The notes under the pieces are model-generated. The model had not been told where the DNA came from. It did not search any database and worked only from the letters and a program-made list of their open reading frames with translations. The translations under genes were made by a program, and so were the position numbers. A stretch of 64,000 bases of DNA, taken from an uncultured Vicingus sp. GTDB taxonomy: Bacteria; Bacteroidota; Bacteroidia; Flavobacteriales_E; Vicingaceae. Within the stretch, counting starts at the first letter, position 1; each line of letters begins with the position of its first letter. Where the stretch lies: the NCBI GenBank assembly GCA_964360245.1, contig CAYHWX010000003.1:2307-66306 (forward strand). The letters are read 5' to 3'. Positions 1 to 64,000 of the stretch are shown here, piece after piece.

Positions 1-834
1 TTCAGGGTCTTCAATCAATAATTCTACATCATCATTTTTTTTTTGAATGATAGGCTCAGTAATTACATTAGATAATTCAACAACTTCTTCTTTTTTTTTC
101 TCTTCTTCCTCCAAACCGTAGTCAAACTCATTGATTGGTGAAATAGTTGTATTTTTTTCATCATTTATTACTTCTATTTCTTCCTCACTTTTGGGTTCTT
201 CTTTAGTAGAAGAAAAAAGATTAAATGAGATATTAAAATTGATTACCAAAAACAACAATAATGAGAGTGCTAAAAATAGAAAAATACCAATGTTTCCAAT
301 AATACTACTTAACCACAAATTAGATTGGAAACCAAATGCTCCTCCTAAAATTGGCATAGCATGAAAAAAGTAACTTAAGAAAATGGAAATCCAAATAATA
401 GAAAATATGGAGTAAGCAAAAGATTTTCCTAAAGGCAAAAGTTTTACTTTAAATAAGATGCGAAATCCTAAAATAAAACTTAATAAAATAAATAAAAAAG
501 AAGCCACCCCAAAACCATTAAAAATAAATTGATGAGCGAAATATGCTCCTAATTTCCCAGCCCAATTTTCGGCTTGAACGCTAGGGTCATTCCAATGATT
601 ACTAATAATATTTTGATCTACTTGCCAGGTAAACAAATAGGATGAAAACGCAAGTATTAAAAAAGCTGAAAAAACTAAAATAAAAACCCCAATGGATTTG
701 TTTAATTTCTCATTAGCAATCAAATCAGAAAAAAAAGTGCTTACCTTTTTTAAAGGATTGCCACTGCTAGATTTCTTTTCAGTGGAGTTTTGTTTTGAAT
801 TATCACCTTCTGTTTTATATATATTTTTGGTCAT
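1..834 (-). CDS. ftsK: DNA translocase FtsK, N-terminal membrane and linker region (partial; the 3' part lies beyond the window start)
   Basis: Absent from the ORF track because it is open at the window edge. Hand translation of the minus strand from the ATG at 834-832 gives 278 uninterrupted codons (MTKNIYKTEGDN...FSDLIANEKLNKSIGVFILVFSAFLILAFSSYLFTWQVDQ...NWAGKLGAYFAHQFIFNGFGVASF...). Several hydrophobic helices are followed by a Glu/Lys-rich linker, as in Bacteroidetes FtsK N-termini. ORF 131..364(+) is its antisense shadow. Confidence 0.6.
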   Translation of the reverse strand, partial: MTKNIYKTEGDNSKQNSTEKKSSSGNPLKKVSTFFSDLIANEKLNKSIGVFILVFSAFLILAFSSYLFTWQVDQNIISNHWNDPSVQAENWAGKLGAYFAHQFIFNGFGVASFLFILLSFILGFRILFKVKLLPLGKSFAYSIFSIIWISIFLSYFFHAMPILGGAFGFQSNLWLSSIIGNIGIFLFLALSLLLFLVINFNISFNLFSSTKEEPKSEEEIEVINDEKNTTISPINEFDYGLEEEEKKKEEVVELSNVITEPIIQKKNDDVELLIEDPE

Positions 835-978
835 TAAGCACAATTAATAATGCTATCAAAGATATTAATAAGTAACGCCATTAAATAGAGAAAAATTGCT
901 ACTAAATAACAATGGATTGTGAATAACGATAATAAGGATGAACTTTAATTTTTTAAAGGTATGGAAGTATTAAAATAT

Positions 979-1674
979 TTAATTGAAGCTATCAAAAATT
1001 TCTTGCATTTCTTTGTCCATTGCTGCTTCAGGTATGGCTTTATATTTAGGATCAATTTCAAACTCACTATCATCAATATCCGTAAATTTTATTTTTTTAG
1101 CTTCAAATTTCATACAAACTCCATATTTCTCATACTGATATTCTAACATAACACCATCAATTTCACTAAATTCGTTACTCCAATTAGGGTCTTCAATATT
1201 AATTTTATCGGTATAATAAACTGTAAAAATTTTAGTAGTATCATTATCAATGGTAACTATTGCTTTTTTGCACAGATAATTAAGAATTATCTTTGTTTCA
1301 CCAGTTTCCTCAACATGGTATTTTGGTAAATTAGCTAAAGATTTTTTTATATGGTCTCCTTTAAGTGTTAAGATGTATTTCTTATTTATCAATTTTACCA
1401 TCTGTGAAAATTGATTTTCTTCTTGATCAACAACAATGTCAGTTTTAAACATTCCCATCCCAGCAGTCATGTTGGTCACGTATTTGTTATCTTTAAATTT
1501 TAAAACCATTTTTTTTGGCATAAAATCAAACATCAAATTACGTTTATCCATTTTTGGATAACTTACTTTATAATAAATAATACCTTGAGATTTACCTGAA
1601 AAGTCACCTCCACATCCGCCGATAACGGAAATCGAAACAATTAGAATTAAAATATAAATTACTTTTTTCAACAT
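979..1674 (-). CDS. hypothetical lipoprotein
   Basis: ORF 979..1695. The probable start is the internal Met (MLKKVIYILILIVSISVIGGCGG), which gives a signal peptide with a lipobox-like Cys. No family recognised. Confidence 0.55.
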   Translation of the reverse strand: MLKKVIYILILIVSISVIGGCGGDFSGKSQGIIYYKVSYPKMDKRNLMFDFMPKKMVLKFKDNKYVTNMTAGMGMFKTDIVVDQEENQFSQMVKLINKKYILTLKGDHIKKSLANLPKYHVEETGETKIILNYLCKKAIVTIDNDTTKIFTVYYTDKINIEDPNWSNEFSEIDGVMLEYQYEKYGVCMKFEAKKIKFTDIDDSEFEIDPKYKAIPEAAMDKEMQEIFDSFN

Positions 1675-1869
1675 CAAATAATACACATCATACAAATATA
1701 TAATTATTTTTAGAGTAAAGGGGCTTAGTTAGATTATTTACCATTTTATGCTTGTTTGGTTATTGTTCTAGCAATTTTCTATGGAAATGTAATTCATTTT
1801 CAATAACTTCGAAGCCTATTTTGAGTAAGTTGATGTGTAAAAATTAGAAAAAGAGCTTTAATTTTTTTT

Positions 1870-2832
1870 ATGAAAAAGATAGTAATAATAAAGAATAGGT
1901 CAGACATTGGAGCTGGAACCCGTGGGGCTGACATGGGTATTGATGCTATTGAAATAGCCGCAATCAATAGAGATAGTGATTTTTTTAATCGCTATGATTA
2001 CGAAGATGTTGAAACAGTTAATGAAGCTGTTTATGAGAAACAACAAACTCCTTATGCAAAAAGAATAGGCAAAGTATTGGAAGTATGTATTAAACTGAGT
2101 AATTCTGTTCAACATTCTTTACTCGATAATTCTTTTCCTATTGTATTGTCAGGTGACCATTCTTCAGCTTTAGGAACAATTAGCGGCATTAAAGCAGTTT
2201 TTCCGACTAAAAGATTAGGTGTAATTTGGATAGATGCTCATGCTGATCTTCATTCACCGTACACTACACCGTCTGGCAACATACACGGAATGCCATTAGC
2301 CGCAGCTTTGGCTAATGATAACTTAGAAAGAAAAGTGAACGATATTACTCCAGAAACTGACAAAAATTGGGAAGGAATGAAAAATATTGGAGCTATTTCC
2401 CCAAAAGTTTTACCTAACGATGTGGTGTATTTTGGAGTTCGATCTACTGAAGAACCTGAAGAATTTGCTATTGCAAAATTCGGCATCAAAAATTATACAG
2501 TAGATGAGATTCGGTATCGTGGAATGAATGTTTGTGTTCTGGAAGCATTAGAAAAGTTGAAAGATTGTGAGTTGATTTATATCTCTTTTGATGTAGATAG
2601 TTTGGATTGTGATTTAATCTCCAAAGGAACTGGAACTCCTGTCTCTAAAGGCTTTGATAAAGAGGAAGTAAAACAAATTATTAATAAAATTATAGCTGGT
2701 GGTAAAGTTACCTGCGTGGAGGTAGTAGAAGTTAATCCTTGTTTAGATAACAAAGGAAATGTAATGGCTGAAACTGCGTTTGATGTAATCAATGATTTTA
2801 CACAAAGTATAGAAAAATATTGTTTGAAGTAA
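1870..2832 (+). CDS. arginase/agmatinase/formimidoylglutamase family hydrolase
   Basis: Ureohydrolase Mn-binding motifs are present: SGDHS, IWIDAHADLH and SFDVDSLD. The precise substrate cannot be called by eye. Confidence 0.8.
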   Translation: MKKIVIIKNRSDIGAGTRGADMGIDAIEIAAINRDSDFFNRYDYEDVETVNEAVYEKQQTPYAKRIGKVLEVCIKLSNSVQHSLLDNSFPIVLSGDHSSALGTISGIKAVFPTKRLGVIWIDAHADLHSPYTTPSGNIHGMPLAAALANDNLERKVNDITPETDKNWEGMKNIGAISPKVLPNDVVYFGVRSTEEPEEFAIAKFGIKNYTVDEIRYRGMNVCVLEALEKLKDCELIYISFDVDSLDCDLISKGTGTPVSKGFDKEEVKQIINKIIAGGKVTCVEVVEVNPCLDNKGNVMAETAFDVINDFTQSIEKYCLK

Positions 2833-4721
2833 TGGAGAAATTATTGACTGAGAAAGTTGTTGAGGGAATAAAACTATTATACGATGTAGAGGTTGATGAT
2901 AAACTAGTACAGGTTCAAAAAACTAGGAAAGAATTTGCTGGAGATTTAACCATAGTTGTTTTTCCATTTTTAAAAATATCTAAAAAATCTCCAGAACTTA
3001 CCGCCGAAGATTTAGGAAATTATATCAAAGAAAACGTTGAAGAAGTTGTTGGTTATAACGTTGTTAAAGGGTTTCTAAATTTTTCTATTTCATCCAATTA
3101 TTGGTTGAGTGTTTTTAATACGATTTCAAAAACAACCAATTACGGTTTTGCTCCGCCCAATTCTGAAAGCACCATTATGGTTGAATATTCTTCTCCAAAC
3201 ACTAATAAACCTTTACATCTCGGACATTTACGAAACAATTTTTTAGGCTATGCTGTTGCCGAAATTTTGAAAGCACTTGGACATAAAGTGGTAAAAACAC
3301 AAGTGATAAACGACCGAGGAATACACATTTGTAAAAGTATGTTGGCTTGGAAAAAATTTGGAAATGGCGAAACACCAGAAAGTTCTGGTTTAAAAGGCGA
3401 TCATTTGGTTGGAAAATATTATGTGGAGTTTGATAAAGTTTTAAAATCGCAAGCAGCTTTTGAAATGGAGAAATTGAAAGGAGATTACATAGTAACTGAT
3501 AATGATTCTATTGCAAATGGCATACAAGCTCATAAAGAAGGAAGAATAAAGAAGGATGGGGTTATTCAAAAGATGGAAGACCACCCAGATATAAAACTTT
3601 ATTCTGAATTATCAACACCAATTATGTATGAGGCAAAGGAAATGCTTCAGAAATGGGAAGAAGGTGATGAGAAAGTAAGAACTCTATGGAAAAAGATGAA
3701 CAGTTGGGTTTATGACGGTTTTGCGATTTCCTATAAAACCATGGGTGTAGATTTTGATGAATTGTATTACGAATCCGACACCTATTTGTTAGGAAAAGAT
3801 GTGGTAACCGAAGGGTTGGCAAAAAAAATATTTTACCAAAAAGAAGACAACTCAGTTTGGTGCGATTTAAGTTCTGAAAAAATAGACGATAAATTATTGC
3901 TGCGTTCAGATGGAACTTCTGTTTATATGACTCAAGATGTTGGAACAGCTATTGAACGTTATAAAAAACACCCTGATTTAAGTGGAATGATTTATACGGT
4001 AGGGAATGAACAAAATCACCATTTTAAGGTTTTATTTGCTATCCTTAAAAAATTAGGATACCAATGGGCAGATGGTTGCTTTCACTTATCGTATGGCATG
4101 ATTGAATTGCCAGAAGGAAAAATGAAATCGAGAGAGGGAACAGTTGTTGATGCTGATGATTTAATGGAAATGATGGTGAACGATGCCAAAGAAATGACGC
4201 AAAATCGTGGACAAATAGAAGGGATGACTAATGAAGAAAAAGATGAGCTTTATGCTACTATCGGGTTGGGAAGCTTAAAGTATTTTTTATTGAAAGTTGA
4301 CCCAAAAAAAGGCATGGTTTTTAACCCAGCCGAATCCATTGATTTAAATGGAAATACGGGTCCTTTTATTCAATATGCTTTTGCTCGAATTCAATCATTA
4401 TTAAAAAAAGCTATTGAATTGGGTTTTTCAAAAAATTATCAAGCGGTTGAAATTAATGAGAAAGAGCATGAATTGATAAAATTAATGAACGATTATCCAG
4501 TAATTATAAAAGAAGCAGGAGAAAATTATAGTCCCGCATTAATTGCTAATTATGTTTTTGACTTGGTAAAAGAATTTAACAACTTCTACCAAACAGTTCC
4601 AATTTTAAAAGAAGAAGATTTAGAGAAATTGGCTTTTAGAATCTGTTTATCAGAAGCTATTGGTAAAATAATTAAATCTGCCATGTTATTATTAGGGGTT
4701 CAAGTGCCAAATAAAATGTAA
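2832..4721 (+). CDS. argS: arginine--tRNA ligase
   Basis: Class I HIGH-type motif SSPNTNKPLHLGHLRNN, with the length and C-terminal anticodon-binding region typical of ArgS. The track start 2820 is a TTG. The ATG at 2832 overlaps the upstream stop (TAATG). Confidence 0.9.
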   Translation: MEKLLTEKVVEGIKLLYDVEVDDKLVQVQKTRKEFAGDLTIVVFPFLKISKKSPELTAEDLGNYIKENVEEVVGYNVVKGFLNFSISSNYWLSVFNTISKTTNYGFAPPNSESTIMVEYSSPNTNKPLHLGHLRNNFLGYAVAEILKALGHKVVKTQVINDRGIHICKSMLAWKKFGNGETPESSGLKGDHLVGKYYVEFDKVLKSQAAFEMEKLKGDYIVTDNDSIANGIQAHKEGRIKKDGVIQKMEDHPDIKLYSELSTPIMYEAKEMLQKWEEGDEKVRTLWKKMNSWVYDGFAISYKTMGVDFDELYYESDTYLLGKDVVTEGLAKKIFYQKEDNSVWCDLSSEKIDDKLLLRSDGTSVYMTQDVGTAIERYKKHPDLSGMIYTVGNEQNHHFKVLFAILKKLGYQWADGCFHLSYGMIELPEGKMKSREGTVVDADDLMEMMVNDAKEMTQNRGQIEGMTNEEKDELYATIGLGSLKYFLLKVDPKKGMVFNPAESIDLNGNTGPFIQYAFARIQSLLKKAIELGFSKNYQAVEINEKEHELIKLMNDYPVIIKEAGENYSPALIANYVFDLVKEFNNFYQTVPILKEEDLEKLAFRICLSEAIGKIIKSAMLLLGVQVPNKM

Positions 4722-4722
4722 T

Positions 4723-5565
4723 ATGTTGATTGTAAAAAACATTGTTATTGATGGGAAACACGACAAACAAATATTATTAGATTTTGGATATCAACCTAAC
4801 GCAGTTCCAAAACCAGTAATCGTTTTTGCTCATGGATTTAAAGGATTTAAAGATTGGGGACACTTTAATAAAGTAATGGAATATTTTATTGAAAACGATT
4901 TTGCTTTTGTAAAGTTTAACTTTTCGCACAATGGAGGCACAATTGAACAACCGATAGATTTTCCAGATTTAGAAGCTTTTGGCAATAATAATTATACCAA
5001 GGAATTAGACGATTTAAGAACTATAATCGATTGGGTAGAAACTAATAACCTCATCGCAGACAAAGAATTAAACAAGCAGCAAATTTATTTAATAGGACAC
5101 AGTAGAGGTGGAGGCATCTCAATATTAGCTGCTAATGAAGATAATCGAATAAAAAAAGTTGTTACTTGGGCTGCAGTTGCCGATTTAGTAAATAGGTATA
5201 ATGAAGAGCAGATAAACCATTGGAAAAAAGAAGGTGTTATTTACGTCGAAAATGCAAGAACTCATCAGCAAATGCCTTTGTATTATCAATTAGTTGAAAA
5301 TACGTTGAACAACAAAGATAGATTTAATGTGGAATTAGCTTCCAATAACTTAAACATTCCTCATTTGATTATACATGGAACAAAAGATGAAGCAGTTTCT
5401 GTAAATGAAGCTAGCATAATAAATAAGTGGAGCAGCAATTCCGAACTTTTTATTGTTGAAGGTGCAGGACATTCATTTGGAGCATCACACCCTTATAACG
5501 AAACTACTTTTCCACCACATGCACAAATCGTTTTAGACCATACATTGGCATTTCTTAAAAAATAA
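4723..5565 (+). CDS. alpha/beta hydrolase
   Basis: Nucleophile elbow GHSRGG, with the HG oxyanion region (AHGFKG) near the N-terminus. Confidence 0.7.
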   Translation: MLIVKNIVIDGKHDKQILLDFGYQPNAVPKPVIVFAHGFKGFKDWGHFNKVMEYFIENDFAFVKFNFSHNGGTIEQPIDFPDLEAFGNNNYTKELDDLRTIIDWVETNNLIADKELNKQQIYLIGHSRGGGISILAANEDNRIKKVVTWAAVADLVNRYNEEQINHWKKEGVIYVENARTHQQMPLYYQLVENTLNNKDRFNVELASNNLNIPHLIIHGTKDEAVSVNEASIINKWSSNSELFIVEGAGHSFGASHPYNETTFPPHAQIVLDHTLAFLKK

Positions 5566-5760
5566 AAGTTCCAGAAATACATATTTTTTCTCCTTTTGTT
5601 GGTTAAATACTACCGTTTATATATTGCTTTCAGCAGCAGGCAACTTTTGCAGGTTTTCATTCGTTTTTATTGTAGAAGAAAGTTCTTAATAGTATCGGAA
5701 ATGAGTGATTATTTACTTTTTTTTATAAAGAAATAAATTATTAACTAAAATAAAAGAGCC

Positions 5761-5865
5761 ATGAAAACACAGCTTAATAAAACCGTAGAACACAATATTT
5801 ATACTTTTATTATTGTTGCATTAATGTCTTTTCTAGTCGTAATCGCTATCGTAACAGCATTATAA
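5761..5865 (+). CDS. possible 34-aa single-helix membrane peptide
   Basis: Hand-translated as MKTQLNKTVEHNIYTFIIVALMSFLVVIAIVTAL*. It is below the ORF-track size cut-off and has no homology support. Confidence 0.2.
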   Translation: MKTQLNKTVEHNIYTFIIVALMSFLVVIAIVTAL

Positions 5866-6085
5866 AATTATAAAAATAGCTTCTCTAAGATTCTTCATTA
5901 CTACCTCCAATTGTTAATGCCTTGTACGCATATCTTAGAGAAGCTTTCTTACTACCATTGTAGTTAAACGCTCAACCCATTACATTATTATCCAATGATA
6001 ACTGCTTTTAGCAGTACCAAAAGCGTTGAAATAAAAAAATATAGAATAAATGCGAGTTAGAATTTTGCAGGTTTAAATTTTTAGT

Positions 6086-6093
6086 TACTTTTG
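6086..6093 (+). promoter_or_regulatory. Bacteroidetes-type -7 promoter element (TACTTTTG) for the tRNA pair
   Basis: Matches TAnnTTTG. A TTTG lies at 6064-6067, 18 nt upstream (a -33-like element). The first tRNA starts 40 nt downstream. Confidence 0.3.
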
Positions 6094-6132
6094 CTCTCCC
6101 CTGTTTTAGGGATAGTTCTTTCAAAAAAATAA

Positions 6133-6205
6133 GCGAGAGTAGCTCAGCTGATAGAGCGCCACCTTGCCAAGGTGGAGGTCGCGGGTTTGAACCCCGTCTC
6201 CCGCT
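6133..6205 (+). tRNA. tRNA-Gly (anticodon GCC)
   Basis: Hand-folded 73-nt cloverleaf: GCGAGAG/TA/GCTC-AGCTGATA-GAGC/G/CCACC-TTGCCAA-GGTGG/AGGTC/GCGGG-TTTGAAC-CCCGT/CTCCCGC/T. CCA is not encoded. Confidence 0.85.
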
Positions 6206-6212
6206 CAGTGTT

Positions 6213-6297
6213 GCTCGGGTGGTGGAATTGGTAGACACGCAGGACTTAAAATCCTGTGATCATTGCGATCGTGCGGGTTCAATTCCCGCTCCGAGTA
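6213..6297 (+). tRNA. tRNA-Leu (anticodon UAA), long variable arm
   Basis: Hand-folded 85-nt cloverleaf. Acceptor GCTCGGG/TCCGAGT has two G-U pairs. Anticodon loop is CTTAAAA, the variable arm is 16 nt, and the T-arm is GCGGG-TTCAATT-CCCGC. Confidence 0.9.
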
Positions 6298-6387
6298 CAA
6301 AATCAGAGTGAGAATGAGAGCGAAAGCGAACATACTCCTCTGATTTTTCTTCATTCTCATTCTGTTTCTCACTCTAACATAAACTAC

Positions 6388-6732
6388 ATGTTTGATTTTC
6401 AAAAGCTCGAAGTTTACAAAAAAGCTAAGGCTTTTCACATTTTTTGCAAAAAATTAATAATTGAAAACAAATTTGACAATTATCTAAAAGACCAGTTAGG
6501 AAGAGCTTCGTTTAGTGTACCATTAAATATTGCAGAAGGCTCTGGTAAGTTTTCAAAAGCCGATCGTAAAAATTATTTTACAACAGCAAGAGCTTCGGTT
6601 TTCGAATGTGTAGCTGTTCTCGATATACTTACAGATGAAGAAAGAATTACAACGACAACATTTGAAGAATATCAACTTAAAGCAGATGAACTTTCGAGAA
6701 TTTTATATGTAATGATAAAGAACCTGTCTTAA
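6388..6732 (+). CDS. four-helix-bundle protein (23S rRNA intervening-sequence protein family)
   Basis: MFDFQKLEVYKKAKAFH...LGRASFSVPLNIAEGSGKFSKADRKNYFTTARASVFECVAVLDIL matches the signature of this family (NIAEG, F...ARGS..E). The track start 6256 reads through tRNA-Leu. The in-frame ATG at 6388 is the realistic start. Confidence 0.8.
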   Translation: MFDFQKLEVYKKAKAFHIFCKKLIIENKFDNYLKDQLGRASFSVPLNIAEGSGKFSKADRKNYFTTARASVFECVAVLDILTDEERITTTTFEEYQLKADELSRILYVMIKNLS

Positions 6733-6801
6733 TTTGGCTAAAAAATAGATTTTTTAAAATACTCATGAGAAGGCTTCCACCTCTCACTTGTAAAGTTAAA
6801 C

Positions 6802-6829
6802 CTCGAATATTTTAATACTCGGGTTTTTT
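6802..6829 (+). terminator. rho-independent terminator after the four-helix-bundle gene
   Basis: Imperfect stem CTCGAATA/TACTCGGG with one mismatch, followed by TTTTTT. Confidence 0.45.
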
Positions 6830-6869
6830 CGTTTTTATTATATTTGTCGCAGTTCTAAAAAACAATCTT

Positions 6870-7394
6870 ATGAAATATTTATTAGTTGTCATATCCTTAT
6901 TTATTGCTACAAACAGTAATGCACAAGCCGAAGATGCTAACTTTTTATTGAAAAATTTTGAAATAAGTTGGCAAAAGGTATATGATACAAAAATGACTAA
7001 AGAAGAAATCATTACCTATTTTAAGGCATCCGATAAATTTTGGTTGATAGAGGTGGTTGCCGATACCATCATCACTAAATTAAAACCACAGAAAATTGAC
7101 CCTGCAAAGACTGGTGTAGCTGGCGTGCCTGTAATTGTTAATAAAACAAGTTTTAAGGGTTTAGTAATTATAGAGTTAAAAGAAAAAAAATATAGAGTTA
7201 CCTTAAAAAACATTGTATTGGTAGGGGATGGGGAACTATTAAAAAAAGGAGAGGAACAAACCTTTGAACAAAATTATTTAAATAAAGAACTAATCGCCTA
7301 TCGTCCTTTTTTTCTGAAGGGACCTAAAGAAATATATAACTTACATTTTAACAATATTTTCGAAATAGAAGTTAAAGCCAAAGAGGAATGGTAA
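6870..7394 (+). CDS. hypothetical secreted protein
   Basis: Signal peptide MKYLLVVISLFIATNSNAQA. No family recognised. Confidence 0.6.
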   Translation: MKYLLVVISLFIATNSNAQAEDANFLLKNFEISWQKVYDTKMTKEEIITYFKASDKFWLIEVVADTIITKLKPQKIDPAKTGVAGVPVIVNKTSFKGLVIIELKEKKYRVTLKNIVLVGDGELLKKGEEQTFEQNYLNKELIAYRPFFLKGPKEIYNLHFNNIFEIEVKAKEEW

Positions 7395-7675
7395 TTTAAT
7401 TACAAAATTCTACCTCCAACAAATCAGATCAACTTAAAATTAGAATAGTTTCTTTTAATAGAGAAATTATTTTTTTTCTTAAAAACCTGAATACATGGTG
7501 AAAATCTAAATTTTTATTCTTTTTTGATTAGTTTTTATGTTTCAAAACACATTAAAATTCTTTTTTAAATAAAAAGTTACTTTTTGAAATAAATATTTGA
7601 AAATCATTTGGTTGTAACGAAATAATTTTTTATATTTAATCATTATTTTCGGTTTTCAATTTAAATTATTGTATA

Positions 7676-8227
7676 ATGAAAAATCCTACTTTTATTTTAA
7701 TTATAGCACTCCTATTATGGATGTGCGGTTCATCCTATTGGTATGTTTGTAGAATTAAAGGTTTTTGCCAGCCAACAGCAAATAGTTCTATTTCTAATAA
7801 AAATATTAAAAATGAAACTCTTGTCGTAAAAATAACAGAAGATGAAACCAATAATAAAACGGAAATTACAATAAATGAACCCAAATTAAAATTTGAAAAC
7901 AAAGTTGTTTATTTTGAATTTGGAAAAGATAATTTAAAAAGTGATGATGAACTCAAAAACTATTTTAATGAGCTTAAGCTATTTTTGAATCAAAATAAGA
8001 CTCATAAAATTGATTTAATTGGTCATACTGATGATGTTGGAGATGAAAAAGAAAATGAATTATTAGGGCTCAAAAGAGCAGAGTGCGTAAAAAAGATGTT
8101 GATTGAGGTAGGAATTGAAGATAATCAGATACAAACAATATCTAAAGGAGAGAACGATCCAACTAATTCTAATGTAACAAAAGAAGGAAGAGATTTGGAA
8201 CGAAGAGTAGAAATAATTATTAATTAA
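7676..8227 (+). CDS. OmpA-family (OmpA/MotB C-terminal domain) protein
   Basis: N-terminal TM helix. The C-terminal OmpA-like motif runs VYFEFGKDNL...LIGHTDDVGDEKENELLGLKRAECVKKML...RRVEIII. Confidence 0.8.
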   Translation: MKNPTFILIIALLLWMCGSSYWYVCRIKGFCQPTANSSISNKNIKNETLVVKITEDETNNKTEITINEPKLKFENKVVYFEFGKDNLKSDDELKNYFNELKLFLNQNKTHKIDLIGHTDDVGDEKENELLGLKRAECVKKMLIEVGIEDNQIQTISKGENDPTNSNVTKEGRDLERRVEIIIN

Positions 8228-8242
8228 TCAAAATATACAGCT

Positions 8243-8659
8243 ATGGGAAATGCAATTTTAGAAATAATAGTTATGCTGATTGTTTCAGCTGGTCTTGGTT
8301 TTGCCATTGCCTGGTTTATTCAAAAAAACAAATTAGATAAACTACAAGCATTATTTAATCAAAAAGTCAGCGATTATAACGATCTAAATCAACGCTATAA
8401 TCAGCTTAATCAACGCTATAATGATTTACAGGAAAAGAACATCTCTCTTGAAACTGATTTGTCGAGAAGAAGAAAAGAAATAACTGATTTACAAGCTAAA
8501 ATTGAATTGATGCAATCGGATTTAACAGAAAGAAAAACGGAACTTGCTAAATTAACTAGTAACCTTGAAAAATCAGCAGCTAAATTAAATGAGGCTAATA
8601 TTGAAAATGAAAATCTTTTAGCCACAATTTCAGAATTAAAAGCAGAAAAAAAAGATTAA
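8243..8659 (+). CDS. membrane-anchored coiled-coil protein, function unknown
   Basis: One N-terminal TM helix, then heptad-rich sequence (LNQRYNQLNQRYNDLQEKN...). Confidence 0.6.
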   Translation: MGNAILEIIVMLIVSAGLGFAIAWFIQKNKLDKLQALFNQKVSDYNDLNQRYNQLNQRYNDLQEKNISLETDLSRRRKEITDLQAKIELMQSDLTERKTELAKLTSNLEKSAAKLNEANIENENLLATISELKAEKKD

Positions 8660-8790
8660 AATATCTCTTTTAAATCGTTTGAATTTTTATTTCATCTAAA
8701 GTGATTTTTTATTGAAGATTTTTATCTCAATTATAGTTTAAACTTTAAGTATTAAGTTTGCAAACTTATATTGTAGGATAAAAATCATAT

Positions 8791-11178
8791 ATGTTAAGAG
8801 ATACTCAATGTTACCATTGTGGAGAAAATTGTGAGGACGAATTAATTAATTTTGATACCAAACAATTTTGCTGTACTGGTTGTAAAACAGTTTTTGAAAT
8901 TTTAAATCAAAACAATCTTTGTAACTACTATGAGTTAGAAAAAACTCCCGGAATTACTCCACCAAAAAATGTATCAAAAAAATTTGAATACTTAGAAAAT
9001 GAGCAACTAATTGATAAGCTTCTCGACTTTAAAGACGAACAGACTAGTATCATTACACTATATTTGCCTCAAATACACTGTAGTTCTTGCATTTGGTTGC
9101 TAGAAAATTTATACAAACTAAATATTGACATCAAATCTTCAAGAGTTAACTTTTTAAAAAAGGAAATTAAAGTTTCTTTTTATTCACAAAATTTATCATT
9201 AAGGCAGTTAGTTGAACTTTTAGCCAGCATTGGGTACGAGCCAAACATCAATTTAGACCTGTTGAAATCGGGGGAAAAAAAATCTATCGACCGCAGCTTA
9301 ATATACAAACTAGGTATTGCCGGATTTTGCTTTGGAAATATTATGCTCATCAGTTTGCCCGAATATTTTGGACTAGATAGCATCAAAGAATCTGCTTTTT
9401 CACATTTTTTTGGTTATGTAAACATTGTGCTTTCTTTGCCTGTTATTTTTTATAGTTCAAGTGGGTATTTGAAATCGGCTTATCAGGCTATTAAACACCG
9501 AACCATCAATATTGATATTCCTATTGCGTTAGGTATTTTGGCACTTTTTTTTAGAAGTGCTTATGAAATACTCTCCCACACTGGCTCTGGGTATTTAGAC
9601 TCGTTGGCTGCTTTAATCTTTTTTATGCTGATAGGAAGAATTTTTCAACAAAAAACTTATGATATTCTTTCATTTGAAAGAGACTACAAATCCTACTTTC
9701 CAATAGCAACAACTATTATTACAACTGATAAAATTGAAAAAAGTATTGCTGTTTCAGAATTAACTATTGGCGACACGATATTGATTAGAAATAATGAAAT
9801 CATTCCGGTTGATGCCTTATTAATTTTTGGAGAAGCTAATATCGACAATAGTTTTGTAACAGGAGAAGCAAATCCAGTACACAAAAAAATTGGAGATAAA
9901 ATATACGCAGGTGGTAAACAATTAGGACAAGCCATTCAATTGAAGGTAATTAAAAAGCTTTCACACTCCTATCTTACTCAATTATGGAACGATGAGACAT
10001 TTATAAAAGTTGATGAAGATAAATTTGATGGAATAATGAATAAAATGAGCAAATATTTTACCATTATTATTCTATTTATTGCTTTAATAAGTCTTGCTTA
10101 TTGGTGGAAAATTGATGTTAAAACTGCCATCAATTCTTTTACTGCAGTATTAATTATTGCTTGTCCATGTGCCCTTGCTTTGTCTGCTCCTTTTACTTTT
10201 GGAAATGTATTAAGAATTTTAGGGCGAAATAAGTTTTATTTAAAAAACGCATCGGTAATTGAACGGCTTGCTAAAATAAACACCATTATTTTTGACAAAA
10301 CAGGTACTATTACACAATCATCAAAAAATAATGTCACCTATCATGGTGAGGAATTAACAGCATATCAAAAAAGTCTAATTGCTTCTACTTTAAGGCAATC
10401 ATCGCATCCTTTAAGTAAAATGGTTTTTAACTTTATTAATTCCGAAAGAATACTTGAAGTTGAATCATTTAACGAAATGCTTGGACAAGGATTAATGGCA
10501 ACAATAAGCAATTCAAAAGTTAAATTAGGTTCTGAAAAATTTGTAAAAAATAACATTGATGATTTTTCTAAAGCTACTCGAGTACATTTAAAAATAAATG
10601 AATCTTATTTAGGGTATTTCCAAATAGAAAATAGCTACCGAGAAGGGTTAAGTTCAACCATTATAAAGCTAAAATCATTTTTTAAAATCAAACTTATTTC
10701 TGGAGATAATGACAGTGAACTTGAAAATTTGAAAAGTTTTTTTGGAGCAGAAAGCGAGTTTTTATTCAACAAAACTCCAGAAGAAAAATTGGCTTATATA
10801 AAATCACTTCAAAAACAAGGCAATGTCACATTAATGATTGGGGATGGGCTAAACGATGCAGGAGCTTTAAAACAAAGCGATGTAGGAATATCAATTTCGG
10901 AAGATGTGAATATCTTTTCACCAGCCTGTGATGCCATTTTAGACGCATCGGTGTTCGATAAGTTACCTCAATTTATTTCGTATTGTAAAGCCAGTATCCA
11001 CATCATTATTGCCAGTTTCGTTATTTCTTTTTCTTATAATATTGTTGGGCTTTATTTTGCCGTAACAGGTTTACTTTCACCAGTTTTTGCTGCCATACTA
11101 ATGCCGCTAAGTTCAATCACAGTTGTTTTATTTGTAACATTAACTTCAAATCTTTTAGCTCAACAAAAAAAATTATAA
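8791..11178 (+). CDS. ccoI: heavy-metal (Cu) translocating P-type ATPase, CcoI/FixI type
   Basis: Motifs CPC (IACPCAL), DKTGTIT and GDGLNDAGAL. N-terminal Cys-rich CYHCGENC...CCTGC. Sits directly upstream of ccoS/ccoN. Confidence 0.85.
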   Translation: MLRDTQCYHCGENCEDELINFDTKQFCCTGCKTVFEILNQNNLCNYYELEKTPGITPPKNVSKKFEYLENEQLIDKLLDFKDEQTSIITLYLPQIHCSSCIWLLENLYKLNIDIKSSRVNFLKKEIKVSFYSQNLSLRQLVELLASIGYEPNINLDLLKSGEKKSIDRSLIYKLGIAGFCFGNIMLISLPEYFGLDSIKESAFSHFFGYVNIVLSLPVIFYSSSGYLKSAYQAIKHRTINIDIPIALGILALFFRSAYEILSHTGSGYLDSLAALIFFMLIGRIFQQKTYDILSFERDYKSYFPIATTIITTDKIEKSIAVSELTIGDTILIRNNEIIPVDALLIFGEANIDNSFVTGEANPVHKKIGDKIYAGGKQLGQAIQLKVIKKLSHSYLTQLWNDETFIKVDEDKFDGIMNKMSKYFTIIILFIALISLAYWWKIDVKTAINSFTAVLIIACPCALALSAPFTFGNVLRILGRNKFYLKNASVIERLAKINTIIFDKTGTITQSSKNNVTYHGEELTAYQKSLIASTLRQSSHPLSKMVFNFINSERILEVESFNEMLGQGLMATISNSKVKLGSEKFVKNNIDDFSKATRVHLKINESYLGYFQIENSYREGLSSTIIKLKSFFKIKLISGDNDSELENLKSFFGAESEFLFNKTPEEKLAYIKSLQKQGNVTLMIGDGLNDAGALKQSDVGISISEDVNIFSPACDAILDASVFDKLPQFISYCKASIHIIIASFVISFSYNIVGLYFAVTGLLSPVFAAILMPLSSITVVLFVTLTSNLLAQQKKL

Positions 11179-11214
11179 TAACCCGTGGTACATCTGTTAA
11201 AAAACAAGATGAGA

Positions 11215-11230
11215 TATGATGAAAATCATA
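11215..11230. promoter_or_regulatory. FNR/Crp-type palindrome TATGATgaaaATCATA
   Basis: Perfect 6+6 inverted repeat with a 4-nt spacer, 47 nt upstream of the ccoS ATG. cbb3 operons are classic FNR targets. Confidence 0.5.
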
Positions 11231-11276
11231 GATAATATGTTGTATAACATATTTATTTGTCATAAAATTTATCTAG

Positions 11277-11453
11277 ATGAGTGTTCTATTTATTTTAATC
11301 ATTCTAAGTTTAACTATAGCTTCAGGATTTCTAATAGCTTTTATTTGGTCAGTTAAATCTGGACAATATGAGGATGGATATACTCCTTCAGTAAGAATGT
11401 TGTTTGATAATGAAAACTTAGAAAAAGATAAAGAAACAACATCAAAAAAATAA
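11277..11453 (+). CDS. ccoS: cbb3-type cytochrome oxidase assembly protein CcoS
   Basis: Hand-translated 58 aa: MSVLFILIILSLTIASGFLIAFIWSVKSGQYEDGYTPSVRMLFDNE.... This is one TM helix plus the CcoS W..KSGQ(Y/F)(E/D)D signature. Below the ORF-track size cut-off. Confidence 0.8.
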   Translation: MSVLFILIILSLTIASGFLIAFIWSVKSGQYEDGYTPSVRMLFDNENLEKDKETTSKK

Positions 11454-11477
11454 AAACGATTATTAAAAAAATAAAAA

Positions 11478-13616
11478 ATGTCAGAGCAAATTGAAAAATT
11501 CTATTATGATAATAAAATCGTAAAAATGTTTGCCTATGCTACCATGCTGTGGGGTGTAGTTGGTATGTTAGTTGGATTGCTAGTTGCATTCCAGATTTAC
11601 ATTCCTGCTTTAAATTTTAATCTTGAATTTACCACTTTTGGTAGAACTAGACCTTTACATACCAATGCGGTAATTTTTGCTTTTGTTGGTAATGGAATTT
11701 TTACTGGTGTTTATTACTCTCTTCAACGATTATTAAAAGCTAGAATGTGGAGTGATAAATTAAGTAAGATTAACTTTTGGGGCTGGCAATTAATTATCGT
11801 AGCTGCTGCCATTACTTTGTTGGCAGGTTTTACAACAGGTAAAGAATACGCAGAATTAGAATGGCCTATTGACATTGCAATTGCAGGTATTTGGGTTGTA
11901 TTTGGTTGGAACATGTTTGCAACTATTTTGAAAAGAAGAGAACGTCACTTATACGTTGCCATTTGGTTTTACATTGCCACGTTTGTTACTGTTGCTGTGT
12001 TGCACATTGTTAATTCTTTTGAATATCCGGTAAATTTATTAAAAAGTTATTCCTTTTATGCTGGTGTTCAAGATGCGTTGGTGCAATGGTGGTATGGTCA
12101 TAATGCAGTTGCATTTTTCTTAACTACACCGTATTTGGGGTTAATGTATTATTTTGTTCCAAAAGCTGTTAAAAGACCTGTTTATTCTTATAAATTATCT
12201 ATCATTCACTTTTGGGCATTAATTTTCTTGTACATCTGGGCTGGACCTCATCATCTTTTATATACTGCTTTACCTGGATGGGTTCAAACATTGGGAGTAG
12301 TGTTTTCTGTAATGTTAATTGCTCCATCATGGGGTGGTATGATTAATGGTTTGTTAACCATGCGTGGTGCGTGGGATAGAGTTAGAGATAGTGCAGTACT
12401 AAAATTCTTTGTTGTAGCTATTACTGCTTACGGTATGGCAACATTTGAAGGGCCAATGTTGGCACTAAAAAGTGTTAATGCCATCAGTCATTATACAGAT
12501 TGGACTGTTGCTCATGTTCATATAGGAGCTTTAGGATGGAATGGATTTTTAACTTTTGGGATGCTATATTGGTTAATACCTAGAATGTTTCAAACAAAAC
12601 TATTTTCTGAAAAATTAGCCAATGTTCATTTTTGGATGGGAACCTTGGGTATTTTATTTTATGCATTACCTCTTTATTGGGCAGGATTTACACAATATTT
12701 AATGTGGCAAGAATTTACATTAGATGGGTATTTAAAATATCCAAATTTTTTAGAAACAGTTAACCAACTTATCCCAATGTATGCAATGAGAAGCCTTGGT
12801 GGAACTTTATACTTAATTGGTGCTTTGATGATGGTTTATAATTTAATTAAAACCGTTAAAGCTGGTTCTTTTGTTGCAAATGAAGAAGCCGAAGCTTATC
12901 CGCTTGAAAAAGAATACAAAGGAGCTGTTAAAGAGTATTGGCACAGAGCAATTGAAAGAAAACCTATTCGTATGTTGATACTTGCATTAGTACTAGTTTT
13001 GATAGGTGGAGCTGTTGAAATGGTGCCAACATTTTTGGTAAAATCAAACATACCAACGATAGCGTCTGTAAAACCATATACTCCATTAGAATTGCAAGGA
13101 AGAGATATTTATATTAAAGAAGGATGTTACAACTGTCATTCTCAAATGATTCGACCTTTTAGACATGAAACCGAACGTTATGGTGAATATTCTAAATCGG
13201 GAGAATTTGTTTACGATCATCCATTTCAATGGGGTTCAAAAAGAACAGGACCAGATTTAGCTCGTGAAGGATCTAAAAAATTACGAAAATCACATTCTTG
13301 GCATTATAATCATTTGTTTGATCCACGAAGTATGTCTCCTGGTTCTATTATGCCTAATTACCCATGGCTAATGTTTAAAGAAATTGATGTAAATAGCACT
13401 ACCTCAAAAATGGCGGTGATGCAAAAATTAGGCGTACCTTATACGGATGAACAAATAAAATCAGGAAAAAATGATTTGAAAGTTCAAGCAGAAGGTATTG
13501 CCGCTGAATTAAAAATTCAAGGAATAAAAGAGGCGGATGCTAAAAAAGAAATTATTGCATTAATTGCTTATTTACAAAGATTAGGAACAGACATTGAGAA
13601 TGTTGCTGTAAAATAA
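11478..13616 (+). CDS. ccoNO: cbb3-type cytochrome c oxidase, fused subunits I and II (CcoN-CcoO)
   Basis: 712 aa. The N-terminal part is a multi-helix haem-copper oxidase domain with conserved His residues. The C-terminal part has the CcoO haem c site CYNCHS. This fusion is typical of Bacteroidetes. Confidence 0.9.
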   Translation: MSEQIEKFYYDNKIVKMFAYATMLWGVVGMLVGLLVAFQIYIPALNFNLEFTTFGRTRPLHTNAVIFAFVGNGIFTGVYYSLQRLLKARMWSDKLSKINFWGWQLIIVAAAITLLAGFTTGKEYAELEWPIDIAIAGIWVVFGWNMFATILKRRERHLYVAIWFYIATFVTVAVLHIVNSFEYPVNLLKSYSFYAGVQDALVQWWYGHNAVAFFLTTPYLGLMYYFVPKAVKRPVYSYKLSIIHFWALIFLYIWAGPHHLLYTALPGWVQTLGVVFSVMLIAPSWGGMINGLLTMRGAWDRVRDSAVLKFFVVAITAYGMATFEGPMLALKSVNAISHYTDWTVAHVHIGALGWNGFLTFGMLYWLIPRMFQTKLFSEKLANVHFWMGTLGILFYALPLYWAGFTQYLMWQEFTLDGYLKYPNFLETVNQLIPMYAMRSLGGTLYLIGALMMVYNLIKTVKAGSFVANEEAEAYPLEKEYKGAVKEYWHRAIERKPIRMLILALVLVLIGGAVEMVPTFLVKSNIPTIASVKPYTPLELQGRDIYIKEGCYNCHSQMIRPFRHETERYGEYSKSGEFVYDHPFQWGSKRTGPDLAREGSKKLRKSHSWHYNHLFDPRSMSPGSIMPNYPWLMFKEIDVNSTTSKMAVMQKLGVPYTDEQIKSGKNDLKVQAEGIAAELKIQGIKEADAKKEIIALIAYLQRLGTDIENVAVK

Positions 13617-13622
13617 TATTAA

Positions 13623-13796
13623 ATGCTCAAATTTATTAAACATACAATGGAGACAATAGATGGAATAGAAATTTTCCCTATTATCTCCTTCGTTATTTTT
13701 TTTAGCTTTTTTGTCGCTTTACTCTTTTGGGTTTATAAAATTGACAAAAGCTATATTAATCATATAGAAAAACTTCCTTTTGAAGAAGACAAATAA
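13623..13796 (+). CDS. ccoQ: CcoQ/FixQ-like small cbb3 subunit
   Basis: Hand-translated 57 aa with one TM helix (MLKFIKHTMETIDGIEIFPIISFVIFFSFFVALLFWVYKIDK...). Lies between ccoNO and ccoP. Confidence 0.6.
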   Translation: MLKFIKHTMETIDGIEIFPIISFVIFFSFFVALLFWVYKIDKSYINHIEKLPFEEDK

Positions 13797-13812
13797 TTAA
13801 AAAAATCAAGTC

Positions 13813-14406
13813 ATGACTGACAAAAACAAAGACATCGAAATAATAGATGAATTAGATACCAATATAATGGATCACGAATATGATGGAATCATGGAGTTAG
13901 ATAACAGCTTGCCGCCATGGTGGTTATATTTGTTTTATGGAACAATTATTTTTGCTTTTGTCTATTCTTTAAGATATTTTTCTTTTGGCGATTATAATCA
14001 AATAGACGAATATACCACAGAGGTAGAAAATGCTAATAAAGATGTTGCCATCTTCAAAGAAAATTTTGGTGGAAGTGAAATCAATGAAAATTCAGTAGTA
14101 TTATCTACAGTTGCTGAAGAGTTAGCAGAAGGAAAGGAGATTTTTAAAAAAAATTGCACTCCCTGTCACTTAGAAAATGGAGGAGGATCAGTTGGCCCTA
14201 ATTTTACTGATGAGTATTGGATACATGGAAATACTATTAAAGATTTGTTTAAAACAATCACATTTGGTGTCCCAGAAAAAGGAATGATACCGTGGGAATC
14301 TCAATTAAAACCACAACAAATACAAAATGTAGCTAGTTATATCCTTACCGAATTCAAAAATAAAAATGTTGAAGGGGGGAAAGAACCTCAGGGCAATAAA
14401 TATTAA
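13813..14406 (+). CDS. ccoP: cbb3-type cytochrome c oxidase subunit III (CcoP), single CXXCH
   Basis: FixP N-terminal motif HEYDGIMELDNSLPPWW, one TM helix and one haem c site (CTPCH). Confidence 0.8.
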   Translation: MTDKNKDIEIIDELDTNIMDHEYDGIMELDNSLPPWWLYLFYGTIIFAFVYSLRYFSFGDYNQIDEYTTEVENANKDVAIFKENFGGSEINENSVVLSTVAEELAEGKEIFKKNCTPCHLENGGGSVGPNFTDEYWIHGNTIKDLFKTITFGVPEKGMIPWESQLKPQQIQNVASYILTEFKNKNVEGGKEPQGNKY

Positions 14407-14419
14407 AAAATGCTCCATG

Positions 14420-14464
14420 TTAAATGCTTAATTTTGAATACTATATTCAACTTTAAGCATTTAA
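14420..14464 (+). other. 12-bp perfect hairpin between ccoP and ccoG
   Basis: TTAAATGCTTAA (14420-14431) pairs with TTAAGCATTTAA (14453-14464) across a 21-nt loop. It may be a partial terminator or a processing site. Confidence 0.35.
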
Positions 14465-14471
14465 AATTTTA

Positions 14472-15905
14472 ATGAAAATGAATTCAGAAGAATATCAAAA
14501 TCATGAAACTTTCAGAGATAAGATAACTACGGTTAATGAGGAGGGAAAAAGAAAGTGGTTGTATCCAAAAGAGCCAAAAGGAAAATTTACCAACTACAGA
14601 ACTTATCTAAGCTATTTCCTCCTTGCCATTTTATTTGCCATTCCTTGGATAAAAATTGATGATGAACCCTTTTTAATGTTCAATATTCTTACTCGAAAAT
14701 TTGTGTTGTTCGGACAAGTTTTTTGGCCTCAAGATTTTCATATTTTTGGATTAATCATGATTGCCATGGTTATTTTTATTACCCTTTTCACCACCGTTTA
14801 TGGACGAATTTTTTGTGGTTGGATTTGTCCACAAACCATATTTATGGAAGTAGTTTATCGTAAAATAGAATATTGGATAGATGGAAACTACAAAGAACAA
14901 CAACTGTTAAAGAAACAATCATGGAATTTTCAAAAAATAAGCAAACGTGGCTTTAAATACATTTTATTTTATATTATTGCTTTAGCCATATCTAACACTT
15001 TTTTAGCTTATGTAATTGGTGCAGATGAATTGCTTAAAATTCAACAATCTCCCATCAATGAACATTTAGGTGGTTTTATAAGCACCTTAATTTTTAGTTT
15101 AATCTTCTTTTTTGTATTTGCTTGGTTTAGAGAACAAGTTTGTTTAATTATTTGTCCTTATGGTAGGTTACAGGGTGTAATGTTAGATAGAAATTCATTA
15201 GTTGTTGCTTACGATTATAAAAGAGGAGAAGGAGAAAATGGGCGTTCAAAAATTGATAAAAGTGAAGACAGAAAAATTGCTGGAAAAGGAAATTGTATTG
15301 ATTGTTATCAATGTGTGGATGTTTGCCCTACAGGGATTGATATTCGAAATGGAACTCAATTGGAGTGCATTAATTGTACTGCTTGTATGGATGCATGTGA
15401 TTATGTGATGGAAAAAACGGGACAAGAAAAAGGATTAATAAGAATAGATTCTGAAAACGCAATTGCCAACCAAACTAAAACAAAATTTTCTATACGATCT
15501 AAAGCATATACTGTATTATTACTATTGTTAATTGTTTTTGTAATCTACTTGTTTACCTTAAGAGGTTCTTTAGAAGCCTCGATTTTAAGAACACCTGGAA
15601 TGTTATTTCAAGAACAAGAAGGAGGTTATATTACTAATCTTTACAACCTTAATGTCGTAAATAAATCTAATAAAGAATTAAAATTAATTTTTAAGTTAAT
15701 AGGCACTAAAGGAAATATACAAATGGTTGGAAATGATATACTTACTGTAAAAAAAGGAGAAAGTAGTCAACAAGCATTTTTTGTTAAAATACATCGTAAC
15801 GATTTAATAACTAAAAGCACACCTATAGTTATTGGAGTTTATAATGGAACAGAATTATTGGAACAAGATGATACCAATTTTTTAGGGCCAAGTACTAGTA
15901 ATTAA
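14472..15905 (+). CDS. ccoG: cytochrome c oxidase accessory protein CcoG (4Fe-4S ferredoxin-type membrane protein)
   Basis: Two ferredoxin Cys clusters (CIDCYQCVDVCP and CINCTACMDACD), several TM helices, and its position after ccoP. Confidence 0.85.
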   Translation: MKMNSEEYQNHETFRDKITTVNEEGKRKWLYPKEPKGKFTNYRTYLSYFLLAILFAIPWIKIDDEPFLMFNILTRKFVLFGQVFWPQDFHIFGLIMIAMVIFITLFTTVYGRIFCGWICPQTIFMEVVYRKIEYWIDGNYKEQQLLKKQSWNFQKISKRGFKYILFYIIALAISNTFLAYVIGADELLKIQQSPINEHLGGFISTLIFSLIFFFVFAWFREQVCLIICPYGRLQGVMLDRNSLVVAYDYKRGEGENGRSKIDKSEDRKIAGKGNCIDCYQCVDVCPTGIDIRNGTQLECINCTACMDACDYVMEKTGQEKGLIRIDSENAIANQTKTKFSIRSKAYTVLLLLLIVFVIYLFTLRGSLEASILRTPGMLFQEQEGGYITNLYNLNVVNKSNKELKLIFKLIGTKGNIQMVGNDILTVKKGESSQQAFFVKIHRNDLITKSTPIVIGVYNGTELLEQDDTNFLGPSTSN

Positions 15906-15924
15906 AAATTAAACAAACAATAAA

Positions 15925-16362
15925 ATGAAATTTAACTGGGGAACAGGTGCGTTTATTCTTTTTGGAACTTTTGTCATTTTTATGTTGGTTATGGTTTATC
16001 TATCCACCCAACAAAAAAGTGAACTAGTAACCGAAGATTATTATGAAAAGGAATTAGCTTTTAAAGAGATATTAAAAAAAGAAGCTAGAACAGAACAGCT
16101 ATCAGAAAAGTTAACTTGGCAGATAATCAATAATCAACTTAGAATTCAATTTCCAAAAGAAGTTGGAGAAATTATTATGGGTGAAATAATTTTTTTCAAA
16201 CCATCCAACCAAAATGATGATAAAAAATTTTCTTTCCAAACAACAACCAGCTTTCATTCAATTGATATAAGCAAATTTTCTGCTGGTATGTATCAACTAA
16301 AAATTGATTGGAGTGCAAATAATATTGAATATTACAACGAAGAAGTTATTGACTTACCTTAA
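15925..16362 (+). CDS. ccoH: FixH/CcoH family protein
   Basis: 145 aa with an N-terminal TM helix. Called mainly from its position after ccoG. Confidence 0.65.
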   Translation: MKFNWGTGAFILFGTFVIFMLVMVYLSTQQKSELVTEDYYEKELAFKEILKKEARTEQLSEKLTWQIINNQLRIQFPKEVGEIIMGEIIFFKPSNQNDDKKFSFQTTTSFHSIDISKFSAGMYQLKIDWSANNIEYYNEEVIDLP

Positions 16363-16365
16363 TTT

Positions 16366-17070
16366 ATGGAGTTATTCATAACAGCATTTGCCATTGGTTT
16401 ATTTGGAAGCTTTCATTGTATTGCAATGTGTGGGCCAATAGCCTTTGCTTTGCCAGTAAAAAATAATACTCCTTTTTTTCGATTAATTAGTGGATTTATT
16501 TATAATACAGGACGAATCGCTACGTATGTATTATTTGGTATTTTATTTGGGAGTCTTGGTCAAGGTGTTAGCATGGCAATAACTCAACAGGTAATTTCTA
16601 TTTTTATAGGAATAGTTTTTATTTTATCGGTAATAATTCCAAAAGCATTTATTAATAAAATAAAACCAACAAATAATTTGAGTTTTTTTTCAAAAATCAA
16701 AAATAATTTTGGAAAATTATTTCATACATCTTCTACTTTTAACTTATTTTTAATTGGGTTACTTAATGGTTTATTGCCTTGTGGTTTGGTTTATGCAGCT
16801 ATCGGTGGTGCTATTGCTACAGGTAATGTGTTTCAAGGAGCCTTGTTTATGTTGTTTTTCGGAATAAGCACTTTGCCAATGATGTTTTCAGCTGTTTTAC
16901 TTTCTAATTTTGTAACCATCAATTTTAGAAATAAAATAAAAAAAATAATACCTTTTTTCATACTTCTTTTAGGACTCCTTTTTATCCTCAGAGGATTAAA
17001 TTTAAACATTCCGTATTTGAGTCCAAAAATTAATGTTCAACGTCCATTTATTACAAATTGTGTAAAATAG
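16366..17070 (+). CDS. DsbD_2 / TauE-SafE-like integral membrane protein associated with the cco cluster
   Basis: Polytopic membrane protein with an N-terminal FHCIAMCGPI motif. Tightly linked to ccoH by a 3-nt spacer. Confidence 0.6.
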   Translation: MELFITAFAIGLFGSFHCIAMCGPIAFALPVKNNTPFFRLISGFIYNTGRIATYVLFGILFGSLGQGVSMAITQQVISIFIGIVFILSVIIPKAFINKIKPTNNLSFFSKIKNNFGKLFHTSSTFNLFLIGLLNGLLPCGLVYAAIGGAIATGNVFQGALFMLFFGISTLPMMFSAVLLSNFVTINFRNKIKKIIPFFILLLGLLFILRGLNLNIPYLSPKINVQRPFITNCVK

Positions 17071-17434
17071 TAATTGGTAAAAGTAGTTTCTATAACTGAC
17101 AATCTGAGTTCTAATATAAAATTTACACCGTAGGAGTTATTTTTTGGTGATATTTATTGGCTTGCAATAGAACATAATGTTTTCCTAAAGGATTTTTCTC
17201 GTAGGAATGTTTATTCAAAAAACAATAATCAATTAAAGCCTAAATATTCAAAAAAATAACAATAGTAGGGTAATAAAAAAAATGATTAATAACATATTAT
17301 TATAATGTTAATTTTTTTCAATCTAAGCATTATTTTGTTTTTTATAAATCAACGAATTAACATATACACAATTGATTAGTAAGGATTTAGGATGCTTCTA
17401 AAAACATGCAAAAAGATGATAACAAACTTATTAT

Positions 17435-17454
17435 AATATGATTATTATCATATT
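17435..17454. promoter_or_regulatory. FNR/Crp-type palindrome AATATGATtattATCATATT upstream of the nar operon
   Basis: 20-nt inverted repeat with core ATGAT-N4-ATCAT, extendable to 17432-17457. It ends 81 nt upstream of the cytochrome c ATG and lies about 20 nt upstream of a TACTTTTA -7-like element (17474-17481). Confidence 0.5.
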
Positions 17455-17534
17455 ATAGATTCTATTTACCGCATACTTTTATCATGTAATTAATATTCAA
17501 TTCGCTTTAAACGAAAAAATTTAAAAACAAAACA

Positions 17535-18401
17535 ATGAAATCAATTGCAAATAGAATAACATTAATTGTGAGCCTAGGTATTTTTACAGTATTTAGTGTT
17601 GATGCACAAGATGGTAAAGCACTTTTTACCGCAAAATGTGCTGCTTGCCATACTGTAACTACAACTAGATTGGTTGGGCCTGGATTAGCTGGAATTAATG
17701 AAAAAAGAACTCAAAAATGGTTATTAAGTTGGATAAAAGATTCACAGGCATTTATTAAAACAGGTGACAAAGATGCTAATGCAATTTTTGAAGAATACAG
17801 TAAAATTGCAATGATACCATTTACAGATATGTCAGATGCAGAAATTATTGCAATATTAGATTATGTTAAAGGAGATGCAGGTGCTATCTCTTCAACTGCA
17901 GTAATTCCAGCAGAACCAATTGTCCCAATTGAATATTCTGCAGAAGATGTTGAATTGGGAAAACAATTATTCACAGGTAACAAACATTTTGCAAATGGAG
18001 GTCCTTTGTGCATTACATGTCATAATGTAACAAATAATGATTTAATTCCTGGCGGTTTATTAGCCAAAGATTTAACCAATGTTTATGTAAGATTAGGTGA
18101 TGCAGGAATTTCAGGTATTTTAAATGCCCCTCCTTTTCCAGCAATGACGCTAGCTTATGGAAACAACCAATTAACAGTAGATGAAGTAAGACAGTTAACA
18201 GCTTTTTTTAAATATGCAGATCAAGTAAGTAAAACTCAAACTGTAAATAGTGGATTCACTTTACTAGCAGGTGGTGGAGTAGTAGGATTAATTCTTATAC
18301 TTATTATAATAAGTATCCTTTGGAGCAATAGAAAAAAAGAATCTACCAAAAAAAATATTTTTAGCAGACAATTAAAAGGTAATGATTCAATAGAATCTTA
18401 A
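17535..18401 (+). CDS. membrane-anchored dihaem cytochrome c (NarC-like position)
   Basis: Signal peptide, two CXXCH sites (CAACH, CITCH) and a C-terminal TM helix (LLAGGGVVGLILILIIISILW). Immediately precedes narG. Confidence 0.75.
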   Translation: MKSIANRITLIVSLGIFTVFSVDAQDGKALFTAKCAACHTVTTTRLVGPGLAGINEKRTQKWLLSWIKDSQAFIKTGDKDANAIFEEYSKIAMIPFTDMSDAEIIAILDYVKGDAGAISSTAVIPAEPIVPIEYSAEDVELGKQLFTGNKHFANGGPLCITCHNVTNNDLIPGGLLAKDLTNVYVRLGDAGISGILNAPPFPAMTLAYGNNQLTVDEVRQLTAFFKYADQVSKTQTVNSGFTLLAGGGVVGLILILIIISILWSNRKKESTKKNIFSRQLKGNDSIES

Positions 18402-18432
18402 TTAGTATAAAAGAACTTAAACATAAAAAATT

Positions 18433-21400
18433 ATGAGCTGGATTGAAGACATAATATCTCCTAATACAAGAAAATGGGAAGAATTTTATAGAAACAGATG
18501 GCAATACGATAAAGTTGTTAGAAGCACACATGGCGTAAACTGTACTGGTGGTTGCTCATGGGCTATACACGTAAAAGATGGGATTGTTGTTTGGGAGTTA
18601 CAACAAGTAGATTACCCACAATTTAATAAAGAAGTTCCTCCATACGAGCCCAGAGGTTGTCAAAGAGGTATTTCTTACTCTTGGTATTTATATAGCCCTA
18701 TCAGAGTTAAGTACCCTATTATTAGAGGAGCATTAATTGATTTGTATAGAGCAGAAAAAGAAAAGTGTGGAGGAGACCCTGTATTGGCTTGGACAAACTT
18801 ACAAGCAAATAAAGAGAGTAGAAAACGATATCAAAGAGCTAGAGGTAAAGGTGGTTTTAGAAGAGTGAAATGGGATGAAATGGAAGAGTTGATTACTGCT
18901 GCTAATATCTATGTAATCAAAAAATACGGTTCAGACAGAATCACTGGCTTTGCACCAATCCCTGCTAAAAGTATGTTAAGTTATGCTTCTGGAGCGAGAT
19001 ACTTGCAATTAATGGGAGGCATTAACTTAAGTTTTTACGATTGGTATTGCGATTTGCCAAATGCTTATCCTGAAATTTGGGGTGAACAAACAGATGTTTG
19101 CGAAAGTGCCGATTGGTTTCTATCCAAATTTATTGTATCGATGGGTGCCAACCTTGGAATGACCCGTACGCCAGATATTCATTTCTTTTCCGAAGCAAGA
19201 CATAATGGTACTAAAACTGTTGTAATGTCGCCAGACTTTAGTATGGTTGCAAAGCATGCAGACCAATGGATTCCAGTTCATGCTGGATCTGATGGAGCTT
19301 TTTGGATGGCTGTTACTCATGTCATTTTACAAGAATTTCATGTGAATAAAAAAACTCCTTATTTTATCAACTATGTAAAAAGATATACAGATTGTCCTTT
19401 TCTAGTTGAGTTACACGAAAAAGATGGTCATTATCTTCCAGGAAGAATGGTAAGAGCAAATCGAATTAGTAAATACAAAGATGTTAGTAATGGGGATTGG
19501 AAATTTTTAAATTATGATGTTGCTACAGGCGATTTAGTTATGCCAAAAGGAAGCATGGGACACAGATGGGATAAAAAATCAGGAAACTGGAACATGAAAT
19601 ATGAAGATGGAGAATCAGACAAAGAATATGACCCAGAATTAACTCTCTTAGATACCAAAGAAAAAGTATTACAAGTAGAATTTCAAGAATTTGGACTAGA
19701 TACAAGAGCATTAAGAGGAGTTCCAGTGAAATATATTGATACAATTGATGGGAGTAAAATACCAGTAGCAACTATTTACGACTTAACCATGTCTCAATAT
19801 GGCGTTGGAAGAGGTTTAGAAGGAGCTTTTCCTGCATCTTATGATGATAAGGACCACGCTTACACTCCGGCTTGGCAAGAAATATTTACAGGAATTAGCA
19901 GATCAGAAGTTATTCAGTTGGCAAGAGAATGGTCAATCACCGCAGAAACTACTGATGGTAAATGTATGGTGATTGTTGGAGCTGCTATTAATCATTGGTT
20001 TCATGGTAATTTAATGTACAGAGCTGCAATTATGGCTCAAATGCTCACTGGTTGTAATGGTAAAAATGGTGGCGGAATGAATCACTACGTTGGTCAAGAA
20101 AAATTAGCGCCAATGGATTCATGGGCAACCATTATGAGCTCAAAAGATTGGGGTACTGCTCCAAGATTACAACAAGGACCTATTTGGCACTACATTAATT
20201 CAAGCCAATGGAGATACGATGGTAATCAAAAATTTTACAACTCTTCTCCAGATAATGAGTTAGCAAATATGCATACTGCGGATTGGGCAGTTAAAGCTGT
20301 TCGTAATGGTTGGATGCCTTATTATCCTCAATATAACAAATCAAATTTTGACATTGTAAAAGATGCACAAGCTGCTGGTCATACAACTGATGATGCAATG
20401 AGAAATCATATTGTTGCTCAATTAAAATCAGGAGAACTAAAGCATTCGATTGTTGAACCAGATGAAGAAATCAATTTTCCAAGAAACTGGTTTATCTGGA
20501 AAGGTAATGCAATTGGAACTTCTGCAAAAGGTCATGAGTATTTCTTAGATCATTATTTAGGAACTCACTCCAATAAAATTGCAGATGAAGTCGCTGGTGA
20601 TATCGTACAAGATATTACCTATAAAGCAGAAGGAGCAAGAGGTAAAATGGATTTAGTAATTGACATTAACTTCCGAATGGATACATCAGCACTTTATTCA
20701 GACATAGTTCTTCCTACAGCTTCATGGTATGAAAAAGCTGATATCAATTCAACAGATATGCACTCTTTCATTCACCCATTATCCGAAGCAATTCCTCCAG
20801 TTTGGGAGTCTAAATCGGATTGGCAAATCTTCCAAAGTTTAGCTAAGAAAATGAGTGTCATGGCTAAAACATATTTGCCAGAAATAATGAAAGATGTAGT
20901 GAATATTCCTTTACAACACGATTCTGCTGATGAGGTAACTCAACCAAGATTATTAGATTGGAGCAAAGGAGAATGTGAGCCAATTCCAGGAGAAACAATG
21001 CATAAAATTGTTTTTAAAGATAGAGACTATACTAAAATCTATGACAAATTTATCTCTTTAGGGAAAGGAGTTGCTGAAAGTGGTTTAGGTGCTCATGGTA
21101 ATAATTACGATTGTGCTGATGTTTATGAAGAAATGTTAGAAAACAGACAGCATGTTTCTAAATGGAGTGATGGAACAGAATACCCTTCCTTAAAAGATGA
21201 TACAGAAGCAATCAATGCGGTATTAAAACTTTCTACATTAACTAATGGTAAGTTAACAGAAAGATGTTACAATATTATGGCTGAGAAAATTGGTGTTCCA
21301 GAAATAGCTAGTTTAGGTACTGAGTACAAACAAGTAGCTATGGAATACCGAGATTTACAAGCACAACCAAAACGATATAATTCATCACCACTTTGGTCAG

Positions 21401-22074
21401 GATTAATGCATGATGGTAGAACTTATGCGGCTTATACTTATAATGTTGATTTTTTAGTTCCATGGAGAACATTAACTGGCCGTCAACATTTTTACTTAGA
21501 TCATGATGCCTATATCGCTTTTGGAGAACACTTGTCAACTTATAAACCATCTCCAACACCTGAAGCTTATGGAGATTTAAGGAAAACAGTAAATGATGGA
21601 AAAGCTAAAATGCTAAACTGTTTAACACCTCATGGTAAATGGCATATTCACTCTACTTATGGTGATACATTAAGAATGTTAACTTTATCTAGAGGAGCTG
21701 AACCATGCTGGTTAAGTGAAAAAGATGCTGCAGATCTTGGAATAAAAGATAACGACCATGTTGAGGTTTATAATGATCACGGAACTTATGTAACCAGAGC
21801 TTGTGTAAGTGCTAGAATTCCATCAGGAGTGTGTATCGTTTATCATGCTGTTGAAAGAACATACAACATTGCAAAATCACAAGAAAGAAGAGGTAAAAAA
21901 GGTGAACCTAGAAGAGGTGGAATGAATAATTCATTTACACGGGTTCATTTAAAACCAAACTTAATGTGTGGTGGTTATGGACAGTTTACTTATCATTTTA
22001 ATTATTGGGGACCTGTTGGAGTAAATAGAGATACACATGTACTTGTACGAAGAATGGATAAAGTAGAATATTAA
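18433..22074 (+). CDS. narG: respiratory nitrate reductase alpha subunit
   Basis: 1213 aa. The N-terminus [21 protein letters not shown] is the NarG FS0 His/Cys motif. No twin-arginine signal, so the enzyme is cytoplasm-facing. Confidence 0.95.
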
Positions 22075-22107
22075 CAATTAACAATTGACAATTGAGTAAT
22101 GATTATG
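22073..22107 (+). repeat. tandem heptamers AACAATT AACAATT GACAATT GAGTAAT GATTATG in the narG-narH spacer
   Basis: Read directly. Three near-identical copies and two degenerate copies lie in strict 7-nt register, starting inside the narG stop codon. Confidence 0.8.
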
Positions 22108-22143
22108 GAAAAATAATCAATAAACGATAATAAATTATAAATT

Positions 22144-23637
22144 ATGGATATTAGAGCACAAATTTCAATGGTTTTTCATCTCGATAAATGTATTGGATGT
22201 CATACTTGTTCTGTTGCCTGTAAAAATGTATGGACAGACAGAAGAGGTGCAGAATATATGTGGTGGAACAATGTTGAAACAAAACCAGGAACAGGTTATC
22301 CAACTAAATGGGAAGATCAGGAAATATATAAAGGTGGGTGGGTTAAAGATGGCAATTCAGTTTCTTTAAAAGGAGCTGGAAAACTAAAAGGATTAAAAAA
22401 TATTTTTCATAACCCTAATATGCCTATACTAGAGGATTATTATCATCCATGGGCATACCGATATGGTGATTTATTCACAGCTCCAGAAGGAGATGATCAA
22501 CCTACAGCAAGAGCCGTTTCTTTAATTACGGGTGAGCCAATTGATATTAAATCTGGTCCGAATTGGGATGATGATTTAAGCGGTACTCTTGATTATGCAA
22601 GAAACGATGTGAATTTTAAAAGCCTTTCTTCAGCAGAGCAAGAAGCCATGTTTCAACTCGAAAAGATGACTTTTATGTATCTTCCAAGAATTTGCAATCA
22701 TTGTTTAAACCCAGCATGTGTTGGCTCTTGCCCATCAGGTGCTCTATACAAAAGAGGAGAAGATGGTGTTGTGTTAATAAATCAAGAAAGATGTAGAGCA
22801 TGGAGAATGTGTGTTACTGCTTGTCCTTATAAAAAATCATACTACAACTGGCATACTGGTAAATCAGAAAAATGTATTCTTTGTTATCCTAGATTAGAAT
22901 CAGGTCAAGCTCCAGCATGTATGCACTCTTGTGTTGGTCGTATTCGCTACCTTGGTGTAATGCTTTATGACGCTGATAAAATTGAGCAGGTTGCTTCCTG
23001 TGATGATAAAGATTTAATTAAAAACCATTTAGATATTTACGTAGATCCAAACAATCCAATAGTGATTGAAGCAGCTAGAAATAGTGGAGTACATGACTCT
23101 ACTATAAAAGCAGCACAAGATTCTCCTGTTTGGAAGTTTGTAAAAGAATGGGGAATTGCCTTACCATTACACCCCGAATTTAGAACATTACCTAACTTAT
23201 TCTACGTGCCACCAATGTTGCCTGGCATGGCACAAGTTGATGGAGATGGAACTTACAATACCGCTTCTAATGAATTATTTCCATCAATTGATAACAATAG
23301 ATTACCAATGAAGTATTTGGCATCTTTATTTTCTGCTGGAGATACTGATAAAGTTAGAGAAGTTTATGATAAATTAATGGCTGTAAAACAACATAGAAGA
23401 AATATTACAGTTGGCGATTTACCTAAAGATAAAGTGGCAGAGTTAATGAAAACTGCTAAAATGAGTGCTGATGCTGCGAATGCCATTTTTAGATTAACCT
23501 CATTAGCAACATTTGAAGAACGTTTTGTTATTCCACCAGCTCATAGAGAAGAATCAATAGAAATGATAGAAGCTACAGCAGACCATAAAGGAGAAGCTGG
23601 CTTCGGATTTAAAGAAAAACCTGCTAGAGGATTATAA
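22144..23637 (+). CDS. narH: respiratory nitrate reductase beta subunit
   Basis: 497 aa with Fe-S Cys groups CIGCHTCSVACK, CNHCLNPACVGSCP, CRAWRMCVTACP and CILCYPR...CMHSC. Confidence 0.95.
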   Translation: MDIRAQISMVFHLDKCIGCHTCSVACKNVWTDRRGAEYMWWNNVETKPGTGYPTKWEDQEIYKGGWVKDGNSVSLKGAGKLKGLKNIFHNPNMPILEDYYHPWAYRYGDLFTAPEGDDQPTARAVSLITGEPIDIKSGPNWDDDLSGTLDYARNDVNFKSLSSAEQEAMFQLEKMTFMYLPRICNHCLNPACVGSCPSGALYKRGEDGVVLINQERCRAWRMCVTACPYKKSYYNWHTGKSEKCILCYPRLESGQAPACMHSCVGRIRYLGVMLYDADKIEQVASCDDKDLIKNHLDIYVDPNNPIVIEAARNSGVHDSTIKAAQDSPVWKFVKEWGIALPLHPEFRTLPNLFYVPPMLPGMAQVDGDGTYNTASNELFPSIDNNRLPMKYLASLFSAGDTDKVREVYDKLMAVKQHRRNITVGDLPKDKVAELMKTAKMSADAANAIFRLTSLATFEERFVIPPAHREESIEMIEATADHKGEAGFGFKEKPARGL

Positions 23638-23638
23638 A

Positions 23639-24289
23639 ATGGATAAATCTCAATACGAAATATTATCAGAAGTATTCAAATATCCAACTTTTGGATATCA
23701 CAATAAGGTAAATGCTTGTATGCTGATGCTCCAAGAGAAATACCCTGATGCAGCTAAAAGTTTTTTACGTTTTTCTGATTACATCAACTCTAAAACTTTG
23801 TTTGAAGTTGAAGAAGTATTTGGATTTACATTTCATATTCAAGCAATTTGCTTCCTAGACATTGGATATGTATTGTTTGGGGAAGATTACAATAGAGGTG
23901 AATTTTTAGTGAATATGAAACGTGAGCAAGCTAAAATTAACCATGATTGTGGGGAAGAATTAGCAGATAATTTACCCCATGTATTGCACTTGCTCGCTAA
24001 ATCAGATGATATGGAATTAGTTCAGGAACTATCTGTTAGAGCTGTAGTTCCTGCCATTGAAAAAATGTTAGAAGAATTTCAACAATCAAGAATGGATTTA
24101 AAAAACAAAGTCATGAAAAAGAAGCAAAAAGTAATTATTATGGAAGATATTGTAGATGGCAATATCTACCAAAATGCAATACAAGCTCTTTTATTTGTGC
24201 TTAAAACTGATTTTGAAGGAGTAGAATACGGTGTGAAAGTAGCCGAACCTTCTTTAAGTAATTTTTTACCAAATTGTGGCACTTGTTAG
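23639..24289 (+). CDS. narJ: nitrate reductase Mo-cofactor assembly chaperone (NarJ/TorD family)
   Basis: Lies between narH and narI, starting 2 nt after the narH stop. Acidic helical protein with ELADNLPHVL, resembling the NarJ ELPDHLP segment. Confidence 0.7.
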   Translation: MDKSQYEILSEVFKYPTFGYHNKVNACMLMLQEKYPDAAKSFLRFSDYINSKTLFEVEEVFGFTFHIQAICFLDIGYVLFGEDYNRGEFLVNMKREQAKINHDCGEELADNLPHVLHLLAKSDDMELVQELSVRAVVPAIEKMLEEFQQSRMDLKNKVMKKKQKVIIMEDIVDGNIYQNAIQALLFVLKTDFEGVEYGVKVAEPSLSNFLPNCGTC

Positions 24290-24325
24290 TTAATTTATTT
24301 AAAAACAAATTTAAAAAATAGAAAT

Positions 24326-25282
24326 ATGATATTATTAGAATTTATTTCGCCTAATACATTAATTAATTTAGGAATTGTTGTAGGGTTTATTGTTGTCATT
24401 TTAATATTAATAGCTATGGCAAAAGCTAAAAAAATTAAAGAAGAAAATGGACCATTACCTGAAAAGAAAATCAACTATGCTGGAATATTTTTTGGTATGC
24501 TTGTAATAACAGGTATAATTGTATTCCTATTAAAAACTGGATTACAGAGTAATATAGTCTCACTTAACACCTTTGTATTTGCAATATTTCCTTATTTAGC
24601 ATTTGGTATTTTTATAATGGGAACAATATACAGATACAATAATAGAGGCTATCAAGTTTCCTCCTTATCCTCTCAATTTTTAGAAGGTAAACAGTTGTTT
24701 TGGGGTTCACAACCTTTTCACTGGGGGATGTTGGTGTTGTTTTTAGGACATTTAATTGCATTTCTTATCCCAAGTGCAATTATTGCTTGGAATGGCGATC
24801 CTTTAAGATTATTAATTCTAGAAATTTCATCTTTTGCATTTGGATTATCTGCCCTACTTGGACTAATACTTTTAGTAAAAAGAAGATTGTCTTCACAAAG
24901 ACTAACTATGGTTGCCAACAAAATGGACATGCTGGTGTACATTGTTTTATTTACTCAAATAATAAGTGGATTAGCTATTGCTCTTCTCGCCAGATGGGGA
25001 TCTACTTGGTTTGCCACTTCACTTACTCCATATTTAAGATCTGTTTTTGCTTTCAATCCAGATTTTAATGCAGTAAACGCAATGCCTTGGTTTATTCAAG
25101 TACATATTATTTCAGCATTTTTTATAATTGCTATTATTCCTTTTACTCGATTTATGCACTTTTTGGTTGCACCTATCGATTATATTTGGAGAGATTACCA
25201 ATTGGTAATTTGGAATTGGAATAAAAAGAAAATTAGAAAATCCACTACTTATTTCCCAGGTAAAGAAATTAAAAATCATTAG
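24326..25282 (+). CDS. narI: respiratory nitrate reductase gamma subunit with an N-terminal extension
   Basis: Residues from about 80 onward align by eye to NarI (FPYLAFGIFIMGTIYRY...SSQFLEGK...FHWGMLVLFLGHLIAF). About 80 extra N-terminal residues contain two hydrophobic helices. Confidence 0.85.
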   Translation: MILLEFISPNTLINLGIVVGFIVVILILIAMAKAKKIKEENGPLPEKKINYAGIFFGMLVITGIIVFLLKTGLQSNIVSLNTFVFAIFPYLAFGIFIMGTIYRYNNRGYQVSSLSSQFLEGKQLFWGSQPFHWGMLVLFLGHLIAFLIPSAIIAWNGDPLRLLILEISSFAFGLSALLGLILLVKRRLSSQRLTMVANKMDMLVYIVLFTQIISGLAIALLARWGSTWFATSLTPYLRSVFAFNPDFNAVNAMPWFIQVHIISAFFIIAIIPFTRFMHFLVAPIDYIWRDYQLVIWNWNKKKIRKSTTYFPGKEIKNH

Positions 25283-25311
25283 TAAAGTCAATTAATTTTT
25301 TTAGTAATTAA

Positions 25312-25339
25312 GGCCAATTCCTATCAATTGGTCTTTTTT
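25312..25339 (+). terminator. rho-independent terminator after narI
   Basis: Stem GGCCAATT/AATTGGTC with a 6-nt loop, followed by TTTTTT. Confidence 0.7.
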
Positions 25340-25388
25340 ATTATATGAGATACATCATTTAAACAATTGTTATAAAACAATTATAAAA

Positions 25389-25402
25389 TTGATATAACTC
25401 AT
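25389..25402. promoter_or_regulatory. FNR/Crp-type half-degenerate box TTGATataaCTCAT
   Basis: Lies 70 nt upstream of the porin ATG. One half-site deviates from the consensus. Confidence 0.3.
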
Positions 25403-25471
25403 AAAATGAATTATTCTTTCTTTTTACATTTATAGTATAATTAATTAAAAAATTAAACTAAACCAAAAAAG

Positions 25472-27013
25472 ATGAAAAATAAAATATTTATCACAGCATT
25501 TATGTTAATGTTAGGGTTGTATTCATACGGACAATTTACTTTAGAAGGTGAAATTCGACCAAGATTTGAATTTCGCCATGGGTACAAATCTTTAGCTGAT
25601 TCGGCACAAGATTTAGCTGCATTTGTTGAACAACGTACAAGACTTAATTTTGGGTATAAAACTGAAGGGTATATTTTTAGAGTAAGTTTACAAGATGTGC
25701 ATGTTTGGGGAAGTCAACCCCAACTAATTAGCACTCTAGCACAACAAAACACCGATGGCTCTTATTTAGGAATCCATGAAGCTTGGGGACAAGCATTAAT
25801 TACTGAAACTTGGTCATTAAAATTTGGTAGGCAAGAAATAATATTAGATGACCAAAGAATATTTGGAAATGTAGATTGGACTGCACAAGGGCGTAGTCAT
25901 GATGCTGCTATAATTAAATTTACTAAAGAAAAATTTAAAGCTGAAATTGGGGTAGCTTATAACCAAGATAAAGCTGCTTTTGCAAAAACAGAAGCTTCAA
26001 AAGGAAGTTATAAAGCGTTTCAATACTTATGGTTGCATAAAGATTTTAATGACAATTTTGGAGCAAGTGTTTTATTCTTGAATAATGGACAAGAGCAATT
26101 AGATATTGATAGCAACTCTTTTTATAACGGTGACCCCGCAACACAATATCAATATTATAAAGATAATTACAGTCAAACCATTGGTGCACGTTTAACTTTT
26201 AAGAAAAATAAATTGGCCATAAATGGAGCTTTCTATTCTCAAATAGGATTACAGGGTGACAGAAATAATGCTTTAAGAGACTACAATGGTGAATATGATA
26301 AAGAGATTGCAGCTATCAATTATGGGCTGGATATTTCTTATAAAATAACCGAAAAATTTACTACAACTATTGGGTATGAATTTTTAAGTGGAAATAGTGA
26401 AACAGACACAAGTGCATCCTATAAAAGAATTAACCATGCTTTTAATCCTTTTTATGGAACAAATCATAAATTTAATGGACACATGGATTATTTCTACGTA
26501 GGAAACCATATCGGTAGCGTTGGTCTTCAGGATATCTATCTAAGTTTAAATTATAAAGGAGAGAAGTTTTCAATTGGAGCAGATGTGCATTTGTTTTCTA
26601 CAACAGCTAATGTTTGGGACGAGTATAAGTACAATACTGATTTAACTTTAGCAGGAGATGTTCTTACATCAGAATTAACTGCCGCAACATCTCAAGCACA
26701 AATAGATGCTGCTAATGCAAAGTTTGATGCATTTACAGAAACAAAATATACTGATTATACAATGTCTGCTGGTTTAGGCACTGAGATAGATTTAAACTTA
26801 GGTTTTAATTTATCAAAAGGGGTGGCACTTAAAGCAGGCTATTCTATCATGTTAGCAACAGAAACATTGGCTGACCTTAAAAATGTTAAATACCTACCAA
26901 ATAATCTAAATGCAGGTGAAGGAAGAATAGATCAAACAAGTAGTTGGGGATGGTTAATGTTAGTAATCAAGCCTAATTTTACTGAAAAGAAAGAGCAACC
27001 AACTGTAAATTAG
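25472..27013 (+). CDS. outer-membrane beta-barrel porin (alginate-export-like)
   Basis: Signal peptide, alternating amphipathic beta-strand pattern, aromatic-rich and no Cys. The family call rests on overall resemblance only. Confidence 0.55.
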   Translation: MKNKIFITAFMLMLGLYSYGQFTLEGEIRPRFEFRHGYKSLADSAQDLAAFVEQRTRLNFGYKTEGYIFRVSLQDVHVWGSQPQLISTLAQQNTDGSYLGIHEAWGQALITETWSLKFGRQEIILDDQRIFGNVDWTAQGRSHDAAIIKFTKEKFKAEIGVAYNQDKAAFAKTEASKGSYKAFQYLWLHKDFNDNFGASVLFLNNGQEQLDIDSNSFYNGDPATQYQYYKDNYSQTIGARLTFKKNKLAINGAFYSQIGLQGDRNNALRDYNGEYDKEIAAINYGLDISYKITEKFTTTIGYEFLSGNSETDTSASYKRINHAFNPFYGTNHKFNGHMDYFYVGNHIGSVGLQDIYLSLNYKGEKFSIGADVHLFSTTANVWDEYKYNTDLTLAGDVLTSELTAATSQAQIDAANAKFDAFTETKYTDYTMSAGLGTEIDLNLGFNLSKGVALKAGYSIMLATETLADLKNVKYLPNNLNAGEGRIDQTSSWGWLMLVIKPNFTEKKEQPTVN

Positions 27014-27061
27014 TATAAAAAAATTGTTTTAGTTAACAATTATTTAGTTACGTATGAAAAA

Positions 27062-27085
27062 GACTATGATATTCATAGCCTTTTT
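27062..27085 (+). terminator. possible terminator after the porin gene
   Basis: Short stem CTATG/CATAG, extendable with one mismatch, followed by TTTTT. Confidence 0.4.
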
Positions 27086-27190
27086 CTTTTTCATCTAATA
27101 AAGCAAATAAGCATGTTTCAAATCATATGCCTAGTACAGATTTTCAAAAGATATACGTGAAATTACAATTTTAAAAGCTAATTTTAACTT

Positions 27191-27919
27191 ATGAAAATAA
27201 TTGACACAAAAACAGGTAATAGATTGAATTCCGATGGAAAAGCCATCGCATCGAAGTTAAAAGAAACAGACCCATTAAATAGAGATGCACATAAGAAAGA
27301 TGAATTAAGTGAGCATTCTCCTATGGATCCGCCAGATGCTTATGACAAAGAGGCATCTAACGTTGATGGAATAAAATATGATGATTTAACAATAGCATTA
27401 AAAATCTTGATTGACGAACATGATGAATTAGTTAAACATGCTGAAATATTTGAAAAAACTTTGGGAGAATTTAAAGATACTTCCTACCTGTTTACGCAAG
27501 AAATAAATGAAAGGTTTAATGCTTTTTTTAAATATTTCGATAATCACATTTTACCTCACAATAGAAAAGAAGAACGACATATATTCCCTATTCTCCACAA
27601 AAAACTAATAGAATCAGGAGAACACAGTCCAACTGAAAAAAAAGAAACAGCAGTTGATTTGATGGAAGACGACCATATTAAGTTTATTCAACTAGCATCA
27701 CTTACATTTAATTTGTTAGGTTTGGCTTCTCGACTTCCAGACCTTCATTCAAGAGCAGTAACTTTTGATTTAGCCTATCACAATGGGAAAGAATTAATTG
27801 AGCTATTAAGATTGCATATTTTTAGAGAAGATAATACCATTTTCCCACTTGCACAAAAATTATTATCAAAAGATGAATTGGTTATCTTAAATGAAGAAAT
27901 GGCAAATTTTAAAGGATGA
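27191..27919 (+). CDS. hemerythrin-like metal-binding domain protein
   Basis: His/Glu pattern typical of HHE cation-binding domains (HNRKEERHIFP..., MEDDHIKF..., LRLHIFREDN). Confidence 0.6.
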   Translation: MKIIDTKTGNRLNSDGKAIASKLKETDPLNRDAHKKDELSEHSPMDPPDAYDKEASNVDGIKYDDLTIALKILIDEHDELVKHAEIFEKTLGEFKDTSYLFTQEINERFNAFFKYFDNHILPHNRKEERHIFPILHKKLIESGEHSPTEKKETAVDLMEDDHIKFIQLASLTFNLLGLASRLPDLHSRAVTFDLAYHNGKELIELLRLHIFREDNTIFPLAQKLLSKDELVILNEEMANFKG

Positions 27920-27923
27920 TTAT

Positions 27924-27937
27924 ATGATTTAACTCAT
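27924..27937. promoter_or_regulatory. FNR/Crp-type box ATGATttaaCTCAT
   Basis: Ends 59 nt upstream of the TTG start of the Crp-family gene at 27996. Confidence 0.3.
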
Positions 27938-27995
27938 AGTTTGAAACAGCCCTTTTGTTTTAATTTTAGTACCATAATTTATAATTTAAAGAGAA

Positions 27996-28607
27996 TTGGT
28001 TAGTATAGAGAAAATAATATTGAATAATTACAAAACAAAAAATCATTTTTCGGTAAATGAACCTTTGTTTAAAGAAGGGGAAATGATTAATGGAGTTTAT
28101 TTTATTAAAAAAGGAAATGTAAAAATAACTCGTAATGCCAAAAATAATATGGCGATGTGGTTTGCAAATCCACACGAATTTGTAGGTTTGAGTTCCTATT
28201 TTAGTGAATCAGAAAATTACACATTTAGTAGTTTTGCTTTTGGAGGAAGCGTTGATGCTATTTTTATACCTTTAAATGATTTTAAAAAACTATTAGAAGA
28301 TTATCCCATATTTAAGAATAACATTATTCAAATTCTGTGCGATAGAATAAATTATACGATAGATAGAGTTAACAATATGAAATCTCAAAATATTAAAACA
28401 AGATTCTTAAATGCAATATTGTTATTAATAGATAAAGAAGGGGGGGATAAAACCAAAGTAAAAATTAATTACTCAATAAATGAACTATCTGAGTTAACAG
28501 GTACCTCCAAGCAATATATTAAAAAACTAATAACGGAATTTGAAAGTAAAAACTTGTTAGAAATTAAAGAAAATAGGTTGATTTTAAATTTAAATGAGTT
28601 TAAATAA
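27996..28607 (+). CDS. Crp/Fnr-family transcriptional regulator (no N-terminal Cys cluster)
   Basis: A cNMP-binding-like beta-roll (LFKEGEMINGVYFIKKGNVKI) plus a C-terminal HTH. The only start that keeps the domain intact is the TTG at 27996. Confidence 0.7.
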   Translation: MVSIEKIILNNYKTKNHFSVNEPLFKEGEMINGVYFIKKGNVKITRNAKNNMAMWFANPHEFVGLSSYFSESENYTFSSFAFGGSVDAIFIPLNDFKKLLEDYPIFKNNIIQILCDRINYTIDRVNNMKSQNIKTRFLNAILLLIDKEGGDKTKVKINYSINELSELTGTSKQYIKKLITEFESKNLLEIKENRLILNLNEFK

Positions 28608-28700
28608 TCAATTCTTAAAATCCTAAATTCTTGCCACTACTACAACTTTTTTGATGCGAACTATGATGATTTATAATTTACAAGAAACTTTATATAGTTA

Positions 28701-28730
28701 AAAAAAAGGGCTTATTTCAAGCCCTTTTTT
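28701..28730. terminator. bidirectional rho-independent terminator between convergent genes
   Basis: A-run, stem AAGGGCTT / AAGCCCTT with a 5-nt loop, then a T-run. It serves both the Crp-family gene (+) and narK (-). Confidence 0.8.
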
Positions 28731-28737
28731 GTGAATG

Positions 28738-30081
28738 TTAACTTGGTCTTTCGCAACCTTTTCTATTGTAATACCACCAGTTAATTATTGTAGCAAAAAC
28801 AAAGAAAGCCGCAATAGAATAAAAGAAACCATTTGCATTACCAGTATTAGTTAAAAACGCACTAACCGAAACAGCAAAAATGAATGGACCAAATGCTGCA
28901 ATAGCTGCACTAAAACCAATTACACCAGCAGCTTGACGATGATTGTGTCCGAAAATAATTGGATATTGACGAAATGTTGCAGCATTACCCATTCCTGTTA
29001 TAAAGAACAAAAACAACATTAAGTATAAGAAAGCAGGAAACTGATCAACCGAAGTTGGGGTTAATAATCCCATTTGAACCATTGCTACACAACCAATAAC
29101 TAAACCAATACCAGTAAGTGTAGTTAGAATAGCACCACCAACTTTATCGGCTATAAAACCAAATAATACTCGGCTACTTGCCCCAATTAATGGACCTAAA
29201 AATGCATATTTCAACGCATCAGGAGCATTAGCAAAATCACCATAAACAGTTTTAATCATTAATGGAAAAATTGCAGCTAACCCAGAAAAACCACCAAAAG
29301 TCATCACATAGGTAACGGTACAAAACCAAGTGTGTTTGTCTTTAAAAATATCCAGTTGTTCTTTAAAGGTAGCCTTTACAGGAATACTTTTGATTAAATA
29401 CCAAGAAGCGATTGCTAAGACGATTAACAACGGCACATACCAAAACGCAGCACTTTGAAGGTAAATTTCTGAAGTTCCTAAAACTTCTTTTGTTTTCGGG
29501 TCAGTTTTGGTAAAAATCTCCGATGCACCATAAGTAGCAACACCAAGCATAGCTGGAGTCATAAATTGAGCAACACTTACACCAAAATTACCAATACCTG
29601 CCTGAATACCTAAAGCAGTTCCTTGTAAACGTTTTGGGAAAAATAAACTTGTACTAGGCATGTATGAAGAGAAATCACCACCGCCAAAACCAGCAGTAAA
29701 AGCAATTACCATAAATACCCAAAATGGTGTTGTGGTGTTCATTACAGCTAAACCTAAAGCAACAGCTGGAATTAGTTTAATAATGGTTGAAATACTAATT
29801 ACATGACGAGAGCCATAAATAGGTAAAAGAAAAGTATGAATAATTCTTAATAAACCAGCAGCTAAACCAGGCATTGCAGCAAGCCAAAACAATTGGTCTT
29901 TATCAAATTTAAATCCTACACCAGGAAGTTTTGTTACAATTGCACTCATCATAAACCAAGTGGCAAATGATAATACCAGTGAAATAGTTGTAACTGTTAG
30001 CACTTTCCATGCTATTTTACTGCCTTCTGATTCCCAAAATTCTTTATTTTCTGGTTCCCATTTTGTTAGCCATGTTGCCAT
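28738..30081 (-). CDS. narK: nitrate/nitrite transporter NarK (MFS), NarK2/antiporter-like
   Basis: The N-terminus W.PE...FW...G..IA...L aligns by eye with E. coli NarK. The first TM region contains LPGVGFKFDKDQLFWLAAMPGLAAGLLRI. 12-TM MFS architecture. Confidence 0.85.
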   Translation of the reverse strand: MATWLTKWEPENKEFWESEGSKIAWKVLTVTTISLVLSFATWFMMSAIVTKLPGVGFKFDKDQLFWLAAMPGLAAGLLRIIHTFLLPIYGSRHVISISTIIKLIPAVALGLAVMNTTTPFWVFMVIAFTAGFGGGDFSSYMPSTSLFFPKRLQGTALGIQAGIGNFGVSVAQFMTPAMLGVATYGASEIFTKTDPKTKEVLGTSEIYLQSAAFWYVPLLIVLAIASWYLIKSIPVKATFKEQLDIFKDKHTWFCTVTYVMTFGGFSGLAAIFPLMIKTVYGDFANAPDALKYAFLGPLIGASSRVLFGFIADKVGGAILTTLTGIGLVIGCVAMVQMGLLTPTSVDQFPAFLYLMLFLFFITGMGNAATFRQYPIIFGHNHRQAAGVIGFSAAIAAFGPFIFAVSVSAFLTNTGNANGFFYSIAAFFVFATIINWWYYNRKGCERPS

Positions 30082-30115
30082 AATTTTAAGTTTAGTTAAG
30101 GTTAATTATTATTGA

Positions 30116-31363
30116 TTAGATTGTTTCTACTTCGATATTTTGTTTGGAATATTGTTCGGGAACTATTATTTTTCCTCCTTTACCTACCCATGTTTTAGTC
30201 CATTTTTTCTGAGCAACACGCAACACAATGAGTGCTATTATCGCTAGAGACATAAAGGCAATGAATCCCCATTGAAAAGTACCTGTCAATTGTTTTGATT
30301 GCCCCATAACATTTGGTATAAAACTTCCGCCCAAAGCACCAATTTCACCAATCATACTTCCTGCAACAGCTGTAGCTAAAGGCCATCTCAAAGGTACCAA
30401 TTGAAATAAAGAACCATTACCTGCACCAAATGCAGCAAAGCTTACCATGAATAAAATAGTGGTTGTAATAAGGTTCAATTGGAAAGAGGCAATAAACATA
30501 CAAATAATTATAATTACGAAAATTCCAGTGAGTGAATTAACACCTCCCCATTTATCGGAAATCCAACCACCAACAATTCGAACAGCACTTCCCATTATAG
30601 CTGCAAGCATAGTAAGTTGTCCTGCTTCGACTTTTGTTACTCCAAACTGGTCATGAAAATAGGTTGGAAGAAAACTTGCTAACCCAATAAAACCGCCAAA
30701 AGTAATGATGTAAATGAGGTTGAACGACCATCCGTCTTTTTCAAAAAGACATTTAATATGTTCCATAAAACTTTGTTTATGAACGTCAGGTGGCTCTTTT
30801 GCAAAAATTATCATCACTATAATGGGAATTAGCATAAAAATAGCTCCCATACCATACACTGCATGCCAACCAAATTGGGTGGCTAACGGAGGTGCAAATA
30901 ACATAGCTAGTACTGTTCCGCTATTACCTGCACCAGCAATACCCATAGCCAATCCTTTATACTTTGGTGGAAACCACCCACTACCTAGTGAAAGTGCCAC
31001 TCCAAAACTCGCTCCTGCGATACCAAGCAAGATGCCCATATTGATTACTTCAGAATAAGTATCTACCATAAAGTAGCCATAAAGTAAGGCAAAGAAAATC
31101 ATTCCCATTTCTACCAACGAGGCTCCTTTTCTTGTAATGTATTGTGCTAAAACACCAAGAGGAAAACGCATAATAGCTCCAGCAAGAATAGGAATGGAAA
31201 CCATAAATCCTTTTTCAGCAGCTGAGAGATGAAATTCTTCGCTAATAAATGGAGCCATCGCACCATTTAATACCCATATTGCAAAGCAAAAATCGAAATA
31301 TAAAAATGCTGAAAATAATGTGGGGGCGTGTCCCGATTTTAAAAATGTTTTAAAGTTTCCCAT
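30116..31363 (-). CDS. nitrate/nitrite MFS transporter, NarK1-like
   Basis: 12-TM MFS protein with NNP-family Gly-rich motifs (GIAGAGNSGT). Lies directly upstream of narK on the same strand. Confidence 0.75.
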   Translation of the reverse strand: MGNFKTFLKSGHAPTLFSAFLYFDFCFAIWVLNGAMAPFISEEFHLSAAEKGFMVSIPILAGAIMRFPLGVLAQYITRKGASLVEMGMIFFALLYGYFMVDTYSEVINMGILLGIAGASFGVALSLGSGWFPPKYKGLAMGIAGAGNSGTVLAMLFAPPLATQFGWHAVYGMGAIFMLIPIIVMIIFAKEPPDVHKQSFMEHIKCLFEKDGWSFNLIYIITFGGFIGLASFLPTYFHDQFGVTKVEAGQLTMLAAIMGSAVRIVGGWISDKWGGVNSLTGIFVIIIICMFIASFQLNLITTTILFMVSFAAFGAGNGSLFQLVPLRWPLATAVAGSMIGEIGALGGSFIPNVMGQSKQLTGTFQWGFIAFMSLAIIALIVLRVAQKKWTKTWVGKGGKIIVPEQYSKQNIEVETI

Positions 31364-31383
31364 AATCTATTGTATTAGTTTTT

Positions 31384-31397
31384 TTGATTTGAGTCAT
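31384..31397. promoter_or_regulatory. FNR/Crp-type box TTGATttgaGTCAT
   Basis: Lies 21 nt upstream of the NarK1-like start codon (31363, minus strand). Confidence 0.3.
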
Positions 31398-31500
31398 ATA
31401 ATATGTTATGCATTTAATTTACATTACAATAGTAGAATAATCTAATTATTTTTTATGTGATAAGAGTCAGCTTAAAAAATGTTATTTGACAAATAAAAGA

Positions 31501-31514
31501 ATGATATGAATCAT
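31501..31514. promoter_or_regulatory. FNR/Crp-type box ATGATatgaATCAT
   Basis: Perfect 5+5 inverted repeat with a 4-nt spacer, about 140 nt upstream of the narK1-narK operon start. Confidence 0.45.
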
Positions 31515-31567
31515 AAAAATAAAAACACACAAAGAATTGTATATCTGTAATGATTTAATAGAGAATG

Positions 31568-32299
31568 CTAATTTGTCACTCCAAAAGGAGAGACGATTTT
31601 TATAAAATAGTCATGATTGTTAATCGCGATTTCATTTTTTGAAAGAATAATTACATTCTCTTTTTTAAAATCAGAGAGTACTCTAGAAAGCTGTTCAGAG
31701 TTAATTCCAGCTAAGGCAGATAAATCTTGCCTATTTAATTCTATTAAGAAAGGGTAGTTATGGCTTTCGTTAAAGAGAGAATTATAATACAATAATGCAT
31801 CAGCCACTTTTTCTCTAACGTTCATTTGTGCTTGGTTTTTTATTTTTGCTTCAGAGCTTCTTAGTTCGTTAGAATAATAAATCATTAACTCATAAGTTAA
31901 TTTTGGATTATCCATAAATGCTTTGAAAATAGTTTCATTATCAATTAAACAGATGTTTGATTCTTCTATAGCGATTGCACTTATCGGATATTTTTCTCTA
32001 CCATAACCTCTATGTCCAATAATATCACCTTTTTTGGTCAACCTAATTACCTGTGGTTTTCCAGCTAATCCTTTAGAAATAATTTTAGCCTTACCAGATT
32101 GTATAAAAAATAATCCCAACACAGTATTTCCTTCGTAAGCAATATATTGGTTTTGTCGATAAAAAGAAGTTTCTTTTGCATTACTAATTATTGTCAAATA
32201 ATCTTCAGAACAATTTTTTTTAATAAAACAATCTAATGTTAAACATTGGTTACAACTATTTTCTTGGGCATTAGAGTTAATCATTTGTAAAAAATTCAT
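31568..32299 (-). CDS. FNR-type oxygen-responsive regulator (Crp/Fnr family with N-terminal Cys cluster)
   Basis: N-terminal CNQCLTLDCFIKKNC plus a central Cys (NICLID). The HTH recognition helix EQLSRVL carries the FNR E--SR motif. Confidence 0.75.
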   Translation of the reverse strand: MNFLQMINSNAQENSCNQCLTLDCFIKKNCSEDYLTIISNAKETSFYRQNQYIAYEGNTVLGLFFIQSGKAKIISKGLAGKPQVIRLTKKGDIIGHRGYGREKYPISAIAIEESNICLIDNETIFKAFMDNPKLTYELMIYYSNELRSSEAKIKNQAQMNVREKVADALLYYNSLFNESHNYPFLIELNRQDLSALAGINSEQLSRVLSDFKKENVIILSKNEIAINNHDYFIKIVSPFGVTN

Positions 32300-32482
32300 T
32301 AAATAAGGAATCGTTCTATAAATTATATATAAAGATAAAACATTTCTTATATTAATTAAAAATGATAACCTATTTATTTCTAATAATATAAGTTGGCAAG
32401 AAGTTTTTAAAAATAATCTAAAACCAAGTCATTTTCTTTTCTTTATTAGTAAATAGATTAATAACTTTGAAAAAAAAATAAG

Positions 32483-32947
32483 ATGAAACACTTAGAACCA
32501 AATACGTTAGAAAGTAGTGAATTAGTTGAGCAAATCTTTAATTTTTGGTTCACTGATAATGAACATATTCGCTCTCCGTTTCCTGAGTATATTCGACCAA
32601 TTTTAAAAGAAAAAGCTGTTAATAATTTCTTTCAATGGGTTTCAGGGCTTAACCCAAAAGCAAAAGATGAGATAAATGATGAAATAATTGCTGAAAAATT
32701 TGAAGAAGTAATTTTTGAAACAGCAATAAAACTGGTTTTAACTGTAGATGAAAAATTAACTATCGAATATCCTTTTTTGCCTAGATTAAATGATGTTATT
32801 TATGAAGATGTGAAAAATAAAATAGGAAAGAGTATAATTATTGATAGATTAAAAATGAAAGAGGGAGATTTTAATTTTATGAAAGTAAAGCTAGAAAAAA
32901 TTGAATCAAAAGAAATATGGGAAACAAAATTTGAATTACCAAAATAA
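32483..32947 (+). CDS. hypothetical protein
   Basis: 154-aa ORF with no recognisable motif. Confidence 0.45.
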   Translation: MKHLEPNTLESSELVEQIFNFWFTDNEHIRSPFPEYIRPILKEKAVNNFFQWVSGLNPKAKDEINDEIIAEKFEEVIFETAIKLVLTVDEKLTIEYPFLPRLNDVIYEDVKNKIGKSIIIDRLKMKEGDFNFMKVKLEKIESKEIWETKFELPK

Positions 32948-33017
32948 TGAGTGTTATTTAAAGTTTTAATATTGTATGATTAGTTGATTTTTAATGATTG
33001 CTAATGAGTTCTTCTTA

Positions 33018-33392
33018 CTAAACAGGCTTGTCATTTTTGTAAATAATTTTTTGAGAAACCTCCTTATTTTTATTCCACAAAGTATATTCACCATTTAGTT
33101 GGTCATTAACATATTCACACTCTATAATTTTATTGCCTTCAATATCCCATGTTGTCCATTTCCCCTCCCTCTTGCCGTTAATAAAATTACCTTCCATATT
33201 TTTTTCCCCATTATCGTAATACCAAGTCCAAATTCCATTGTTTTTATTTTCTTTTATATTGCCACTCCGCTTTTTTTGACCGTTGTTGTACTCAAACTTG
33301 TTATCTTCTCTAATTACAAAATGAAATATTCCCCAAGCAACAAAAATTAAAGCAGTAACTACTTTGTGTGAGCTATTATAACTATATGACAT
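33018..33392 (-). CDS. MORN-repeat-like (YwqK-type) membrane-anchored protein
   Basis: N-terminal TM helix, then repeated G.W..(Y/W)..NG motifs (NGIWTWYYDNGEK, REGKWTTWDIEGNK, LNGEYTLWNKN). Confidence 0.55.
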   Translation of the reverse strand: MSYSYNSSHKVVTALIFVAWGIFHFVIREDNKFEYNNGQKKRSGNIKENKNNGIWTWYYDNGEKNMEGNFINGKREGKWTTWDIEGNKIIECEYVNDQLNGEYTLWNKNKEVSQKIIYKNDKPV

Positions 33393-33493
33393 ATTGAAAA
33401 AAATGATGATGAATACTAAAGTAAAATCAAAATTACCATAAATAAAAAATAGTTATAAGATTATTAATGAAATAATAGTATCAGATAACTTAT

Positions 33494-33507
33494 TTGATAA
33501 ACATCAT
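33494..33507. promoter_or_regulatory. FNR/Crp-type box TTGATaaacATCAT
   Basis: Ends 60 nt upstream of the ATG of the Crp/Fnr gene at 33567. Confidence 0.45.
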
Positions 33508-33566
33508 AACATTGTATGTTTAAAAATTGTAACTTTGCTAATATTTTTTAAATAGCATTTTTTAAA

Positions 33567-34274
33567 ATGAAAAATTTACCTGTAAAAATTCCATCTTGTT
33601 CGGAATGCGATAGTAAAAATATTTTTGATTGTTTGCCTCAAAATGAAATGGAAAAATTGAGTGTAAATAAGGACAATAATTTTTTTAAAAAAGGACAGGT
33701 AATTTTTTACGAAGGCAATCACCCTCACGGGATGTACTGTATTTATACTGGAAAAGTTAAAATTTCTAAATTAGGAGACGAAGGAAAAGAACAGATTGTT
33801 CGTTTTGCAGGTGAAGGAGAATTGTTAGGGTATAGGTCTGCATTAAACAATGAATCTTATAAAGCTACAGCGACAGCAATGGAAGATTGTTACATTTGTC
33901 ATATACCCAAAGAAAAGTTTTCCGAAGTACTAAATAACAATAGTAATTTTTCATTAGAAATTATTAAATTATTATCTGATGATTTAAAAAAATCGGAACA
34001 AAATTTATTAAATATTTCTCAAAAACCTGTTCGTGAAAGAATTGCAGAAACACTTTTAGTGCTAAAGAGTAGATTTGGGTTTGAAAAAGATGGAAAAACA
34101 CTAAGTATTATTTTAACTAGAAGAGAAATTGGTGATATTGCAGGAACTACTACTGAAACAACCATTCGAACACTTTCTGAATTTGTGAAAGAAGGAAGTA
34201 TTAAGCTTTTAGGTAAAAAAATTCTTATCCTAAATTCCGATAAATTAACTCTTTCAGCCAATCTGCATGATTAG
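33567..34274 (+). CDS. Crp/Fnr-family regulator with FNR-like Cys residues
   Basis: N-terminal CSECDSKNIFDC plus MEDCYICH. Has a cNMP-like domain and an HTH (ETTIRTLSEF). It is the last gene before the catabolic block. Confidence 0.7.
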   Translation: MKNLPVKIPSCSECDSKNIFDCLPQNEMEKLSVNKDNNFFKKGQVIFYEGNHPHGMYCIYTGKVKISKLGDEGKEQIVRFAGEGELLGYRSALNNESYKATATAMEDCYICHIPKEKFSEVLNNNSNFSLEIIKLLSDDLKKSEQNLLNISQKPVRERIAETLLVLKSRFGFEKDGKTLSIILTRREIGDIAGTTTETTIRTLSEFVKEGSIKLLGKKILILNSDKLTLSANLHD

Positions 34275-34366
34275 TGTATTTTCTTATTAATTAGTGTAAT
34301 TTTTAACTTCTTTTTTTCTTTTTAAATAATAGTTTTTTTAACTAATATTTGTTATTTTTTTAAACT

Positions 34367-34381
34367 AACTGAAAATCAGTT
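34367..34381. promoter_or_regulatory. palindrome AACTGAaaaTCAGTT upstream of the catabolic block
   Basis: Perfect 6+6 inverted repeat with a 3-nt spacer in the 373-nt leader region. Confidence 0.3.
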
Positions 34382-34416
34382 CTATGGGGTAAATTATTGA
34401 CGTTAATACGAAAACT

Positions 34417-34436
34417 AATCATATATATATATGATT
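34417..34436. promoter_or_regulatory. perfect 20-nt palindrome AATCATATATATATATGATT
   Basis: Read directly. It contains ATCAT and ATGAT half-sites in everted orientation around a (TA)n core, about 210 nt upstream of the first gene. Confidence 0.3.
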
Positions 34437-34647
34437 TAAAGCATATAAAAAACTTGCACTTATCATGTTTTATTCTAACATTGAGGGTTACTTTTATTCA
34501 CAATTATGACACAGTTATAACTATACCAACCATTCCATTTCATTTTTTGCTTGACAGCAAGGTATAGTTTTTCGTTTTACATATTTTAAAATCAAGTAAA
34601 GGATGAAATCAAAGGGAAAATTGGTTTTTGAATTTAAATGATATAAA

Positions 34648-35832
34648 ATGAAGAATCTTAAAGAATTAATTAGTGAGTGTAAAAATTATGCATTCGATTT
34701 GAACTTTTCAAGAGCAAAAGAATGGAAAGAAGAAAAAAAAGGTAGAGTGTTAGTAGGTTATATGCCTATTTACTTTCCAAGAGAAGTTATACATGCTGCA
34801 GGTGCAATGCCAGTTGGAATTTTTGGTGGTGGAGATCGTAAGCAAATTATAAAAGGAGATGCTTATTATCAATCTTACATCTGCCATATACCACGAAGTA
34901 TTATGGAAATAGCTCTCGATAAACAATTAGACCACATTGACGGATTTATCTTTCCTTCTATTTGTGATGTAATCAGAAACCTTTCTGGGATTTTTAAACA
35001 GCAAAAAATTGGGAAGTTTGTAAAATACATGGATTTTCCTCAAAACTTTCTTCCAGAAATTGGAGGAGTGTTCTATCAACAAGAAATGGAGCACGTATTA
35101 AAATACATAAAAGAAATAAACGGTATAGAGGTAACAACTGAGGCATTAAACCATTCAATCGATTTGTACAACAAAAATCGCCAAATGATTGAATTCATTT
35201 ACGATATTCGTCAAAAATTTCCCTGGAGATTGTCTATCGAAGATGTTTATTGCATCGTAAGAGCTGGCACAGTTATTCCTGTTGAAGAACACAACGAAAT
35301 TCTTTCTCAAGTTTGTGAACATATTAAACAAGATATAGGAGTGCCACAAGATAAAATTAAAGTGGTAATATCTGGAGCATTTTGCGAACAACCTGCATTA
35401 GGATTAATCAGAGCTATTGAAGAAGCAGGATGTTATGTGGTTGATGATGATTATATGCTTGGCTCTAGAATGATTTTAGGTGATATAGATGCTACTACCA
35501 ACAAACCTTTAGCGGCAATTGCATGGTCATATATTAAACAAAGTCAGTATTCATCGTCCATCTATGATGTACATAATCCAAAAGAGAATAGATTGGCTAA
35601 AATTGTAAAGGACAGAGGTGCTGATGGAGTAATTTTTGCTGCAGCTAGCTTTTGCGACCCTAGTTTATTAGACGCCCCTATTTTTCATAATGCATTTGAT
35701 AAAATGGGAATACGTTACATCTCCTTCCAATATAGCGAAAACATTAATCAATACAAAGTAATAAAGGAACAAGTGGGGACTTTCTCTGATTCAATAAAAT
35801 TATGGGAAGATGAAACAGTAATAGTTATATAA
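34648..35832 (+). CDS. benzoyl-CoA reductase subunit C-like protein (BcrC/BadD; BCR/2-hydroxyacyl-CoA dehydratase family)
   Basis: 394 aa. GYMPIYFPREVIHAAGAMPVGIFGGGD...QSYICHIPRS...DGFIFPSICDVIRNLSG resembles the BcrC/BadD signature. It is the first gene of a C-B-A-D-ordered quartet. Confidence 0.65.
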   Translation: MKNLKELISECKNYAFDLNFSRAKEWKEEKKGRVLVGYMPIYFPREVIHAAGAMPVGIFGGGDRKQIIKGDAYYQSYICHIPRSIMEIALDKQLDHIDGFIFPSICDVIRNLSGIFKQQKIGKFVKYMDFPQNFLPEIGGVFYQQEMEHVLKYIKEINGIEVTTEALNHSIDLYNKNRQMIEFIYDIRQKFPWRLSIEDVYCIVRAGTVIPVEEHNEILSQVCEHIKQDIGVPQDKIKVVISGAFCEQPALGLIRAIEEAGCYVVDDDYMLGSRMILGDIDATTNKPLAAIAWSYIKQSQYSSSIYDVHNPKENRLAKIVKDRGADGVIFAAASFCDPSLLDAPIFHNAFDKMGIRYISFQYSENINQYKVIKEQVGTFSDSIKLWEDETVIVI

Positions 35833-35871
35833 AAAATATTTATTAAATAGTTTGTGGTGAATAAAGTAAGC

Positions 35872-35906
35872 TAACAAAAAACTCTAAACCTCGAACTCTA
35901 AACTTT
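35872..35906 (+). repeat. 7-nt-phased (A/G/T)AAC-NNN array (5 units) ending 6 nt before the start codon
   Basis: TAACAAA AAACTCT AAACCTC GAACTCT AAACTTT, with units starting at 35872, 35879, 35886, 35893 and 35900. Confidence 0.8.
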
Positions 35907-35911
35907 ATAAT

Positions 35912-37201
35912 ATGGCACAAGAAGCACAAAAAGAAAAGAGCATGGTTCTCCAAAAGGATATGATAAGTTCTCTTTTTAATGACCTTGCTAATGCAAAAGA
36001 ATTAGGTAAAAAAGTTTGTTATACTTTTATTCCTGGGAACCTTTCTGAATTAATTCGAACATTTGATATGCTTCCAGTTTACCCAGAAATTAATGCACTG
36101 CAAAGTGCTATGCGAAAAAAATCAGCAGCATATATTAAAGAAGCAGAAAGAAATGCACATTCTGAGGATGTATGTACTTATGTGAAATGCGATGTAGGAA
36201 TGTTAATGAAAGGAAACATCGGACCAACAGGTGAGAAAATTCCTGAGCCAGATATTCTTTTGTTAAGCTATACGGGATGTTTTACTTTTCTAAAATGGTT
36301 TGAAACCTTAAAAAGAGAATATCCAAATGCAAAAGTGATTATGGTTCATACACCCTATCAAGAGAATGCAGAGATGACTCCTCAAATGACCCAGTATATG
36401 GTTAAACAATTTAAAGAAGAAGTTATTCCTCAAATGGAAGCAGTGACTGGTATTAAATATGACGAGGAAAAATTAAAAAGACACCTAGGATTAGCTGCAG
36501 AAGCTGAAGATTTGATTGCTAAAATATTTGAAACTACAAAACATAGACCATCACCTATTGATGCCTATTTTGCAGGAGTATATTACATTGGTCCAATTAA
36601 TATCGGATTTAGAGGAACTCAACAAGCGGTAGATTACTACAAAGAGTTATTAAAAGAAATTCATATCAGAATAGAAAAAGGACTAGGTCCTATTACTCCA
36701 GAGGGAGAAATGAAAGAAGAAAAATATCGATTGGTTGTTGAAGGACCACCAAACTGGACACATTTCAGAGAATTTTGGAAAATTTTCTATGATATGGGAG
36801 CTGTAATTGTAGCTTCTTCTTATACAAAGGTTGGAGGAGTTTATGATTTAGGATGGAGACACGACCCAGAAAGACCTTTAGAAGCATTAGCTGAATATTG
36901 TATGAATTGTTACACCAATTTAAACATTCCTCAACGAATCAGTTTATTAAAAAAATGTATTGTTGATTATAAAGCTGACGGGTACATTACCAATTCAATT
37001 AAAAGTTGTAATTCTTTTTCAGCAGGGCAATTAGGAATGATGCGTGAAATTGAAGATAGCTTAGAAATACCTGTTGGCTTTATTGAATCTGATTTGGTTG
37101 ACCCACGTTATTTCTCTTATTCAAATATTAAAAATAGGTTAGAATCTTTTTTCCAAATGCTAGAACAGCGTAAAAAAATAGAAGCTAAAGAAACAGTTTA
37201 A
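35912..37201 (+). CDS. benzoyl-CoA reductase subunit B-like protein (BcrB/BadE family)
   Basis: 429 aa. VCYTFIPGNLSELIRTFDMLPVYPEINAL...EDVCTYVKCDVGM is typical of the BCR/HAD core subunit family. Confidence 0.65.
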   Translation: MAQEAQKEKSMVLQKDMISSLFNDLANAKELGKKVCYTFIPGNLSELIRTFDMLPVYPEINALQSAMRKKSAAYIKEAERNAHSEDVCTYVKCDVGMLMKGNIGPTGEKIPEPDILLLSYTGCFTFLKWFETLKREYPNAKVIMVHTPYQENAEMTPQMTQYMVKQFKEEVIPQMEAVTGIKYDEEKLKRHLGLAAEAEDLIAKIFETTKHRPSPIDAYFAGVYYIGPINIGFRGTQQAVDYYKELLKEIHIRIEKGLGPITPEGEMKEEKYRLVVEGPPNWTHFREFWKIFYDMGAVIVASSYTKVGGVYDLGWRHDPERPLEALAEYCMNCYTNLNIPQRISLLKKCIVDYKADGYITNSIKSCNSFSAGQLGMMREIEDSLEIPVGFIESDLVDPRYFSYSNIKNRLESFFQMLEQRKKIEAKETV

Positions 37202-37228
37202 TTATTTTAACGACACAAACATTTAACT

Positions 37229-38644
37229 ATGAAAAAATATTATTTAGGAATCGATTTAGGCTCAACTACTTCCAAAGCAGTTATCATTAACGAAAATGAT
37301 GAAATTATAGGAAGAGGAATAACTAACACCAGAGCTAATTATAAAGTTGCAGCTGATATAGCTCGTGAAGAAGCTATTTATGATGCTCGTTTTACTTTAT
37401 TAACCAATAAACTTCATGTTGAAATTGACTCTAAACCAGAGTTTAAAAAATACATGAAAGACCTAAGAAGTGTTTTTCAGTATGGACAATTTAAACGAAG
37501 AATGGATAGTTTAGAAAAAACCTTAAAGGAAACAGTTGATTCATACACTTATAGTAATAAAGATCAAGTTGCTAAGGAAATATTTAAGATTATAGAAGTT
37601 ATTCGTCCTCAAATTCGACATGAGTTTGTAAATGAAAACTTAGGATCTAAAAATCAATTTTTTAGAGATATTGTTAGCGAAAGATATAACAGCGAAGTTG
37701 AAAAAGCTGATAAAACACTTTTTGAACCTTTAATGTTAGCTTTTGATAAAAGTATTACTCCTGTAGAAAACGAAATGGTTCAATTTATCTTTAAAGAGTT
37801 AGTTGATGAATCAATGAAAATTCTAGAAGAGAAGTACAAAGGATTGGCTGATCAACCAAATGATGAAAACAAGGAAGATTGGTATTATGCTGAATTAAAC
37901 GCTGTAAAGGATAATTATAAAACTGTTGAAAGTACGCTAAGTAACCATATAGCATCTATTGCAAATGAAGATATTCATATAGCTAATATGGTTGGAACAG
38001 GGTATGGTCGTGCGTTGCTTCCATTTCCTGAAGACTGTATTAAATCTGAAATTCTTTGTCATGCTTTTGGAGCTCACGCTATTTTTCCAAATACTAGAAC
38101 TGTTTTAGATATTGGAGGGCAAGATACCAAAGCCATTCAAGTTGATAGTCACGGCTTAGTAACCAGTTTTCATATGAATGATAGATGTGCTGCAGGTTGT
38201 GGAAGATATTTAGGCTATATTGCCGATGAGTTTGGAATTTCATTAAATGAATTAGGTCCAGAAGCAATGAAATCAGATAAAGAAACAGTAATTTGTTCCA
38301 CTTGTACTGTATTTGCAGGTGCAGAGGTAAAAGAGTTGCTGCACAATGGAGAAGAAAGACCTAATATTTTAGCAGGATTGCATAAATCTATTGTTCAACG
38401 AGCGATGTCTTTAATTGCTCGCTCTGGAGGAGTAAAAAACGAGTTTACCTTCACAGGAGGTGTCGCTCGTAACCAAGCAGTATTAAAGTATGTAAAGCAA
38501 ATGGTTACCGAATCATACGGAGAAGTAACTATGAATATTCATACCGATTCAATATTTATGGGAGCATTGGGTGGAGCTATGTTCGCCTTAAGAAACATTG
38601 ATGTGGATTTGCCAACTAAACAAAAAGAAGAAAAAATAGCATAA
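37229..38644 (+). CDS. BcrA/BadF-like ATPase subunit (BadF/BadG/BcrA/BcrD family, long form)
   Basis: ASKHA N-terminus YYLGIDLGSTTSKAV, followed by a helical insertion of about 170 aa. The cluster-ligand motifs are MNDRCAAGCGRYL and CSTCTVFAGAEV. Confidence 0.7.
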   Translation: MKKYYLGIDLGSTTSKAVIINENDEIIGRGITNTRANYKVAADIAREEAIYDARFTLLTNKLHVEIDSKPEFKKYMKDLRSVFQYGQFKRRMDSLEKTLKETVDSYTYSNKDQVAKEIFKIIEVIRPQIRHEFVNENLGSKNQFFRDIVSERYNSEVEKADKTLFEPLMLAFDKSITPVENEMVQFIFKELVDESMKILEEKYKGLADQPNDENKEDWYYAELNAVKDNYKTVESTLSNHIASIANEDIHIANMVGTGYGRALLPFPEDCIKSEILCHAFGAHAIFPNTRTVLDIGGQDTKAIQVDSHGLVTSFHMNDRCAAGCGRYLGYIADEFGISLNELGPEAMKSDKETVICSTCTVFAGAEVKELLHNGEERPNILAGLHKSIVQRAMSLIARSGGVKNEFTFTGGVARNQAVLKYVKQMVTESYGEVTMNIHTDSIFMGALGGAMFALRNIDVDLPTKQKEEKIA

Positions 38645-38663
38645 TAATTTAATATTTAAAATA

Positions 38664-39518
38664 ATGAGTAGCACTATATATACAATGGGAATCGACGTAG
38701 GTGGAAGTTACGTTAAAGGCGTAATTATGACCTACGACAATGAAACAGGTAATCATAAAATCGTTGATAAACAAACCGAAAAAATTAGAAAAAGAGATCC
38801 AAAAGATGTGGTTGTTGATACGATTGATATGTTATTAGAGCGTAATCATTTAAATTACGATAAAGACATCGCTTATCTTGCTTCCACAGGAGAAGGTGAA
38901 ATGGTTACTAAAAAAACAGGACATTTTTATGGTATGACAACTCACTCACGTGGAGGAATATTTTTTGCACCTGGGGCAAAAACTGTTGTCGATTTGGGAG
39001 GGTTATATGTTAGAGCCATAAAAATTGACGAAAGAGGAAAAGTTATCGATTATAAAATGACTGGTCAATGTGCCTCAGGCTCTGGTCAATTTATTGAAAA
39101 TATATCTAGGTATTTGGGCTTAGCTATTGAAGAAGTTGGTCCAATTTCTTTAAAAGCAGATCACCCAGAAGTACCTTCAGGAATTTGTGCAGTTTTAGCA
39201 GAAACAGATGTAATTAATTTGGTATCGAAAGGACTCTCAACTGCTAATATAGTGAAAGGAATTAATTTATCTATTGCAGGTAGAGCCGTAAAATTATTGG
39301 GAGCTCTTAAAGCAGAATCTCCAATTGCTTTGGTAGGAGGAATGGGAATGAATGTGGGTATGATACAAGCAATTAGAGAGCTATCTCAAGAAAAAGGAAT
39401 TGCAGATTTAGAATTTGTTGCTCATCCTGATGCTATTTATTCTGGTGCTGTTGGTGCTGCTCTTTGGGGAGGTTTTAGATATTATAAATTGAAAGAAAAA
39501 GGTGCTGTGATTGTATAA
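38664..39518 (+). CDS. BcrD/BadG-like ATPase subunit (BadF/BadG/BcrA/BcrD family, short form)
   Basis: 284 aa with MGIDVGGSYVKGV, MTGQCASGSGQFIENI and SGICAVLAETDVI. Confidence 0.7.
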   Translation: MSSTIYTMGIDVGGSYVKGVIMTYDNETGNHKIVDKQTEKIRKRDPKDVVVDTIDMLLERNHLNYDKDIAYLASTGEGEMVTKKTGHFYGMTTHSRGGIFFAPGAKTVVDLGGLYVRAIKIDERGKVIDYKMTGQCASGSGQFIENISRYLGLAIEEVGPISLKADHPEVPSGICAVLAETDVINLVSKGLSTANIVKGINLSIAGRAVKLLGALKAESPIALVGGMGMNVGMIQAIRELSQEKGIADLEFVAHPDAIYSGAVGAALWGGFRYYKLKEKGAVIV

Positions 39519-39542
39519 ATAATAATTCAAATATCTTTATTG

Positions 39543-41678
39543 ATGGAAACAGAAATGAAAAATGAAACAAAAAAAGTAACTGGGGTAACTCATGAATTAG
39601 ATTCTCTTTTCAAACCTAAATCAATTGCCATCATTGGTGCATCATCTAAAGAACTTTCTATAGGAAATGTTATTATCAAAAACTTAGTTCATTTTGGTTA
39701 TACTGGTCCAATCTATCCTATCAATCCGAAAGAACCAGAAATTAGAGGGATTAAAGCCTACCCAACTATATTCGATGTGCCTTATGAGATTGAGGCCGCA
39801 CACATAATCATTCCAAGCAAATTTGTTCCTCAAATAATTGAGGATTGTGGGAAAAAAGGAATAAAATCTGTTATCATCAATTCTGCTGGGTTTAGTGAAA
39901 TGGGCGAAGAAGGAATGGCTTTACAAAAAGCATTTTTAGCAAAAGCAAAAGAATATGGTGTACGTATTTTCGGACCAAATTGTCAGGGAATTATCAATTG
40001 CGACCCTGAATACAATGCCTATTGCGATTTTACTTTTACGTTTCCAAAACCGGGTTCAATTTCAATTGTTGCATTAAGCGGAGGTGTTGGAGCGTTTATT
40101 ATGCAAAGCCTTTTTGATTTAGAAATAGGCATGCGTATGTATGCTTCTAACGGAAATGCCTGCGATGTTTCTATTCCTGATGTGGTAGAATATTACGGTG
40201 AAGACGAAGGAACTAAAGCCATTATTTTATATACAGAAGGATTTTCCAACCCGGCAGCATTTATGGAGGTTGCTAAAAAAGTAGCCAAGAAAAAACCAAT
40301 TCTTGCCATGAAAGCGGGTCGTACCGAAGAAGGTGCAAAAGCTGCGGCTTCACACACAGGCTCATTAGCAGGAGTTGATATCGCAACTGAATTAATTTTT
40401 GAAAAAATAGGCATTCTTACTTTCAATAATGAAGAAGAAATGTGTCAAACTTCCATGGCGTTTGCAACTCAACCTATCCCGAAAGGAAACCGGGTGGGAA
40501 TTATTACCAATACGGGCGGACCCGCAGTTATTGCAACCGACGAATTGGTAAGTGCAGGAATGGTTTTACCTCCGTTATCGGAAAAAGCAAAAAAAGTTTT
40601 AACTGAAACCATGTTGCCAGAAGCGAGCATTAACAATCCTATTGATGTGGTGGCTACTGGTGGTGGACAACATTTTAGAAGTGCGTTAGATGTATTGATG
40701 AACGAAGATACGATTGATTCTATCTACATCAATTTTGTTACTGCACCTTTTACCGATACCGATGAAGTAGCTCGACAAATTGTGGAAGTGAGCAACATGA
40801 AAAAGAAACCGATTGTTTGTAATTTTATGACCAACCAAAGCATGGAGCGTTATCAAATTACCACCAAAATAATGAAAGATGGTGGTGTTCCATGTTATGC
40901 GTTCCCTACTACCGCAGCAAAAGCTTTGGGAGCATTGTACAAATACCATCAAGTGAGTACCCGAAATATTGGTGAAGCAAAAGTTTTTGCAGATGTAAAA
41001 AAAGATAATGCTCTCGCCATCATCAACGAAGCAAAAAAAGAGGGAAAATCTTTCCTTTCTTCTTCTCAGGTTTATAAGTTATTAGCTCAATACGGAATTC
41101 CGGTTGCCGATTGGAGGATAGCCGATTCTATTGATGATGCTGTTAAAGCTGCCGCTGAAATTGGTTTCCCGGTTGTTGTTAAAGCCGATGCCGAATCGTT
41201 GGTTCACAAAAGTGATATGGGCGGAGTTGCCATCAACTTAAAAAATGAAGCAGAAGTTAGAACAGTGGTTGAAAACATGAAAGCCAAATTTAATGCTCCC
41301 GATTTGAAATTCTTTATCCAAAAATTCTTACCCGGAGGCAGAGAATTAATAGCTGGTGTAAGTGCTAAAAAAGATTTAGGGCACTTAATCATGTTTGGTA
41401 TTGGTGGTATTTACGTTGAAGTACTGAAAGATGTAGTTTTTAAAATTGCACCAGTTACTGAAGTTGAAGCCAACGAAATGCTTACCAAAATTAAAGCAGC
41501 AAAATTATTAGATGGCGTTCGTGGAGAAAAAGGAATTGATAAAAAAAGTGTTATTGAAATTATTCAACGGTTATCGCAATTAGTTGTCGATTTACCAATG
41601 ATTCAAGAAATGGATTTAAACCCCATCATGGCTTTTGAAGATAAAGCTTTTGTGGTGGATGCTAGAATTAAAATTTGA
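39543..41678 (+). CDS. NDP(ADP)-forming acyl-CoA synthetase, fused alpha-beta (acetate--CoA ligase family)
   Basis: N-terminal CoA-binding domain (KSIAIIGASSK), phospho-His loop AASHTGSLAG and a C-terminal ATP-grasp domain. The track start 39540 is a TTG; the ATG is at 39543. Confidence 0.8.
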   Translation: METEMKNETKKVTGVTHELDSLFKPKSIAIIGASSKELSIGNVIIKNLVHFGYTGPIYPINPKEPEIRGIKAYPTIFDVPYEIEAAHIIIPSKFVPQIIEDCGKKGIKSVIINSAGFSEMGEEGMALQKAFLAKAKEYGVRIFGPNCQGIINCDPEYNAYCDFTFTFPKPGSISIVALSGGVGAFIMQSLFDLEIGMRMYASNGNACDVSIPDVVEYYGEDEGTKAIILYTEGFSNPAAFMEVAKKVAKKKPILAMKAGRTEEGAKAAASHTGSLAGVDIATELIFEKIGILTFNNEEEMCQTSMAFATQPIPKGNRVGIITNTGGPAVIATDELVSAGMVLPPLSEKAKKVLTETMLPEASINNPIDVVATGGGQHFRSALDVLMNEDTIDSIYINFVTAPFTDTDEVARQIVEVSNMKKKPIVCNFMTNQSMERYQITTKIMKDGGVPCYAFPTTAAKALGALYKYHQVSTRNIGEAKVFADVKKDNALAIINEAKKEGKSFLSSSQVYKLLAQYGIPVADWRIADSIDDAVKAAAEIGFPVVVKADAESLVHKSDMGGVAINLKNEAEVRTVVENMKAKFNAPDLKFFIQKFLPGGRELIAGVSAKKDLGHLIMFGIGGIYVEVLKDVVFKIAPVTEVEANEMLTKIKAAKLLDGVRGEKGIDKKSVIEIIQRLSQLVVDLPMIQEMDLNPIMAFEDKAFVVDARIKI

Positions 41679-41704
41679 AAATTAATCAATTTGTTAGTTC
41701 GAGT

Positions 41705-41725
41705 GCCACACCTTTATTGTGTGGC
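41705..41725 (+). other. hairpin GCCACAC-cctttatt... GTGTGGC in the spacer after the acyl-CoA synthetase gene
   Basis: 7-bp G/C-containing stem with a 7-nt loop, flanked by a 5-bp outer stem (AGTTC/GAACT). No U-tract follows. Confidence 0.35.
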
Positions 41726-41751
41726 GTATCGAGAACTTAAAAATAAAAACT

Positions 41752-42987
41752 ATGGAACAAGAAAAAAAACCTTACAAAATTGAATCAGCAAAATTGATGA
41801 AGAAAATAATGGGAGATTATTTTCTAGGTTTTAAAGATACCAAGAAAAAAATTGCTTGGTGTACCAGTGTTGGTCCTGCTGAATTATTACGATCTTTTGG
41901 ATTTGAAGTGCATTTTCCAGAAAATCATGGAGCATTGTTAGGTGCAACACGAACTGCTAACGATTTTATTCCTGAGGCCACTAAATTGGGGTATTCGAAT
42001 GATATTTGCTCTTATTTAACAGCAGATTTGGGCTCCTACATGTTAAAGCAAACACCATTACAAGAACATTATGGATTAGAAGGTCCTCCAAAACCAGATT
42101 TGATTGTCTATAATACCAATCAATGCAGAGAGGTACAAGATTGGTTTACTTATTTTGCTAGAGAATTTAACTGTCCAATTTATGGAATAAGACCTCCACG
42201 ACATGTTGATGAAGTGACTCAAAGTGATATTGAAGATGTTGCCACTCAATTTAAAGGAATGATTCCAATGTGTGAAAAAGCAAGTGGAAATAAATTTGAT
42301 ATGGAGAAATTTAGAGAAACGATTAGATTAAGTAAAGAAGCTACTGATTTATGGAAAGAGGTATTATGGACTGCAACATCTTCACCTTCGCCCATCAGCT
42401 TTTTTGATGCTACTATTCACATGGGCCCAATTGTAGTTTTAAGAGGCACTCAAGTTGCCAAAGATTATTACACAACACTTTTAAATGAATTAAAAGGAAA
42501 CATTGATAAAGGTATCGGATTTATTGAAGACGAAAAATGTAGAATTTATTGGGATGGAATGCCAATTTGGGGTAAACTTAGACCGCTCTCCGAATTGTTT
42601 CTTCAAAATGGGGCAGCTGTGGTTGCTTCAACATACTGTAACAGTTGGGTTTTTGATGCATTTGATCCAAAACATCCTTTCGAATCTTCAGCCAAAGCAT
42701 ATACAGAGATTTTTATCAATAGAAGTGAAGAAGCCAAAGAAAAATTATTAATTGCATTAGTTAAAGATTTTCGAATAGATGGAATAATTTTCCATGATGC
42801 CAAAACTTGCTTCAATAACTCTAATTCTAACTTCGGAATGCCTCAACGAATTACTGCTAAATTGGGTATTCCAACTTTAATTATTGAAGGCGATTTGTGT
42901 GATTTACGTTTTTATTCAGAAGGTCAGAGCATTACTAAAATTGAAACTTTTATAGAGCAGATTGTAGATGCTAAAGTAACTTGTTAA
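41752..42987 (+). CDS. single-copy BCR/2-hydroxyacyl-CoA dehydratase family subunit (possibly double-cubane-cluster-protein-like)
   Basis: 411 aa from the ATG at 41752 (the track start 41719 is a GTG inside a hairpin). KIAWCTSVGPAELLRSFGFEVHFPENHGA plus multiple conserved-looking Cys residues. No second core subunit is adjacent. Confidence 0.6.
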   Translation: MEQEKKPYKIESAKLMKKIMGDYFLGFKDTKKKIAWCTSVGPAELLRSFGFEVHFPENHGALLGATRTANDFIPEATKLGYSNDICSYLTADLGSYMLKQTPLQEHYGLEGPPKPDLIVYNTNQCREVQDWFTYFAREFNCPIYGIRPPRHVDEVTQSDIEDVATQFKGMIPMCEKASGNKFDMEKFRETIRLSKEATDLWKEVLWTATSSPSPISFFDATIHMGPIVVLRGTQVAKDYYTTLLNELKGNIDKGIGFIEDEKCRIYWDGMPIWGKLRPLSELFLQNGAAVVASTYCNSWVFDAFDPKHPFESSAKAYTEIFINRSEEAKEKLLIALVKDFRIDGIIFHDAKTCFNNSNSNFGMPQRITAKLGIPTLIIEGDLCDLRFYSEGQSITKIETFIEQIVDAKVTC

Positions 42988-42991
42988 GTTA

Positions 42992-43456
42992 ATGAAAAAA
43001 AGTAACAACATACCAAATTTTAATCCATCAATTGACGGAGGAAAACTTTCTGCTCAAGAAATTACTACTTTACTAAAAACAACTTGTAATTATGTTGATT
43101 ATGTTGAATTTACACAAAATAATAAAGAGCAATTGGTAGCGTTAATTTTCCCTAATAAGCAACTATTAAAAAACCCTGATTATCAAAAAACCCCTGAAGA
43201 AGGATGTTTTTGTCCACGAAATTTGGATGAGGTTGGCAGATGTTTAACAGGTTGTTTAAAAAAGGCAAATGCTGATTTAACCAACAAAAAAACGCCTATT
43301 TCTTTAGCTATTATTGTTGGTGAAAAATATACTGCTGAAAATGGAAAATTAACCGATTTAGGAGTCGAAAAAATTAAAAACATCATTGACCAACATAAAA
43401 ACCATTCCGCTGTTGATGATGTGTATATTATTGATTTGGAAACAACAATGGGCTAA
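42992..43456 (+). CDS. hypothetical Cys-rich protein
   Basis: 154 aa with a CxC-x9-C-x3-C motif (EEGCFCPRNLDEVGRCLTGC). Tightly packed between the two neighbouring genes. Confidence 0.45.
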   Translation: MKKSNNIPNFNPSIDGGKLSAQEITTLLKTTCNYVDYVEFTQNNKEQLVALIFPNKQLLKNPDYQKTPEEGCFCPRNLDEVGRCLTGCLKKANADLTNKKTPISLAIIVGEKYTAENGKLTDLGVEKIKNIIDQHKNHSAVDDVYIIDLETTMG

Positions 43457-43479
43457 ACCCCCATGTCAAAACGAATAAA

Positions 43480-45348
43480 ATGAGTAAAAAAAATAAAATA
43501 CGTGTTGGCGTTATCGGTCTTGGACCTGTTGGGATGATATTGGCTGTAAAATTACAGGAAGCAGGTTGTGAGGTGGCTTTGTGCGAAGTAAACGAAGTAA
43601 AAGCCAATAAAATTAAAACCGAAGGATTGATACTTGAAAATGTAATCCAGCAAAAAGCAAAATTCGACAAAGTACACACTTCTATTGCAGAACTTGAAGG
43701 TTGGGATGCTGATTATTTGTTTTTTGCATTAAAGTCAAACCAAACTGCTATTGCTGTTACACAATCTCAAATCTTGAATACCGAAAAATTAACTGTAATT
43801 TCTGCACAAAATGGAATAGACGTTGAACAATTATTGGTAGCTGGCTTTGGAGAAAATAAAACCATGCGTTTTGTAGTTAATTTTGCTGGAAATTCTTCCT
43901 CACCAAATACTACAAAAGTTACTTTTTTTACACCACCAAACTATATCGGTTCTATTAATGATACGTGTGCAAATAAAGCAAAAGAAATTGCCGATTTATT
44001 AACTTCAGTTTCTTTAGATACAAAAGCTACCGACTCTTTTGAATTGCTAAAAAGAATTTGGGAAAAAACAATCTTAAACGCAGCACTTAGTCCGTTATGT
44101 GGTGTAAGTCGTTTAACTATGGCTGAAGCCATGAGCGACCACGACACTGTTGAATTAATTGAACAAATAATAAAAGAAGGAATTGATGTAGCTGAAGCAG
44201 AAAAAATTCGTTTTCCCGATGATTTTGTTCGTCAATGTATGCGTTATCTCAAAAAAGGTGGCGACCACTTTCCTTCACTTGCCGTAGATTTAATAAATAA
44301 TCGTCCTACAGAAATTGATTACTTTAATGGTAAAATTGTAGAATACGGTCGTAAACATTACGTACGAACTTCATTAAATTTGGCATTTACCAACATGGTG
44401 AAAGCCATGACCAACAAAAATATTGTTTCCAGAATTCCTGGTGCTACAGGCGATGTTAATAAAAAAATTCTCGGCAAAGGATTAATAAACAAAGAATACG
44501 ATCCAACTTCACATAAAAATGAACAATGCTTTTTAGGTATCGATTTGGGTTCTGCTTATGCTAAATTTAGCATTGTTGACGAAAAAGGAACAATTATTTT
44601 TAGATACTTTTTGCCATCGCTGGGTAACGATAAACAAGCGTTTAAGAATGTAATGCAAACCATTGCTACCAACTTTAATATCAAATACAGTTGTGCTACA
44701 GGTTATGGTCGAAAACATTTCACAGAAACTGATATTGTTAAAACTGAAATAAACTGTGCTGCAGTAGGCGTTTCATATTTTCATAAAGGCGAAAAAAATA
44801 TTATTGACATCGGAGGTGAAGACATTAAAGTGATTCATTGTGATAAAGATAATAATGTGGCAAACTTTTACATGAACGACAAGTGTGCAGCAGGAACTGG
44901 CTCATTTTTAGCCGAAATTGCAGAAAGAGTAAATATCAATATTGCAGACATGAGTAGCTTAGCATCACTCTCAAAATACGACAAAGAATTGAATAGTTTT
45001 TGTACTGTTTTTGCCAAAACAGAAATTATGAATTGGATTTTTGATGGCATGTCGTTAGAGGATATTTCTAGAGGTATTTATATTTCTATTGCCAACAAAG
45101 TAGCTAAAATGCGTTTAGATGCTGGTGTTCCAACTTTTATGATTGGCGGCGTTGTGGAGCATCATCCTTATCTAAAAGACCTTTTAAACGAAAAATTTAA
45201 TAAAAACATTCAAATTATTGAACATCCGCAATATACTGTATCTTTTGGTGCAGCAATTGTTGCTATGCAAAATTTTAATAAGGGGAAAGGGGCAGACGAA
45301 AGGGACGAGGGAAAGGTAAATCTCGAAACTCTAATTCCCAAACTCTAA
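43480..45348 (+). CDS. fusion protein: ketopantoate-reductase (ApbA/PanE) family oxidoreductase + BadF/BadG/BcrA/BcrD-type activase ATPase
   Basis: The N-terminal 310 aa carry VGVIGLGPVG, IWEKTILNA and SLAVDLINNRPTEIDYFNG (PanE signature). After a linker of about 45 aa, the C-terminal 270 aa carry LGIDLGSAYAKF, MNDKCAAGTGSFLAEI and NSFCTVFAKTEIM (HgdC-like activator). Confidence 0.7.
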   Translation: MSKKNKIRVGVIGLGPVGMILAVKLQEAGCEVALCEVNEVKANKIKTEGLILENVIQQKAKFDKVHTSIAELEGWDADYLFFALKSNQTAIAVTQSQILNTEKLTVISAQNGIDVEQLLVAGFGENKTMRFVVNFAGNSSSPNTTKVTFFTPPNYIGSINDTCANKAKEIADLLTSVSLDTKATDSFELLKRIWEKTILNAALSPLCGVSRLTMAEAMSDHDTVELIEQIIKEGIDVAEAEKIRFPDDFVRQCMRYLKKGGDHFPSLAVDLINNRPTEIDYFNGKIVEYGRKHYVRTSLNLAFTNMVKAMTNKNIVSRIPGATGDVNKKILGKGLINKEYDPTSHKNEQCFLGIDLGSAYAKFSIVDEKGTIIFRYFLPSLGNDKQAFKNVMQTIATNFNIKYSCATGYGRKHFTETDIVKTEINCAAVGVSYFHKGEKNIIDIGGEDIKVIHCDKDNNVANFYMNDKCAAGTGSFLAEIAERVNINIADMSSLASLSKYDKELNSFCTVFAKTEIMNWIFDGMSLEDISRGIYISIANKVAKMRLDAGVPTFMIGGVVEHHPYLKDLLNEKFNKNIQIIEHPQYTVSFGAAIVAMQNFNKGKGADERDEGKVNLETLIPKL

Positions 45349-45374
45349 ACACGAAACATTGAACTTTAAACTTA
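45326..45374 (+). repeat. 7-nt-phased AAAC-NNN array (7 units) spanning the stop codon of the fusion gene
   Basis: AAACTCT AATTCCC AAACTCT AAACACG AAACATT GAACTTT AAACTTA, preceded by a purine-rich stretch (45281-45320). Confidence 0.8.
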
Positions 45375-45380
45375 ATTAAT

Positions 45381-47399
45381 ATGGCTTATCAATTCAAAAA
45401 TTTAAACATCAACAAACTAACTGTTATTGGTGCCGGTCAAATTGGACCAGACATTTGTTTACACTTTGCAAAAGTGTTTGTAAAAAACAATGTTGAATTT
45501 GTAATTATCGATATTTCTCCAGAAGCATTGGCGAATGCTAAGGCAAAAATTGAAAAGAAAATTAGTAAAGGCGTTGAAACAGGAGCTTTTAAAGCCGATG
45601 TGGCTGAAATGATGAACAAAAGTATTACGTATTCATCGGATTACAATTTAATAAAAGGATCTGGAATTGTGTTAGAAGCAGCAACCGAAGATGGCAGAAT
45701 TAAAGACCTTATTTTTAAACAAGTTGAAGCGTTGACAGACGATTCTTGTTTGTTTTTGTCTAATTCTTCACACATGACACCTGAAGTTATTTTTAGAAAC
45801 ATTGCTAACAAAAAAAGATGTTTAGTTACACATTATTTTTTCCCTGCAGATAGAAATCCTATTGTAGAAGTAGTTCCTGGAAAAGATACCAACCCTCAAA
45901 TTACAGCAGACTTAATGGTTTTTTATGAAGTAATTGGTAAAGTGCCTATTGAAGTAAAGAGTTCTTATGGTTATGCAATTGATCCTATTTTTGAAGGATT
46001 GTGTGAATTGGCAGTTCTTTGTTTAGAGAAAGGTTATGGCACCATTAAGGAAATTGATAAAATGGCTCAAAAAAATCTGCGACAAGGTGTTGGACCATTT
46101 ACTGCTTTAAATTTAACTGGTGGTAATCCAATTACTGATCATGGATTAACTGAATTACATGAAACACATATACCATGGTTTAGATCTCCCAAAACTTTAA
46201 AAGAAGCTGTAGCAAATGGAACATTATGGGAAACAGCAAAAAGAGGTGAAGAAGTAGTTGTTGACCCAGCCAAAGCCGAAGTGTTAAGAAAACAGCTTTT
46301 GGGAGGATATTTTGCGTTGACTTGCCATATCCTAGATTTGGGAATAACAAACGTTAATGATTTAGATATGGCAGCAGAAATTGCTTTGGCAATGGCTGCA
46401 CCATTTACATTAATGAATAAAATTGGAATTGACGAAGCTCATGCAATAGTTAAAGAATGGTGCCAAGAACACACAGAATTTCCTTTTCCAAAATCATTAG
46501 ATAAAGCTAGATCTGATGGTGGATGGACAGTTTCAAGAATAGTAGCGAAGAATAAGGAAGGCATTGCTGTATTAACTATTAGAAGACCACAAGTGTTAAA
46601 CGCTTTAAATATTGCTGTATTAAAGGAATTAAAAGTTGAAATAGAAAAAGCAGAAAAAGACACCAACATTAAAGGTATAGTTATAACAGGATTTGGAACA
46701 AAAGCATTTGTTTCTGGAGCCGATATAAACATGTTGGCTGCTTTAAAAACTCCAGAAGAAGGATATAATAATTCTCATACTTTTCAGCAGTTAATAAATA
46801 CTATAGAAGATTGTAAAAAACCAACTGTTTGTGCCTTAAATGGATTTGCTTTTGGCGGTGGAAACGAATTGGCAATTACTTGCACTGCCAGGGTTGCTAA
46901 AAAAGGATTGCCAGTTGTAGCTTGTCAGCCCGAAGCTAACTTAGGGTTTATTCCGGGTTCTGGAGGTACACAGCGTTTACCACGATTAGTTGGGGTTGAT
47001 ATTGCTGCAGAAATACTTCGAACAGCTCGCCCAGTATCTGGAAAAGAGGCTCTAGAAATAGGTTTAATTGATCTAGAAATTGAAGGAGACTTAATTGAAG
47101 GTGCCGTTGAATACACTAAAAAATTAATAAAAGGTGAAATTCAACCTCGCAAATTCGTAACTACTGGAACCAAAGAGAGTTTATCACCAAAAGAAATTAA
47201 TATCGGTCATTTGAGTAAAAAAATTGACCACATCATGAATAAAGCGATTTACGACGGAATTAAACTTCCATTAAACGAGGCGTTGGAGTTGGAATCAAAA
47301 CTTTTTGGCGAATGTATTTTAACCGATGACATGAAAATTGGCTTGAATAATTTTTTAACCAACGGACCAAGAGCTAAAGCAGAATTTAAACATAAATAG
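45381..47399 (+). CDS. bifunctional 3-hydroxyacyl-CoA dehydrogenase (N-terminal) / enoyl-CoA hydratase (C-terminal)
   Basis: N-terminal Rossmann LTVIGAGQIGPDI. C-terminal crotonase motifs FVSGADI and NGFAFGGGNELA. The domain order is reversed relative to FadB. Confidence 0.8.
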   Translation: MAYQFKNLNINKLTVIGAGQIGPDICLHFAKVFVKNNVEFVIIDISPEALANAKAKIEKKISKGVETGAFKADVAEMMNKSITYSSDYNLIKGSGIVLEAATEDGRIKDLIFKQVEALTDDSCLFLSNSSHMTPEVIFRNIANKKRCLVTHYFFPADRNPIVEVVPGKDTNPQITADLMVFYEVIGKVPIEVKSSYGYAIDPIFEGLCELAVLCLEKGYGTIKEIDKMAQKNLRQGVGPFTALNLTGGNPITDHGLTELHETHIPWFRSPKTLKEAVANGTLWETAKRGEEVVVDPAKAEVLRKQLLGGYFALTCHILDLGITNVNDLDMAAEIALAMAAPFTLMNKIGIDEAHAIVKEWCQEHTEFPFPKSLDKARSDGGWTVSRIVAKNKEGIAVLTIRRPQVLNALNIAVLKELKVEIEKAEKDTNIKGIVITGFGTKAFVSGADINMLAALKTPEEGYNNSHTFQQLINTIEDCKKPTVCALNGFAFGGGNELAITCTARVAKKGLPVVACQPEANLGFIPGSGGTQRLPRLVGVDIAAEILRTARPVSGKEALEIGLIDLEIEGDLIEGAVEYTKKLIKGEIQPRKFVTTGTKESLSPKEINIGHLSKKIDHIMNKAIYDGIKLPLNEALELESKLFGECILTDDMKIGLNNFLTNGPRAKAEFKHK

Positions 47400-47401
47400 T
47401 T

Positions 47402-47494
47402 GGAAGATGGGAGTCGGAAGACCGAAGATGGGAGTTGGAGGGGTGAGTGAAAGGGGCAATGGCAAAAAAACTTTGCGTCTTTGCGTCTTTGCGA
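47402..47494 (+). repeat. composite low-complexity spacer: 21-nt-period purine repeat plus three tandem CTTTGCG(T/A) octamers
   Basis: GAAGATGGGAGT occurs at 47403-47414 and again at 47424-47435. CTTTGCGT CTTTGCGT CTTTGCGA lies at 47471-47494, followed by AAACTCTAAAC at 47511-47521. Confidence 0.8.
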
Positions 47495-47528
47495 GAAAAT
47501 AATTAGCTAGAAACTCTAAACTAAACAG

Positions 47529-49685
47529 ATGAAATACAAAATTGGCATAGATGTAGGAGGAACCTTTACCGACTTTTTTTTAGTCGCTGATAATGGGGAT
47601 TCGTTAATTCATAAAACGCTTTCTACCCCTCAAGATTCTTCAGAAGGATTTATTACCGGGTTAAAGGAAATGGCAGAGAAGCTAAATTTGCCGGTTGCTG
47701 AGTTTATTGACAACATCGATACCATTGTTCATGGAACTACTGTGGCCACCAATGCATTATTGACGTTAGGCGGAGCAAAAACTGCTTTAATTACCACTAA
47801 AGGGTTTAGAGATGCGTTAGAAATGCGAAGAGGTATTCGCGAAGAACGATATGATAATCATTACAAAAACGTAACACCTTTAGTTCCCAGATATTTACGA
47901 TACACAATAAATGAAAGAGTTGATGCGATTGGAACTATTTTACACTCAATTGATTTTACTGAATTAGATGCTATCGTTTCAAAAATAAAAGAGGAAGACG
48001 TAAAAGCAGTTGCCATCTGTTTTATGAATTCTTATTTGAACAGTGAAAATGAAAAAATAGCCACTGAATATCTTAGAAAAGCATTACCAAACACTTATAT
48101 TTCTGCATCTTATGAAGTTTTGCCATCTGTTCGTTTTTACGAAAGGGTTAGTACTACCGTAGTAAATGCATACATTGGTGTAGTAGTAGATTCCTATTTA
48201 AAATCATTATTAGCAAAACTCAAAAAACTCAATTTCAACGGTAAATTGATGATTATGCAATCGAACGGAGGCGTTGTAACTCCCGAAATTGCAGGTAAAA
48301 TTGCTGCCGTAGCCGTTCTTTCCGGTCCTGCTGCTGCACCTATTGCTGGTGCATATTATGCCAATTTATTGGGATATGATAATTGCATTACCATGGATAT
48401 GGGAGGCACCAGTTTTGATGCTTCTTTGGTGGTAAACAAACAGTGTGTTACCAGTACCTATGCCGATATTGATAGATACCGAGTGGCATTACCCACATTA
48501 GATATTATTACCATTGGTGCAGGTGGAGGAAGTATTGGATGGGTGGACAATGGAGGATTATTGCAAATGGGACCCAAAAGTGCAGGTTCTTTACCCGGAC
48601 CAATTTCATACCATAGAGGTGGTGAAAAACCTACTTGTACTGATGCTGATTTAATACTTGGATATCTAGACCCCAATTTTTTTGCCGGAGGTAAGTATAA
48701 ACTGAACAAAGAAAAAACAATAGAAGTAACAGAAAAAAGCCTAGGAAAAAATCTTGGTTTAAATGCTGTAGAAGTTGCTGCAGGAATGTACCGTGTCATC
48801 AACATGAACATGGCTCAAGGTGTTCGTCAGGTTTCGGTAGAAAGAGGTTACGACCCAAGAGAATTTTTAATGATTTGTGCAGGAGGAGCAGGTTCAATTC
48901 ATGCAGGTGAAATTTGTCGTGAGTTAGAAATACCAATGTTTGTTGTTCCAAGTGTAGCACCAATTTTTTGTGCAGCGGGCATGTTGTTAGGCGATTTAAA
49001 ACACGATTATGTTCGGTCGTACATGACAAAATTCTCTGGTTTAGATAAAGTTGCTTTCTTGAAATTGTACGATGAAATGAAAGCTGAATCTGTCAAAACA
49101 TTGATTGCTGAAGGAATTACAGAAGATAAAATCCAATTTATACCATCATTAGATTTAAGGTACATTGGTCAATACCACGAAGTTCCTTTAGAAGTTTCGA
49201 TGGACGATGTTTATGGTTTTAATCTGGAAGCCATAAAAAATGCGTTCCATAAAGAACACAGTCGTCAATTTGGTTATGATTTAAAAGTAGAAGGCACAGA
49301 ATTAGAAGTCATTAACATTCGATTTAGGGCAGTTGGCATAACTGAAAAACCACATTCATTATCTGGGAACATCACAAAAGGAGCTAATACATTACAAGAA
49401 GCTTTGAAAGGAAGAAGAATGGCTTATGTACCCGAAAAAAATGAAATGCAGGAAGTTCCTGTTTACGATGGTGACATCTTAAACAGCAATTTTAAAATAA
49501 ATGGGCCAGCCATTATCGAACAAGTAAATACCACTGTTTTTTTAGGCGAAAACTATAACTGCGAAACAGGAATTGGAGGTGCATTTATTGTTTATAACAA
49601 AATTTTAATGCCTGATGGGTTTAAAAAGTTTAAAGTTTCGAGTTCAGAGTTAAAGAAACTCGAAACTTTAAACACGAAACTCTAA
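47529..49685 (+). CDS. hydantoinase/oxoprolinase family protein, A-type (HyuA-like)
   Basis: N-terminus KIGIDVGGTFTDFF and the internal motif MDMGGTSFD. 718 aa. Confidence 0.85.
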   Translation: MKYKIGIDVGGTFTDFFLVADNGDSLIHKTLSTPQDSSEGFITGLKEMAEKLNLPVAEFIDNIDTIVHGTTVATNALLTLGGAKTALITTKGFRDALEMRRGIREERYDNHYKNVTPLVPRYLRYTINERVDAIGTILHSIDFTELDAIVSKIKEEDVKAVAICFMNSYLNSENEKIATEYLRKALPNTYISASYEVLPSVRFYERVSTTVVNAYIGVVVDSYLKSLLAKLKKLNFNGKLMIMQSNGGVVTPEIAGKIAAVAVLSGPAAAPIAGAYYANLLGYDNCITMDMGGTSFDASLVVNKQCVTSTYADIDRYRVALPTLDIITIGAGGGSIGWVDNGGLLQMGPKSAGSLPGPISYHRGGEKPTCTDADLILGYLDPNFFAGGKYKLNKEKTIEVTEKSLGKNLGLNAVEVAAGMYRVINMNMAQGVRQVSVERGYDPREFLMICAGGAGSIHAGEICRELEIPMFVVPSVAPIFCAAGMLLGDLKHDYVRSYMTKFSGLDKVAFLKLYDEMKAESVKTLIAEGITEDKIQFIPSLDLRYIGQYHEVPLEVSMDDVYGFNLEAIKNAFHKEHSRQFGYDLKVEGTELEVINIRFRAVGITEKPHSLSGNITKGANTLQEALKGRRMAYVPEKNEMQEVPVYDGDILNSNFKINGPAIIEQVNTTVFLGENYNCETGIGGAFIVYNKILMPDGFKKFKVSSSELKKLETLNTKL
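49628..49673 (+). repeat. perfect 17-bp inverted repeat (hairpin) at the 3' end of the HyuA-like gene
   Basis: GTTTAAAGTTTCGAGTT (49628-49644) is the exact reverse complement of AACTCGAAACTTTAAAC (49657-49673). The loop is 12 nt. Confidence 0.9.
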
Positions 49686-49696
49686 ACTAAAAACTG
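49656..49696 (+). repeat. 7-nt-phased AAAC-NNN array (6 units) running into the next start codon
   Basis: AAACTCG AAACTTT AAACACG AAACTCT AAACTAA AAACTG, then the ATG at 49697. Confidence 0.85.
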
Positions 49697-51373
49697 ATGA
49701 TAAAAATTGATAAAATATTATTGAGCATCTTTCAACGAGCGTTTAAATCGATAACCGATGAAATGAGTATTTCATTAACAAAAACGACACGCTCACCAAT
49801 TTTGTGCGAAGCAAAAGATTTCGTTACAGGATTATATGATGCTGAAGGAAATATGTTGGAACAAACCGAGAACCTTCCAATTTTGAGTTTTTCATTAGGA
49901 CCCGTTTGTAAAGTTATTTTAGACCAATACGGCGAAAATATTTTCGAAGGAGATGTTATTATTCACAACGATGTATTCTCTATGGGCAATCAAAATAACG
50001 ATGTGGCTATTTTCAAACCCATTTTTTGTGAAGGAACATTAATCGGTTGGTCGGCTGCAAAAGGTCACCAAGCAGATATTGGTGGGGCTGTTCAGGGAGG
50101 ATACAATCCAAATGCCACAGAAGTTTGGCAAGAAGCTTTAAGAATTCCAGCTGTTAAATTATATGAAAAAGGAAAATTTAGGGAAGATGTTTGGAACTTG
50201 ATTTTCGCCAACATAAGGCTAACCATGGTTCAGGAAGATATTAAAGCACAAATTGGAGCTTGTAGTTTAGGCGAAAGAAGGCTAAATGCATTAGTTAGTA
50301 AATACGGAATAGCTTGTTACAAAGCTCACAAAAAAGAACTTTTTAACAGCACCGAAACCATGATGCGAGCAGAAATTGCTTCAGTACCCAACGGAAAATA
50401 CGAAGGCAGTAGCATGGTTTATTACGACGGAAAACATCCGGGTTCAACCTTTGAAATAAAAGCCATCATCACTGTTAAAGATGAAGAAATTATTTTTGAT
50501 TTTTCTGAAAGTTCTCCTCAAACCAATGGCTTTGTAAATGGAACTTATACATCTTCTTGCTCAGCAATTACCTTAACATTTTTGCAAATGGTTAATCCCA
50601 ACATTCCTCATAATCAAGGTATGATTCGACCACTAACGTATATCGTGCCCGAAGGAACTATTTTAAATGCTTCCTATCCTAAAGCAACAACTTTTGGAAA
50701 TCACTTATGTCCACAAGTTGCCGATTCAATTTTTAAAGCATTGGGTCCTGCCATGCCAGGGAGAGTTACTGCCGGTTGGAATCATTTATTATGTTCGTTG
50801 TTTACTGGCGACCATCCTAGAACCAAAGAGAAATATGTTGACATCTGTTTTATGGGATTAAAAGGAGGTTCCGGAGCTTTATCAGGAGATGATGGTTACG
50901 ACCATATTGGTATGATTGACGCTTCCGGCGGGTTATTAGACCAAGATTATGAAATGTATGAACAACAAACTCCACATTTAATTTTAAAACACGAATACCT
51001 CACCAATTCAGGAGGTGTAGGAAAATGGAGAGGAGGATTAGGGATTGAAACCGTTATAAAAATGGGTGGAGATAATACAAAAATGGTAGTGTTTGGCGAT
51101 GGCGATGTAGAACCAAATTATGGTCTTTTTGGAGGAAAAGGAAGTGTTTTAAACAGCATCACATTAACTTATCCTGATGGAAAAAATCACATTCCAAAAA
51201 GTAAAGATATCGTTGAAGGAATTCCTGACGGTACAATATATAAACAGGTTGCAGGTGGTGGTGGTGGATACGGAAACCCTAAGGAAAGAGATAGAGCAGC
51301 TGTGAAATGGGATTTAAGAAATGAAGTGATTACAAAAGAACAAGCGATTAATGAATATGGATTATTGAAATAG
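49697..51373 (+). CDS. hydantoinase B/oxoprolinase family protein (HyuB-like)
   Basis: FQRAFKSITDEMSISLTKTTRSPILCEAKDF is typical of HyuB N-termini. 558 aa, paired with the A-type gene. Confidence 0.85.
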   Translation: MIKIDKILLSIFQRAFKSITDEMSISLTKTTRSPILCEAKDFVTGLYDAEGNMLEQTENLPILSFSLGPVCKVILDQYGENIFEGDVIIHNDVFSMGNQNNDVAIFKPIFCEGTLIGWSAAKGHQADIGGAVQGGYNPNATEVWQEALRIPAVKLYEKGKFREDVWNLIFANIRLTMVQEDIKAQIGACSLGERRLNALVSKYGIACYKAHKKELFNSTETMMRAEIASVPNGKYEGSSMVYYDGKHPGSTFEIKAIITVKDEEIIFDFSESSPQTNGFVNGTYTSSCSAITLTFLQMVNPNIPHNQGMIRPLTYIVPEGTILNASYPKATTFGNHLCPQVADSIFKALGPAMPGRVTAGWNHLLCSLFTGDHPRTKEKYVDICFMGLKGGSGALSGDDGYDHIGMIDASGGLLDQDYEMYEQQTPHLILKHEYLTNSGGVGKWRGGLGIETVIKMGGDNTKMVVFGDGDVEPNYGLFGGKGSVLNSITLTYPDGKNHIPKSKDIVEGIPDGTIYKQVAGGGGGYGNPKERDRAAVKWDLRNEVITKEQAINEYGLLK

Positions 51374-51413
51374 AACACAGGTGCAGATGATTATAATTAA
51401 ATATGAAAATTTT

Positions 51414-52976
51414 ATGAGAAGACTAATAATAAATCTTTTTTGCCTCATCTCAATTACTTCAATGGCACAAACTACCTTTCAAAAAACTTATTTAAGCGTA
51501 GATTATGATTATTCTTATGCCAGAGAAATTATTCAGACATCTGATGGGGGATATGCAACAATTGGTGAGACAACATATCCTGTTACTTATGATAGTGATG
51601 TGCTACTTCACAAATTTGACTTAAACGGAAATTTAATGTGGACTAAAACTTATGGAGGTACGCTTGACGAATATGGAGAAAGTGTTCAGCAAACTTCTGA
51701 TGGAGGATATATTATTTCAGGGTTTAAAGGAGGGATTCTGTCAGGTGATGATTTTTTCATTATCAAAACAAATAGTATTGGGGATACAATATGGACTAAA
51801 ATAATTGGTGGCGCTTCATCAAGCGGTGAATGGTCATACTCGATAATTGAGACCTCAACTGGTGATTTTGTTGCTTGTGGTTATACATACAGTTATGGGC
51901 AAGGAAGTTCTGATATATATGTGATAAAATTAAATTCATTAGGAACAATACAATGGTCAAAAACCTACGGAGATATTGATTCAGATAATGGAAATCAAAT
52001 TAGAGAAACCTCAGATGGTGGTTATATTATTACAGGCGATTCTGAAAACTCTACAAATTATAAAGATGATGCATTTCTGTTAAAGATTGATGTAAATGGA
52101 ACTTTACTTTGGAATAAAACTTACGGTACATTTGCTGAAGATGATAGAGTTAGTGCATTATATCAGTTACCTGCACCTGACAATGGTTTTGTGATTGTTG
52201 GAGAAACAACTAGTTCAGGGGCAACTAATGATTTTTATGTGGTGAGAACAAATGCTGCAGGTGTTGAACAATGGTCTTATGCTTATGATGGAGGAGGAAC
52301 AGACTATGCAGATGCTGTATGTTCTAATGGGAGTGGTGGGTTTATTATTTCTGGGTCAACATATAGTTTTGGTGGTGATGATGCTCTTCTTGTAAATATT
52401 GATGCTAATGGAAATGTAGTATGGAGTAAAATATATGGAATTCCGGGAGCAGCTTATGCTAGAAGTGTTATTCAAACTGCTGATGGCGGATTTGCATTTT
52501 CTGGTGAAGTAAGTGATAATGTTTTCATTGTTAAAATGGATGCTTCCGGAAATAGTGGTTGCAATCAAAACAATGTAACAGTTACTAAATCAGCAATTTC
52601 AAATGTTTCTAATTCTACTTTTGTTGCTGGAAATGGTGGTGTTGAATATAATGGAACTATAGATCTCCATACTCGTTCAGTTAGTCAAACAATTATTTGT
52701 GTAAATGTATCTGTAAACGAAATCGCTAAAGATGCAAATATCAATATTTATCCAAATCCTTTTTCTGTTTCTACAACTGTTAAATTTTTAAATTTTACTG
52801 GGGATATTTATCGATTAGATCTTTTCGATTTTACTGGAAAACTTGTTCATTCAATTACAGATGTAAAAGATAATCGAGTAATACTAAGTAGAGAGAACAT
52901 AAATAGTGGAATATATTTAATACAATTGAAAGATAATAATGGATTGGTTTATTCGAAAAAAGTGATTATTGAATAA
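51414..52976 (+). CDS. secreted repeat protein with T9SS C-terminal sorting domain
   Basis: Signal peptide MRRLIINLFCLISITSMAQ (ATG at 51414). About seven repeats of roughly 50 aa are built around (T/S)(S/A)DGG(Y/F). The C-terminal NIYPNPF...IYLIQL...KKVIIE is the type A sorting-domain pattern. Confidence 0.75.
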   Translation: MRRLIINLFCLISITSMAQTTFQKTYLSVDYDYSYAREIIQTSDGGYATIGETTYPVTYDSDVLLHKFDLNGNLMWTKTYGGTLDEYGESVQQTSDGGYIISGFKGGILSGDDFFIIKTNSIGDTIWTKIIGGASSSGEWSYSIIETSTGDFVACGYTYSYGQGSSDIYVIKLNSLGTIQWSKTYGDIDSDNGNQIRETSDGGYIITGDSENSTNYKDDAFLLKIDVNGTLLWNKTYGTFAEDDRVSALYQLPAPDNGFVIVGETTSSGATNDFYVVRTNAAGVEQWSYAYDGGGTDYADAVCSNGSGGFIISGSTYSFGGDDALLVNIDANGNVVWSKIYGIPGAAYARSVIQTADGGFAFSGEVSDNVFIVKMDASGNSGCNQNNVTVTKSAISNVSNSTFVAGNGGVEYNGTIDLHTRSVSQTIICVNVSVNEIAKDANINIYPNPFSVSTTVKFLNFTGDIYRLDLFDFTGKLVHSITDVKDNRVILSRENINSGIYLIQLKDNNGLVYSKKVIIE

Positions 52977-53005
52977 ACTTCTAAACGCATAAACTCTATA
53001 CTAAA

Positions 53006-53410
53006 ATGAATACACACGAAACAATATTACCCGAAGGTTGGTCAACTCCTAAAGGATATGCGAATGGAATATTAGCTGCAAAAGGAAGAACGTTGTTTTT
53101 AGCCGGACAAGTTGGATGGTCTCCCGAAGAGAAATTTGCAAGTGAGAAATTGGTTCCTCAATTTGAACAAGCGTTAAAAAATATTGTTGCTATTGTTGAA
53201 AAAGCAGGAGGAAAACCTACAGACATCTGCAAAATGACCTGTTTCTGTAAAGATAGAACTCAATATTTAGCAACTAGAAGTGAGCTTGGTACAATATGGA
53301 AAAATATTATGGGAAAACATTATCCATGCATGAGTATGATTTTCGTAGTGGATTTACTAGACCATCCGGCATTAATAGAAATCGAAGCAACAGCAGTTAT
53401 TGCTGATTAG
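53006..53410 (+). CDS. RidA/YjgF/UK114 family protein
   Basis: 134 aa with YANGILAAKGRTLFLAGQVG and C-terminal LIEIEATAV. Confidence 0.75.
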   Translation: MNTHETILPEGWSTPKGYANGILAAKGRTLFLAGQVGWSPEEKFASEKLVPQFEQALKNIVAIVEKAGGKPTDICKMTCFCKDRTQYLATRSELGTIWKNIMGKHYPCMSMIFVVDLLDHPALIEIEATAVIAD

Positions 53411-53457
53411 TTAAGAGTTTAAAGTTATGGCAATAGTTAAAAAATTTGAATTAGACA

Positions 53458-53492
53458 AAACTCGAAACAGTAAACTCAAAACTCTAAACTAG
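53458..53492 (+). repeat. 7-nt-phased AAAC-NNN array (5 units) upstream of the acyl-CoA dehydrogenase gene
   Basis: AAACTCG AAACAGT AAACTCA AAACTCT AAACTAG. An inverted GTTT-phased fragment (GAGTTTAAAGTT) lies at 53415-53426. Confidence 0.8.
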
Positions 53493-53496
53493 TAAA

Positions 53497-54624
53497 ATGG
53501 ATTTTGAATTAAACGACATACAAAAATCAGTACAACAAACCTTCAAGGACTTTGTTGATAGAAGAGTTATGCCTCAAGCAGCAGCTATTGATGAAAATGC
53601 TGAATTTCCACTCAAACTTTTTAAAGAAGTGGGTGATTTAGGCTTTTTCGGAATGCGTTATCCAGAAAATGCTGGTGGCACAAATATGGATATTCTTTCC
53701 TACTGTTTAGCAGTGATAGAACTTTCTCGGGGATCTATGTCGCTTGCAGCAGCATGTACCATGCAATCGTTAATGGCAACTTATTTTTTATTTCGATTTG
53801 GTGATGATGAGGTTAAAAAACATTTTGAAGCTGCTTTAAAAGGAGAAGAAATTGGTGCAATTTGTATGACCGAGCCAAATGCTGGTAGTGATTTATTTGC
53901 CATTCAAACAAAAGCATTGGTTAAAGATGACCACTTTTTGTTGACTGGACAAAAAACTTGGGTTACATCTGCACCGGTTGCCAACTTTTTTACCGTTTTG
54001 GCAAAAACAGATAACCATGATAAATTGTCCATCTTTTTTGTTCCTTCAAATTTTAAAGGAGTTACAGTAGGTAAAAAAATCAACAAATTAGGTGCTTGTG
54101 GTTCGGTTACCAGTGAAGTTGCTTTTGATAATGTTAGCTTACCAAAAAATTATTTATTAGGAGAAATTGGTGGCGGTACCAATTGTTTAATGGAAATATT
54201 AGCAGAAATTAGAATAATGACAGCAGCACTTTCGATTGGAGTTGCAACAGCAGCTTTCGAAGATGCACTAAAATATGCCAAAGAACGTGTTCAGTTTGGA
54301 AAACCAATTGGAAAATTTCAAGCGATACAAATGAAGTTTGCTGACATGGAAGTTCAATTACAAACGGCAAAACATTATGTGTTTTATGCAGCTTATTTAA
54401 GCGATAAAAACTTGCCAAGACACAAAGAATCAATGATCGCAAAATTGTATGCATCGGAATGTGCCAACTCCATTTGCGACCAAGCCTCAAGAGTTTTAGC
54501 ATCTTATGGCTACGCAACTGAATATTCGTTGCAAAGATACTTGCGTGACGCTCGATTTACTTTGATTGGCGGAGGAACATCCGAAATTTTAAAAAATAAC
54601 ATTGCTAAAGAATTAGGGCTATGA
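53497..54624 (+). CDS. acyl-CoA dehydrogenase
   Basis: CMTEPNAGSD, the overall ACAD length (375 aa) and the C-terminal IGGGTSEILKNNIAKELGL. Confidence 0.85.
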   Translation: MDFELNDIQKSVQQTFKDFVDRRVMPQAAAIDENAEFPLKLFKEVGDLGFFGMRYPENAGGTNMDILSYCLAVIELSRGSMSLAAACTMQSLMATYFLFRFGDDEVKKHFEAALKGEEIGAICMTEPNAGSDLFAIQTKALVKDDHFLLTGQKTWVTSAPVANFFTVLAKTDNHDKLSIFFVPSNFKGVTVGKKINKLGACGSVTSEVAFDNVSLPKNYLLGEIGGGTNCLMEILAEIRIMTAALSIGVATAAFEDALKYAKERVQFGKPIGKFQAIQMKFADMEVQLQTAKHYVFYAAYLSDKNLPRHKESMIAKLYASECANSICDQASRVLASYGYATEYSLQRYLRDARFTLIGGGTSEILKNNIAKELGL

Positions 54625-55745
54625 AAATTGAACAAAAAGAGAATCAACTTATTATGAATGGTTCTGAATTGATAATAGAATCATTAGCTAGGTCTGGTGC
54701 AGACGTTTTTATCGGTTACCCTATTACACCTGCAAACCTTCTATATTCTTATTCAAAAGAACGCTTCCCTTCTTTTTTTGCAGCACCTGATGAAATTTCT
54801 ACACTTCAATGGATGTGTGGTTTTTCAACTACTGGGAAATTTCCTGTAACTGCTACATCATTTCCAGGTTTTGCCTTAATGATTGAATCGATAAACATGG
54901 CATATATGATGGAATTGCCCATGTTAATCGTTCTCGTTCAGAGACTTGGACCAGCAACTGGCAGTGCGACATGTGGTGCACAAGGTGATTTAGCTATGCT
55001 TACTGGTGCAATATCTGGTGGATTTTCTCTGCCAGTTATTAGTGTAAGTAACATGAAAGATTGTTGGGATTTATCAAACAAAGCAATGAAAATGGCTATT
55101 GATTTGAGAACTCCAGTTGTTTTACTTACTTCCAAAGAAGAAATAATGACGCTATCAAGTTTTGCTATTTCACAACTTCAAGAACTAACAATTATTGAAC
55201 GAAAACAGTATTCTTCTACTGAAATATTTGTGCCATATAAAATTAATAAATCACTTGTTCCTGAATTTTTACCTGTGGGCGATACAAAACATCAAGTTCG
55301 ATTTACTGCATCAACACATGATCAAAAAGGAATTATTCAAAACACTTCAAAAGAAGCAATTGAAAATACTAAACGATTAGAACTCAAACATCTTCTCAAC
55401 CTCGAAAATCATTTATATTACGAATACGATGCTCAAACTGGTGCAGATACACTTTTAATTTCATATGGAATCACAGCTTCATCTGGTAGAGAAGCAGTTA
55501 GAAATTTAAGAGAAAAAGGTGAAAAAATTTCACATTTAATACCAAAAACCTTGTTGCCAGTTCCTCCTATCTATTTTGATATTATGGATAAATATAAAAA
55601 CATAGTGATTGCCGAAGAAAACCTTTCTGGTCAATATAAAAAGATTTTGTTTGGAGAATTTGGGAATAAAAAAGTTTGTGGTGTTAATGGAATTGCAGAA
55701 ATGATTACTCCATCAAAAATAATGGAAGAAATTTTAGCTAAATAA
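54621..55745 (+). CDS. 2-oxoacid:ferredoxin oxidoreductase alpha subunit (KorA/OorA-like, without gamma domain)
   Basis: NGSELIIESLARSGADVFIGYPITPAN...FPGFALM...GPATGSAT. The start overlaps the ACAD stop (ATGA). Confidence 0.75.
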   Translation: MKIEQKENQLIMNGSELIIESLARSGADVFIGYPITPANLLYSYSKERFPSFFAAPDEISTLQWMCGFSTTGKFPVTATSFPGFALMIESINMAYMMELPMLIVLVQRLGPATGSATCGAQGDLAMLTGAISGGFSLPVISVSNMKDCWDLSNKAMKMAIDLRTPVVLLTSKEEIMTLSSFAISQLQELTIIERKQYSSTEIFVPYKINKSLVPEFLPVGDTKHQVRFTASTHDQKGIIQNTSKEAIENTKRLELKHLLNLENHLYYEYDAQTGADTLLISYGITASSGREAVRNLREKGEKISHLIPKTLLPVPPIYFDIMDKYKNIVIAEENLSGQYKKILFGEFGNKKVCGVNGIAEMITPSKIMEEILAK

Positions 55746-55765
55746 TTTGATTTATTACTGTGGAA

Positions 55766-57094
55766 ATGGAAAAAGAAAAGAAAAGTTTTTTAACAGACGA
55801 AAGCTTACCCTTCTGTAAAGGATGTGGTCACAATCATATTGCAGCTAATACTGAAAAGGCATTACAACTTTTAGGATATGACCCATTAAATGTTGTTTTG
55901 GTTACTGACATTGGTTGTCATGGAATTATTGATAAATCTTTTGTAACTCACACTGTTCACGGACTTCATGGGCGTTCGGTAGCACTTGCATCAGGTGTTT
56001 CTGCAGCTTTAAATAGCCCCGATAAAAAAGTAATTGTATTTATTGGTGATGGTGGAGCAACAATAGGTATGCAACATTTGATTGATGCTGCTCATAATGG
56101 ATTTAACATGACTGTTGTCGTACATAATAATTTTCTTTATGGAATGACTGGTGGACAACCAAGCGAATTTACTCCGTTTGGATTTAAAACTCCAACAATG
56201 CCTGAAGGTGGTGAAAAACAAGGTTATGATATTTGTAAATTAATTGAAGCCGTAGATGGTGCTTCCTACATATCTCGCATCGAAGGTGTTTCTGATTTTT
56301 CTAAACAATTGGCTGAAGCATTTTCAAAAAAAGGTTTTTCACTAGTAGAAGTAATGGAAATATGTCCGAGTTATGGCGTAAAATCCAATCCGGGTATGAG
56401 ACTTTCTAAAGTAGTAGAACAAGCTGGCCTTACAATAAATAAGTTTGTTGATAGAGATGTTGATTTTTATAAGACAAAAATTAAAAAAGAACTCAAACCT
56501 CTTTTCAACGAAAACGATGCAATCAAAACTTTATTTCCAGTTAAATTAGAAAAACCAATCCGTTTAATGTTATGTGGTTCTGCTGGCGAAGGTGTTCAAT
56601 CGGCTGCAGAATTGTTGTTAAAAGCTGGAATGACTTCAGGTTTGAATGGCACAAAAAAAGGAAGTTACCCCGTAACTGTTGGTGTTGGTTTTTCAGCTGC
56701 AGAAATTATTCTTTCTTCTGACGAAATTCTTTATACTGGTTCGCCAAGTCCTGATGTGATTTGCATAACATCTTCTGATGGTTTAGAATATGCACGAAAA
56801 ACTCTTGTAAACATGATCGACGGAATAGTTTATATAGATAGCTCTTTAAAATTGCCTGAAACAAATGCTAAAGTAATTTCATTCCCTTTTCGAGAAAGAG
56901 GAGGAGCTAAAAGTGCTTCTATTTACTGTATTTTCTACTTATTGATGAAGTCAGAAATGTTTTCTATGGACGCACTACTTAAGGTGTTTAATGAAAATAA
57001 AATTTCAAAAAAGATTGATCAAGAGAAAATGTTTCAACTATTAAACGAAACTTCGACAGATAATTTGAATGATAACAAAAAGGTAATACTATAA
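55766..57094 (+). CDS. 2-oxoacid:ferredoxin oxidoreductase beta subunit fused to a gamma-like C-terminal domain
   Basis: N-terminal CKGCGH and the TPP motif GDGGATIGMQHL...NN..YGMTGGQ. Residues from about 255 to 444 resemble the gamma (PorG-type) domain (LMLCGSAGEGVQSAAELL). Confidence 0.7.
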   Translation: MEKEKKSFLTDESLPFCKGCGHNHIAANTEKALQLLGYDPLNVVLVTDIGCHGIIDKSFVTHTVHGLHGRSVALASGVSAALNSPDKKVIVFIGDGGATIGMQHLIDAAHNGFNMTVVVHNNFLYGMTGGQPSEFTPFGFKTPTMPEGGEKQGYDICKLIEAVDGASYISRIEGVSDFSKQLAEAFSKKGFSLVEVMEICPSYGVKSNPGMRLSKVVEQAGLTINKFVDRDVDFYKTKIKKELKPLFNENDAIKTLFPVKLEKPIRLMLCGSAGEGVQSAAELLLKAGMTSGLNGTKKGSYPVTVGVGFSAAEIILSSDEILYTGSPSPDVICITSSDGLEYARKTLVNMIDGIVYIDSSLKLPETNAKVISFPFRERGGAKSASIYCIFYLLMKSEMFSMDALLKVFNENKISKKIDQEKMFQLLNETSTDNLNDNKKVIL

Positions 57095-57097
57095 AAA

Positions 57098-58498
57098 ATG
57101 AGTCAGTTAAAATCATACGGAATTGCTTTGCCTCATTTTAGGATTGAGGACGCCATTCTTCACCCAAAAGGAAAGAAAAGTATTACTAAATCAGTTTGTT
57201 TCGCTGATGAAGATTTGATTACACTTGCTTTTCAGGCAGCAGCAAACTTGAAACTTGAAACATTAAACTCTAAACCGGATGGTGTCCTATTTGCAACATC
57301 AACTTCAGTTTTTACCAACCGCTATCATGCTTCTTTTTTAGCAGATTTATTAAATCTTCCGCAGGGAATTTTAGCTCTTGATTTTACCAACTCAACTCGT
57401 AGTGGAACTGATGCCTTTTTATTGGCAAATACCTTGATTGATTCTGGAAAATACAAAAACATATTAGTTGTAGCTGCTGATGTTCATTTTCCTGCTATCG
57501 GAAAAGAACTTTCGACTACTTTCGGTCATGCTGCTTGTGCAATATTATTAAGCAATGAAAAAGGGATTGCAGAAATTACAGAAGCAAAATCTTACAGTTC
57601 TTCACTGGCTGAAGAGTTTTCTTACAAAGGAAATAATATTCAATACGACCCACGATTTAGTCGTGATGCAGGGTTTAAAACCAATTTGACTTCTTCACTA
57701 AAAGATTTTATTACCAATCCAAAACAGTATGATGCAGTCATTCTAAATTCACTTTATGCTCGAATGGCAGGAGGAATATTTGCAAAAGCAGGTTTTGAAG
57801 AAACACAATTTGCAAAAGATACACTCTCGTCTAAAATTGGAAATACAGGTGCTGCTCATGCATTGTTGTTACTCATTAATGAATTGGAATCAACTCCCTT
57901 CCCGAAGGGAAGGATCGGGGATGGGCTTATTTTGTTAGCTGATTACACCAATGGAACAAACTTTTTTGAAATTAAAACTCATGAAACTAATCATGAAAAA
58001 ACATTACAGAATCAATTAAAAAACAACGAATTAATTCAAACCTATCAGGATTATTTATTGTTACGTAAAGCTGGAAATTTCAAATCAGCAAAATACAAAA
58101 CCAAAGAAATGTTCTCATCAGAAATGATGCAAGAGCGTGAAAAAGACACTTTACAATATTTGAAAGGATTAAAATGTGATGAATGCGGAACAATATATTA
58201 TTTAAAATCGACTCGTTGTAAAAAATGTAAAGCCGATAAATTCTCAGAAGTTCAATTATCATCGACAGGAACTGTATATACCTTAACAAGCGAACATTAT
58301 TTTCCGAGTTCATTTCCTCCAATTCACATGTTGGTAATTGATTTGGATGGCGGTGGAAGGGTTACTGTTCAGCAAACGGACACGATGTATCCAGAAAACA
58401 ATAAAATTGAAATCGGCTCAAAAGTGAAACTAGTATTACGAAAAATGATTGAAAACGACGAAAAACCAAATTATTTCTGGAAAGCAATACCATTATGA
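57098..58498 (+). CDS. HMG-CoA-synthase-like thiolase-fold domain fused to a DUF35 (Zn-ribbon + OB-fold) domain
   Basis: The N-terminal roughly 330 aa align by eye to archaeal-type HMGCS (SYGIALPHFRI, ADEDLITLAFQAA, IGNTGAAHALLLL). The C-terminus has CDECGTIYYLKSTRCKKC plus an OB-like segment. Confidence 0.6.
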   Translation: MSQLKSYGIALPHFRIEDAILHPKGKKSITKSVCFADEDLITLAFQAAANLKLETLNSKPDGVLFATSTSVFTNRYHASFLADLLNLPQGILALDFTNSTRSGTDAFLLANTLIDSGKYKNILVVAADVHFPAIGKELSTTFGHAACAILLSNEKGIAEITEAKSYSSSLAEEFSYKGNNIQYDPRFSRDAGFKTNLTSSLKDFITNPKQYDAVILNSLYARMAGGIFAKAGFEETQFAKDTLSSKIGNTGAAHALLLLINELESTPFPKGRIGDGLILLADYTNGTNFFEIKTHETNHEKTLQNQLKNNELIQTYQDYLLLRKAGNFKSAKYKTKEMFSSEMMQEREKDTLQYLKGLKCDECGTIYYLKSTRCKKCKADKFSEVQLSSTGTVYTLTSEHYFPSSFPPIHMLVIDLDGGGRVTVQQTDTMYPENNKIEIGSKVKLVLRKMIENDEKPNYFWKAIPL

Positions 58499-59682
58499 AA
58501 AGACAAAACGACATAGCAATAATAGGCATAGGTGTTACCAAGTTTGGTGAACTTTTTCATCAAAGTTACGATGATTTAGTTCGTGATGCAGCAAAACAAG
58601 CGGTAACTGATGCTAAAATTTCAATGGATGAAATTGGTGCGGCTTGGCTTTCAACTGCATTTCCAGAGATTGGCGTTTTTAAAGGCAGAAGTGGAATGGA
58701 TTTGTCTGAGCCACTTTCTTTGTACAATATTCCTGTAACACGAGTTTCCAATTTTTGTGCGTCAGGGGCTGATGCAATTCGAAACGCAGTTAATGCTCTA
58801 CGTGCTGGCGAATGTGATGTGGCAATGGCTTTAGGAGTTGAAAAACTTCGTGATCGTCAACCACAAGATAGTATCGTTAAAATGATGGTTGAATACGGAC
58901 ATCCATTTTTGCAAAAAGGGTTTACTGCAGCAGGCACATTTGCTGTTTATGCTAACCGAATGATGAAAGAATATGGTTTAACACGGGAAGATATTTCAAA
59001 TGTTTCTGTAAAAAATCACTTGCATGGTGCTATGAATGAAAAAGCATTTTATCGTAAACCTTGCTCTTTAGAAGAAGTCATGAAATCGCCAATGGTTGCC
59101 GACCCACTTACTGTTTTGGATAGTTGTCCGACAACTGATGGTGCTGCTTGTGTAATAATGGTTCGTGCAGAAGATGTGGATAAAACAAAACATCATCCAA
59201 TTTATATTGACGGAATAGGCTTGTCAGTTTCTACAGGTTGGGATTTACCTTTTTTCGACCCCAACCACGATTTTCTTTCTTTTGAAGCAACACGTAATGC
59301 AGCAAAAATGGCTTATCAACAGGCTGGAATTACCAAACCAATTGATGAAATTGATTTGGTAGAAGTGCATGACTGTTTTTCAATAGTCGAATTGTTGACT
59401 TATGAAGATTTGGGTTTATGTAAATCAGGCGAATCGAAAGACATGATACGAGGAAAAGCAACTCATTTAGGAGAACAAATTCCTGTAAACGTGAGTGGAG
59501 GGTTGCTTTCTTGTGGGCATCCAGTTGGTTCAACGGGAATAAGAATGGTGGTTGAAATTGCCAATCACCTTCGTGGAACAGCTGGTGAACGCCAAGTAAA
59601 AGGTGCAAAAAGAGGTCTGTCTCACAATATTGGTGGTCCAGGAGCAATTGCTTCTGTGATTGTCTTAAATAATGAAAATTAA
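58495..59682 (+). CDS. thiolase (SCP-x/archaeal acetoacetyl-CoA thiolase-like)
   Basis: VSNFCASGADAIRNA (active-site Cys) and C-terminal HDCF, SGGLLSCGHPVGSTG. The start overlaps the upstream stop (ATGA). Confidence 0.85.
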   Translation: MKRQNDIAIIGIGVTKFGELFHQSYDDLVRDAAKQAVTDAKISMDEIGAAWLSTAFPEIGVFKGRSGMDLSEPLSLYNIPVTRVSNFCASGADAIRNAVNALRAGECDVAMALGVEKLRDRQPQDSIVKMMVEYGHPFLQKGFTAAGTFAVYANRMMKEYGLTREDISNVSVKNHLHGAMNEKAFYRKPCSLEEVMKSPMVADPLTVLDSCPTTDGAACVIMVRAEDVDKTKHHPIYIDGIGLSVSTGWDLPFFDPNHDFLSFEATRNAAKMAYQQAGITKPIDEIDLVEVHDCFSIVELLTYEDLGLCKSGESKDMIRGKATHLGEQIPVNVSGGLLSCGHPVGSTGIRMVVEIANHLRGTAGERQVKGAKRGLSHNIGGPGAIASVIVLNNEN

Positions 59683-59693
59683 AAAAATATAAT

Positions 59694-60677
59694 ATGACAA
59701 ATAAAAAAACAATCAAATTAGCAATTTTAGTATTGCTTTCATTCGTTTCGTCTTTTGGCTTTTCTCAAGTTGAACCTGAAAATGGTAGTGTTTCAATAAC
59801 ACCTACTGTAAATTCCGATAATGGGAATACAGAAACTAGACACATATTTAAGCGAAAAGGAAATTTATATTTCTATTGGGGCTACCCAAAAGCTTATTTT
59901 AGCAAAAGTGATATTCATTTAACTGGAGACATATATGATTTTACAATTACCGACATAACAGCGACAAGTGATCAAGTAAAGCATGATTTTACTACTTACA
60001 TTAATCCTGGCACATTCAGTATCCCAATGTTTAACTGGAGAGTCGGATATTTTATTAATGACAAAACGTTTTTAACATTTGGGCATGATCATATGAAATA
60101 TGGCATGGATAAACAAGCAACATATCTTACTGGAGAAATTACTAGTGGAGAATTCATGGGTACTTATGATAATACTATGGTCGTTGTTGGGGAGGAATCT
60201 GAGGAGTCAGTTCTTCATACCGACGATTTGGACTCTTTACCTGGTGAATTTGTTGAAGAATTTGAACATTGTGATGGATTAAATGATTTTGGATTTGAAA
60301 TAGGACGTTTGGAGCAATTTTGGATTTCAAAAAATGGTAAAAATGCTCTCTCAGCTCAAGGTACATTTGGTTTGGGTATGATGATTCCGGATTCGGAAGT
60401 AGAAGTACTCGAACGAGAACCAAAACATAACAATGACGAAGGAAGAAAATCGTTTCATTTAGCAGGATACAGTATTTCTGCAAGTGTTGGGTTACAAGTT
60501 GATTTTTTTAAACACTTTTTTATTTTGGGAAAACTAAAAGCAGGATACATCAATATGCCTGACATCAATACATCTCTTGAAGGAGGGAAAGCAAGTCAAC
60601 ATTTTAATTTTCTAGAGCCTATTCTTGCTGTTGGGTATTCAGGCTGTATTAGCAGAAAGAAAAAAGAAAATAAATAA
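59694..60677 (+). CDS. hypothetical exported protein, possibly outer membrane
   Basis: Signal peptide MTNKKTIKLAILVLLSFVSSFGFSQ. No family recognised. Confidence 0.5.
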   Translation: MTNKKTIKLAILVLLSFVSSFGFSQVEPENGSVSITPTVNSDNGNTETRHIFKRKGNLYFYWGYPKAYFSKSDIHLTGDIYDFTITDITATSDQVKHDFTTYINPGTFSIPMFNWRVGYFINDKTFLTFGHDHMKYGMDKQATYLTGEITSGEFMGTYDNTMVVVGEESEESVLHTDDLDSLPGEFVEEFEHCDGLNDFGFEIGRLEQFWISKNGKNALSAQGTFGLGMMIPDSEVEVLEREPKHNNDEGRKSFHLAGYSISASVGLQVDFFKHFFILGKLKAGYINMPDINTSLEGGKASQHFNFLEPILAVGYSGCISRKKKENK

Positions 60678-60704
60678 ATAAACATAAAATCTTAGTTAAA
60701 AAAT

Positions 60705-61082
60705 ATGAAAGTATTATTAAGTAAACCTGGATTAGACGGACACGATGTAGGAGTTAAAGTTCTTGCACATGGCTTAATTGAAGCCGATTTTGAAGTAGTT
60801 TATACTGGATTGAGAAAAACCATTGATGAAATCGTGCAAATGGCAATAGAAAATAAAGTAGATGTCATTGGACTGTCTATTCTTTCAGGAACACATTTAT
60901 TTCTTGCTCAGAAAATGAAAGAAGTAATGGATGCAAATAAACTAGATATTCCTTGGTTTGTTGGAGGAAATGTCCCACCTCTAGACGTTGCAAAATTGGA
61001 AAAAATTGGTGCTTCAAAAGCTTTCGCAACAAGCACAAAAGTGGTTGATGTAGTTAATTATTTTAAAGAAATGAAAAAGTGA
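60705..61082 (+). CDS. B12-binding small subunit of an acyl-CoA mutase
   Basis: 125 aa with the DxHxxG motif (GLDGHDVGVKVL) and the Rossmann-like cobalamin-binding fold pattern. Confidence 0.8.
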   Translation: MKVLLSKPGLDGHDVGVKVLAHGLIEADFEVVYTGLRKTIDEIVQMAIENKVDVIGLSILSGTHLFLAQKMKEVMDANKLDIPWFVGGNVPPLDVAKLEKIGASKAFATSTKVVDVVNYFKEMKK

Positions 61083-61087
61083 AGGTG

Positions 61088-61135
61088 AAATCAGTAACTC
61101 TAAACTAGTAACTCCAAACACGAAACTCTAAAAAA
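61088..61135 (+). repeat. 7-nt-phased (A/T)AAC-NNN array (7 units) ending at the mutase large-subunit start codon
   Basis: AAATCAG TAACTCT AAACTAG TAACTCC AAACACG AAACTCT AAAAAA. It shares the 17-mer AAACACGAAACTCTAAA with 49670-49686. Confidence 0.85.
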
Positions 61136-62761
61136 ATGAATACAAAAAATAAAATAAAACATACCGCCGAAGATTTAGGGGTAAAGAAAGTTTACCTTGA
61201 ATCGGGCATTGAAGTAAATCCTATTTATACTGCTGAAGATGTAGAAAACTCGAACAGCAAACACGAAATGCCAGGCGAATACCCTTTTACAAGAGGAATT
61301 CATAACACCATGTATCGTAAAAGACCTTTTACTATTCGTCAGTATGCTGGATTTGCATCTCCGGAAGAAACTAATGAACGTTTTCAATTTTTAATTGCCA
61401 ACGGACAATCAGGGTTAAATGTTGCTTTCGATTTACCAACACAATGTGGATTGGATTCTGATGACCCAAGAGCGATGGGTGAGGTTGGTCGTGTTGGAAT
61501 GACCGTTGACACGCTCGATGATTTTGAAATTGCTTTTAAGAATATTGATTTAGATAAGATTACAGTTTCATTAACTATCAACGGTTCTGCAATTATTGCT
61601 ATTGCTATGTATATTGCGATGGCAGAAAAAGCTGGTTATGACATTAGTAAATTAAGAGGAACGGCTCAAAATGATATTTTAAAAGAGTTTATTGGTCGTG
61701 GAACTTGGATTTTTCCAGTTGACAAATCAGTAAAATTGGTTGTTGATACCATAGAATATTGTGCTCAACATGTTCCAAAATATAGTCCGGTAAGTGTTTG
61801 TGGATATCACATTAGAGAAAGTGGAGCTAACCCCATTCAAGAAATGGCGTATGCATTTTGTATCGCAAAAGCATATACCGATGGAGCATTAAGTAGAGGA
61901 ATTGATATTGATGATTTTGCATCTCGACTATCATTTAACTTCGATATTTATGGAAATTTATTTGAGCAAATTGCCAAGTTTAGAGGCGGAAGAAGATTGT
62001 GGGCAAAAATAATTCGCGAAGAATATTTAGCCAAAAATGATGATTCGTGTTGGTTAAGAATGATTGCCGGAGGTGGCGGTGGTGGTTTAACCAAAGAACA
62101 ACCAGAAAACAACATTGTAAGAAGTGCTTATTATGCCTTAATAAGTGCGTTGTCTGGAACTCAAACGATGGCATTGTGTAGTTATGATGAAGCCTACACC
62201 ATTCCCACAGAACACTCTGCAGAAATCTCCTTAAGAACCATGCAAATTATGATTCACGAAATGGGAATTTGCGATACCGTTGACCCACTTGGCGGTTCTT
62301 ATTATGTGGAAGCATTAACCGACAAATTTGAAGAAGAAATTAAAAAAGAAATGAAAATGGTGGATAAATGGGGCGGAATTGTGAATGCTGTTGCAACTGG
62401 AAAAATTCAAGAATCTGTTTCTAAACAAGCTTACACACGAGAAATGGGAATGCAAACCGGGAAAGTGGATAAAGTAGGTGTAAATATTTTTACCAGAGAA
62501 GAAGAAAGTAAACCCGTTGAATTCCATCCTTATAATCAGGAAGCTGCCGACAAGCAAGTAGAAAAATTAAAACGAATTAAAGCATCAAGAAACAATGAAT
62601 TGGTAAAACAAAAATTAGATACCATCAGAAAAGATGCAAAAGAAGATAAAAACCTTATGCCTTCAATTATTGAAGCAGTAAAAGAATATGCAACAGTTGG
62701 TGAGATTGTTCAAGTAATGAAAGATGTTTATGGTGAATTTAAAGAGCCTATCTTTTTTTAA
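61136..62761 (+). CDS. acyl-CoA mutase large (catalytic TIM-barrel) subunit, methylmalonyl-CoA mutase family
   Basis: PFTRGIHNTMYRKRPFTIRQYAGF...GQSGLNVAFDLPTQCGLDSD...AQNDILKEFIGRGTWIFP. Substrate specificity is not callable by eye. Confidence 0.85.
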   Translation: MNTKNKIKHTAEDLGVKKVYLESGIEVNPIYTAEDVENSNSKHEMPGEYPFTRGIHNTMYRKRPFTIRQYAGFASPEETNERFQFLIANGQSGLNVAFDLPTQCGLDSDDPRAMGEVGRVGMTVDTLDDFEIAFKNIDLDKITVSLTINGSAIIAIAMYIAMAEKAGYDISKLRGTAQNDILKEFIGRGTWIFPVDKSVKLVVDTIEYCAQHVPKYSPVSVCGYHIRESGANPIQEMAYAFCIAKAYTDGALSRGIDIDDFASRLSFNFDIYGNLFEQIAKFRGGRRLWAKIIREEYLAKNDDSCWLRMIAGGGGGGLTKEQPENNIVRSAYYALISALSGTQTMALCSYDEAYTIPTEHSAEISLRTMQIMIHEMGICDTVDPLGGSYYVEALTDKFEEEIKKEMKMVDKWGGIVNAVATGKIQESVSKQAYTREMGMQTGKVDKVGVNIFTREEESKPVEFHPYNQEAADKQVEKLKRIKASRNNELVKQKLDTIRKDAKEDKNLMPSIIEAVKEYATVGEIVQVMKDVYGEFKEPIFF

Positions 62762-62765
62762 GAAC

Positions 62766-63959
62766 ATGAAAAAACAAAAAATCATATTATCCCTCGAACA
62801 AGCACTTGCATTACCTTATGCAACACAACGTTTTGTACAATTAGGTTGGCGTGTAATTCGTATTGAATCCCCTGCAGAAGATGGCGAAAACGCTGGAGAC
62901 CCAAACCGATACATTGGTGCCGATTTAGGTTTTAGCGATTTACATTCATATTATATTGCACCAAATACTGGTAAAGAAGCCATCACCATTAATCTGAAAA
63001 AAAAGGAAGGACAAGAGTTACTTAAAAAATTAATTAAGGAATTGGATGTTGATGTATTTATGTGCAACACCTTGCCCAAACGCTACAAACAACTAGGCAT
63101 CGATTATGAAACATTAAAAGAAGCAAACCCTGATATTATTTGGTGCAGTATTTCTGCAATGGGTCCGGAATATCCGGAAAGAGCAGGTTATGACCCCGCT
63201 TTACAAGCCATGATGGGTTTTACTTACCTTACCGGAGAACCTAACGGCTTACCTGTTCCTTGCGGCATCCCAATCATTGATTTAAAGGCTGGTGATGAAG
63301 CTTTTACTCAAGTGGTTCTTGCAATGTTGGAGAGTAATACCAACAAGGAAATTCACATTTCAATGGCACAATGTGCGGCAAGTTGGTTGATAACCGCTTT
63401 ACCACAATTAGCATTTGTAAAAAACGAAAGTGAATTATTTACTCGCAGTGGAAATGAGCACCGAAGTTTTATCCCTTGCAACGCATATCCCACAAAAGAT
63501 GGTTATCTCTATTTAGCCATAGGTAACGATTTGCAATGGCACAAATTTGTTTCTCACAAAGGGTTTGAAAAACTTTTTTCGGAAAATCGTAAAACAAACG
63601 AGGGAAGGATGAAGGAAAAAGAAAACATTTATAAAGAAATAGGAGAATTAAGTAAAAACTATAGCACCAAAGAATTTTTCGAGTTATGCATTTCCTTAAA
63701 TCTATCAGCAGCTCCCGTAAATACTGTTAAAGAAGTCGCTTTATTGCCATTTGTTGATGTTTGTATGATGAAAACAACAATTCCGAACGGTAAAGAAGTG
63801 AAACTTTCTCCTCCATCATACAATACAGCATTTCTTGAAAAAAATAATTTTTCGTTGAATTGTCCACCACGATTAGGAGAACAAAACAATAAAGTATATC
63901 AACAAATTGGAATTACCGAAAAGGAAATAGAAAAAATGGTAGCCGAAAAAATAATTTAA
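62766..63959 (+). CDS. family III CoA-transferase (CaiB/BaiF/Frc type)
   Basis: ALPYATQRFVQLGWRVIRIESPAEDGENAGDPNR. The ATG at 62766 avoids the overlap created by the track start 62724. Confidence 0.8.
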   Translation: MKKQKIILSLEQALALPYATQRFVQLGWRVIRIESPAEDGENAGDPNRYIGADLGFSDLHSYYIAPNTGKEAITINLKKKEGQELLKKLIKELDVDVFMCNTLPKRYKQLGIDYETLKEANPDIIWCSISAMGPEYPERAGYDPALQAMMGFTYLTGEPNGLPVPCGIPIIDLKAGDEAFTQVVLAMLESNTNKEIHISMAQCAASWLITALPQLAFVKNESELFTRSGNEHRSFIPCNAYPTKDGYLYLAIGNDLQWHKFVSHKGFEKLFSENRKTNEGRMKEKENIYKEIGELSKNYSTKEFFELCISLNLSAAPVNTVKEVALLPFVDVCMMKTTIPNGKEVKLSPPSYNTAFLEKNNFSLNCPPRLGEQNNKVYQQIGITEKEIEKMVAEKII

Positions 63960-64000
63960 TGATAAAAAAAACAATCGACATATTAACTTCTTATTCAGCA
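63959..64000 (+). CDS. start of a further gene in the same operon direction (14 codons, truncated by the window end)
   Basis: The ATG overlaps the preceding stop (TAATG). Translation is MIKKTIDILTSYSA.... Function unknown. Confidence 0.3.
   Translation, partial: MIKKTIDILTSYSA

Follow-up and report, generated by a model that had tools for sequence, protein, structure and literature searches.

Indoleacetate is a plant hormone. Its anaerobic degradation (iaa) pathway is defined by a set of four activities, i.e., a lactamase, a mutase, a family III CoA-transferase and an acyl-CoA dehydrogenase (PMC8360864, PMC5214803), and the last of these, the benzylmalonyl-CoA dehydrogenase subclass IaaF, has a GGG motif as its diagnostic signature (PMC8360864). 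The families found in the pathway of Aromatoleum (lactamase, split B12 mutase, CoA-transferase and IaaF) are likewise encoded by genes g09-g22 of the block described here (Table 1), which lies in a stretch of 64,000 nt, analysed as a whole and called the window. We think it likely that the block combines a benzoyl-CoA module and an iaa module in one composite island for the oxygen-sensitive catabolism of aromatic acids. The nearest relatives were Vicingus and other Vicingaceae and Flavobacteriales MAGs; all of the comparison genomes are uncultured MAGs, and the pathway is predicted from genes.

The ORF listing of the window gave 22 complete ORFs, all on the + strand, that span 34648 to 63959, where an ATG opens a 14-codon stub at the window end, and no long - strand ORF competing with g01-g22 over the same interval. 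Spacers are, in order, 79, 27, 19, 21, 40, 4, 23, 32, 129 and 11 nt from g01 to g11, and 7, 29, 86, -4, 14, 3, -4, 11, 27, 53 and 4 nt from g11 to g22. Two ATGA overlaps (54621 and 58495) and one TAATG (63957) were verified, and the original prediction of 22 co-directional genes with short spacers and three overlaps holds, as does every one of its domain calls when checked by Pfam and NCBIfam profile searches. For g22, the start is most likely at 62766 rather than at the longest-ORF ATG (62724), judging from the 397 aa that it gives, a length like that of its homologues (395-401 aa). The original prediction had also placed the block in a Bacteroidota genome behind an FNR-like regulator and nar genes, and this agrees with the Vicingaceae relatives, with the Crp/Fnr-family gene (top NCBIfam match Fnr, 107.8 bits, below the cut-off of 228) and with NarG, NarH and NarI, encoded upstream at 18433-25282. 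Aromatic-acid degradation by the island is probably nitrate-linked.

Table 1. Gene block and flanking features, with positions in the window
Feature	Predicted product	Position	Strand	Basis
Regulator	Crp/Fnr family, directly 5' of block; context, possible regulator	33567..34274	+	cNMP_binding, HTH_Crp_2
g01 bcrC	Benzoyl-CoA reductase subunit C (BzdN/HadC-type subunit)	34648..35832	+	TIGR02263
g02 bcrB	Catalytic subunit B	35912..37201	+	TIGR02260
g03 bcrA	ATPase subunit with insertion, 471 aa	37229..38644	+	TIGR02259, BcrAD_BadFG
g04 bcrD	ATPase subunit	38664..39518	+	TIGR02261
g05	ADP-forming (NDP-forming) acyl-CoA synthetase	39540..41678	+	CoA_binding, Succ_CoA_lig, ATP-grasp_5
g06	Lone alpha-type HAD/BCR-family Fe-S subunit	41719..42987	+	Full-length HGD-D
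g07	Free-standing C-terminal domain of AMP-forming ligase	42992..43456	+	Match to ligase F10
g08	Ketopantoate-reductase-family domain fused to HAD/BCR activase domain	43480..45348	+	ApbA, ApbA_C, BcrAD_BadFG
g09	3-Hydroxyacyl-CoA dehydrogenase + enoyl-CoA hydratase fusion	45381..47399	+	3HCDH_N, ECH_1
g10	Hydantoinase-A-type subunit, ATP-dependent lactamase	47529..49685	+	Hydant_A_N, Hydantoinase_A, Hydant_A_C
g11	Hydantoinase-B-type subunit of lactamase	49697..51373	+	Hydantoinase_B (471 bits)
g12	T9SS-sorted beta-propeller protein	51381..52976	+	Por_Secre_tail
g13	RidA-family imine/enamine deaminase	53006..53410	+	Ribonuc_L-PSP
g14	IaaF-like decarboxylating (2-aminobenzyl)malonyl-CoA dehydrogenase	53497..54624	+	Three ACAD domains, GGG motif
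g15	2-Oxoacid:acceptor oxidoreductase alpha subunit	54621..55745	+	POR_N, PFOR_II
g16	2-Oxoacid oxidoreductase beta-gamma fusion	55760..57094	+	TPP_enzyme_C, POR
g17	PhlA/HMGS-like domain + DUF35 fusion	57098..58498	+	ACP_syn_III, zf-ChsH2, OB_ChsH2_C
g18	SCP-x/archaeal-type thiolase	58495..59682	+	Thiolase_N, Thiolase_C_1
g19	Exported 327-aa protein, optional member	59694..60677	+	N-terminus looks like signal peptide (by eye)
g20	B12-binding small subunit of acyl-CoA mutase, IaaH-like	60705..61082	+	B12-binding; TIGR00640 (107 bits)
g21	Acyl-CoA mutase large subunit, IaaG-like	61136..62761	+	MM_CoA_mutase (632 bits)
g22	Family III CoA-transferase, IaaL-like arylsuccinyl-CoA transferase	62766..63959	+	CoA_transf_3
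Stub	IorA-like (indolepyruvate:ferredoxin oxidoreductase alpha) + GltD-like fusion, first 14 codons	63959..64000	+	Match to L082

Genes g01-g04 are assigned to a Thauera-type bcrCBAD, an ATP-dependent Bcr-type ring reductase, since the BcrC (426.2 bits; cut-off 421.15) and BcrB (635.9; 486.55) products exceed their NCBIfam equivalog cut-offs and the BcrA and BcrD models are the top matches of g03 (431 bits, split over two stretches, below 578) and g04 (299.8 bits, slightly below 312.85). The oxygen-sensitive aryl-CoA theme of the original prediction stands. Five cysteines of g01 are invariant and Cys11 makes a sixth, kept by 44 of the 46 orthologues; their 3+3 arrangement is like that of an [8Fe-9S] site (PMC11971306). 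In g02, which has MbdO as the nearest PDB chain (208.6 bits), Cys88, Cys123 and Cys366 are invariant. Downstream of these genes there is a conserved, uncharacterised pair, g06 and g08, with a putative role in the pathway. The top PDB match of g06 is HadB (3o3m, 169.5 bits); its Cys97, Cys136 and Cys364 line up with the catalytic-cluster cysteines, Cys48 and Cys307 are likewise invariant, and Cys394 is kept in 67 of 68 sequences. The two parts of g08, residues 1-315 (TIGR00745, 168.6 bits, cut-off 141.35; PDB matches to KPR-family chains, including 3wfi) and the activase at 350-600 (TIGR00241, 173.1 bits, cut-off 125.4; HadI activator 4eht), both exceed their cut-offs, and relatives of g08 were found in 149 genome stretches.

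Within the second module, the most specific sign is in g14, which has RFTLIGGGTSEIL in place of the YEG motif, with the GGG invariant among its orthologues. Among sampled single-domain representatives of 50% clusters, all six with at least 42% identity have GGG, and those below 42% have mostly YEG, AGT or GGT, with a few further GGG. The top NCBIfam match of g10 is caprolactamase alpha (658 bits, cut-off 1000), g11 scores 392 bits with caprolactamase beta (cut-off 1000), and g21 606 bits with TIGR00641 and 523 bits with the methylmalonyl-CoA mutase equivalog (cut-off 876); no NCBIfam equivalog cut-off was reached by g10/g11, g21 or g22. From the described pathway (PMC5214803) and gene context, g10 and g11 are predicted to form a 2-oxoindoleacetyl-CoA gamma-lactamase. 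The putative orthology of g14, g10/g11 and g20-g22 to the Iaa proteins is drawn from a single motif, the protein families and the gene context. The fusion g09, the opening gene of a stand-alone iaa-like module (L163), would carry out beta-oxidation of the aryl-enoyl-CoA, and g18 (PRK06157, 406.9 bits, cut-off 403; BbsB model, 192 bits) is the predicted 2-aminobenzoylacetyl-CoA thiolase. PhlA, an archaeal DUF35 protein and BbsA are the nearest PDB chains of g17, which has NSTRSG and no Cys at the KAS/HMGS nucleophile position and may be a non-catalytic partner of g18.

The remaining members of this module differ in their constancy. In every module copy seen, RidA (g13) is flanked by hydB and the IaaF-like gene. 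The g15 position is filled likewise in L163, L164 and an ENA contig, and g16, a beta-gamma fusion widespread in Bacteroidota, is likely ferredoxin-reducing. The beta-propeller gene g12 is absent from L003, L014, L081, L082 and L163; it is a lineage-specific insertion and probably lies outside the pathway. No family match was found for g19 in Pfam or NCBIfam searches, and L081 and L082 lack this gene. In the ENA contig, a 319-aa gene occupies the g19 slot, as noted by position alone.

The original prediction as a whole is partly supported, but its reading that no described pathway layout is present is largely refuted. The comparison covered 80 related genome loci (51 with enough upstream and 53 with enough downstream sequence), across which gene orders are kept. 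The block orders were found again in dozens of species-level genomes, so they are not due to chance. In the related loci, genes for a CoA ligase, g06 and g08 come after the bcr block; g01 is present in 48 of 51 and g06 in 50, and bcrCBAD with g06 adjoins g08 in 48-50. Dch/Had/Oah had been listed as missing, but had and oah directly follow g08 in 45/53 loci, together with a thiolase (order thiolase-had-oah-dch), with a dch-like gene in 44/53 and korAB in 16/53. The relatives' Had (TIGR03201, 450 bits, cut-off 339) and Oah (TIGR03200, 599 bits, cut-off 464) exceed their cut-offs. In the window lineage, g09-g22 are placed between g08 and the thiolase. The stub MIKKTIDILTSYSA shares 13 of 14 residues with the N-terminus of a 1133-aa protein of L082 (IOR_alpha model, 574 bits). 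In L081, L082 and L165, the genes downstream encode IorB, the three subunits of a molybdenum hydroxylase (568 bits with its closest model, 4-hydroxybenzoyl-CoA reductase alpha) and an aminotransferase of the HisC type, and after these come thiolase, had, oah and dch. In the closest relative (the L003/L165 contig, with a g22 copy 96% identical to that of the window), everything from IOR through Dch lies within about 14 kb beyond the point where the window ends, and Had, Oah and Dch are 85%, 82% and 87% identical to the query sequences that represented their families. Judging from relatives with 88-97% identity, we infer that the molybdenum hydroxylase and had/oah/dch also follow in the window genome. 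Two of the outcomes named beforehand as contrary to an unknown pathway were found: the iaa functions with the g14 GGG motif fit a described one, and the canonical genes lie downstream in relatives. The guess of an N-containing aromatic acid is supported. The two modules are separable, as MAG JAPLDA01 has its iaa-like module (L163) on one contig and its bcr cluster (L080) on another.

What stands of the unusual layout concerns the ligase and ferredoxin. An AMP-forming ligase, including an AMP-type indoleacetate-CoA ligase (IaaB), is indeed absent from the block, as is a ferredoxin gene within 34-64 kb, and the ADP-forming g05 takes the place of the ligase. The lack of IaaB and of a ferredoxin gene counts against the proposed reading, as do the equivalog cut-offs missed by g03, g04, g10/g11, g21 and g22. 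The slot after the bcr genes is filled by g05 in 13 and by the AMP-forming ligase F10 in 37 of the 51 loci that reach far enough upstream. Beside g05 in most loci that have it (gene-order strings, with no tally) is g07, which has no Pfam or NCBIfam family match and aligns to residues 428-571 of F10 (40% identity, E 6e-35); by this alignment it is a leftover C-domain of the ligase.

With the same rather good confidence as for the island as a whole, we take the first module to be the Thauera-type benzoyl-CoA pathway in its Bacteroidota form. In it, bcrCBAD would reduce the ring; next in gene order come g05, which would activate the substrate with CoA, and the pair g06/g08, and the module would be completed beyond the window end by thiolase, had, oah and dch. 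Set between g08 and the thiolase, the second module (g09-g22 and beyond) would be an iaa-type peripheral pathway from indoleacetyl-CoA to 2-aminobenzoyl-CoA. The molybdenum hydroxylase would form 2-oxoindoleacetyl-CoA, the ATP-dependent lactamase g10/g11 would open its ring to (2-aminophenyl)succinyl-CoA, g22 would move the CoA, and the B12 mutase g20/g21 would give (2-aminobenzyl)malonyl-CoA, which g14 may convert to 2-aminocinnamoyl-CoA by oxidative decarboxylation. Then g09 and the thiolase complex g17/g18 would yield acetyl-CoA and 2-aminobenzoyl-CoA, to be passed on to the ring reductase. Indoleacetyl-CoA could come from indoleacetate via g05 or, alternatively, from tryptophan via the aminotransferase and IOR encoded just downstream; g15/g16 are probably the source of reduced ferredoxin. 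Family assignments, the GGG motif, synteny and modularity are observed here, and the substrates, the sequence of reactions and what RidA, g05, g15/g16 and g06/g08 do are predictions. The non-textbook parts are the ADP-forming synthetase and the conserved g06/g08 pair. On this evidence, two described oxygen-sensitive routes would be united in a Bacteroidota (Vicingaceae-like) genome.

The ORF listing and a check of the spacers bore out the 22 co-directional genes and the three overlapping junctions of the original prediction. The block at 34648-64000 holds 22 complete ORFs (g01 to g22), all on the + strand, followed by a 14-codon stub from an ATG at 63959, and its spacers run from -4 to 129 nt. 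Pfam and NCBIfam searches agreed with all the domain calls that had been made from the sequence, with three refinements: the “fused activase” g08 consists of a ketopantoate-reductase (KPR)-family domain and one activase domain, the “DUF35 partner” g17 carries a PhlA/HMGS-like domain and DUF35 in one chain, and the oxidoreductase g15/g16 consists of an alpha subunit and a beta-gamma fusion. Look-ups of g02, g21, and g22 in the public index gave no identical protein. With g08 as the seed, a genome scan gave relatives in 149 stretches, of which 80 loci were kept and compared by tblastn and de novo gene families. A dominant gene order recurs across these 80 loci, which is what the search for synteny called for by the original prediction was to find out; the block is real and conserved. 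The view that it matches no described layout did not hold, as the odd gene set is the published one of anaerobic indoleacetate degradation (iaa) and Module 1 (g01 to g08 and genes past the window end) is a benzoyl-CoA cluster. In this block, two described pathways are placed side by side, in a phylum that is new for them, and several parts are variants, namely an ADP-forming synthetase for the AMP-forming ligase, an entry through indolepyruvate oxidoreductase (IOR) and an aminotransferase, RidA, a fused thiolase partner, and the pair g06/g08.

The ring reductase genes (g01-g04, coding for 394, 429, 471, and 284 aa) comprise two HGD-D-family and two BcrAD-family ATPase subunits in the order C-B-A-D, as expected for a benzoyl-CoA reductase (BCR). 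BcrC (426.2 bits versus an equivalog cut-off of 421.15) and BcrB (635.9 versus 486.55) reached their cut-offs, and BcrA (431 versus 578; it carries an insertion) and BcrD (299.8 versus 312.85) missed theirs, the respective models still being the best matches. As positional matches by alignment only, the catalytic [4Fe-4S] ligands correspond to the invariant Cys88, Cys123, and Cys366 of BcrB, and the [8Fe-9S] ligands to Cys79, Cys106, Cys246, Cys262, and Cys336 of BcrC, all invariant, together with Cys11 (44/46). The published ligand numbers are three Cys for [4Fe-4S] in the B/O subunit and six for [8Fe-9S] in the C/N subunit (PMC11971306). Because BcrC and BcrB exceed their cut-offs, the BcrA and BcrD models are the best matches, and the Cys pattern fits the published ligands, g01-g04 are, by every sequence criterion at hand, a Thauera-type class I benzoyl-CoA reductase.

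Most of the 80 loci come from Bacteroidota MAGs, the closest being Vicingus, Vicingaceae, and Flavobacteriales at 88-90% identity, and Saprospiraceae, Chitinophagaceae, Ignavibacteria, and Chlorobiota were also among the relatives. The dominant gene order starts with bcrC-bcrB-bcrA-bcrD, optionally preceded by a MocA-like gene, followed by an AMP-forming ligase (family F10) or the ADP-forming synthetase g05. It continues with g06, optionally g07, g08, a thiolase (family F5), and families F3, F6, and F9; in some loci, an HCDH/ECH fusion and the families F17-F16 come next, and some have a 4-hydroxybenzoyl-CoA-reductase-like molybdenum enzyme added. Where at least 8 kb upstream of g08 was available (51 loci), bcrC and bcrB were each found in 48/51, bcrA in 49/51, and bcrD and g06 in 50/51 each, the CoA-activating gene being the AMP-forming ligase in 37/51 and g05 in 13/51. 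Two MAGs, labelled Competibacteraceae (Gammaproteobacteria) and Bifidobacterium (L030 and L033), carry Bacteroidota-like bcr-g06-g08 clusters with g08 at 70-72% identity, which points to mis-binned contigs or horizontal transfer. L022 is the only locus that has g08 and the thiolase but neither bcrCBAD nor g06 within 10 kb upstream; this copy is rearranged or decayed.

The genes dch, had, and oah, an AMP-forming ligase, and a ferredoxin had been reported as missing, and within the block they are indeed absent (a ferredoxin motif scan of 34-64 kb found none). The claim does not extend to had, oah, and dch outside it, which follow on the contig of the closest relative and in the related loci: among the 53 with at least 8 kb downstream, had and oah are each present in 45/53, dch in 44/53, and korAB in 16/53. 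A thiolase search gave P0481, on the same 182-kb contig as L003, which also holds L165. The g22 of L165 is 96% identical to that of the window, and the order there is CoA-transferase, IorA (split in two ORFs), IorB, a molybdenum hydroxylase (three genes), aminotransferase, thiolase, Had, Oah, and Dch, and then unrelated genes. Had, Oah, and Dch (85%, 82%, and 87% identity to the family representatives used as queries) start ca. 10.3 kb past the g22 stop and lie 10-14 kb past g22. At the window end, the 14-codon stub (MIKKTIDILTSYSA) agrees at 13 of 14 positions with the N-terminus of the IorA fusion of L082. The original prediction had named canonical genes just past the window end as a finding that would refute it, and this is where L165 has them and where the window genome would be expected to have them. 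Seeding a metagenome scan with the downstream aminotransferase brought up three short close loci, along with many unrelated HisC homologues.

Positions of features in the window and in related loci, with the assignment of gene families found past g08
Feature	Sequence	Position	Description
Co-directional block	Window	34648-64000	GC 30-38% throughout
Respiratory island	Window	11478-13616; 14472-15905; 17535-25282; 27191-28607	CcoN-CcoO fusion, FixG, cytochrome c, NarG/NarH/NarI, hemerythrin-domain protein, third cNMP-binding regulator
Part of the respiratory island	Window	22144-25282	NarH, unassigned 216-aa ORF, NarI; homologues flank the bcr cluster in L021 and L025 too
Heptad-like leader motif	Window	35880-35903; 45341-45371; 47512-47521; 49657-49687; 52992-53001; 53459-53489; 61096-61133	AACTCTAAAC (AAACTCT/G repeats)
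g07	Window	42992-43456	154 aa
g12	Window	51381-52976	T9SS-tailed beta-propeller
g15/g16	Window	54621-57094	2-Oxoacid oxidoreductase
g15/g16-type	L163	8776-11320	2-Oxoacid oxidoreductase
g15/g16-type	L164	7683-10233	2-Oxoacid oxidoreductase
g19	Window	59694-60677	Exported 327-aa protein without known family
g22 start	Window	62766	CoA-transferase; probable start, rather than 62724
Gene starting at window end	Window	63959-64000	14-codon stub
Counterpart of that gene	L082	11194-14595	IorA-like TPP subunit plus GltD-like NAD(P)H/Fe-S/flavin module, about 1133 aa; unusual IOR architecture
had, oah, dch	Window genome	Roughly 74-78 kb	Predicted position
Copy with g08 and thiolase	L022	10001-13106	
F3			6-Hydroxycyclohex-1-ene-1-carbonyl-CoA dehydrogenase (had); NCBIfam, 450 bits versus cut-off 339
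F6			6-Oxocyclohex-1-ene-1-carbonyl-CoA hydrolase (oah); NCBIfam, 599 bits versus cut-off 464
F9			Best match dienoyl-CoA hydratase (dch-like); NCBIfam, 217 bits, below cut-off 292
F17/F16			KorAB-type two-subunit 2-oxoacid:acceptor oxidoreductase; NCBIfam

Compared with the Thauera aromatica-type class I pathway (bcrCBAD, dch, had, oah, korAB, fdx), the window has the same C-B-A-D order of four subunits, had, oah, and dch are present in the relatives and probably also in the window genome, beyond the window end, and many relatives have a two-subunit KorAB-type oxidoreductase. Unlike it, the host belongs to Bacteroidota, a ferredoxin gene is absent nearby, the ligase of the relatives falls outside the benzoate-CoA ligase family (TIGR02262, 110 bits versus a cut-off of 375) with the ADP-forming synthetase instead in the window, the conserved pair g06/g08 is extra, and the oxidoreductase in the window has the alpha plus beta-gamma arrangement.

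The second module (Module 2; g09-g22 and beyond) is inserted after g08. In the window and in L003, L014, L037, L042, and L050, g09-g10-g11-g13-g14-g17-g18 stand there in place of the thiolase. Homologues of g22 led to L081 and L082, whose common order starts with hydA-hydB-RidA-acyl-CoA dehydrogenase, the PhlA/DUF35 gene, and a thiolase, continues with the B12 small subunit, mutase, CoA-transferase, the 1133-aa fusion of IorA-like and GltD-like NAD(P)H/Fe-S parts, and IorB, and ends with [2Fe-2S], molybdopterin, and FAD subunits, a HisC-type aminotransferase, and the thiolase F5. The anaerobic indoleacetate pathway of Aromatoleum uses the ligase IaaB, a hydantoinase-type 2-oxoindoleacetyl-CoA gamma-lactamase, IaaL, the B12 mutase IaaGH, and the decarboxylating benzylmalonyl-CoA dehydrogenase IaaF (PMC8360864, PMC5214803), and enzymes of the IaaF subclass can be told by GGG where other acyl-CoA dehydrogenases have YEG (PMC8360864). 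In g14, which reads RFTLIGGGTSEIL, GGG replaces the YEG active-site motif, and this is invariant in its orthologues. Among the single-domain 50%-cluster representatives sampled, all six with at least 42% identity had GGG; below 42%, they were mostly YEG, AGT, and GGT variants, with a few more GGG. At the family level, the split B12-dependent acyl-CoA mutase (g20/g21) adjoining a family III CoA-transferase (g22) matches IaaGH plus IaaL, and g21 is below the methylmalonyl-CoA mutase equivalog (523 versus a cut-off of 876), as expected for another substrate. The g10/g11 pair belongs to the two-subunit hydantoinase-type gamma-lactamase family, a match at the level of the family and not of the subcluster of PMC5214803. 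The xanthine-dehydrogenase-family molybdenum hydroxylase is outside the window, directly downstream in L081, L082, and L165, and the window stub matches the gene that precedes it. Ebenau-Jehle, in 2012, is said to have placed a molybdenum hydroxylase step in the Aromatoleum indoleacetate pathway. Because the gene combination is the enzyme set of that pathway, Module 2 is, as judged from its sequence, iaa-like. The IaaB-type AMP-forming indoleacetate-CoA ligase is absent, there being no AMP-binding genes in 34-64 kb, and the ADP-forming synthetase g05 and the downstream IOR could supply the thioester instead. Among plasmids, a tblastn search with g14 found generic acyl-CoA dehydrogenases alone, at up to 40% identity, and no iaa-like cluster, and no cluster members of the GGG-type representatives were tied to named Aromatoleum proteins. 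In the MAG JAPLDA01, the whole iaa-like module, with a g09-like gene first and the oxidoreductase included, is alone on contig 7 (L163) and contig 9 (L080) carries the bcr cluster, so that the two modules can be separated as units.

The module shares with the iaa operon of Aromatoleum aromaticum and A. evansii (Ebenau-Jehle 2012; Schuhle 2016, 2021) the gamma-lactamase, the IaaGH mutase, the IaaL transferase, the GGG-type IaaF, the molybdenum hydroxylase (downstream, in relatives), and the output into the benzoyl-CoA pathway. In contrast, the IaaB AMP-ligase, a binding protein, and iaa regulators did not turn up here, and the module is physically set into the bcr cluster. Beyond the Aromatoleum set, it has RidA, the HCDH-ECH fusion, a PhlA/DUF35-thiolase complex, the 2-oxoacid oxidoreductase, the IOR-GltD-like fusion, and the aminotransferase, added parts that suggest an entry from tryptophan. 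The IaaF orthologues named in the literature come from Aromatoleum, Rhodopseudomonas, Ferroglobus, strain NaphS2, Desulfocarbo, and Thermoplasmatales, none from Bacteroidota (PMC8360864). As in PhlACB, the archaeal thiolase/HMGCS/DUF35 complex, and the benzoylsuccinyl-CoA thiolase BbsAB, PhlA/HMGS-like and DUF35 parts (g17) go with a matching SCP-x-type thiolase (g18); unlike in those complexes, both parts are in one chain, the KAS/HMGS nucleophile position has no Cys, and the predicted substrate is 2-aminobenzoylacetyl-CoA. An acetone or acetophenone carboxylase was rejected for g10/g11 on the low model scores, the absent gamma subunit, and the iaa-like context, and methylmalonyl-CoA mutase or propionate metabolism for g20/g21 on the missed equivalog.

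Some parts of the module vary among its copies. In some of them, a g15/g16-type oxidoreductase separates the IaaF-like dehydrogenase from the PhlA/DUF35 gene, and the nearest relatives (L081, L082, L003, and L014) lack it; in the window, it shares an ATGA overlap with g14. To our knowledge, the electron acceptor of IaaF is not known in the literature, and with this in mind the position of g15/g16 next to the IaaF-like g14 may be a link worth testing. Two exported proteins, g12 and g19, are embedded in the catabolic operon. The former was not found in any relative examined, and in one ENA contig the g19 slot is filled by a gene of 319 aa. That the oxidoreductase, the T9SS protein, and g19 are unique insertions is only partly true, as other copies of the module have the oxidoreductase too, and one has a gene of about the size of g19 in its slot.

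In the scheme that we propose, the enzyme families are those assigned in the searches, and we infer the substrates and the order of steps. Tryptophan would be converted by the aminotransferase to indolepyruvate and by IOR to indoleacetyl-CoA or, alternatively, g05 would activate indoleacetate. The molybdenum hydroxylase would yield 2-oxoindoleacetyl-CoA, the ring of which would be opened by g10/g11 to give (2-aminophenyl)succinyl-CoA; g22 would shift the CoA on this compound, g20/g21 would form (2-aminobenzyl)malonyl-CoA, g14 would form 2-aminocinnamoyl-CoA, and g09 with g17/g18 would release 2-aminobenzoyl-CoA and acetyl-CoA. The ring would be reduced by g01-g04 and the product would go on through had, oah, and dch. 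KorAB of Thauera reduces the ferredoxin donor, and g15/g16 plausibly act in the same manner. RidA is inside the iaa-like module in every copy seen; speculatively, it might hydrolyse the imine tautomer arising from the reduction of 2-aminobenzoyl-CoA by BCR, giving the Oah substrate directly.

The pair g06/g08 is the least conventional part of Module 1. The best matches of g06, an alpha-type subunit of the HAD/BCR family, are HadB (169.5 bits) and then MbdO (126 bits). Its Cys97, Cys136, and Cys364 align with the catalytic [4Fe-4S] ligands, and it has further conserved cysteines, Cys48 and Cys307 being invariant and Cys394 present in 67/68 orthologues. No gene for a beta-type HGD-D partner was found beside g06 in any of about 70 loci. 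Set against a 2-hydroxyacyl-CoA dehydratase, the pair has the three [4Fe-4S] Cys and a dedicated activase (in g08) and lacks the alpha-beta heterodimer. The activase of g08 is HadI-like, and its KPR-family domain passes TIGR00745 and has PDB relatives including 3wfi, which we take to be a D-mandelate dehydrogenase. With the double-cubane cluster protein and its ATPase (DCCP/DCCP-R), the pair has in common that a single HGD-D-type subunit goes with a single-domain activase-type ATPase of its own, and that g06 has six conserved Cys. The assignment of g06 as a DCCP was nevertheless rejected, as it scored only 58 bits with NF040772 versus a cut-off of 350 and the extra Cys are off the [8Fe-9S] positions of BcrC; a phmmer search with g06 gave no match to 6eno (DCCP). 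Since both the DCCP model and the heterodimer of the HAD family fail, g06 fits neither. The likeness to HadBC/HadI (Clostridioides difficile) and FldBC/FldI extends to g06 being closest to HadB with the three cluster Cys kept, to the C-terminal half of g08 being closest to HadI, and to the presence, next to these, of a CoA-activating enzyme and, in the KPR-family domain, of a 2-oxoacid reductase function. However, a beta (HadC-type) subunit is missing, a KPR-family reductase forms one chain with the activase, the place of the CoA-transferase is taken by a ligase or synthetase, three extra Cys are conserved, and in 50/51 loci the pair is linked to bcrCBAD. We tentatively propose that g06/g08 might be a new kind of HAD/BCR-family system, a lone alpha-type Fe-S subunit with an activase fused to a KPR-family 2-oxoacid reductase, integral to the benzoyl-CoA clusters of Bacteroidota, Ignavibacteriota, and Chlorobiota.

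As to its function, the reading that we favour, doubtful as it still is, has the ligase or synthetase and g06/g08 working like an aryllactyl-CoA dehydratase that feeds beta-oxidation and BCR. It is favoured because the ligase-g06-g08 trio holds all four functions of the series from 2-oxoacid through (R)-2-hydroxyacid and CoA ester to enoyl-CoA. An arylpyruvate would become (R)-aryllactate, aryllactyl-CoA, and a cinnamoyl-type enoyl-CoA, to be beta-oxidised to (hydroxy)benzoyl-CoA; if true, this feeder would be an undescribed route from phenylalanine or tyrosine to the ring reductase. In a rival reading, g06/g08 would be a second ATP-driven (DCCP-like) reductase for a substituted benzoyl-CoA such as 2-aminobenzoyl-CoA; we know of no deaminating reductase identified for this compound. 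The small gene between the two, g07, gave no family match. It corresponds to the C-terminal domain of the AMP-forming ligase, here encoded on its own (40% identical, E value of 6e-35, ligase residues 428-571), and the shared region includes the cysteine motif CFCPR...GRCLTGC. In the gene-order strings, g07 is alongside g05 in most of the loci (not counted) where g05 replaces the AMP-ligase, and for this reason it looks functional rather than a decaying remnant.

Upstream of the block there are three Crp/Fnr-family genes, two MFS transporters, NarG/H/I, a cbb3 oxidase (CcoN-CcoO fusion), and FixG. A scan for sigma-70 promoters and terminators showed no enrichment (66 sites versus 75 expected and 13 versus 11, respectively), the sigma-70 scan not being valid for Bacteroidota promoters, and no TAnnTTTG boxes were found in the spacers. 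The heptad-like leader motif occurs 25 times versus 7.0 +/- 2.9 expected. Its + strand copies are mostly within or at the edge of spacers, just 5' of g02, g09, g10, g11, g13, g14, and g21, and spacers of L003, L082, L042, and L081, all close relatives, have it too. The motif may serve translation or processing as a signal particular to this lineage.

Other explanations of the block have to be weighed against two juxtaposed pathways. The original prediction saw one undescribed oxygen-sensitive route for an aromatic, alicyclic, or N-containing acid, in which carboxylase/lactamase, mutase, and RidA functions replace the Dch/Had/Oah chemistry. It is consistent with the absence of the dch, had, oah, AMP-ligase, and ferredoxin genes from the block, with the several genes that are below equivalog cut-offs, and with g06/g08 and RidA having no assigned step. 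We consider it very unlikely and already weakened, given that the unusual genes, the GGG dehydrogenase among them, are those of the published iaa set (PMC8360864), that had, oah, and dch are on the same contig in the closest relative and in most related loci, and that the two modules are apart in another genome. Somewhat less improbable, and still unlikely, is that Module 2 keeps an iaa-like chemistry for another lactam or arylsuccinate-type compound (oxindole, quinolinone derivatives, phenylsuccinate, or benzylmalonate analogues). IaaF accepts benzylmalonyl-CoA and some alkylmalonyl-CoAs (PMC8360864), the IaaB-type ligase is absent, g10/g11 are closest to caprolactamase models, though below the cut-off, and the closest models for the molybdenum enzyme are those of 4-hydroxybenzoyl-CoA reductase and xanthine dehydrogenase. 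Yet IOR (IOR_alpha 574 bits versus a cut-off of 651 and IOR_beta 137 versus 206, both below) and the aminotransferase, which make indoleacetyl-CoA from tryptophan, are within the module in L081, L082, L163, and L165, and no described pathway fits the gene set better.

The HGD-D and activase genes could also be 2-hydroxyacyl-CoA dehydratases of amino-acid fermentation and the island a fermentative acyl-CoA cluster. All three HGD-D proteins match the HadB/HadC models too, g06 is closest to HadB, g08 has the 2-oxoacid-reductase-like domain, and an acyl-CoA dehydrogenase and a CoA-transferase are present. This seems the least probable explanation, as g01/g02 pass the BcrC/BcrB cut-offs and are far below those of HadC (174 versus 700) and HadB (189 versus 750), four genes in the order C-B-A-D, two of them coding for ATPase subunits, are the architecture of a BCR, had, oah, and dch are co-localised with them, and the context is respiratory, with nar and cbb3 genes.

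Experimental knowledge of class I BCR pathways and of the anaerobic auxin (iaa) pathway comes from Proteobacteria and a few strict anaerobes. Here, the same machinery appears as a conserved, modular island in many uncultured Bacteroidota and their relatives, beside nitrate reductase genes. For annotation, the combination of a GGG-type acyl-CoA dehydrogenase, a lactamase, a mutase, and a family III CoA-transferase can be used as a rule for an iaa-type module. The value of the finding comes mostly from g06/g08, which it sets apart as one conserved, uncharacterised enzyme pair and a worthwhile target for biochemistry, and from the ecological range that the anaerobic degradation of aromatics and auxin would have in Bacteroidota: it suggests that common Flavobacteriales of freshwater, groundwater, and sediment may mineralise benzoate, tryptophan, and auxin without oxygen.

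Follow-up and report, generated by a model that had tools for sequence, protein, structure and literature searches.

The class I benzoyl-CoA reductases studied to date come from a handful of Proteobacteria, and the cluster ligands of BzdO are Cys95, Cys128 and Cys380 (PMC11971306). We analyzed 64,000 nt of DNA from an uncultured Vicingus sp. (GCA_964360245.1, contig CAYHWX010000003.1, positions 2,307-66,306), referred to below as the window, and compared a four-gene module within it (Table 1) with these enzymes. The four genes are predicted to encode a class I benzoyl-CoA reductase of the BCR type, that is, the type of Thauera and Rhodopseudomonas, and we put the probability of this reading at about 0.78.

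Table 1. Predicted products of the four-gene module and of genes near it, in window coordinates
Coordinates	Strand	Predicted product	Size or supporting match
33567..34274	+	Crp/Fnr-family regulator, candidate only	cNMP_binding and HTH_Crp_2; directly upstream of bcrC
34648..35832	+	BcrC/BadD-type catalytic-dimer subunit	394 aa
35912..37201	+	BcrB/BadE-type substrate-binding catalytic subunit	429 aa
37229..38644	+	BcrA/BadF-type ATPase with BCR-type insertion of ~180 aa	471 aa
38664..39518	+	BcrD/BadG-type ATPase	284 aa
39540..41678	+	ADP-forming (ACD-type) acyl-CoA synthetase	CoA_binding, Succ_CoA_lig and ATP-grasp_5 domains
41719..42987	+	Third HGD-D protein, HadB-like (alpha-type)	Best PDB match HadB 3o3m_A, E 9.2e-49
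42992..43456	+	Free-standing ANL-ligase C-terminal domain with Cys-rich insert	154 aa; homologous to the C-terminus of the AMP-forming ligases in the other loci
43480..45348	+	PanE/ApbA (ketopantoate-reductase-family)::activase fusion	622 aa; ApbA, ApbA_C and a third BcrAD_BadFG
45381..47399	+	3-hydroxyacyl-CoA dehydrogenase::enoyl-CoA hydratase (HCDH::ECH) fusion	672 aa; 3HCDH_N and ECH_1 domains
54621..57094	+	Two-subunit 2-oxoacid:acceptor oxidoreductase	TIGR03710 239 bits, NF008820 130 bits, both under cut-off

Family assignment of the four-gene module

The open reading frames (ORFs) of the module are intact and co-directional, start with ATG and are separated by gaps of 19-79 bp. Their sizes and coordinates in the ORF listing agree exactly with those of an earlier first-pass annotation, and every motif quoted there was found in the translations (FPSICDVIRNLSG, CTYVKCDVGM, NDRCAAGCGRYL, CSTCTVFAG, TGQCASGSGQFI and GICAVLAETD). 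The BcrC-like and BcrB-like proteins match Pfam HGD-D (E 1.7e-68 and 6.2e-63), and the BcrA-like and BcrD-like proteins match BcrAD_BadFG (E 3.3e-69 and 2.6e-52), giving the two distinct HGD-D subunits and two distinct ATPases, in the order C-B-A-D, by which the BCR type is recognized.

The NCBIfam equivalog cut-offs were used as the yardstick for assigning BcrC, BcrB, BcrA and BcrD. The BcrB-like protein reached 635.9 bits with TIGR02260 (cut-off 486.55) and 188.5 bits with HadB, and the BcrC-like protein reached 426.2 bits with TIGR02263 (cut-off 421.15) and 173.6 bits with HadC; the HadB/HadC, BzdO/BzdN and double-cubane models scored 3 to 9 times below the BcrB and BcrC values. The ATPase subunits missed the curated scores, which counts against the BCR reading: the BcrA-like protein gave 431.2 bits with TIGR02259 (cut-off 578) and the BcrD-like protein 299.8 bits with TIGR02261, 13 bits under the cut-off of 312.85. 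Each model was still the best match by a wide margin, and the divergent insertion costs the BcrA-like protein score. The BZD (Aromatoleum) type was also considered and rejected, with 84.1 bits for BzdN (cut-off 453.8), 70 bits for BzdO (cut-off 448.6), and 146.5 and 95.1 bits with the BzdQ model (cut-off 380.2).

The core subunits do not group with the 2-hydroxyacyl-CoA dehydratases, and the two ATPases are not recent duplicates. The first statement is borne out by the BCR equivalogs passed and the far lower HadB and HadC scores, and the second by an identity of 30% over 179 residues and by separate best equivalogs. It is very improbable that the four proteins form a 2-hydroxyacyl-CoA dehydratase whose activator is, unusually, a heterodimer; such dehydratases pair an alpha/beta HGD-D core with a single homodimeric activator of ~260 aa. 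The two enzyme types fall into a single BCR/HAD superfamily with common Pfam domains, and 2 kb downstream there is a genuinely HadB-like gene; however, the HadB and HadC scores compare with cut-offs of 750 and 700 bits, the two ATPases are old and distinct with a BcrA insertion in one of them, and the orthologue neighbourhood is that of the benzoyl-CoA pathway.

The insertion in the first ATPase, previously put at about 170 aa, is real and measures about 180 aa, since the 269-aa MbdQ chain has nothing that corresponds to residues ~55-240. A long A-subunit insertion is indicated by a length of ~430-450 aa against ~270 aa for plain activases, and the 471-aa protein falls on the long side. The TIGR02259 model itself has 432 positions, and the protein aligns with a 446-aa classical BcrA from outside Bacteroidota over 463 columns at 44% identity. 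Judging from these alignments, the insertion is a normal BcrA feature and not peculiar to this gene.

The predicted cluster ligands are conserved. All 79 BcrC sequences compared, a classical one from outside Bacteroidota among them, keep Cys79, 106, 246, 262 and 336 of the BcrC-like protein. In the BcrB-like protein, Cys88, Cys123 and Cys366 are invariant in the alignment of relatives and align with BzdO Cys95, Cys128 and Cys380, respectively, and Tyr90 aligns with BzdO Tyr97 (PMC11971306). Cys320 and Cys359 of the BcrA-like protein are likewise invariant, and Cys136 and Cys175, the sole cysteines of the BcrD-like protein, are both invariant in 73 sequences. This is the arrangement looked for in the family, with a pair of cysteines in each ATPase for a bridging cluster and three more in the subunit that binds the substrate. 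The catalytic His131 of BzdO is Phe in the window BcrB, which was counted against the BCR reading; Phe also occupies this position in MbdO, a genuine aryl-CoA reductase.

Orthologous operons and pathway genes

BcrB orthologues with 71-96% identity were found in 210 GTDB species genomes. Nearly all of the best 80 of these 210 relatives carry a Bacteroidota label, and the top one is an uncultured Vicingus sp. (96% identity). The carriers include members of Flavobacteriales, Saprospiraceae and Chitinophagales, sampled in groundwater, lakes and other habitats. The window also encodes a T9SS sorting-domain protein and a fused CcoN/CcoO, in line with a Bacteroidota origin. NCBI and JGI already annotate members of the same 90% cluster as 'benzoyl-CoA reductase subunit B', so the novelty is biochemical and not at the sequence level. 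As to the earlier suggestion that none has been characterised in this lineage, we found no characterised benzoyl-CoA reductase from Bacteroidota, but the operon is present in 210 species genomes and has been annotated before.

The C-B-A-D order is kept in 82 orthologous loci. Had occurs within 10 kb in 27 of the 61 loci with full flanks, Oah in 13 loci and Dch in 3, the last two counts being limited by the 10-kb flank. In these loci Had scores 439 bits with TIGR03201 (cut-off 339), Oah 583 bits with TIGR03200 (cut-off 464), and the Dch-like genes match TIGR03189 best. In locus L087, had, oah and dch all stand in one string with the operon, as a thl-had-oah-dch block flanked by the activase fusion on one side and the HCDH::ECH gene on the other. 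A divergent 4-hydroxybenzoyl-CoA-reductase-like gene set precedes the operon in 14 loci (TIGR03194 796 bits, TIGR03195 215 bits, both under cut-off). Together with the BcrB and BcrC cut-offs passed, the had, oah and dch genes adjoining orthologous operons support the first-pass reading of a class I ATP-dependent aryl-CoA reductase.

Two absences were counted against the BCR reading, namely that no had, oah, dch or hcr homologue was detected in the 64-kb window and that no small CxxCxxCxxxC ORF for a ferredoxin was found anywhere in it. The Vicingus relative L086 has the same layout, likewise without had, oah, dch or hcr within 10 kb. The earlier statement that the module mirrors Thauera bcrCBAD thus holds for the four genes but not for their surroundings. 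Loss of dch, had, oah and the ferredoxin could have broken the pathway and left the reductase as a stranded remnant in this genome, and the absence of the thl-had-oah-dch block from both the window and L086 would fit such a loss. Nevertheless, every ORF is intact, all four genes show dN/dS of 0.02-0.11 against four relatives, two of which share the window layout (rough values, as dS is near saturation), and the layout is conserved in at least two Vicingus-type genomes. As the window covers just 64 kb of the genome, the missing genes may also sit elsewhere in it, and we regard a remnant as quite improbable.

The lack of downstream pathway genes also bears on whether a BCR-type ATP-dependent aryl-CoA reductase might act on a substituted or different substrate, such as hydroxy-, methyl- or amino-benzoyl-CoA, instead of benzoyl-CoA. 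In addition to these missing standard genes, BcrA and BcrD fall under their cut-offs, identity to the classical cluster is only 44-59%, and the best match of known structure is a reductase of 3-methylbenzoyl-CoA; downstream lactamase-like HyuAB and RidA could hint at a nitrogen-bearing intermediate. However, the cut-offs passed by BcrB and BcrC were derived from benzoyl-CoA reductases, and MbdO (208 bits in the PDB search) is the sole BCR/MBR-like structure available for a match. Downstream of orthologues with 84-92% identity stand Had, Oah and Dch, the enzymes that act on the dienoyl-CoA without substituents, and the 4-hydroxybenzoyl-CoA-reductase-like enzyme of the 14 loci would supply plain benzoyl-CoA. 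A different aryl-CoA substrate is considered improbable, and benzoyl-CoA itself the more probable one.

Genes downstream of bcrD

The new element is a conserved add-on inserted between bcrD and the genes further downstream. It is predicted to encode a CoA ligase, one lone HadB-like subunit, and a ketopantoate-reductase-family domain fused to an activase. The ligase slot holds an AMP-forming enzyme in most related loci and the ADP-forming type in 17 of the 82. The HadB-like gene is present in 59 of the 64 related loci with enough downstream sequence; its product scores 214 bits with the HadB model NF052455 (cut-off 750) and is 30% identical to the BcrB-like protein, and no beta partner for it was found in the window or the related loci. 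The PanE::activase fusion, present in 54/62 related loci, passes the cut-offs of both TIGR00241 (173 bits, cut-off 125.4) and TIGR00745 (168.6 bits, cut-off 141.35). In the ANL domain, Cys32, 72, 74, 84 and 88 are conserved and dN/dS is about 0.15-0.17; its top Foldseek matches are ANL ligases, although weak (E about 1e-3, TM 0.35). In 18 of 61 loci the next gene after the module is the HCDH::ECH fusion, which stands alongside had-oah-dch in L087. As judged from gene neighbourhoods, the operon is part of a larger Bacteroidota-conserved module that also includes a CoA ligase, beta-oxidation genes and a HadB-like protein with an activase of its own.

The Bacteroidota cluster may be more than a transplanted Thauera pathway, combining a second radical enzyme, an aromatic feeder route and a block swap in Vicingus, but this joint reading is unlikely to hold as a whole. 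The second ATP-driven radical enzyme would consist of a HadB-like homomer working with the 2-oxoacid-reductase::activase fusion and the CoA ligase, and the Cys-rich ligase C-terminal domain would have persisted as a separate protein upon the ligase swap. The feeder route would lead from the aromatic 2-oxo acids of phenylalanine and tyrosine through aryl-lactate and aryl-lactyl-CoA to cinnamoyl-CoA, and from there to benzoyl-CoA or 4-hydroxybenzoyl-CoA. In Vicingus, dch-had-oah would possibly be replaced by HCDH::ECH, the hydantoinase-like HyuAB, an acyl-CoA dehydrogenase and a ChsH2-type OB-fold/thiolase pair. If true, this would be a peripheral entry into the benzoyl-CoA pathway that has not yet been described. 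The conserved ligase, HadB-like and PanE::activase add-on offers a concrete and testable lead toward a new feeder reaction.

Proposed mechanism and comparison with known systems

The mechanism is extrapolated from the characterised family, our own data being sequence and gene context. Cys320/Cys359 of BcrA and Cys136/Cys175 of BcrD would ligate a single [4Fe-4S] cluster that bridges the BcrA/BcrD heterodimer. This heterodimer would accept an electron from a low-potential donor, hydrolyse ATP and hand the energised electron to the BcrC/BcrB dimer. Benzoyl-CoA would be bound by BcrB beside the three-cysteine [4Fe-4S] cluster, where the ring would undergo a two-electron reduction to cyclohexa-1,5-diene-1-carbonyl-CoA, an oxygen-free loss of aromaticity. 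The 2-oxoacid:acceptor oxidoreductase is a candidate low-potential electron source, and a POR-type pair ends the cluster in L087 too. A nitrate-respiration island and genes for Crp/Fnr-type regulators lie upstream of the operon, so expression under anoxia is likely. The closest loci (L004, L011 and L014) have the same Crp/Fnr gene ahead of bcrC; a search for FNR-box enrichment found none.

The operon would extend a known enzyme to Bacteroidota, in which more than 200 mostly uncultured species appear to carry it. If active, it could enable this large group to break down aromatic rings when conditions are anoxic or denitrifying, and the roster of anaerobic aromatic degraders in metagenome surveys would change. 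At 44-59% identity to the classical cluster, it would also be a divergent member of the BCR type whose structure and mechanism could be compared with those of the others.

Among known systems, HadBC with its activator HadI (PDB 3o3m, 4eht) is the closest relative of the HadB-like gene. The three cluster cysteines align and the HadB-like gene is paired with its own activase domain, but the window protein has no HadC-type beta subunit and its activase is fused to a ketopantoate-reductase-family domain. BzdNOPQ (PDB 8s02; PMC11971306) belongs to the same superfamily as the module, and the three-cysteine [4Fe-4S] site of its O subunit aligns with that of the B subunit; His131 of BzdO is not kept, and Bzd scores are 70-146 bits against cut-offs of 380-454. 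Among solved structures, each of the four subunits is matched best by the 3-methylbenzoyl-CoA reductase MbdONQP (PDB 9g87, 9gai; E 1.3e-60, 2.9e-59, 8.7e-63 and 2.8e-33; the BcrC-like protein matches MbdN, 9g87_B, at 2.9e-59). However, the 269-aa MbdQ lacks the BcrA insertion, and Mbd scores are well under the BCR-type equivalog scores.

The nearest classical relative, L085, has the arrangement oah-dch-bcrC-bcrB-bcrA-bcrD-fdx, and identity to it is 45% (C), 59% (B), 44% (A) and 51% (D). An 81-aa ferredoxin follows bcrD in L085, whereas in the window no ferredoxin does and the ligase, HadB-like and PanE::activase genes, absent from L085, come directly after bcrD. With BcrCBAD of Thauera aromatica and BadDEFG of Rhodopseudomonas palustris, the module shares the C-B-A-D order, matching subunit sizes, the long BcrA insertion, two distinct two-Cys ATPases and the catalytic-subunit cysteines. 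The classical hosts are Proteobacteria, whereas the host of the window belongs to Bacteroidota.

The bcr genes and their branch of the superfamily

The ORF calls returned bcrC, bcrB, bcrA and bcrD on one strand with short gaps, exactly at the coordinates and sizes reported by the first-pass annotation, and every motif it had quoted was found in the four translations. Its division into two core-family genes and two BadF/BadG/BcrA/BcrD ATPases agrees with the Pfam assignments. The G+C content of the cluster (0.30-0.38) is the same as that of the remainder of the window. A scan of window 33000-52000 for sigma-70 promoters and intrinsic terminators performed no better than shuffles, so the operon limits were taken from gene spacing only.

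Coordinates of the features discussed (window positions)
Feature	Position	Strand	Description
Respiratory island	11478-13616, 18433-31363		Fused cbb3 oxidase subunits I/II, CcoG; narG, narH, 216-aa ORF, NarI-like gene, two NarK-type transporters
Hemerythrin-domain gene	27191-27919	+	Between nitrate genes and first Crp-type regulator
Crp/Fnr-family regulator	27996-28607	+
Crp/Fnr-family regulator	31568-32299	-
Crp/Fnr-family regulator	33567-34274	+
bcrC (protein 1)	34648-35832	+	394 aa; HGD-D, E 1.7e-68
bcrB (protein 2)	35912-37201	+	429 aa; HGD-D, E 6.2e-63
bcrA (protein 3)	37229-38644	+	471 aa; BcrAD_BadFG, E 3.3e-69
bcrD (protein 4)	38664-39518	+	284 aa; BcrAD_BadFG, E 2.6e-52
CoA ligase	39540-41678	+	ADP-forming
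HadB-like HGD-D gene	41719-42987
Free-standing protein	42992-43456	+	154 aa
PanE::activase fusion	43480-45348	+	Ketopantoate-reductase-family domain fused to BcrAD_BadFG activase
Gene string 3' of the module, start	47529-63959 (whole string)	+	Hydantoinase A/B (caprolactamase-like, below cut-off), RidA, acyl-CoA dehydrogenase
Gene string, middle		+	2-oxoacid:acceptor oxidoreductase pair; FabH/HMGS-like protein fused to ChsH2 zinc ribbon and OB fold
Gene string, end		+	SCP-x-type thiolase, B12-dependent mutase (small and large subunits), CaiB-type CoA-transferase
T9SS protein	51381-52976	+	531 aa; T9SS C-terminal sorting domain

NCBIfam equivalog models and their cut-offs were used to tell the branches of the BCR/HAD superfamily apart. 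Protein 1 matched BcrC best (TIGR02263, 426.2 bits, cut-off 421.15; HadC 173.6, double-cubane 120.2, BzdN 84.1), and protein 2 matched BcrB (TIGR02260, 635.9 bits, cut-off 486.55; HadB 188.5, BzdO 70); neither core subunit falls with the dehydratases. The best models of proteins 3 and 4 were BcrA (TIGR02259, 431.2 bits, cut-off 578) and BcrD (TIGR02261, 299.8 bits, cut-off 312.85), both below cut-off. Among solved structures, the 3-methylbenzoyl-CoA reductase MbdONQP was the top match for all four subunits, followed by HadBC/HadI and, as a distant third, BzdNO. BLAST detects no similarity between BcrC and BcrB. At 30% identity to each other, the two ATPases are old paralogues, genuinely different as first proposed and not recent duplicates. 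A tblastn search of the PLSDB plasmids with BcrB returned only generic HGD-D proteins of at most 26% identity. By most of these sequence tests, the four genes belong to the BCR type of class I benzoyl-CoA reductases, and we predict a dearomatising BCR-type reductase with a probability of about 0.78.

The long insertion reported in the first ATPase is real, as residues ~55-240 of protein 3 are without a counterpart in MbdQ, but A subunits of the BCR type ordinarily have it. The BcrA model spans 432 positions, and the 446-aa BcrA of the classical comparator locus L085 is 44% identical to the window BcrA over 463 columns.

Cysteine invariance was judged over 73-80 orthologues and the classical sequence. 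The invariant residues were Cys88, 123, 330 and 366 in BcrB, Cys79, 106, 246, 262 and 336 in BcrC, and Cys277, 320, 324 and 359 in BcrA; in BcrD, Cys136 and Cys175 are invariant and are its only cysteines. In the HMMER alignment, Cys88, Cys123 and Cys366 of BcrB fall on Cys95, Cys128 and Cys380 of BzdO, the three residues that ligate the catalytic aqua-[4Fe-4S] cluster (PMC11971306), and Tyr90 is matched to Tyr97, the residue that forms a hydrogen bond with the thioester (PMC11971306). BzdO His131 is aligned with Phe in the window BcrB. MbdO likewise has Phe there, so this substitution is no argument against reductase function, and His131 was dropped as a reductase marker.

Gene context in the window and in related loci

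ORFs were called and clustered in 82 related loci, and the recurrent families were annotated. Two downstream arrangements dominate: thiolase-had-oah-dch, or a 3-hydroxyacyl-CoA-dehydrogenase::enoyl-CoA-hydratase fusion. The Had equivalog was passed by a Zn-alcohol-dehydrogenase (439 bits, cut-off 339) and the Oah equivalog by a 362-aa crotonase (583 bits, cut-off 464), and Dch was the best match of a crotonase that is truncated where its locus ends. Had was present in 27 of the 61 loci with full flanks; for Oah and Dch, whose counts are limited by the 10-kb flank, the numbers were 13 and 3 loci. On a 1.14-Mb contig (L087), the whole set lies on one strand in the order bcrCBAD, ligase, HadB-like gene, activase fusion, thiolase, had, oah, dch, HCDH::ECH and POR-type oxidoreductase. 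This placement of orthologues of 84-92% identity inside a complete benzoyl-CoA pathway is the strongest evidence for the predicted function; together with the equivalog scores, it supports the original interpretation of a class-I benzoyl-CoA-reductase-like module.

In 14-24 loci (L018, L019, L032, L033, L036, L048, L050 and others), a divergent gene set upstream of bcrC encodes a MobA-like transferase, XdhC, an SDR, a fused protein and a beta-subunit-like protein. The fused protein (932 aa) carries [2Fe-2S] and molybdopterin domains, and it matches the gamma and alpha subunits of 4-hydroxybenzoyl-CoA reductase best, its TIGR03194 score of 796 bits being below cut-off. The beta-subunit-like protein is the FAD subunit, with the same enzyme as its best match, also below the curated cut-off. 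About 13 related loci (L010, L032, L036, L048, L050 and others) encode a hemerythrin-domain protein close to their bcr/hcr clusters.

The divergent set is absent from the window. With Had, Oah, the Hcr-like proteins and the SDR as queries, tblastn gave no match in the 64 kb, and no small ferredoxin ORF was found there. The window shares its gene order with the Vicingus MAG locus L086: CBAD, ADP-forming ligase, HadB-like gene, 155-aa ORF, activase fusion and HCDH::ECH, then HyuA, HyuB, RidA, acyl-CoA dehydrogenase and an OB-fold/thiolase pair. Such agreement means that the layout is conserved and did not arise through an assembly accident. Up to the thiolase, the long co-directional string 3' of the module follows the same order in L086, minus the T9SS and oxidoreductase genes. 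The T9SS gene, amid this metabolic string, starts 8 bp after hyuB and is missing from that position in L086. The dN/dS values of the bcr genes (0.02-0.11, with dS near saturation) indicate strong purifying selection on all of them.

Upstream of bcrC lies a respiratory island with nitrate genes, and three Crp/Fnr-family regulators, two with N-terminal Cys clusters, are located between the nitrate genes and bcrC. The FNR-box TTGATNNNNATCAA, with at most one mismatch, gave 7 matches compared with 9.1 expected, none of them upstream of bcrC.

The add-on genes

A CoA ligase lies between bcrD and the downstream genes in most related loci; a third HGD-D protein was present in 59 of the 64 loci with enough sequence, and the PanE/ApbA::activase fusion in 54 of 62. 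The third HGD-D protein matches HadB most closely (E 9.2e-49), with the three cluster cysteines aligned; it is 30% identical to BcrB and has no beta partner. The public label of the fusion is "2-dehydropantoate 2-reductase" only, leaving its activase half, with invariant Cys469 and Cys508, unmentioned.

Most of L001-L083 have an AMP-forming ligase, and 17 loci, the window among them, have the ADP-forming type, a non-orthologous displacement. The HadB-like subtype co-varies with the ligase type and BcrB identity does not, so the add-on appears to have been exchanged as a unit. The free-standing protein of about 154 aa occurs only in loci with the ADP-forming ligase in place of the AMP-forming one, and it shares homology with the latter's C-terminal domain. 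It keeps a Cys-rich motif, KCHY...GCFCPRxLxELGxCLxGC (Cys32, 72, 74, 84 and 88 conserved), and has lost the motif TLTPSMK, which we take to resemble the ANL adenylation-lysine motif. It had no sequence match in Pfam, NCBIfam or PDB, and a PDB profile search returned nothing meaningful. Its AlphaFold model (pLDDT 71) is weakly similar to ANL ligases, and it is under purifying selection.

Tentatively, the add-on might convert aromatic 2-oxo acids to (R)-2-hydroxy acids, then to CoA esters and enoyl-CoA esters, which beta-oxidation might shorten to benzoyl-CoA or 4-hydroxybenzoyl-CoA. Alternatively, it could form a 2-hydroxyglutaryl-CoA/glutaconyl-CoA link or the like.

Distribution and comparison with known systems

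Databases contain thousands of BcrB relatives, and identity is 83-93% for the top 120; the named ones among these are called "benzoyl-CoA reductase subunit B" and come from MAGs of Flavobacteriales, Saprospirales, Sphingobacteriaceae, Vicingaceae and Haliscomenobacteraceae. With one genome per GTDB species scanned, a BcrB orthologue turned up in 210 genomes; of the best 80, nearly all are Bacteroidota MAGs by label and a few are labelled otherwise, and the closest match is from an uncultured Vicingus sp. (96% identity). An identical activase-fusion protein is also present in a Hainich groundwater assembly (ENA ERZ1292621 "Hain_H52").

A partial coverage of the literature on benzoyl-CoA reductase and Bacteroidota taxa yielded no characterisation, and within that coverage the bcr genes are divergent members from a phylum without a characterised enzyme. 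They are also widespread and already named by automated annotation. Outside the clade, the best full-length BcrB representative is 59% identical, and L085 is the locus of one member of its cluster, called classical by its gene layout and not by organism. Its order is Oah-like, Dch-like, bcrC, bcrB, bcrA, bcrD and an 81-aa 2x[4Fe-4S] ferredoxin; the ligase, the third HGD-D gene and the PanE::activase fusion are all absent from it. Novelty could lie in the add-on and in the downstream layout of the Vicingus type.

Follow-up and report, generated by a model that had tools for sequence, protein, structure and literature searches.

AAAC-core heptad arrays adjoining start codons in a Bacteroidota operon and their possible role as generic leaders for Shine-Dalgarno-independent initiation

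The window, by which we mean the whole analyzed stretch of 64,000 nt, contains a family of heptanucleotide arrays of the form AAAC-NNN, and these arrays are real, mutually related elements that are sense-oriented and adjoin start codons. Judged from their sequence, they most likely act as A-rich, G-poor ribosome landing strips, and a dedicated switch for regulation is the less likely role. The fuller explanation, that the arrays are degenerate heptads born by slippage and filtered as generic landing or spacer leaders for initiation independent of a Shine-Dalgarno (SD) sequence, has in our view about an even chance of being correct. The best reading of the family as a whole is that it belongs to the class described for the TAACTGA repeats (MacGregor 2015, PMC4679880).

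All five arrays listed in an earlier note on this DNA are present on the plus strand. A five-unit array at 35872..35906, which contains a single G in its 35 bases and no ATG, ends 5 nt before ATG 35912 of an HGD-D family gene; a seven-unit array with two degenerate units at 45326..45374 ends 6 nt before ATG 45381; a six-unit array at 49656..49696 directly adjoins ATG 49697 (gap 0); a five-unit array at 53458..53492 ends 4 nt before ATG 53497 of an acyl-CoA dehydrogenase gene; and a seven-unit array with mixed TAAC and AAAC cores at 61088..61135 adjoins ATG 61136 of a methylmalonyl-CoA mutase-like gene. Both shorter copies were recovered as well, namely the short array AAACTCTAAACTAAACA at 47511..47527 (plus strand, 1 nt before ATG 47529) and the less regular one at 52975..53000 (plus strand, 5 nt before ATG 53006). 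The gap between array and ATG measures 0–6 nt for all intergenic arrays, in keeping with the 0–7 nt claimed previously. The spacer of the array at 47511..47527 holds further short-period repeats at 47417..47493 (plus strand), consisting of purine-rich GGAAGACC/GAAGATGG units and three copies of CTTTGCGT with a period of 8; the two are predicted to be capable of pairing with each other, and the fold of this repeat spacer is not significant (dG -25.8, z -0.39).

The earlier note missed a five-unit array at 57244..57275 (plus strand) that lies within ORF 57098-58498, coding for a thiolase-like/OB-fold protein. This array translates as NLKLETLNSK in a hypervariable loop, and homologues of the thiolase-like protein carry heptad-encoded loop inserts of variable length. 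Furthermore, ORF 43480-45348 enters the array at 45326..45374 and terminates on an array TAA, and ORF 47529-49685 (HydA) spans the hairpin described below and terminates at 49683-49685 within the array at 49656..49696. Hence, these two arrays are not purely spacer. A small TAAC-AAT heptad run with two AAC units plus GAC is located outside the array block at 22070-22093.

Strict runs of one AAC per 7 nt with at least five units occur six times on the plus strand between 35.8 and 61.2 kb (35873-35903, 45341-45371, 49657-49694 with six units, 53459-53489, 57245-57275 and 61096-61126), where about 0.0002 are expected from an AAC frequency of 0.020. Shuffling the window 50 times gave zero runs with at least four units, and among the scanned periods of 4–12 none except 7 exceeded three units. 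A search for (AAACNNN)x4+AAAC with at most two mismatches returned 11 matches against 0.01 expected, all of them on the plus strand and within 35.8–61.2 kb, and no match in the first 35 kb. The relatedness of the units, which had been noticed before, is borne out by the 17-mer AAACACGAAACTCTAAA being identical at 49670-49686 and 61116-61132 and by the presence of CTCGAAAC at three and of AAACTCTAAAC at six array loci. Unit order and length differ in every window array. We also agree that a 7-nt period disfavors simple DNA bending.

The arrays comprise 49.5% A, 23% C, 22% T and 5.3% G compared to 18% G in the window, are free of ATG and contain stop codons in two to three frames. The leaders of the window genes are SD-less, and G makes up 9.9% of positions -30 to -1. 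At these positions AAAC is 2.1-fold over-represented (27 observed vs 13 expected) across the 45 genes not flagged for at least three phased units, a set that includes two short arrays, and GTTT shows no over-representation in the same 45 genes. For five of the six spacer arrays the predicted RNA fold does not go beyond that of shuffled sequences (z -0.6 to +1.07; e.g. +0.28 for 35872..35906, +1.07 for 45326..45374 and +0.17 for 61088..61135). The predicted accessibility of the initiation region (-20 to +15) is modestly higher for array genes (0.635 vs 0.520, p 0.011), with array genes and the array-less genes of their operon showing no difference (p 0.35). Initiation in Bacteroidia does not use SD and relies on adenines ahead of the start, weak structure and a depletion of AUG (Baez 2019, PMC6847099). 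The arrays resemble such regions in being A-rich, weakly structured, AUG-depleted and devoid of SD, whereas periodic repeats are not part of that signature, and with a variable ATG gap of 0–6 nt the heptad phase keeps no fixed register to its positions -3, -6, -12 and -13.

Inverted partner arms are found just upstream of two of the eight window arrays. The GTTT-type arm at 49628..49651 (listed on the plus strand) has four phased units on the minus strand and lies in the 3′ end of ORF 47529-49685. Its portion 49628-49644 forms with 49657-49673 a 17-nt inverted repeat of 100% complementarity, and the resulting hairpin 49628-49673 is the sole significant fold (dG -25.1, z -3.9, 0/200 shuffles as stable). 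The first 17 nt of the array at 49656..49696 constitute its 3′ arm, while the prediction leaves the final three heptads and the ATG unpaired. The partial GTTT-type arm at 53410..53426 (plus strand) begins at the stop codon of ORF 53006-53410, and its predicted long-range pairing with 53479-53493 is not significant (z -0.6). No U-tract and no terminator-like site was found at any window array. Two related loci, L122 and L125, possess strong hairpins ordered stop-(GTTT arm)-loop-(AAAC arm)-ATG, and L125 shares the layout of inverted arm and array seen at 53410..53492. In a further locus, L318, the hairpin arm carries two uncompensated changes, and compensatory change does not preserve the hairpin there.

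Close relatives (HydB 97% at the amino acid level) have at the same junctions other units, other copy numbers, a GGAAGAC heptad family or no spacer at all. Thus, units or copy numbers are altered or the spacer is absent in L122 and L125; the array at 53458..53492 has a counterpart in L125, and the spacer is missing in L122. The HydA-HydB junction of L122 and L123 is built from GGAAGAC heptads, and GAAGACC heptads reappear in spacers of the relatives. Since purine-rich heptads can replace AAAC at the same junction, AAAC is not required there. In the distant orthologous operons L127 and L129 the genes overlap without spacers. Near-identical assemblies (99.7–99.8%) display zero copy-number differences, i.e. 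ongoing slippage was not directly observed. A composite element, in which a GC-rich hairpin is followed by AAAC heptads, is near-identical in an L125 spacer and an L128 coding loop and absent from the window. By these comparisons, the arrays do not qualify as conserved regulatory sequence.

AAAC-NNN heptad arrays are widespread in Bacteroidota genomes and are found in other phyla too, with copy numbers of 2–7 in the window and up to 21 elsewhere; Rfam gave no match for them. The idea of a shared leader cis-element put forward earlier fits as far as an SD-less initiation leader is concerned, but not as a family special to this operon. The arrays of Bacteroidota genomes obey a rule of polarity: among 69 Bacteroidota loci, for which the GTDB-locus gene calls were crude (longest ORFs, start at the first ATG), it is the AAAC 3′ end that lies closer to a gene in 42 of 50 arrays (p ~1e-6), and this bias is absent from non-Bacteroidota arrays (16/34). 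Where an array of the Bacteroidota loci has an inverted partner, the partner is located 5′ of it in 16 of 17 cases; palindromes in these loci are type-I in 13 instances and type-II in one. Within convergent spacers, which have no start codon, arrays still adjoin the gene for which they read as GTTT (10/11), a polarity that filtering at initiation regions does not explain. In Omnitrophota, long heptad palindromes occur between housekeeping genes.

We propose that tandem duplication or slippage, and sometimes inverted duplication, would generate at the DNA level heptanucleotide simple-sequence repeats in which the AAAC core is kept and three bases are variable. This Flavobacteriales-like lineage may have gained them recently as intercistronic filler; the genes of distant relatives overlap. 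Selection would then work as a filter by which the AAAC strand alone survives beside a start codon, since its mRNA is A-rich, G-poor, AUG-free, stop-rich and unstructured. SD-independent initiation in Bacteroidia depends on these properties, and the arrays could serve it as generic modules for ribosome landing and spacing, so that translation of the downstream cistron can begin independently. Inverted GTTT copies would be tolerated only in the part of the spacer most remote from the start codon, beside the preceding stop codon, where they may base-pair with the proximal array units to form an intercistronic hairpin and leave the last units and the AUG single-stranded.

Directional mutation adding units at the AAAC 3′ end until a coding boundary is reached might produce the polarity on neutral simple-sequence junk that plays no part in expression, an account that we consider rather unlikely but worth taking seriously. 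It would accommodate the fast turnover with heptad families interchangeable at one junction, the arrays in ORF tails and a coding loop, the uncompensated L318 arm, the missing spacers of distant operons, the lack of an accessibility advantage inside the operon and the polarity at stop codons of convergent genes. However, even genes without a long array show an excess of AAAC ahead of their starts, the core is kept while three bases vary although pure slippage would yield perfect units, only Bacteroidota show the polarity, and polar growth has no known mechanism. That the arrays serve instead as the binding platform of a multimeric or multi-domain RNA-binding factor, which reads the 4-nt core at 7-nt spacing and controls initiation post-transcriptionally, appears improbable to us; ribosomal protein bS1, a cold-shock-domain protein or a TRAP/HutP-like oligomer would be candidates. 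HutP of Bacillus binds UAG-N4 repeats with a period of 7, and TRAP/HutP sites are matched in repeat number to the oligomer and conserved, along with a cognate protein, at particular operons. The arrays share with these sites a short conserved core at fixed spacing in 5′ leader or intercistronic RNA, a variable spacer of constant length and a location that overlaps the ribosome-binding region, and their unit vocabulary recurs in many taxa; S1, Csp or CsrA have been suggested for the TAACTGA repeats (MacGregor 2015, PMC4679880). Unlike TRAP/HutP sites, the window arrays have neither an oligomer-matched repeat number, as copy number is unconstrained, nor conservation in close relatives, where unrelated heptads replace them, nor an identified gene for a cognate protein; moreover, the downstream genes are unrelated and Rfam offers no match.

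The GTTT/AAAC hairpins could alternatively be the functional unit, acting as stabilizer of the upstream mRNA, processing site or attenuator, or in translation coupling, with unpaired arrays as decayed halves. The perfect 17-bp hairpin at 49628-49673, its strong equivalents in L122 and L125, the excess of type-I palindromes and the Omnitrophota palindromes point in this direction, but with so few partner arms, one significant fold, no terminator-like site, no compensatory change in L318 and the HydA ORF passing through the hairpin we regard it as very unlikely. Copies of a REP/MITE-like mobile repeat spreading through the operon, as the earlier note considered, would agree with the lineage-specific gain of spacers, the 17-mer common to two arrays and the composite element of L125 and L128. 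The enterobacterial REP unit is palindromic, conserved and constant in length, and REP/BIME palindromes are likewise short, hairpin-capable repeats of operon spacers, whereas the window arrays are variable tandem repeats mostly without a partner arm. As they also lack a conserved full-length unit, terminal inverted repeats and conserved flanks, differ from each other in unit order and length and do not include the composite element, and as the 17-mer recurs in unrelated phyla (GC 0.33–0.67), which a limited vocabulary of units would lead one to expect, only the lineage-specific gain stands and mobility seems extremely improbable.

Our preferred reading as slippage-born landing leaders has its closest precedents among known short-period repeats. 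Long simple-sequence repeats with 5–11-nt units occur in prokaryotes (Mrazek et al. 2007, as summarized in PMC4679880), and heptamer repeats near start codons in cyanobacteria (Pradhan et al. 2022 preprint, 10.1101/2022.06.06.494920). Among these intergenic repeats heptanucleotide units are the most frequent, slippage is the proposed origin, and a regulatory effect is suspected but unproven for those near starts or promoters; they are mostly perfect copies of one unit, whereas the window arrays are sufficiently old or constrained for all but the core to have diverged. In Beggiatoaceae, cyanobacteria and some Bacteroidetes, TAACTGA heptamers directly precede start codons (MacGregor 2015, PMC4679880). 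Both families have a 7-nt unit with an xAAC core in few tandem copies (2–7 in the window, 2–6 for TAACTGA), are mostly intergenic and forward, sit a few nucleotides from the start in SD-less leaders, contain forward-frame stop codons, lack intrinsic RNA structure and occasionally occur inside ORFs, and for TAACTGA, too, a translational role is proposed only. The window units differ in being degenerate, with only AAAC (sometimes TAAC or GAAC) kept and TAACTGA not being the unit; GTTT arms and hairpins are frequent for AAAC arrays, whereas the BOGUAY genome has a single indirect repeat, and the window arrays lie within an operon, between cistrons.

Re-reading of the loci confirmed the five arrays of AAAC-NNN heptads that the earlier note had described in this block. 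A mechanical search of the window for AAC recurring every 7 nt returned six runs of at least five units, all on the + strand (35873–35903, 45341–45371, 49657–49694, 53459–53489, 57245–57275 and 61096–61126), where about 0.0002 such runs are expected by chance given an AAC frequency of 0.020. Shuffled sequence never yielded even a 4-unit run, and the other periods from 4 to 12 reached at most three units, runs of 5–6 units being confined to period 7. TRF reported periods of 7, 14 and 21 at every array locus, and the pattern (AAACNNN)x4+AAAC with up to two mismatches gave 11 matches in the window against 0.01 expected, all of them within 35.8–61.2 kb. One array, at 57244–57275, was absent from the earlier list; it sits within the ORF 57098–58498 for a thiolase-like/OB-fold protein and encodes NLKLETLNSK. 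The units consist of AAAC, TAAC or GAAC followed by a variable NNN (TCT, TCG, ACG, TTT, TAG and others), and the 17-mer common to two arrays as well as the recurrence of CTCGAAAC and AAACTCTAAAC were borne out. The arrays contain 49.5% A, 23% C, 22% T and 5.3% G, compared to 18% G in the window, are free of ATG and interrupt two or three reading frames with stop codons. When the short copies at 47511–47527 and 52975–53000 are included, seven of the eight arrays are sense-oriented and end 0–6 nt from an ATG, in line with the proximity to start codons noted before, and the remaining one is intragenic. A weak relative (ATTAACA x3.4, that is, TAAC-AAT heptads) is present at 22070–22093, outside the catabolic block, in the 69-nt spacer preceding the ORF 22144–23637.

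The block is one long string of + strand genes, whose products fall into the 2-hydroxyacyl-CoA dehydratase/benzoyl-CoA reductase-like, ADP-forming CoA ligase, 3-hydroxyacyl-CoA dehydrogenase/enoyl-CoA hydratase, hydantoinase A and B, acyl-CoA dehydrogenase, 2-oxoacid:ferredoxin oxidoreductase, thiolase and B12-dependent mutase families. Close homologues belong to MAGs whose sources label them Vicingaceae, Flavobacteriales or Bacteroidetes, mostly ones from groundwater. The region 34648–63959 comprises three HGD-D/BcrAD sets (benzoyl-CoA-reductase or 2-hydroxyacyl-CoA-dehydratase-like), an acetone/acetophenone-carboxylase-like hydantoinase A/B, beta-oxidation enzymes, an OFOR, a B12 mutase and a T9SS-tailed protein. 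Upstream regions in the window are devoid of Shine-Dalgarno (SD) sequences, and G accounts for 9.9% of positions −30 to −1. The ORFs 43480–45348 and 47529–49685 extend into the arrays at 45326–45374 and 49656–49696, respectively, and stop on TAA codons of the arrays. Repeat DNA encodes the C-terminal tails of these two enzymes, which end in GKGADERDEGKVNLETLIPKL and KKFKVSSSELKKLETLNTKL. Since both proteins have other ends in relatives, their annotated C-termini in this clade depend on the repeats.

Two arrays are preceded by an inverted GTTT-type partial array, located just upstream at 49628–49651 and 53410–53426. The only perfect inverted repeat that we found pairs 17 nt at 49628–49644 with 49657–49673; as RNA, 49628–49673 is predicted to fold with −25 kcal/mol (z −3.9), leaving the last three heptads and the AUG unpaired. 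For the other five of the six spacers with arrays, the predicted fold does not exceed that of shuffles in stability, and structure at the arrays is predicted only where an upstream inverted arm is present. Searching the whole window against Rfam 15 at the gathering threshold retrieved two tRNAs only and no match at the arrays. No intrinsic terminator (a G+C-rich stem followed by a T run) was predicted at an array within 35000–54900, a stretch in which 11 such sites compare to 12.1 expected. Sigma-70-like sites, predicted with a tool that does not cover Bacteroidota promoters, were likewise missing at the arrays, with counts at shuffle level. The 129-nt spacer before hydantoinase A (47400–47500) holds repeats of another kind, namely the purine-rich units GGAAGACC and GAAGATGG and the octamer CTTTGCGT in three exact copies; these can pair with a dG of −25.8 that is not significant against shuffles. 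GAAGACC heptads reappear in relatives (L128:6053–6142 and the HydA tail of L122/L123).

We compared the block to orthologous operons of relatives. HydB is ~97% identical between the window and the loci L122 (GCA_964371285.1) and L125 (GCA_016183805.1), some shared spacers of which hold arrays, but with different units and copy numbers. Both loci contain clear hairpins of the layout stop-(GTTTnnn)n-loop-(nnnAAAC)n+m-ATG. The RidA-to-ACAD spacer, which holds an array in the window, measures 86 nt there and 93 nt in L125 and is absent from L122. At the HydA-HydB junction of L122 and its near-identical counterpart L123, heptads of the GGAAGAC type replace the AAAC heptads. (GAAGACC)n and (CCAATGA)n heptads occupy other spacers of the clade, and in the more distant L127 and L129 (71–72% identity of the thiolase-like protein) the genes are tightly packed or overlapping, without such spacers. 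Near-identical assemblies revealed no copy-number differences, the arrays of the window and L121 (99.7%) and those of L122 and L123 (99.8%) being identical, and neither comparison yielded direct evidence of slippage. Length differences within these pairs are restricted to N runs, i.e. scaffolding gaps (window 51848 versus L121; L122:21282 versus L123), one of which probably explains the split gene call of the T9SS-tailed ORF in L121. That gene (51381–52976) is inserted between HydB and RidA and is missing from L122 and L125. In L318, a 96% relative, the 5′ arm of the hairpin carries two uncompensated changes. Judged from these alignments, the arrays are a gain of the lineage that turns over at ~10% sequence divergence, and their sequence is not conserved. 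We also observed CCAATGA-type heptads directly before the CoA-transferase gene of three relatives (L125:15045–15115, L128:8024–8053 and L127:14616–14657); these place an ATG every 7 nt and so cover each reading frame shortly before the annotated start, an unexpected arrangement in a phylum described as poor in AUG around its start codons.

The intragenic array lies in a loop of the thiolase-like family that is hypervariable in length and free of inserts in its minimal form. This surface loop, around residues 50–60 of the 57098–58498 product and its homologues P0121–P0175, accommodates inserts of 0 to >35 residues, whose 7-residue periodicity (KLETLNSK, NFQFPISNFQ, NLKSQTSNLD, SSGVENSNLK) is that of translated heptad arrays. 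Inserts are encoded by heptad arrays of various unit types in many lineages; that of L127, for instance, reads AATTTCC AATTCCC AATTTCT and so on, giving NFQFPISKF, and that of L128 joins AAAC heptads onto the end of a GC-rich hairpin and is near-identical to a spacer element of L125. The composite repeat, CTCCCTCCCTTYGGGAGGGYYGGGGTGGGA plus AAAC heptads, is found in an intergenic spacer at L125:20821–20910 and in the thiolase-like coding loop at L128:1750–1830, a distribution suggestive of a degree of copy-and-paste mobility. The window lacks this repeat, and we did not use it to explain the arrays there.

The earlier note had treated the arrays as a family particular to this operon. While the observation itself held and its interpretation was supported in part, this specificity did not hold, since a GTDB scan of one genome per species with (AAACNNN)x4+AAAC returned at least 120 matching loci, with matching heptads across Bacteroidota. 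By record title, 69 among the matches listed belong to this phylum, including Prevotella, Paludibacteraceae, Muribaculaceae, Flavobacterium, Kordia, Chitinophagaceae, Pedobacter and others. Among the same matches, the Bacteroidota arrays resemble those of the window in that they are imperfect, with a constant AAAC core and three variable bases; cyanobacterial arrays, in contrast, are mostly perfect repeats. The unit order AACNNNAAACACGAAACTCTAAA of the window recurs at 74 metagenome loci with a GC content of 0.33 to 0.67, indicating that the same small unit vocabulary is used far beyond this lineage, and at least 120 loci on viral contigs, which bear no host labels, match the array pattern. 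Arrays of (CCCTAAA)n were also encountered, long and in some cases located at the end of a contig (L009, at a contig end of a Rhodothermales MAG, L055, L274, L285, L293 and L313); they match the plant/algal telomere repeat and may stem from contaminating eukaryotic DNA or from telomere-like ends that were binned with bacterial MAGs.

With crude gene calls (ORFs of at least 120 aa, overlaps resolved by length), 42 of 50 Bacteroidota arrays among the matches listed had the 3′ end of the AAAC strand closer to a neighbouring gene, the median distance being 14.5 nt for this end and 131 nt for the 5′ end (p ~1e-6). What the AAAC end abuts is either a same-strand start codon or, for genes on the opposite strand, the stop codon. 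Outside Bacteroidota, the arrays among these matches displayed no polarity bias (16 of 34). An inverted partner, defined as an exact complement of at least 10 nt no more than 200 nt away, was located on the 5′ side in 16 of the 17 partnered Bacteroidota arrays listed, and 13 type I palindromes (GTTT...AAAC) faced one of the opposite type. The window conforms to this rule, with GTTT arms after stop codons and AAAC arms before start codons. Long, nearly perfect type II palindromes of the reverse order were seen in the metagenome loci L252, L254, L257, L265, L268, L282, L288, L295, L297, L310, L317 and L319, in spacers that separate housekeeping genes (leuC-like, fabF, clpP, dnaE, cysS, fmt, argG). 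Their layout is stop codon, AAAC arm, small loop, GTTT arm, an SD-like AGGAGG at some loci, and start, with a predicted dG of −20 to −68 kcal/mol; the sources of FabF homologues at these loci name Candidatus Omnitrophica/Omnitrophota.

The arrays belong to a known class, heptanucleotide repeats at start codons. MacGregor (2015) reported direct repeats of the heptamer TAACTGA from Beggiatoaceae, cyanobacteria and five Bacteroidetes, mostly a few nt upstream of SD-less start codons, with forward-frame stop codons and without intrinsic structure, and proposed binding of S1, Csp or CsrA or a translational role (PMC4679880). As relayed there, Mrazek et al. (2007) found heptanucleotide units to be the commonest among long prokaryotic simple-sequence repeats and named polymerase slippage as a possible origin. 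Heptamer repeats near start codons have also been reported in a Nostoc preprint, with unclear regulatory effects (10.1101/2022.06.06.494920). The window arrays share with TAACTGA the tandem direct 7-nt unit, an intergenic position and forward orientation only a few nt from a start codon, the occasional intragenic copy (one of eight in the window) and a repeat that is itself without intrinsic RNA structure in predicted folds of five of six spacers. They differ by their degenerate units, none of which in the window is TAACTGA, by frequent inverted arms and by a phylum-specific polarity; degenerate AAAC-NNN arrays and their polarity in Bacteroidota were not found described in the literature searched. 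Baez et al. (2019, PMC6847099) show that adenines at the upstream positions −3, −6, −12 and −13 tune initiation in Flavobacterium together with low structure and a depletion of AUG, and the window arrays, A-rich, G-poor, ATG-free and with fold z-scores of ~0 or above, resemble such SD-independent regions of Bacteroidia.

We consider it an even bet that the arrays are simple-sequence repeats made at the DNA level and filtered by selection. Heptad inserts in coding loops argue that such arrays originate in the DNA itself, at any place that tolerates them. Selection would then act as a filter, with only the AAAC strand tolerated or favoured beside a start codon, where it would supply the mRNA with an A-rich, G-poor, AUG-free and unstructured leader for SD-independent initiation, and GTTT copies would persist only at the stop-proximal end, able to pair with part of the array. 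Support for the filter beyond the arrays comes from 45 genes unflagged for three or more phased units, in which AAAC is 2.1-fold enriched at −30 to −1. Against it stand a predicted accessibility of the array starts that is slightly higher than the window average but not higher than that of operon neighbours, which suggests a small gain at best, the capacity of another heptad family to stand in for AAAC, and the polarity at convergent gene ends, which the filter leaves unexplained. Neutral repeats that grow directionally are a less probable though credible account; in that case the arrays would still mark a lineage-specific mutational process making heptanucleotide repeats.

A dedicated RNA-binding platform of the TRAP/HutP kind appears rather improbable, as the arrays present a short core at fixed spacing, AAAC every 7 nt, but vary in unit number (2–7 in the window, 5–21 at other loci among the matches listed) and occupy sites that are not conserved in L122, L125 or L127. 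That the hairpins are the functional unit, as the 49628–49673 fold might suggest, we regard as quite unlikely given the five spacers that fold like shuffled sequence. A mobile REP/MITE-like repeat, put forward in the earlier note, is the most doubtful of these accounts: unit order and length differ among arrays, there is one perfect inverted repeat only, and orthologous spacers differ by degrees, without the contrast of occupied and empty sites. Bending of the DNA and binding of a transcription factor were both rejected because the arrays lie between closely spaced cistrons and often overlap ORF ends. Complementarity of AAACTCT to the 16S 5′ end (AGAGUUU) and a likeness to the T7 epsilon enhancer were considered and dropped, since the variable NNN makes fixed pairing unlikely. 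Loading of Rho at a rut-like site, C-rich and G-poor, was a further candidate role.

Going beyond repeats filtered by selection, we venture, as a long shot, that AAAC arrays may be a phylum-wide orientation-constrained cis-element in type I spacers (GUUU arm after the stop, AAAC arm before the start), read by a general factor, for which bS1, the 30S subunit itself and a dedicated RNA-binding protein would be candidates, to recruit ribosomes or couple neighbouring cistrons. They would then be a functional substitute for Shine-Dalgarno pairing and translational coupling in polycistronic mRNAs, with the reverse type II in SD-using Omnitrophota. For annotation, the arrays bring in stop codons, shift ORF ends either way and put 7-residue-periodic peptides into tolerant loops. 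Start-codon choice without Shine-Dalgarno sequences in Bacteroidia is partly understood, the known factors being upstream adenines, low structure and AUG depletion, and modular AAAC arrays on the initiation region together with a phylum-specific strand rule offer natural test cases. Array number, phase and orientation can be altered in cultured carriers, and the scan loci among the matches listed include Kordia algicida, several Flavobacterium species, Pedobacter and Niastella.
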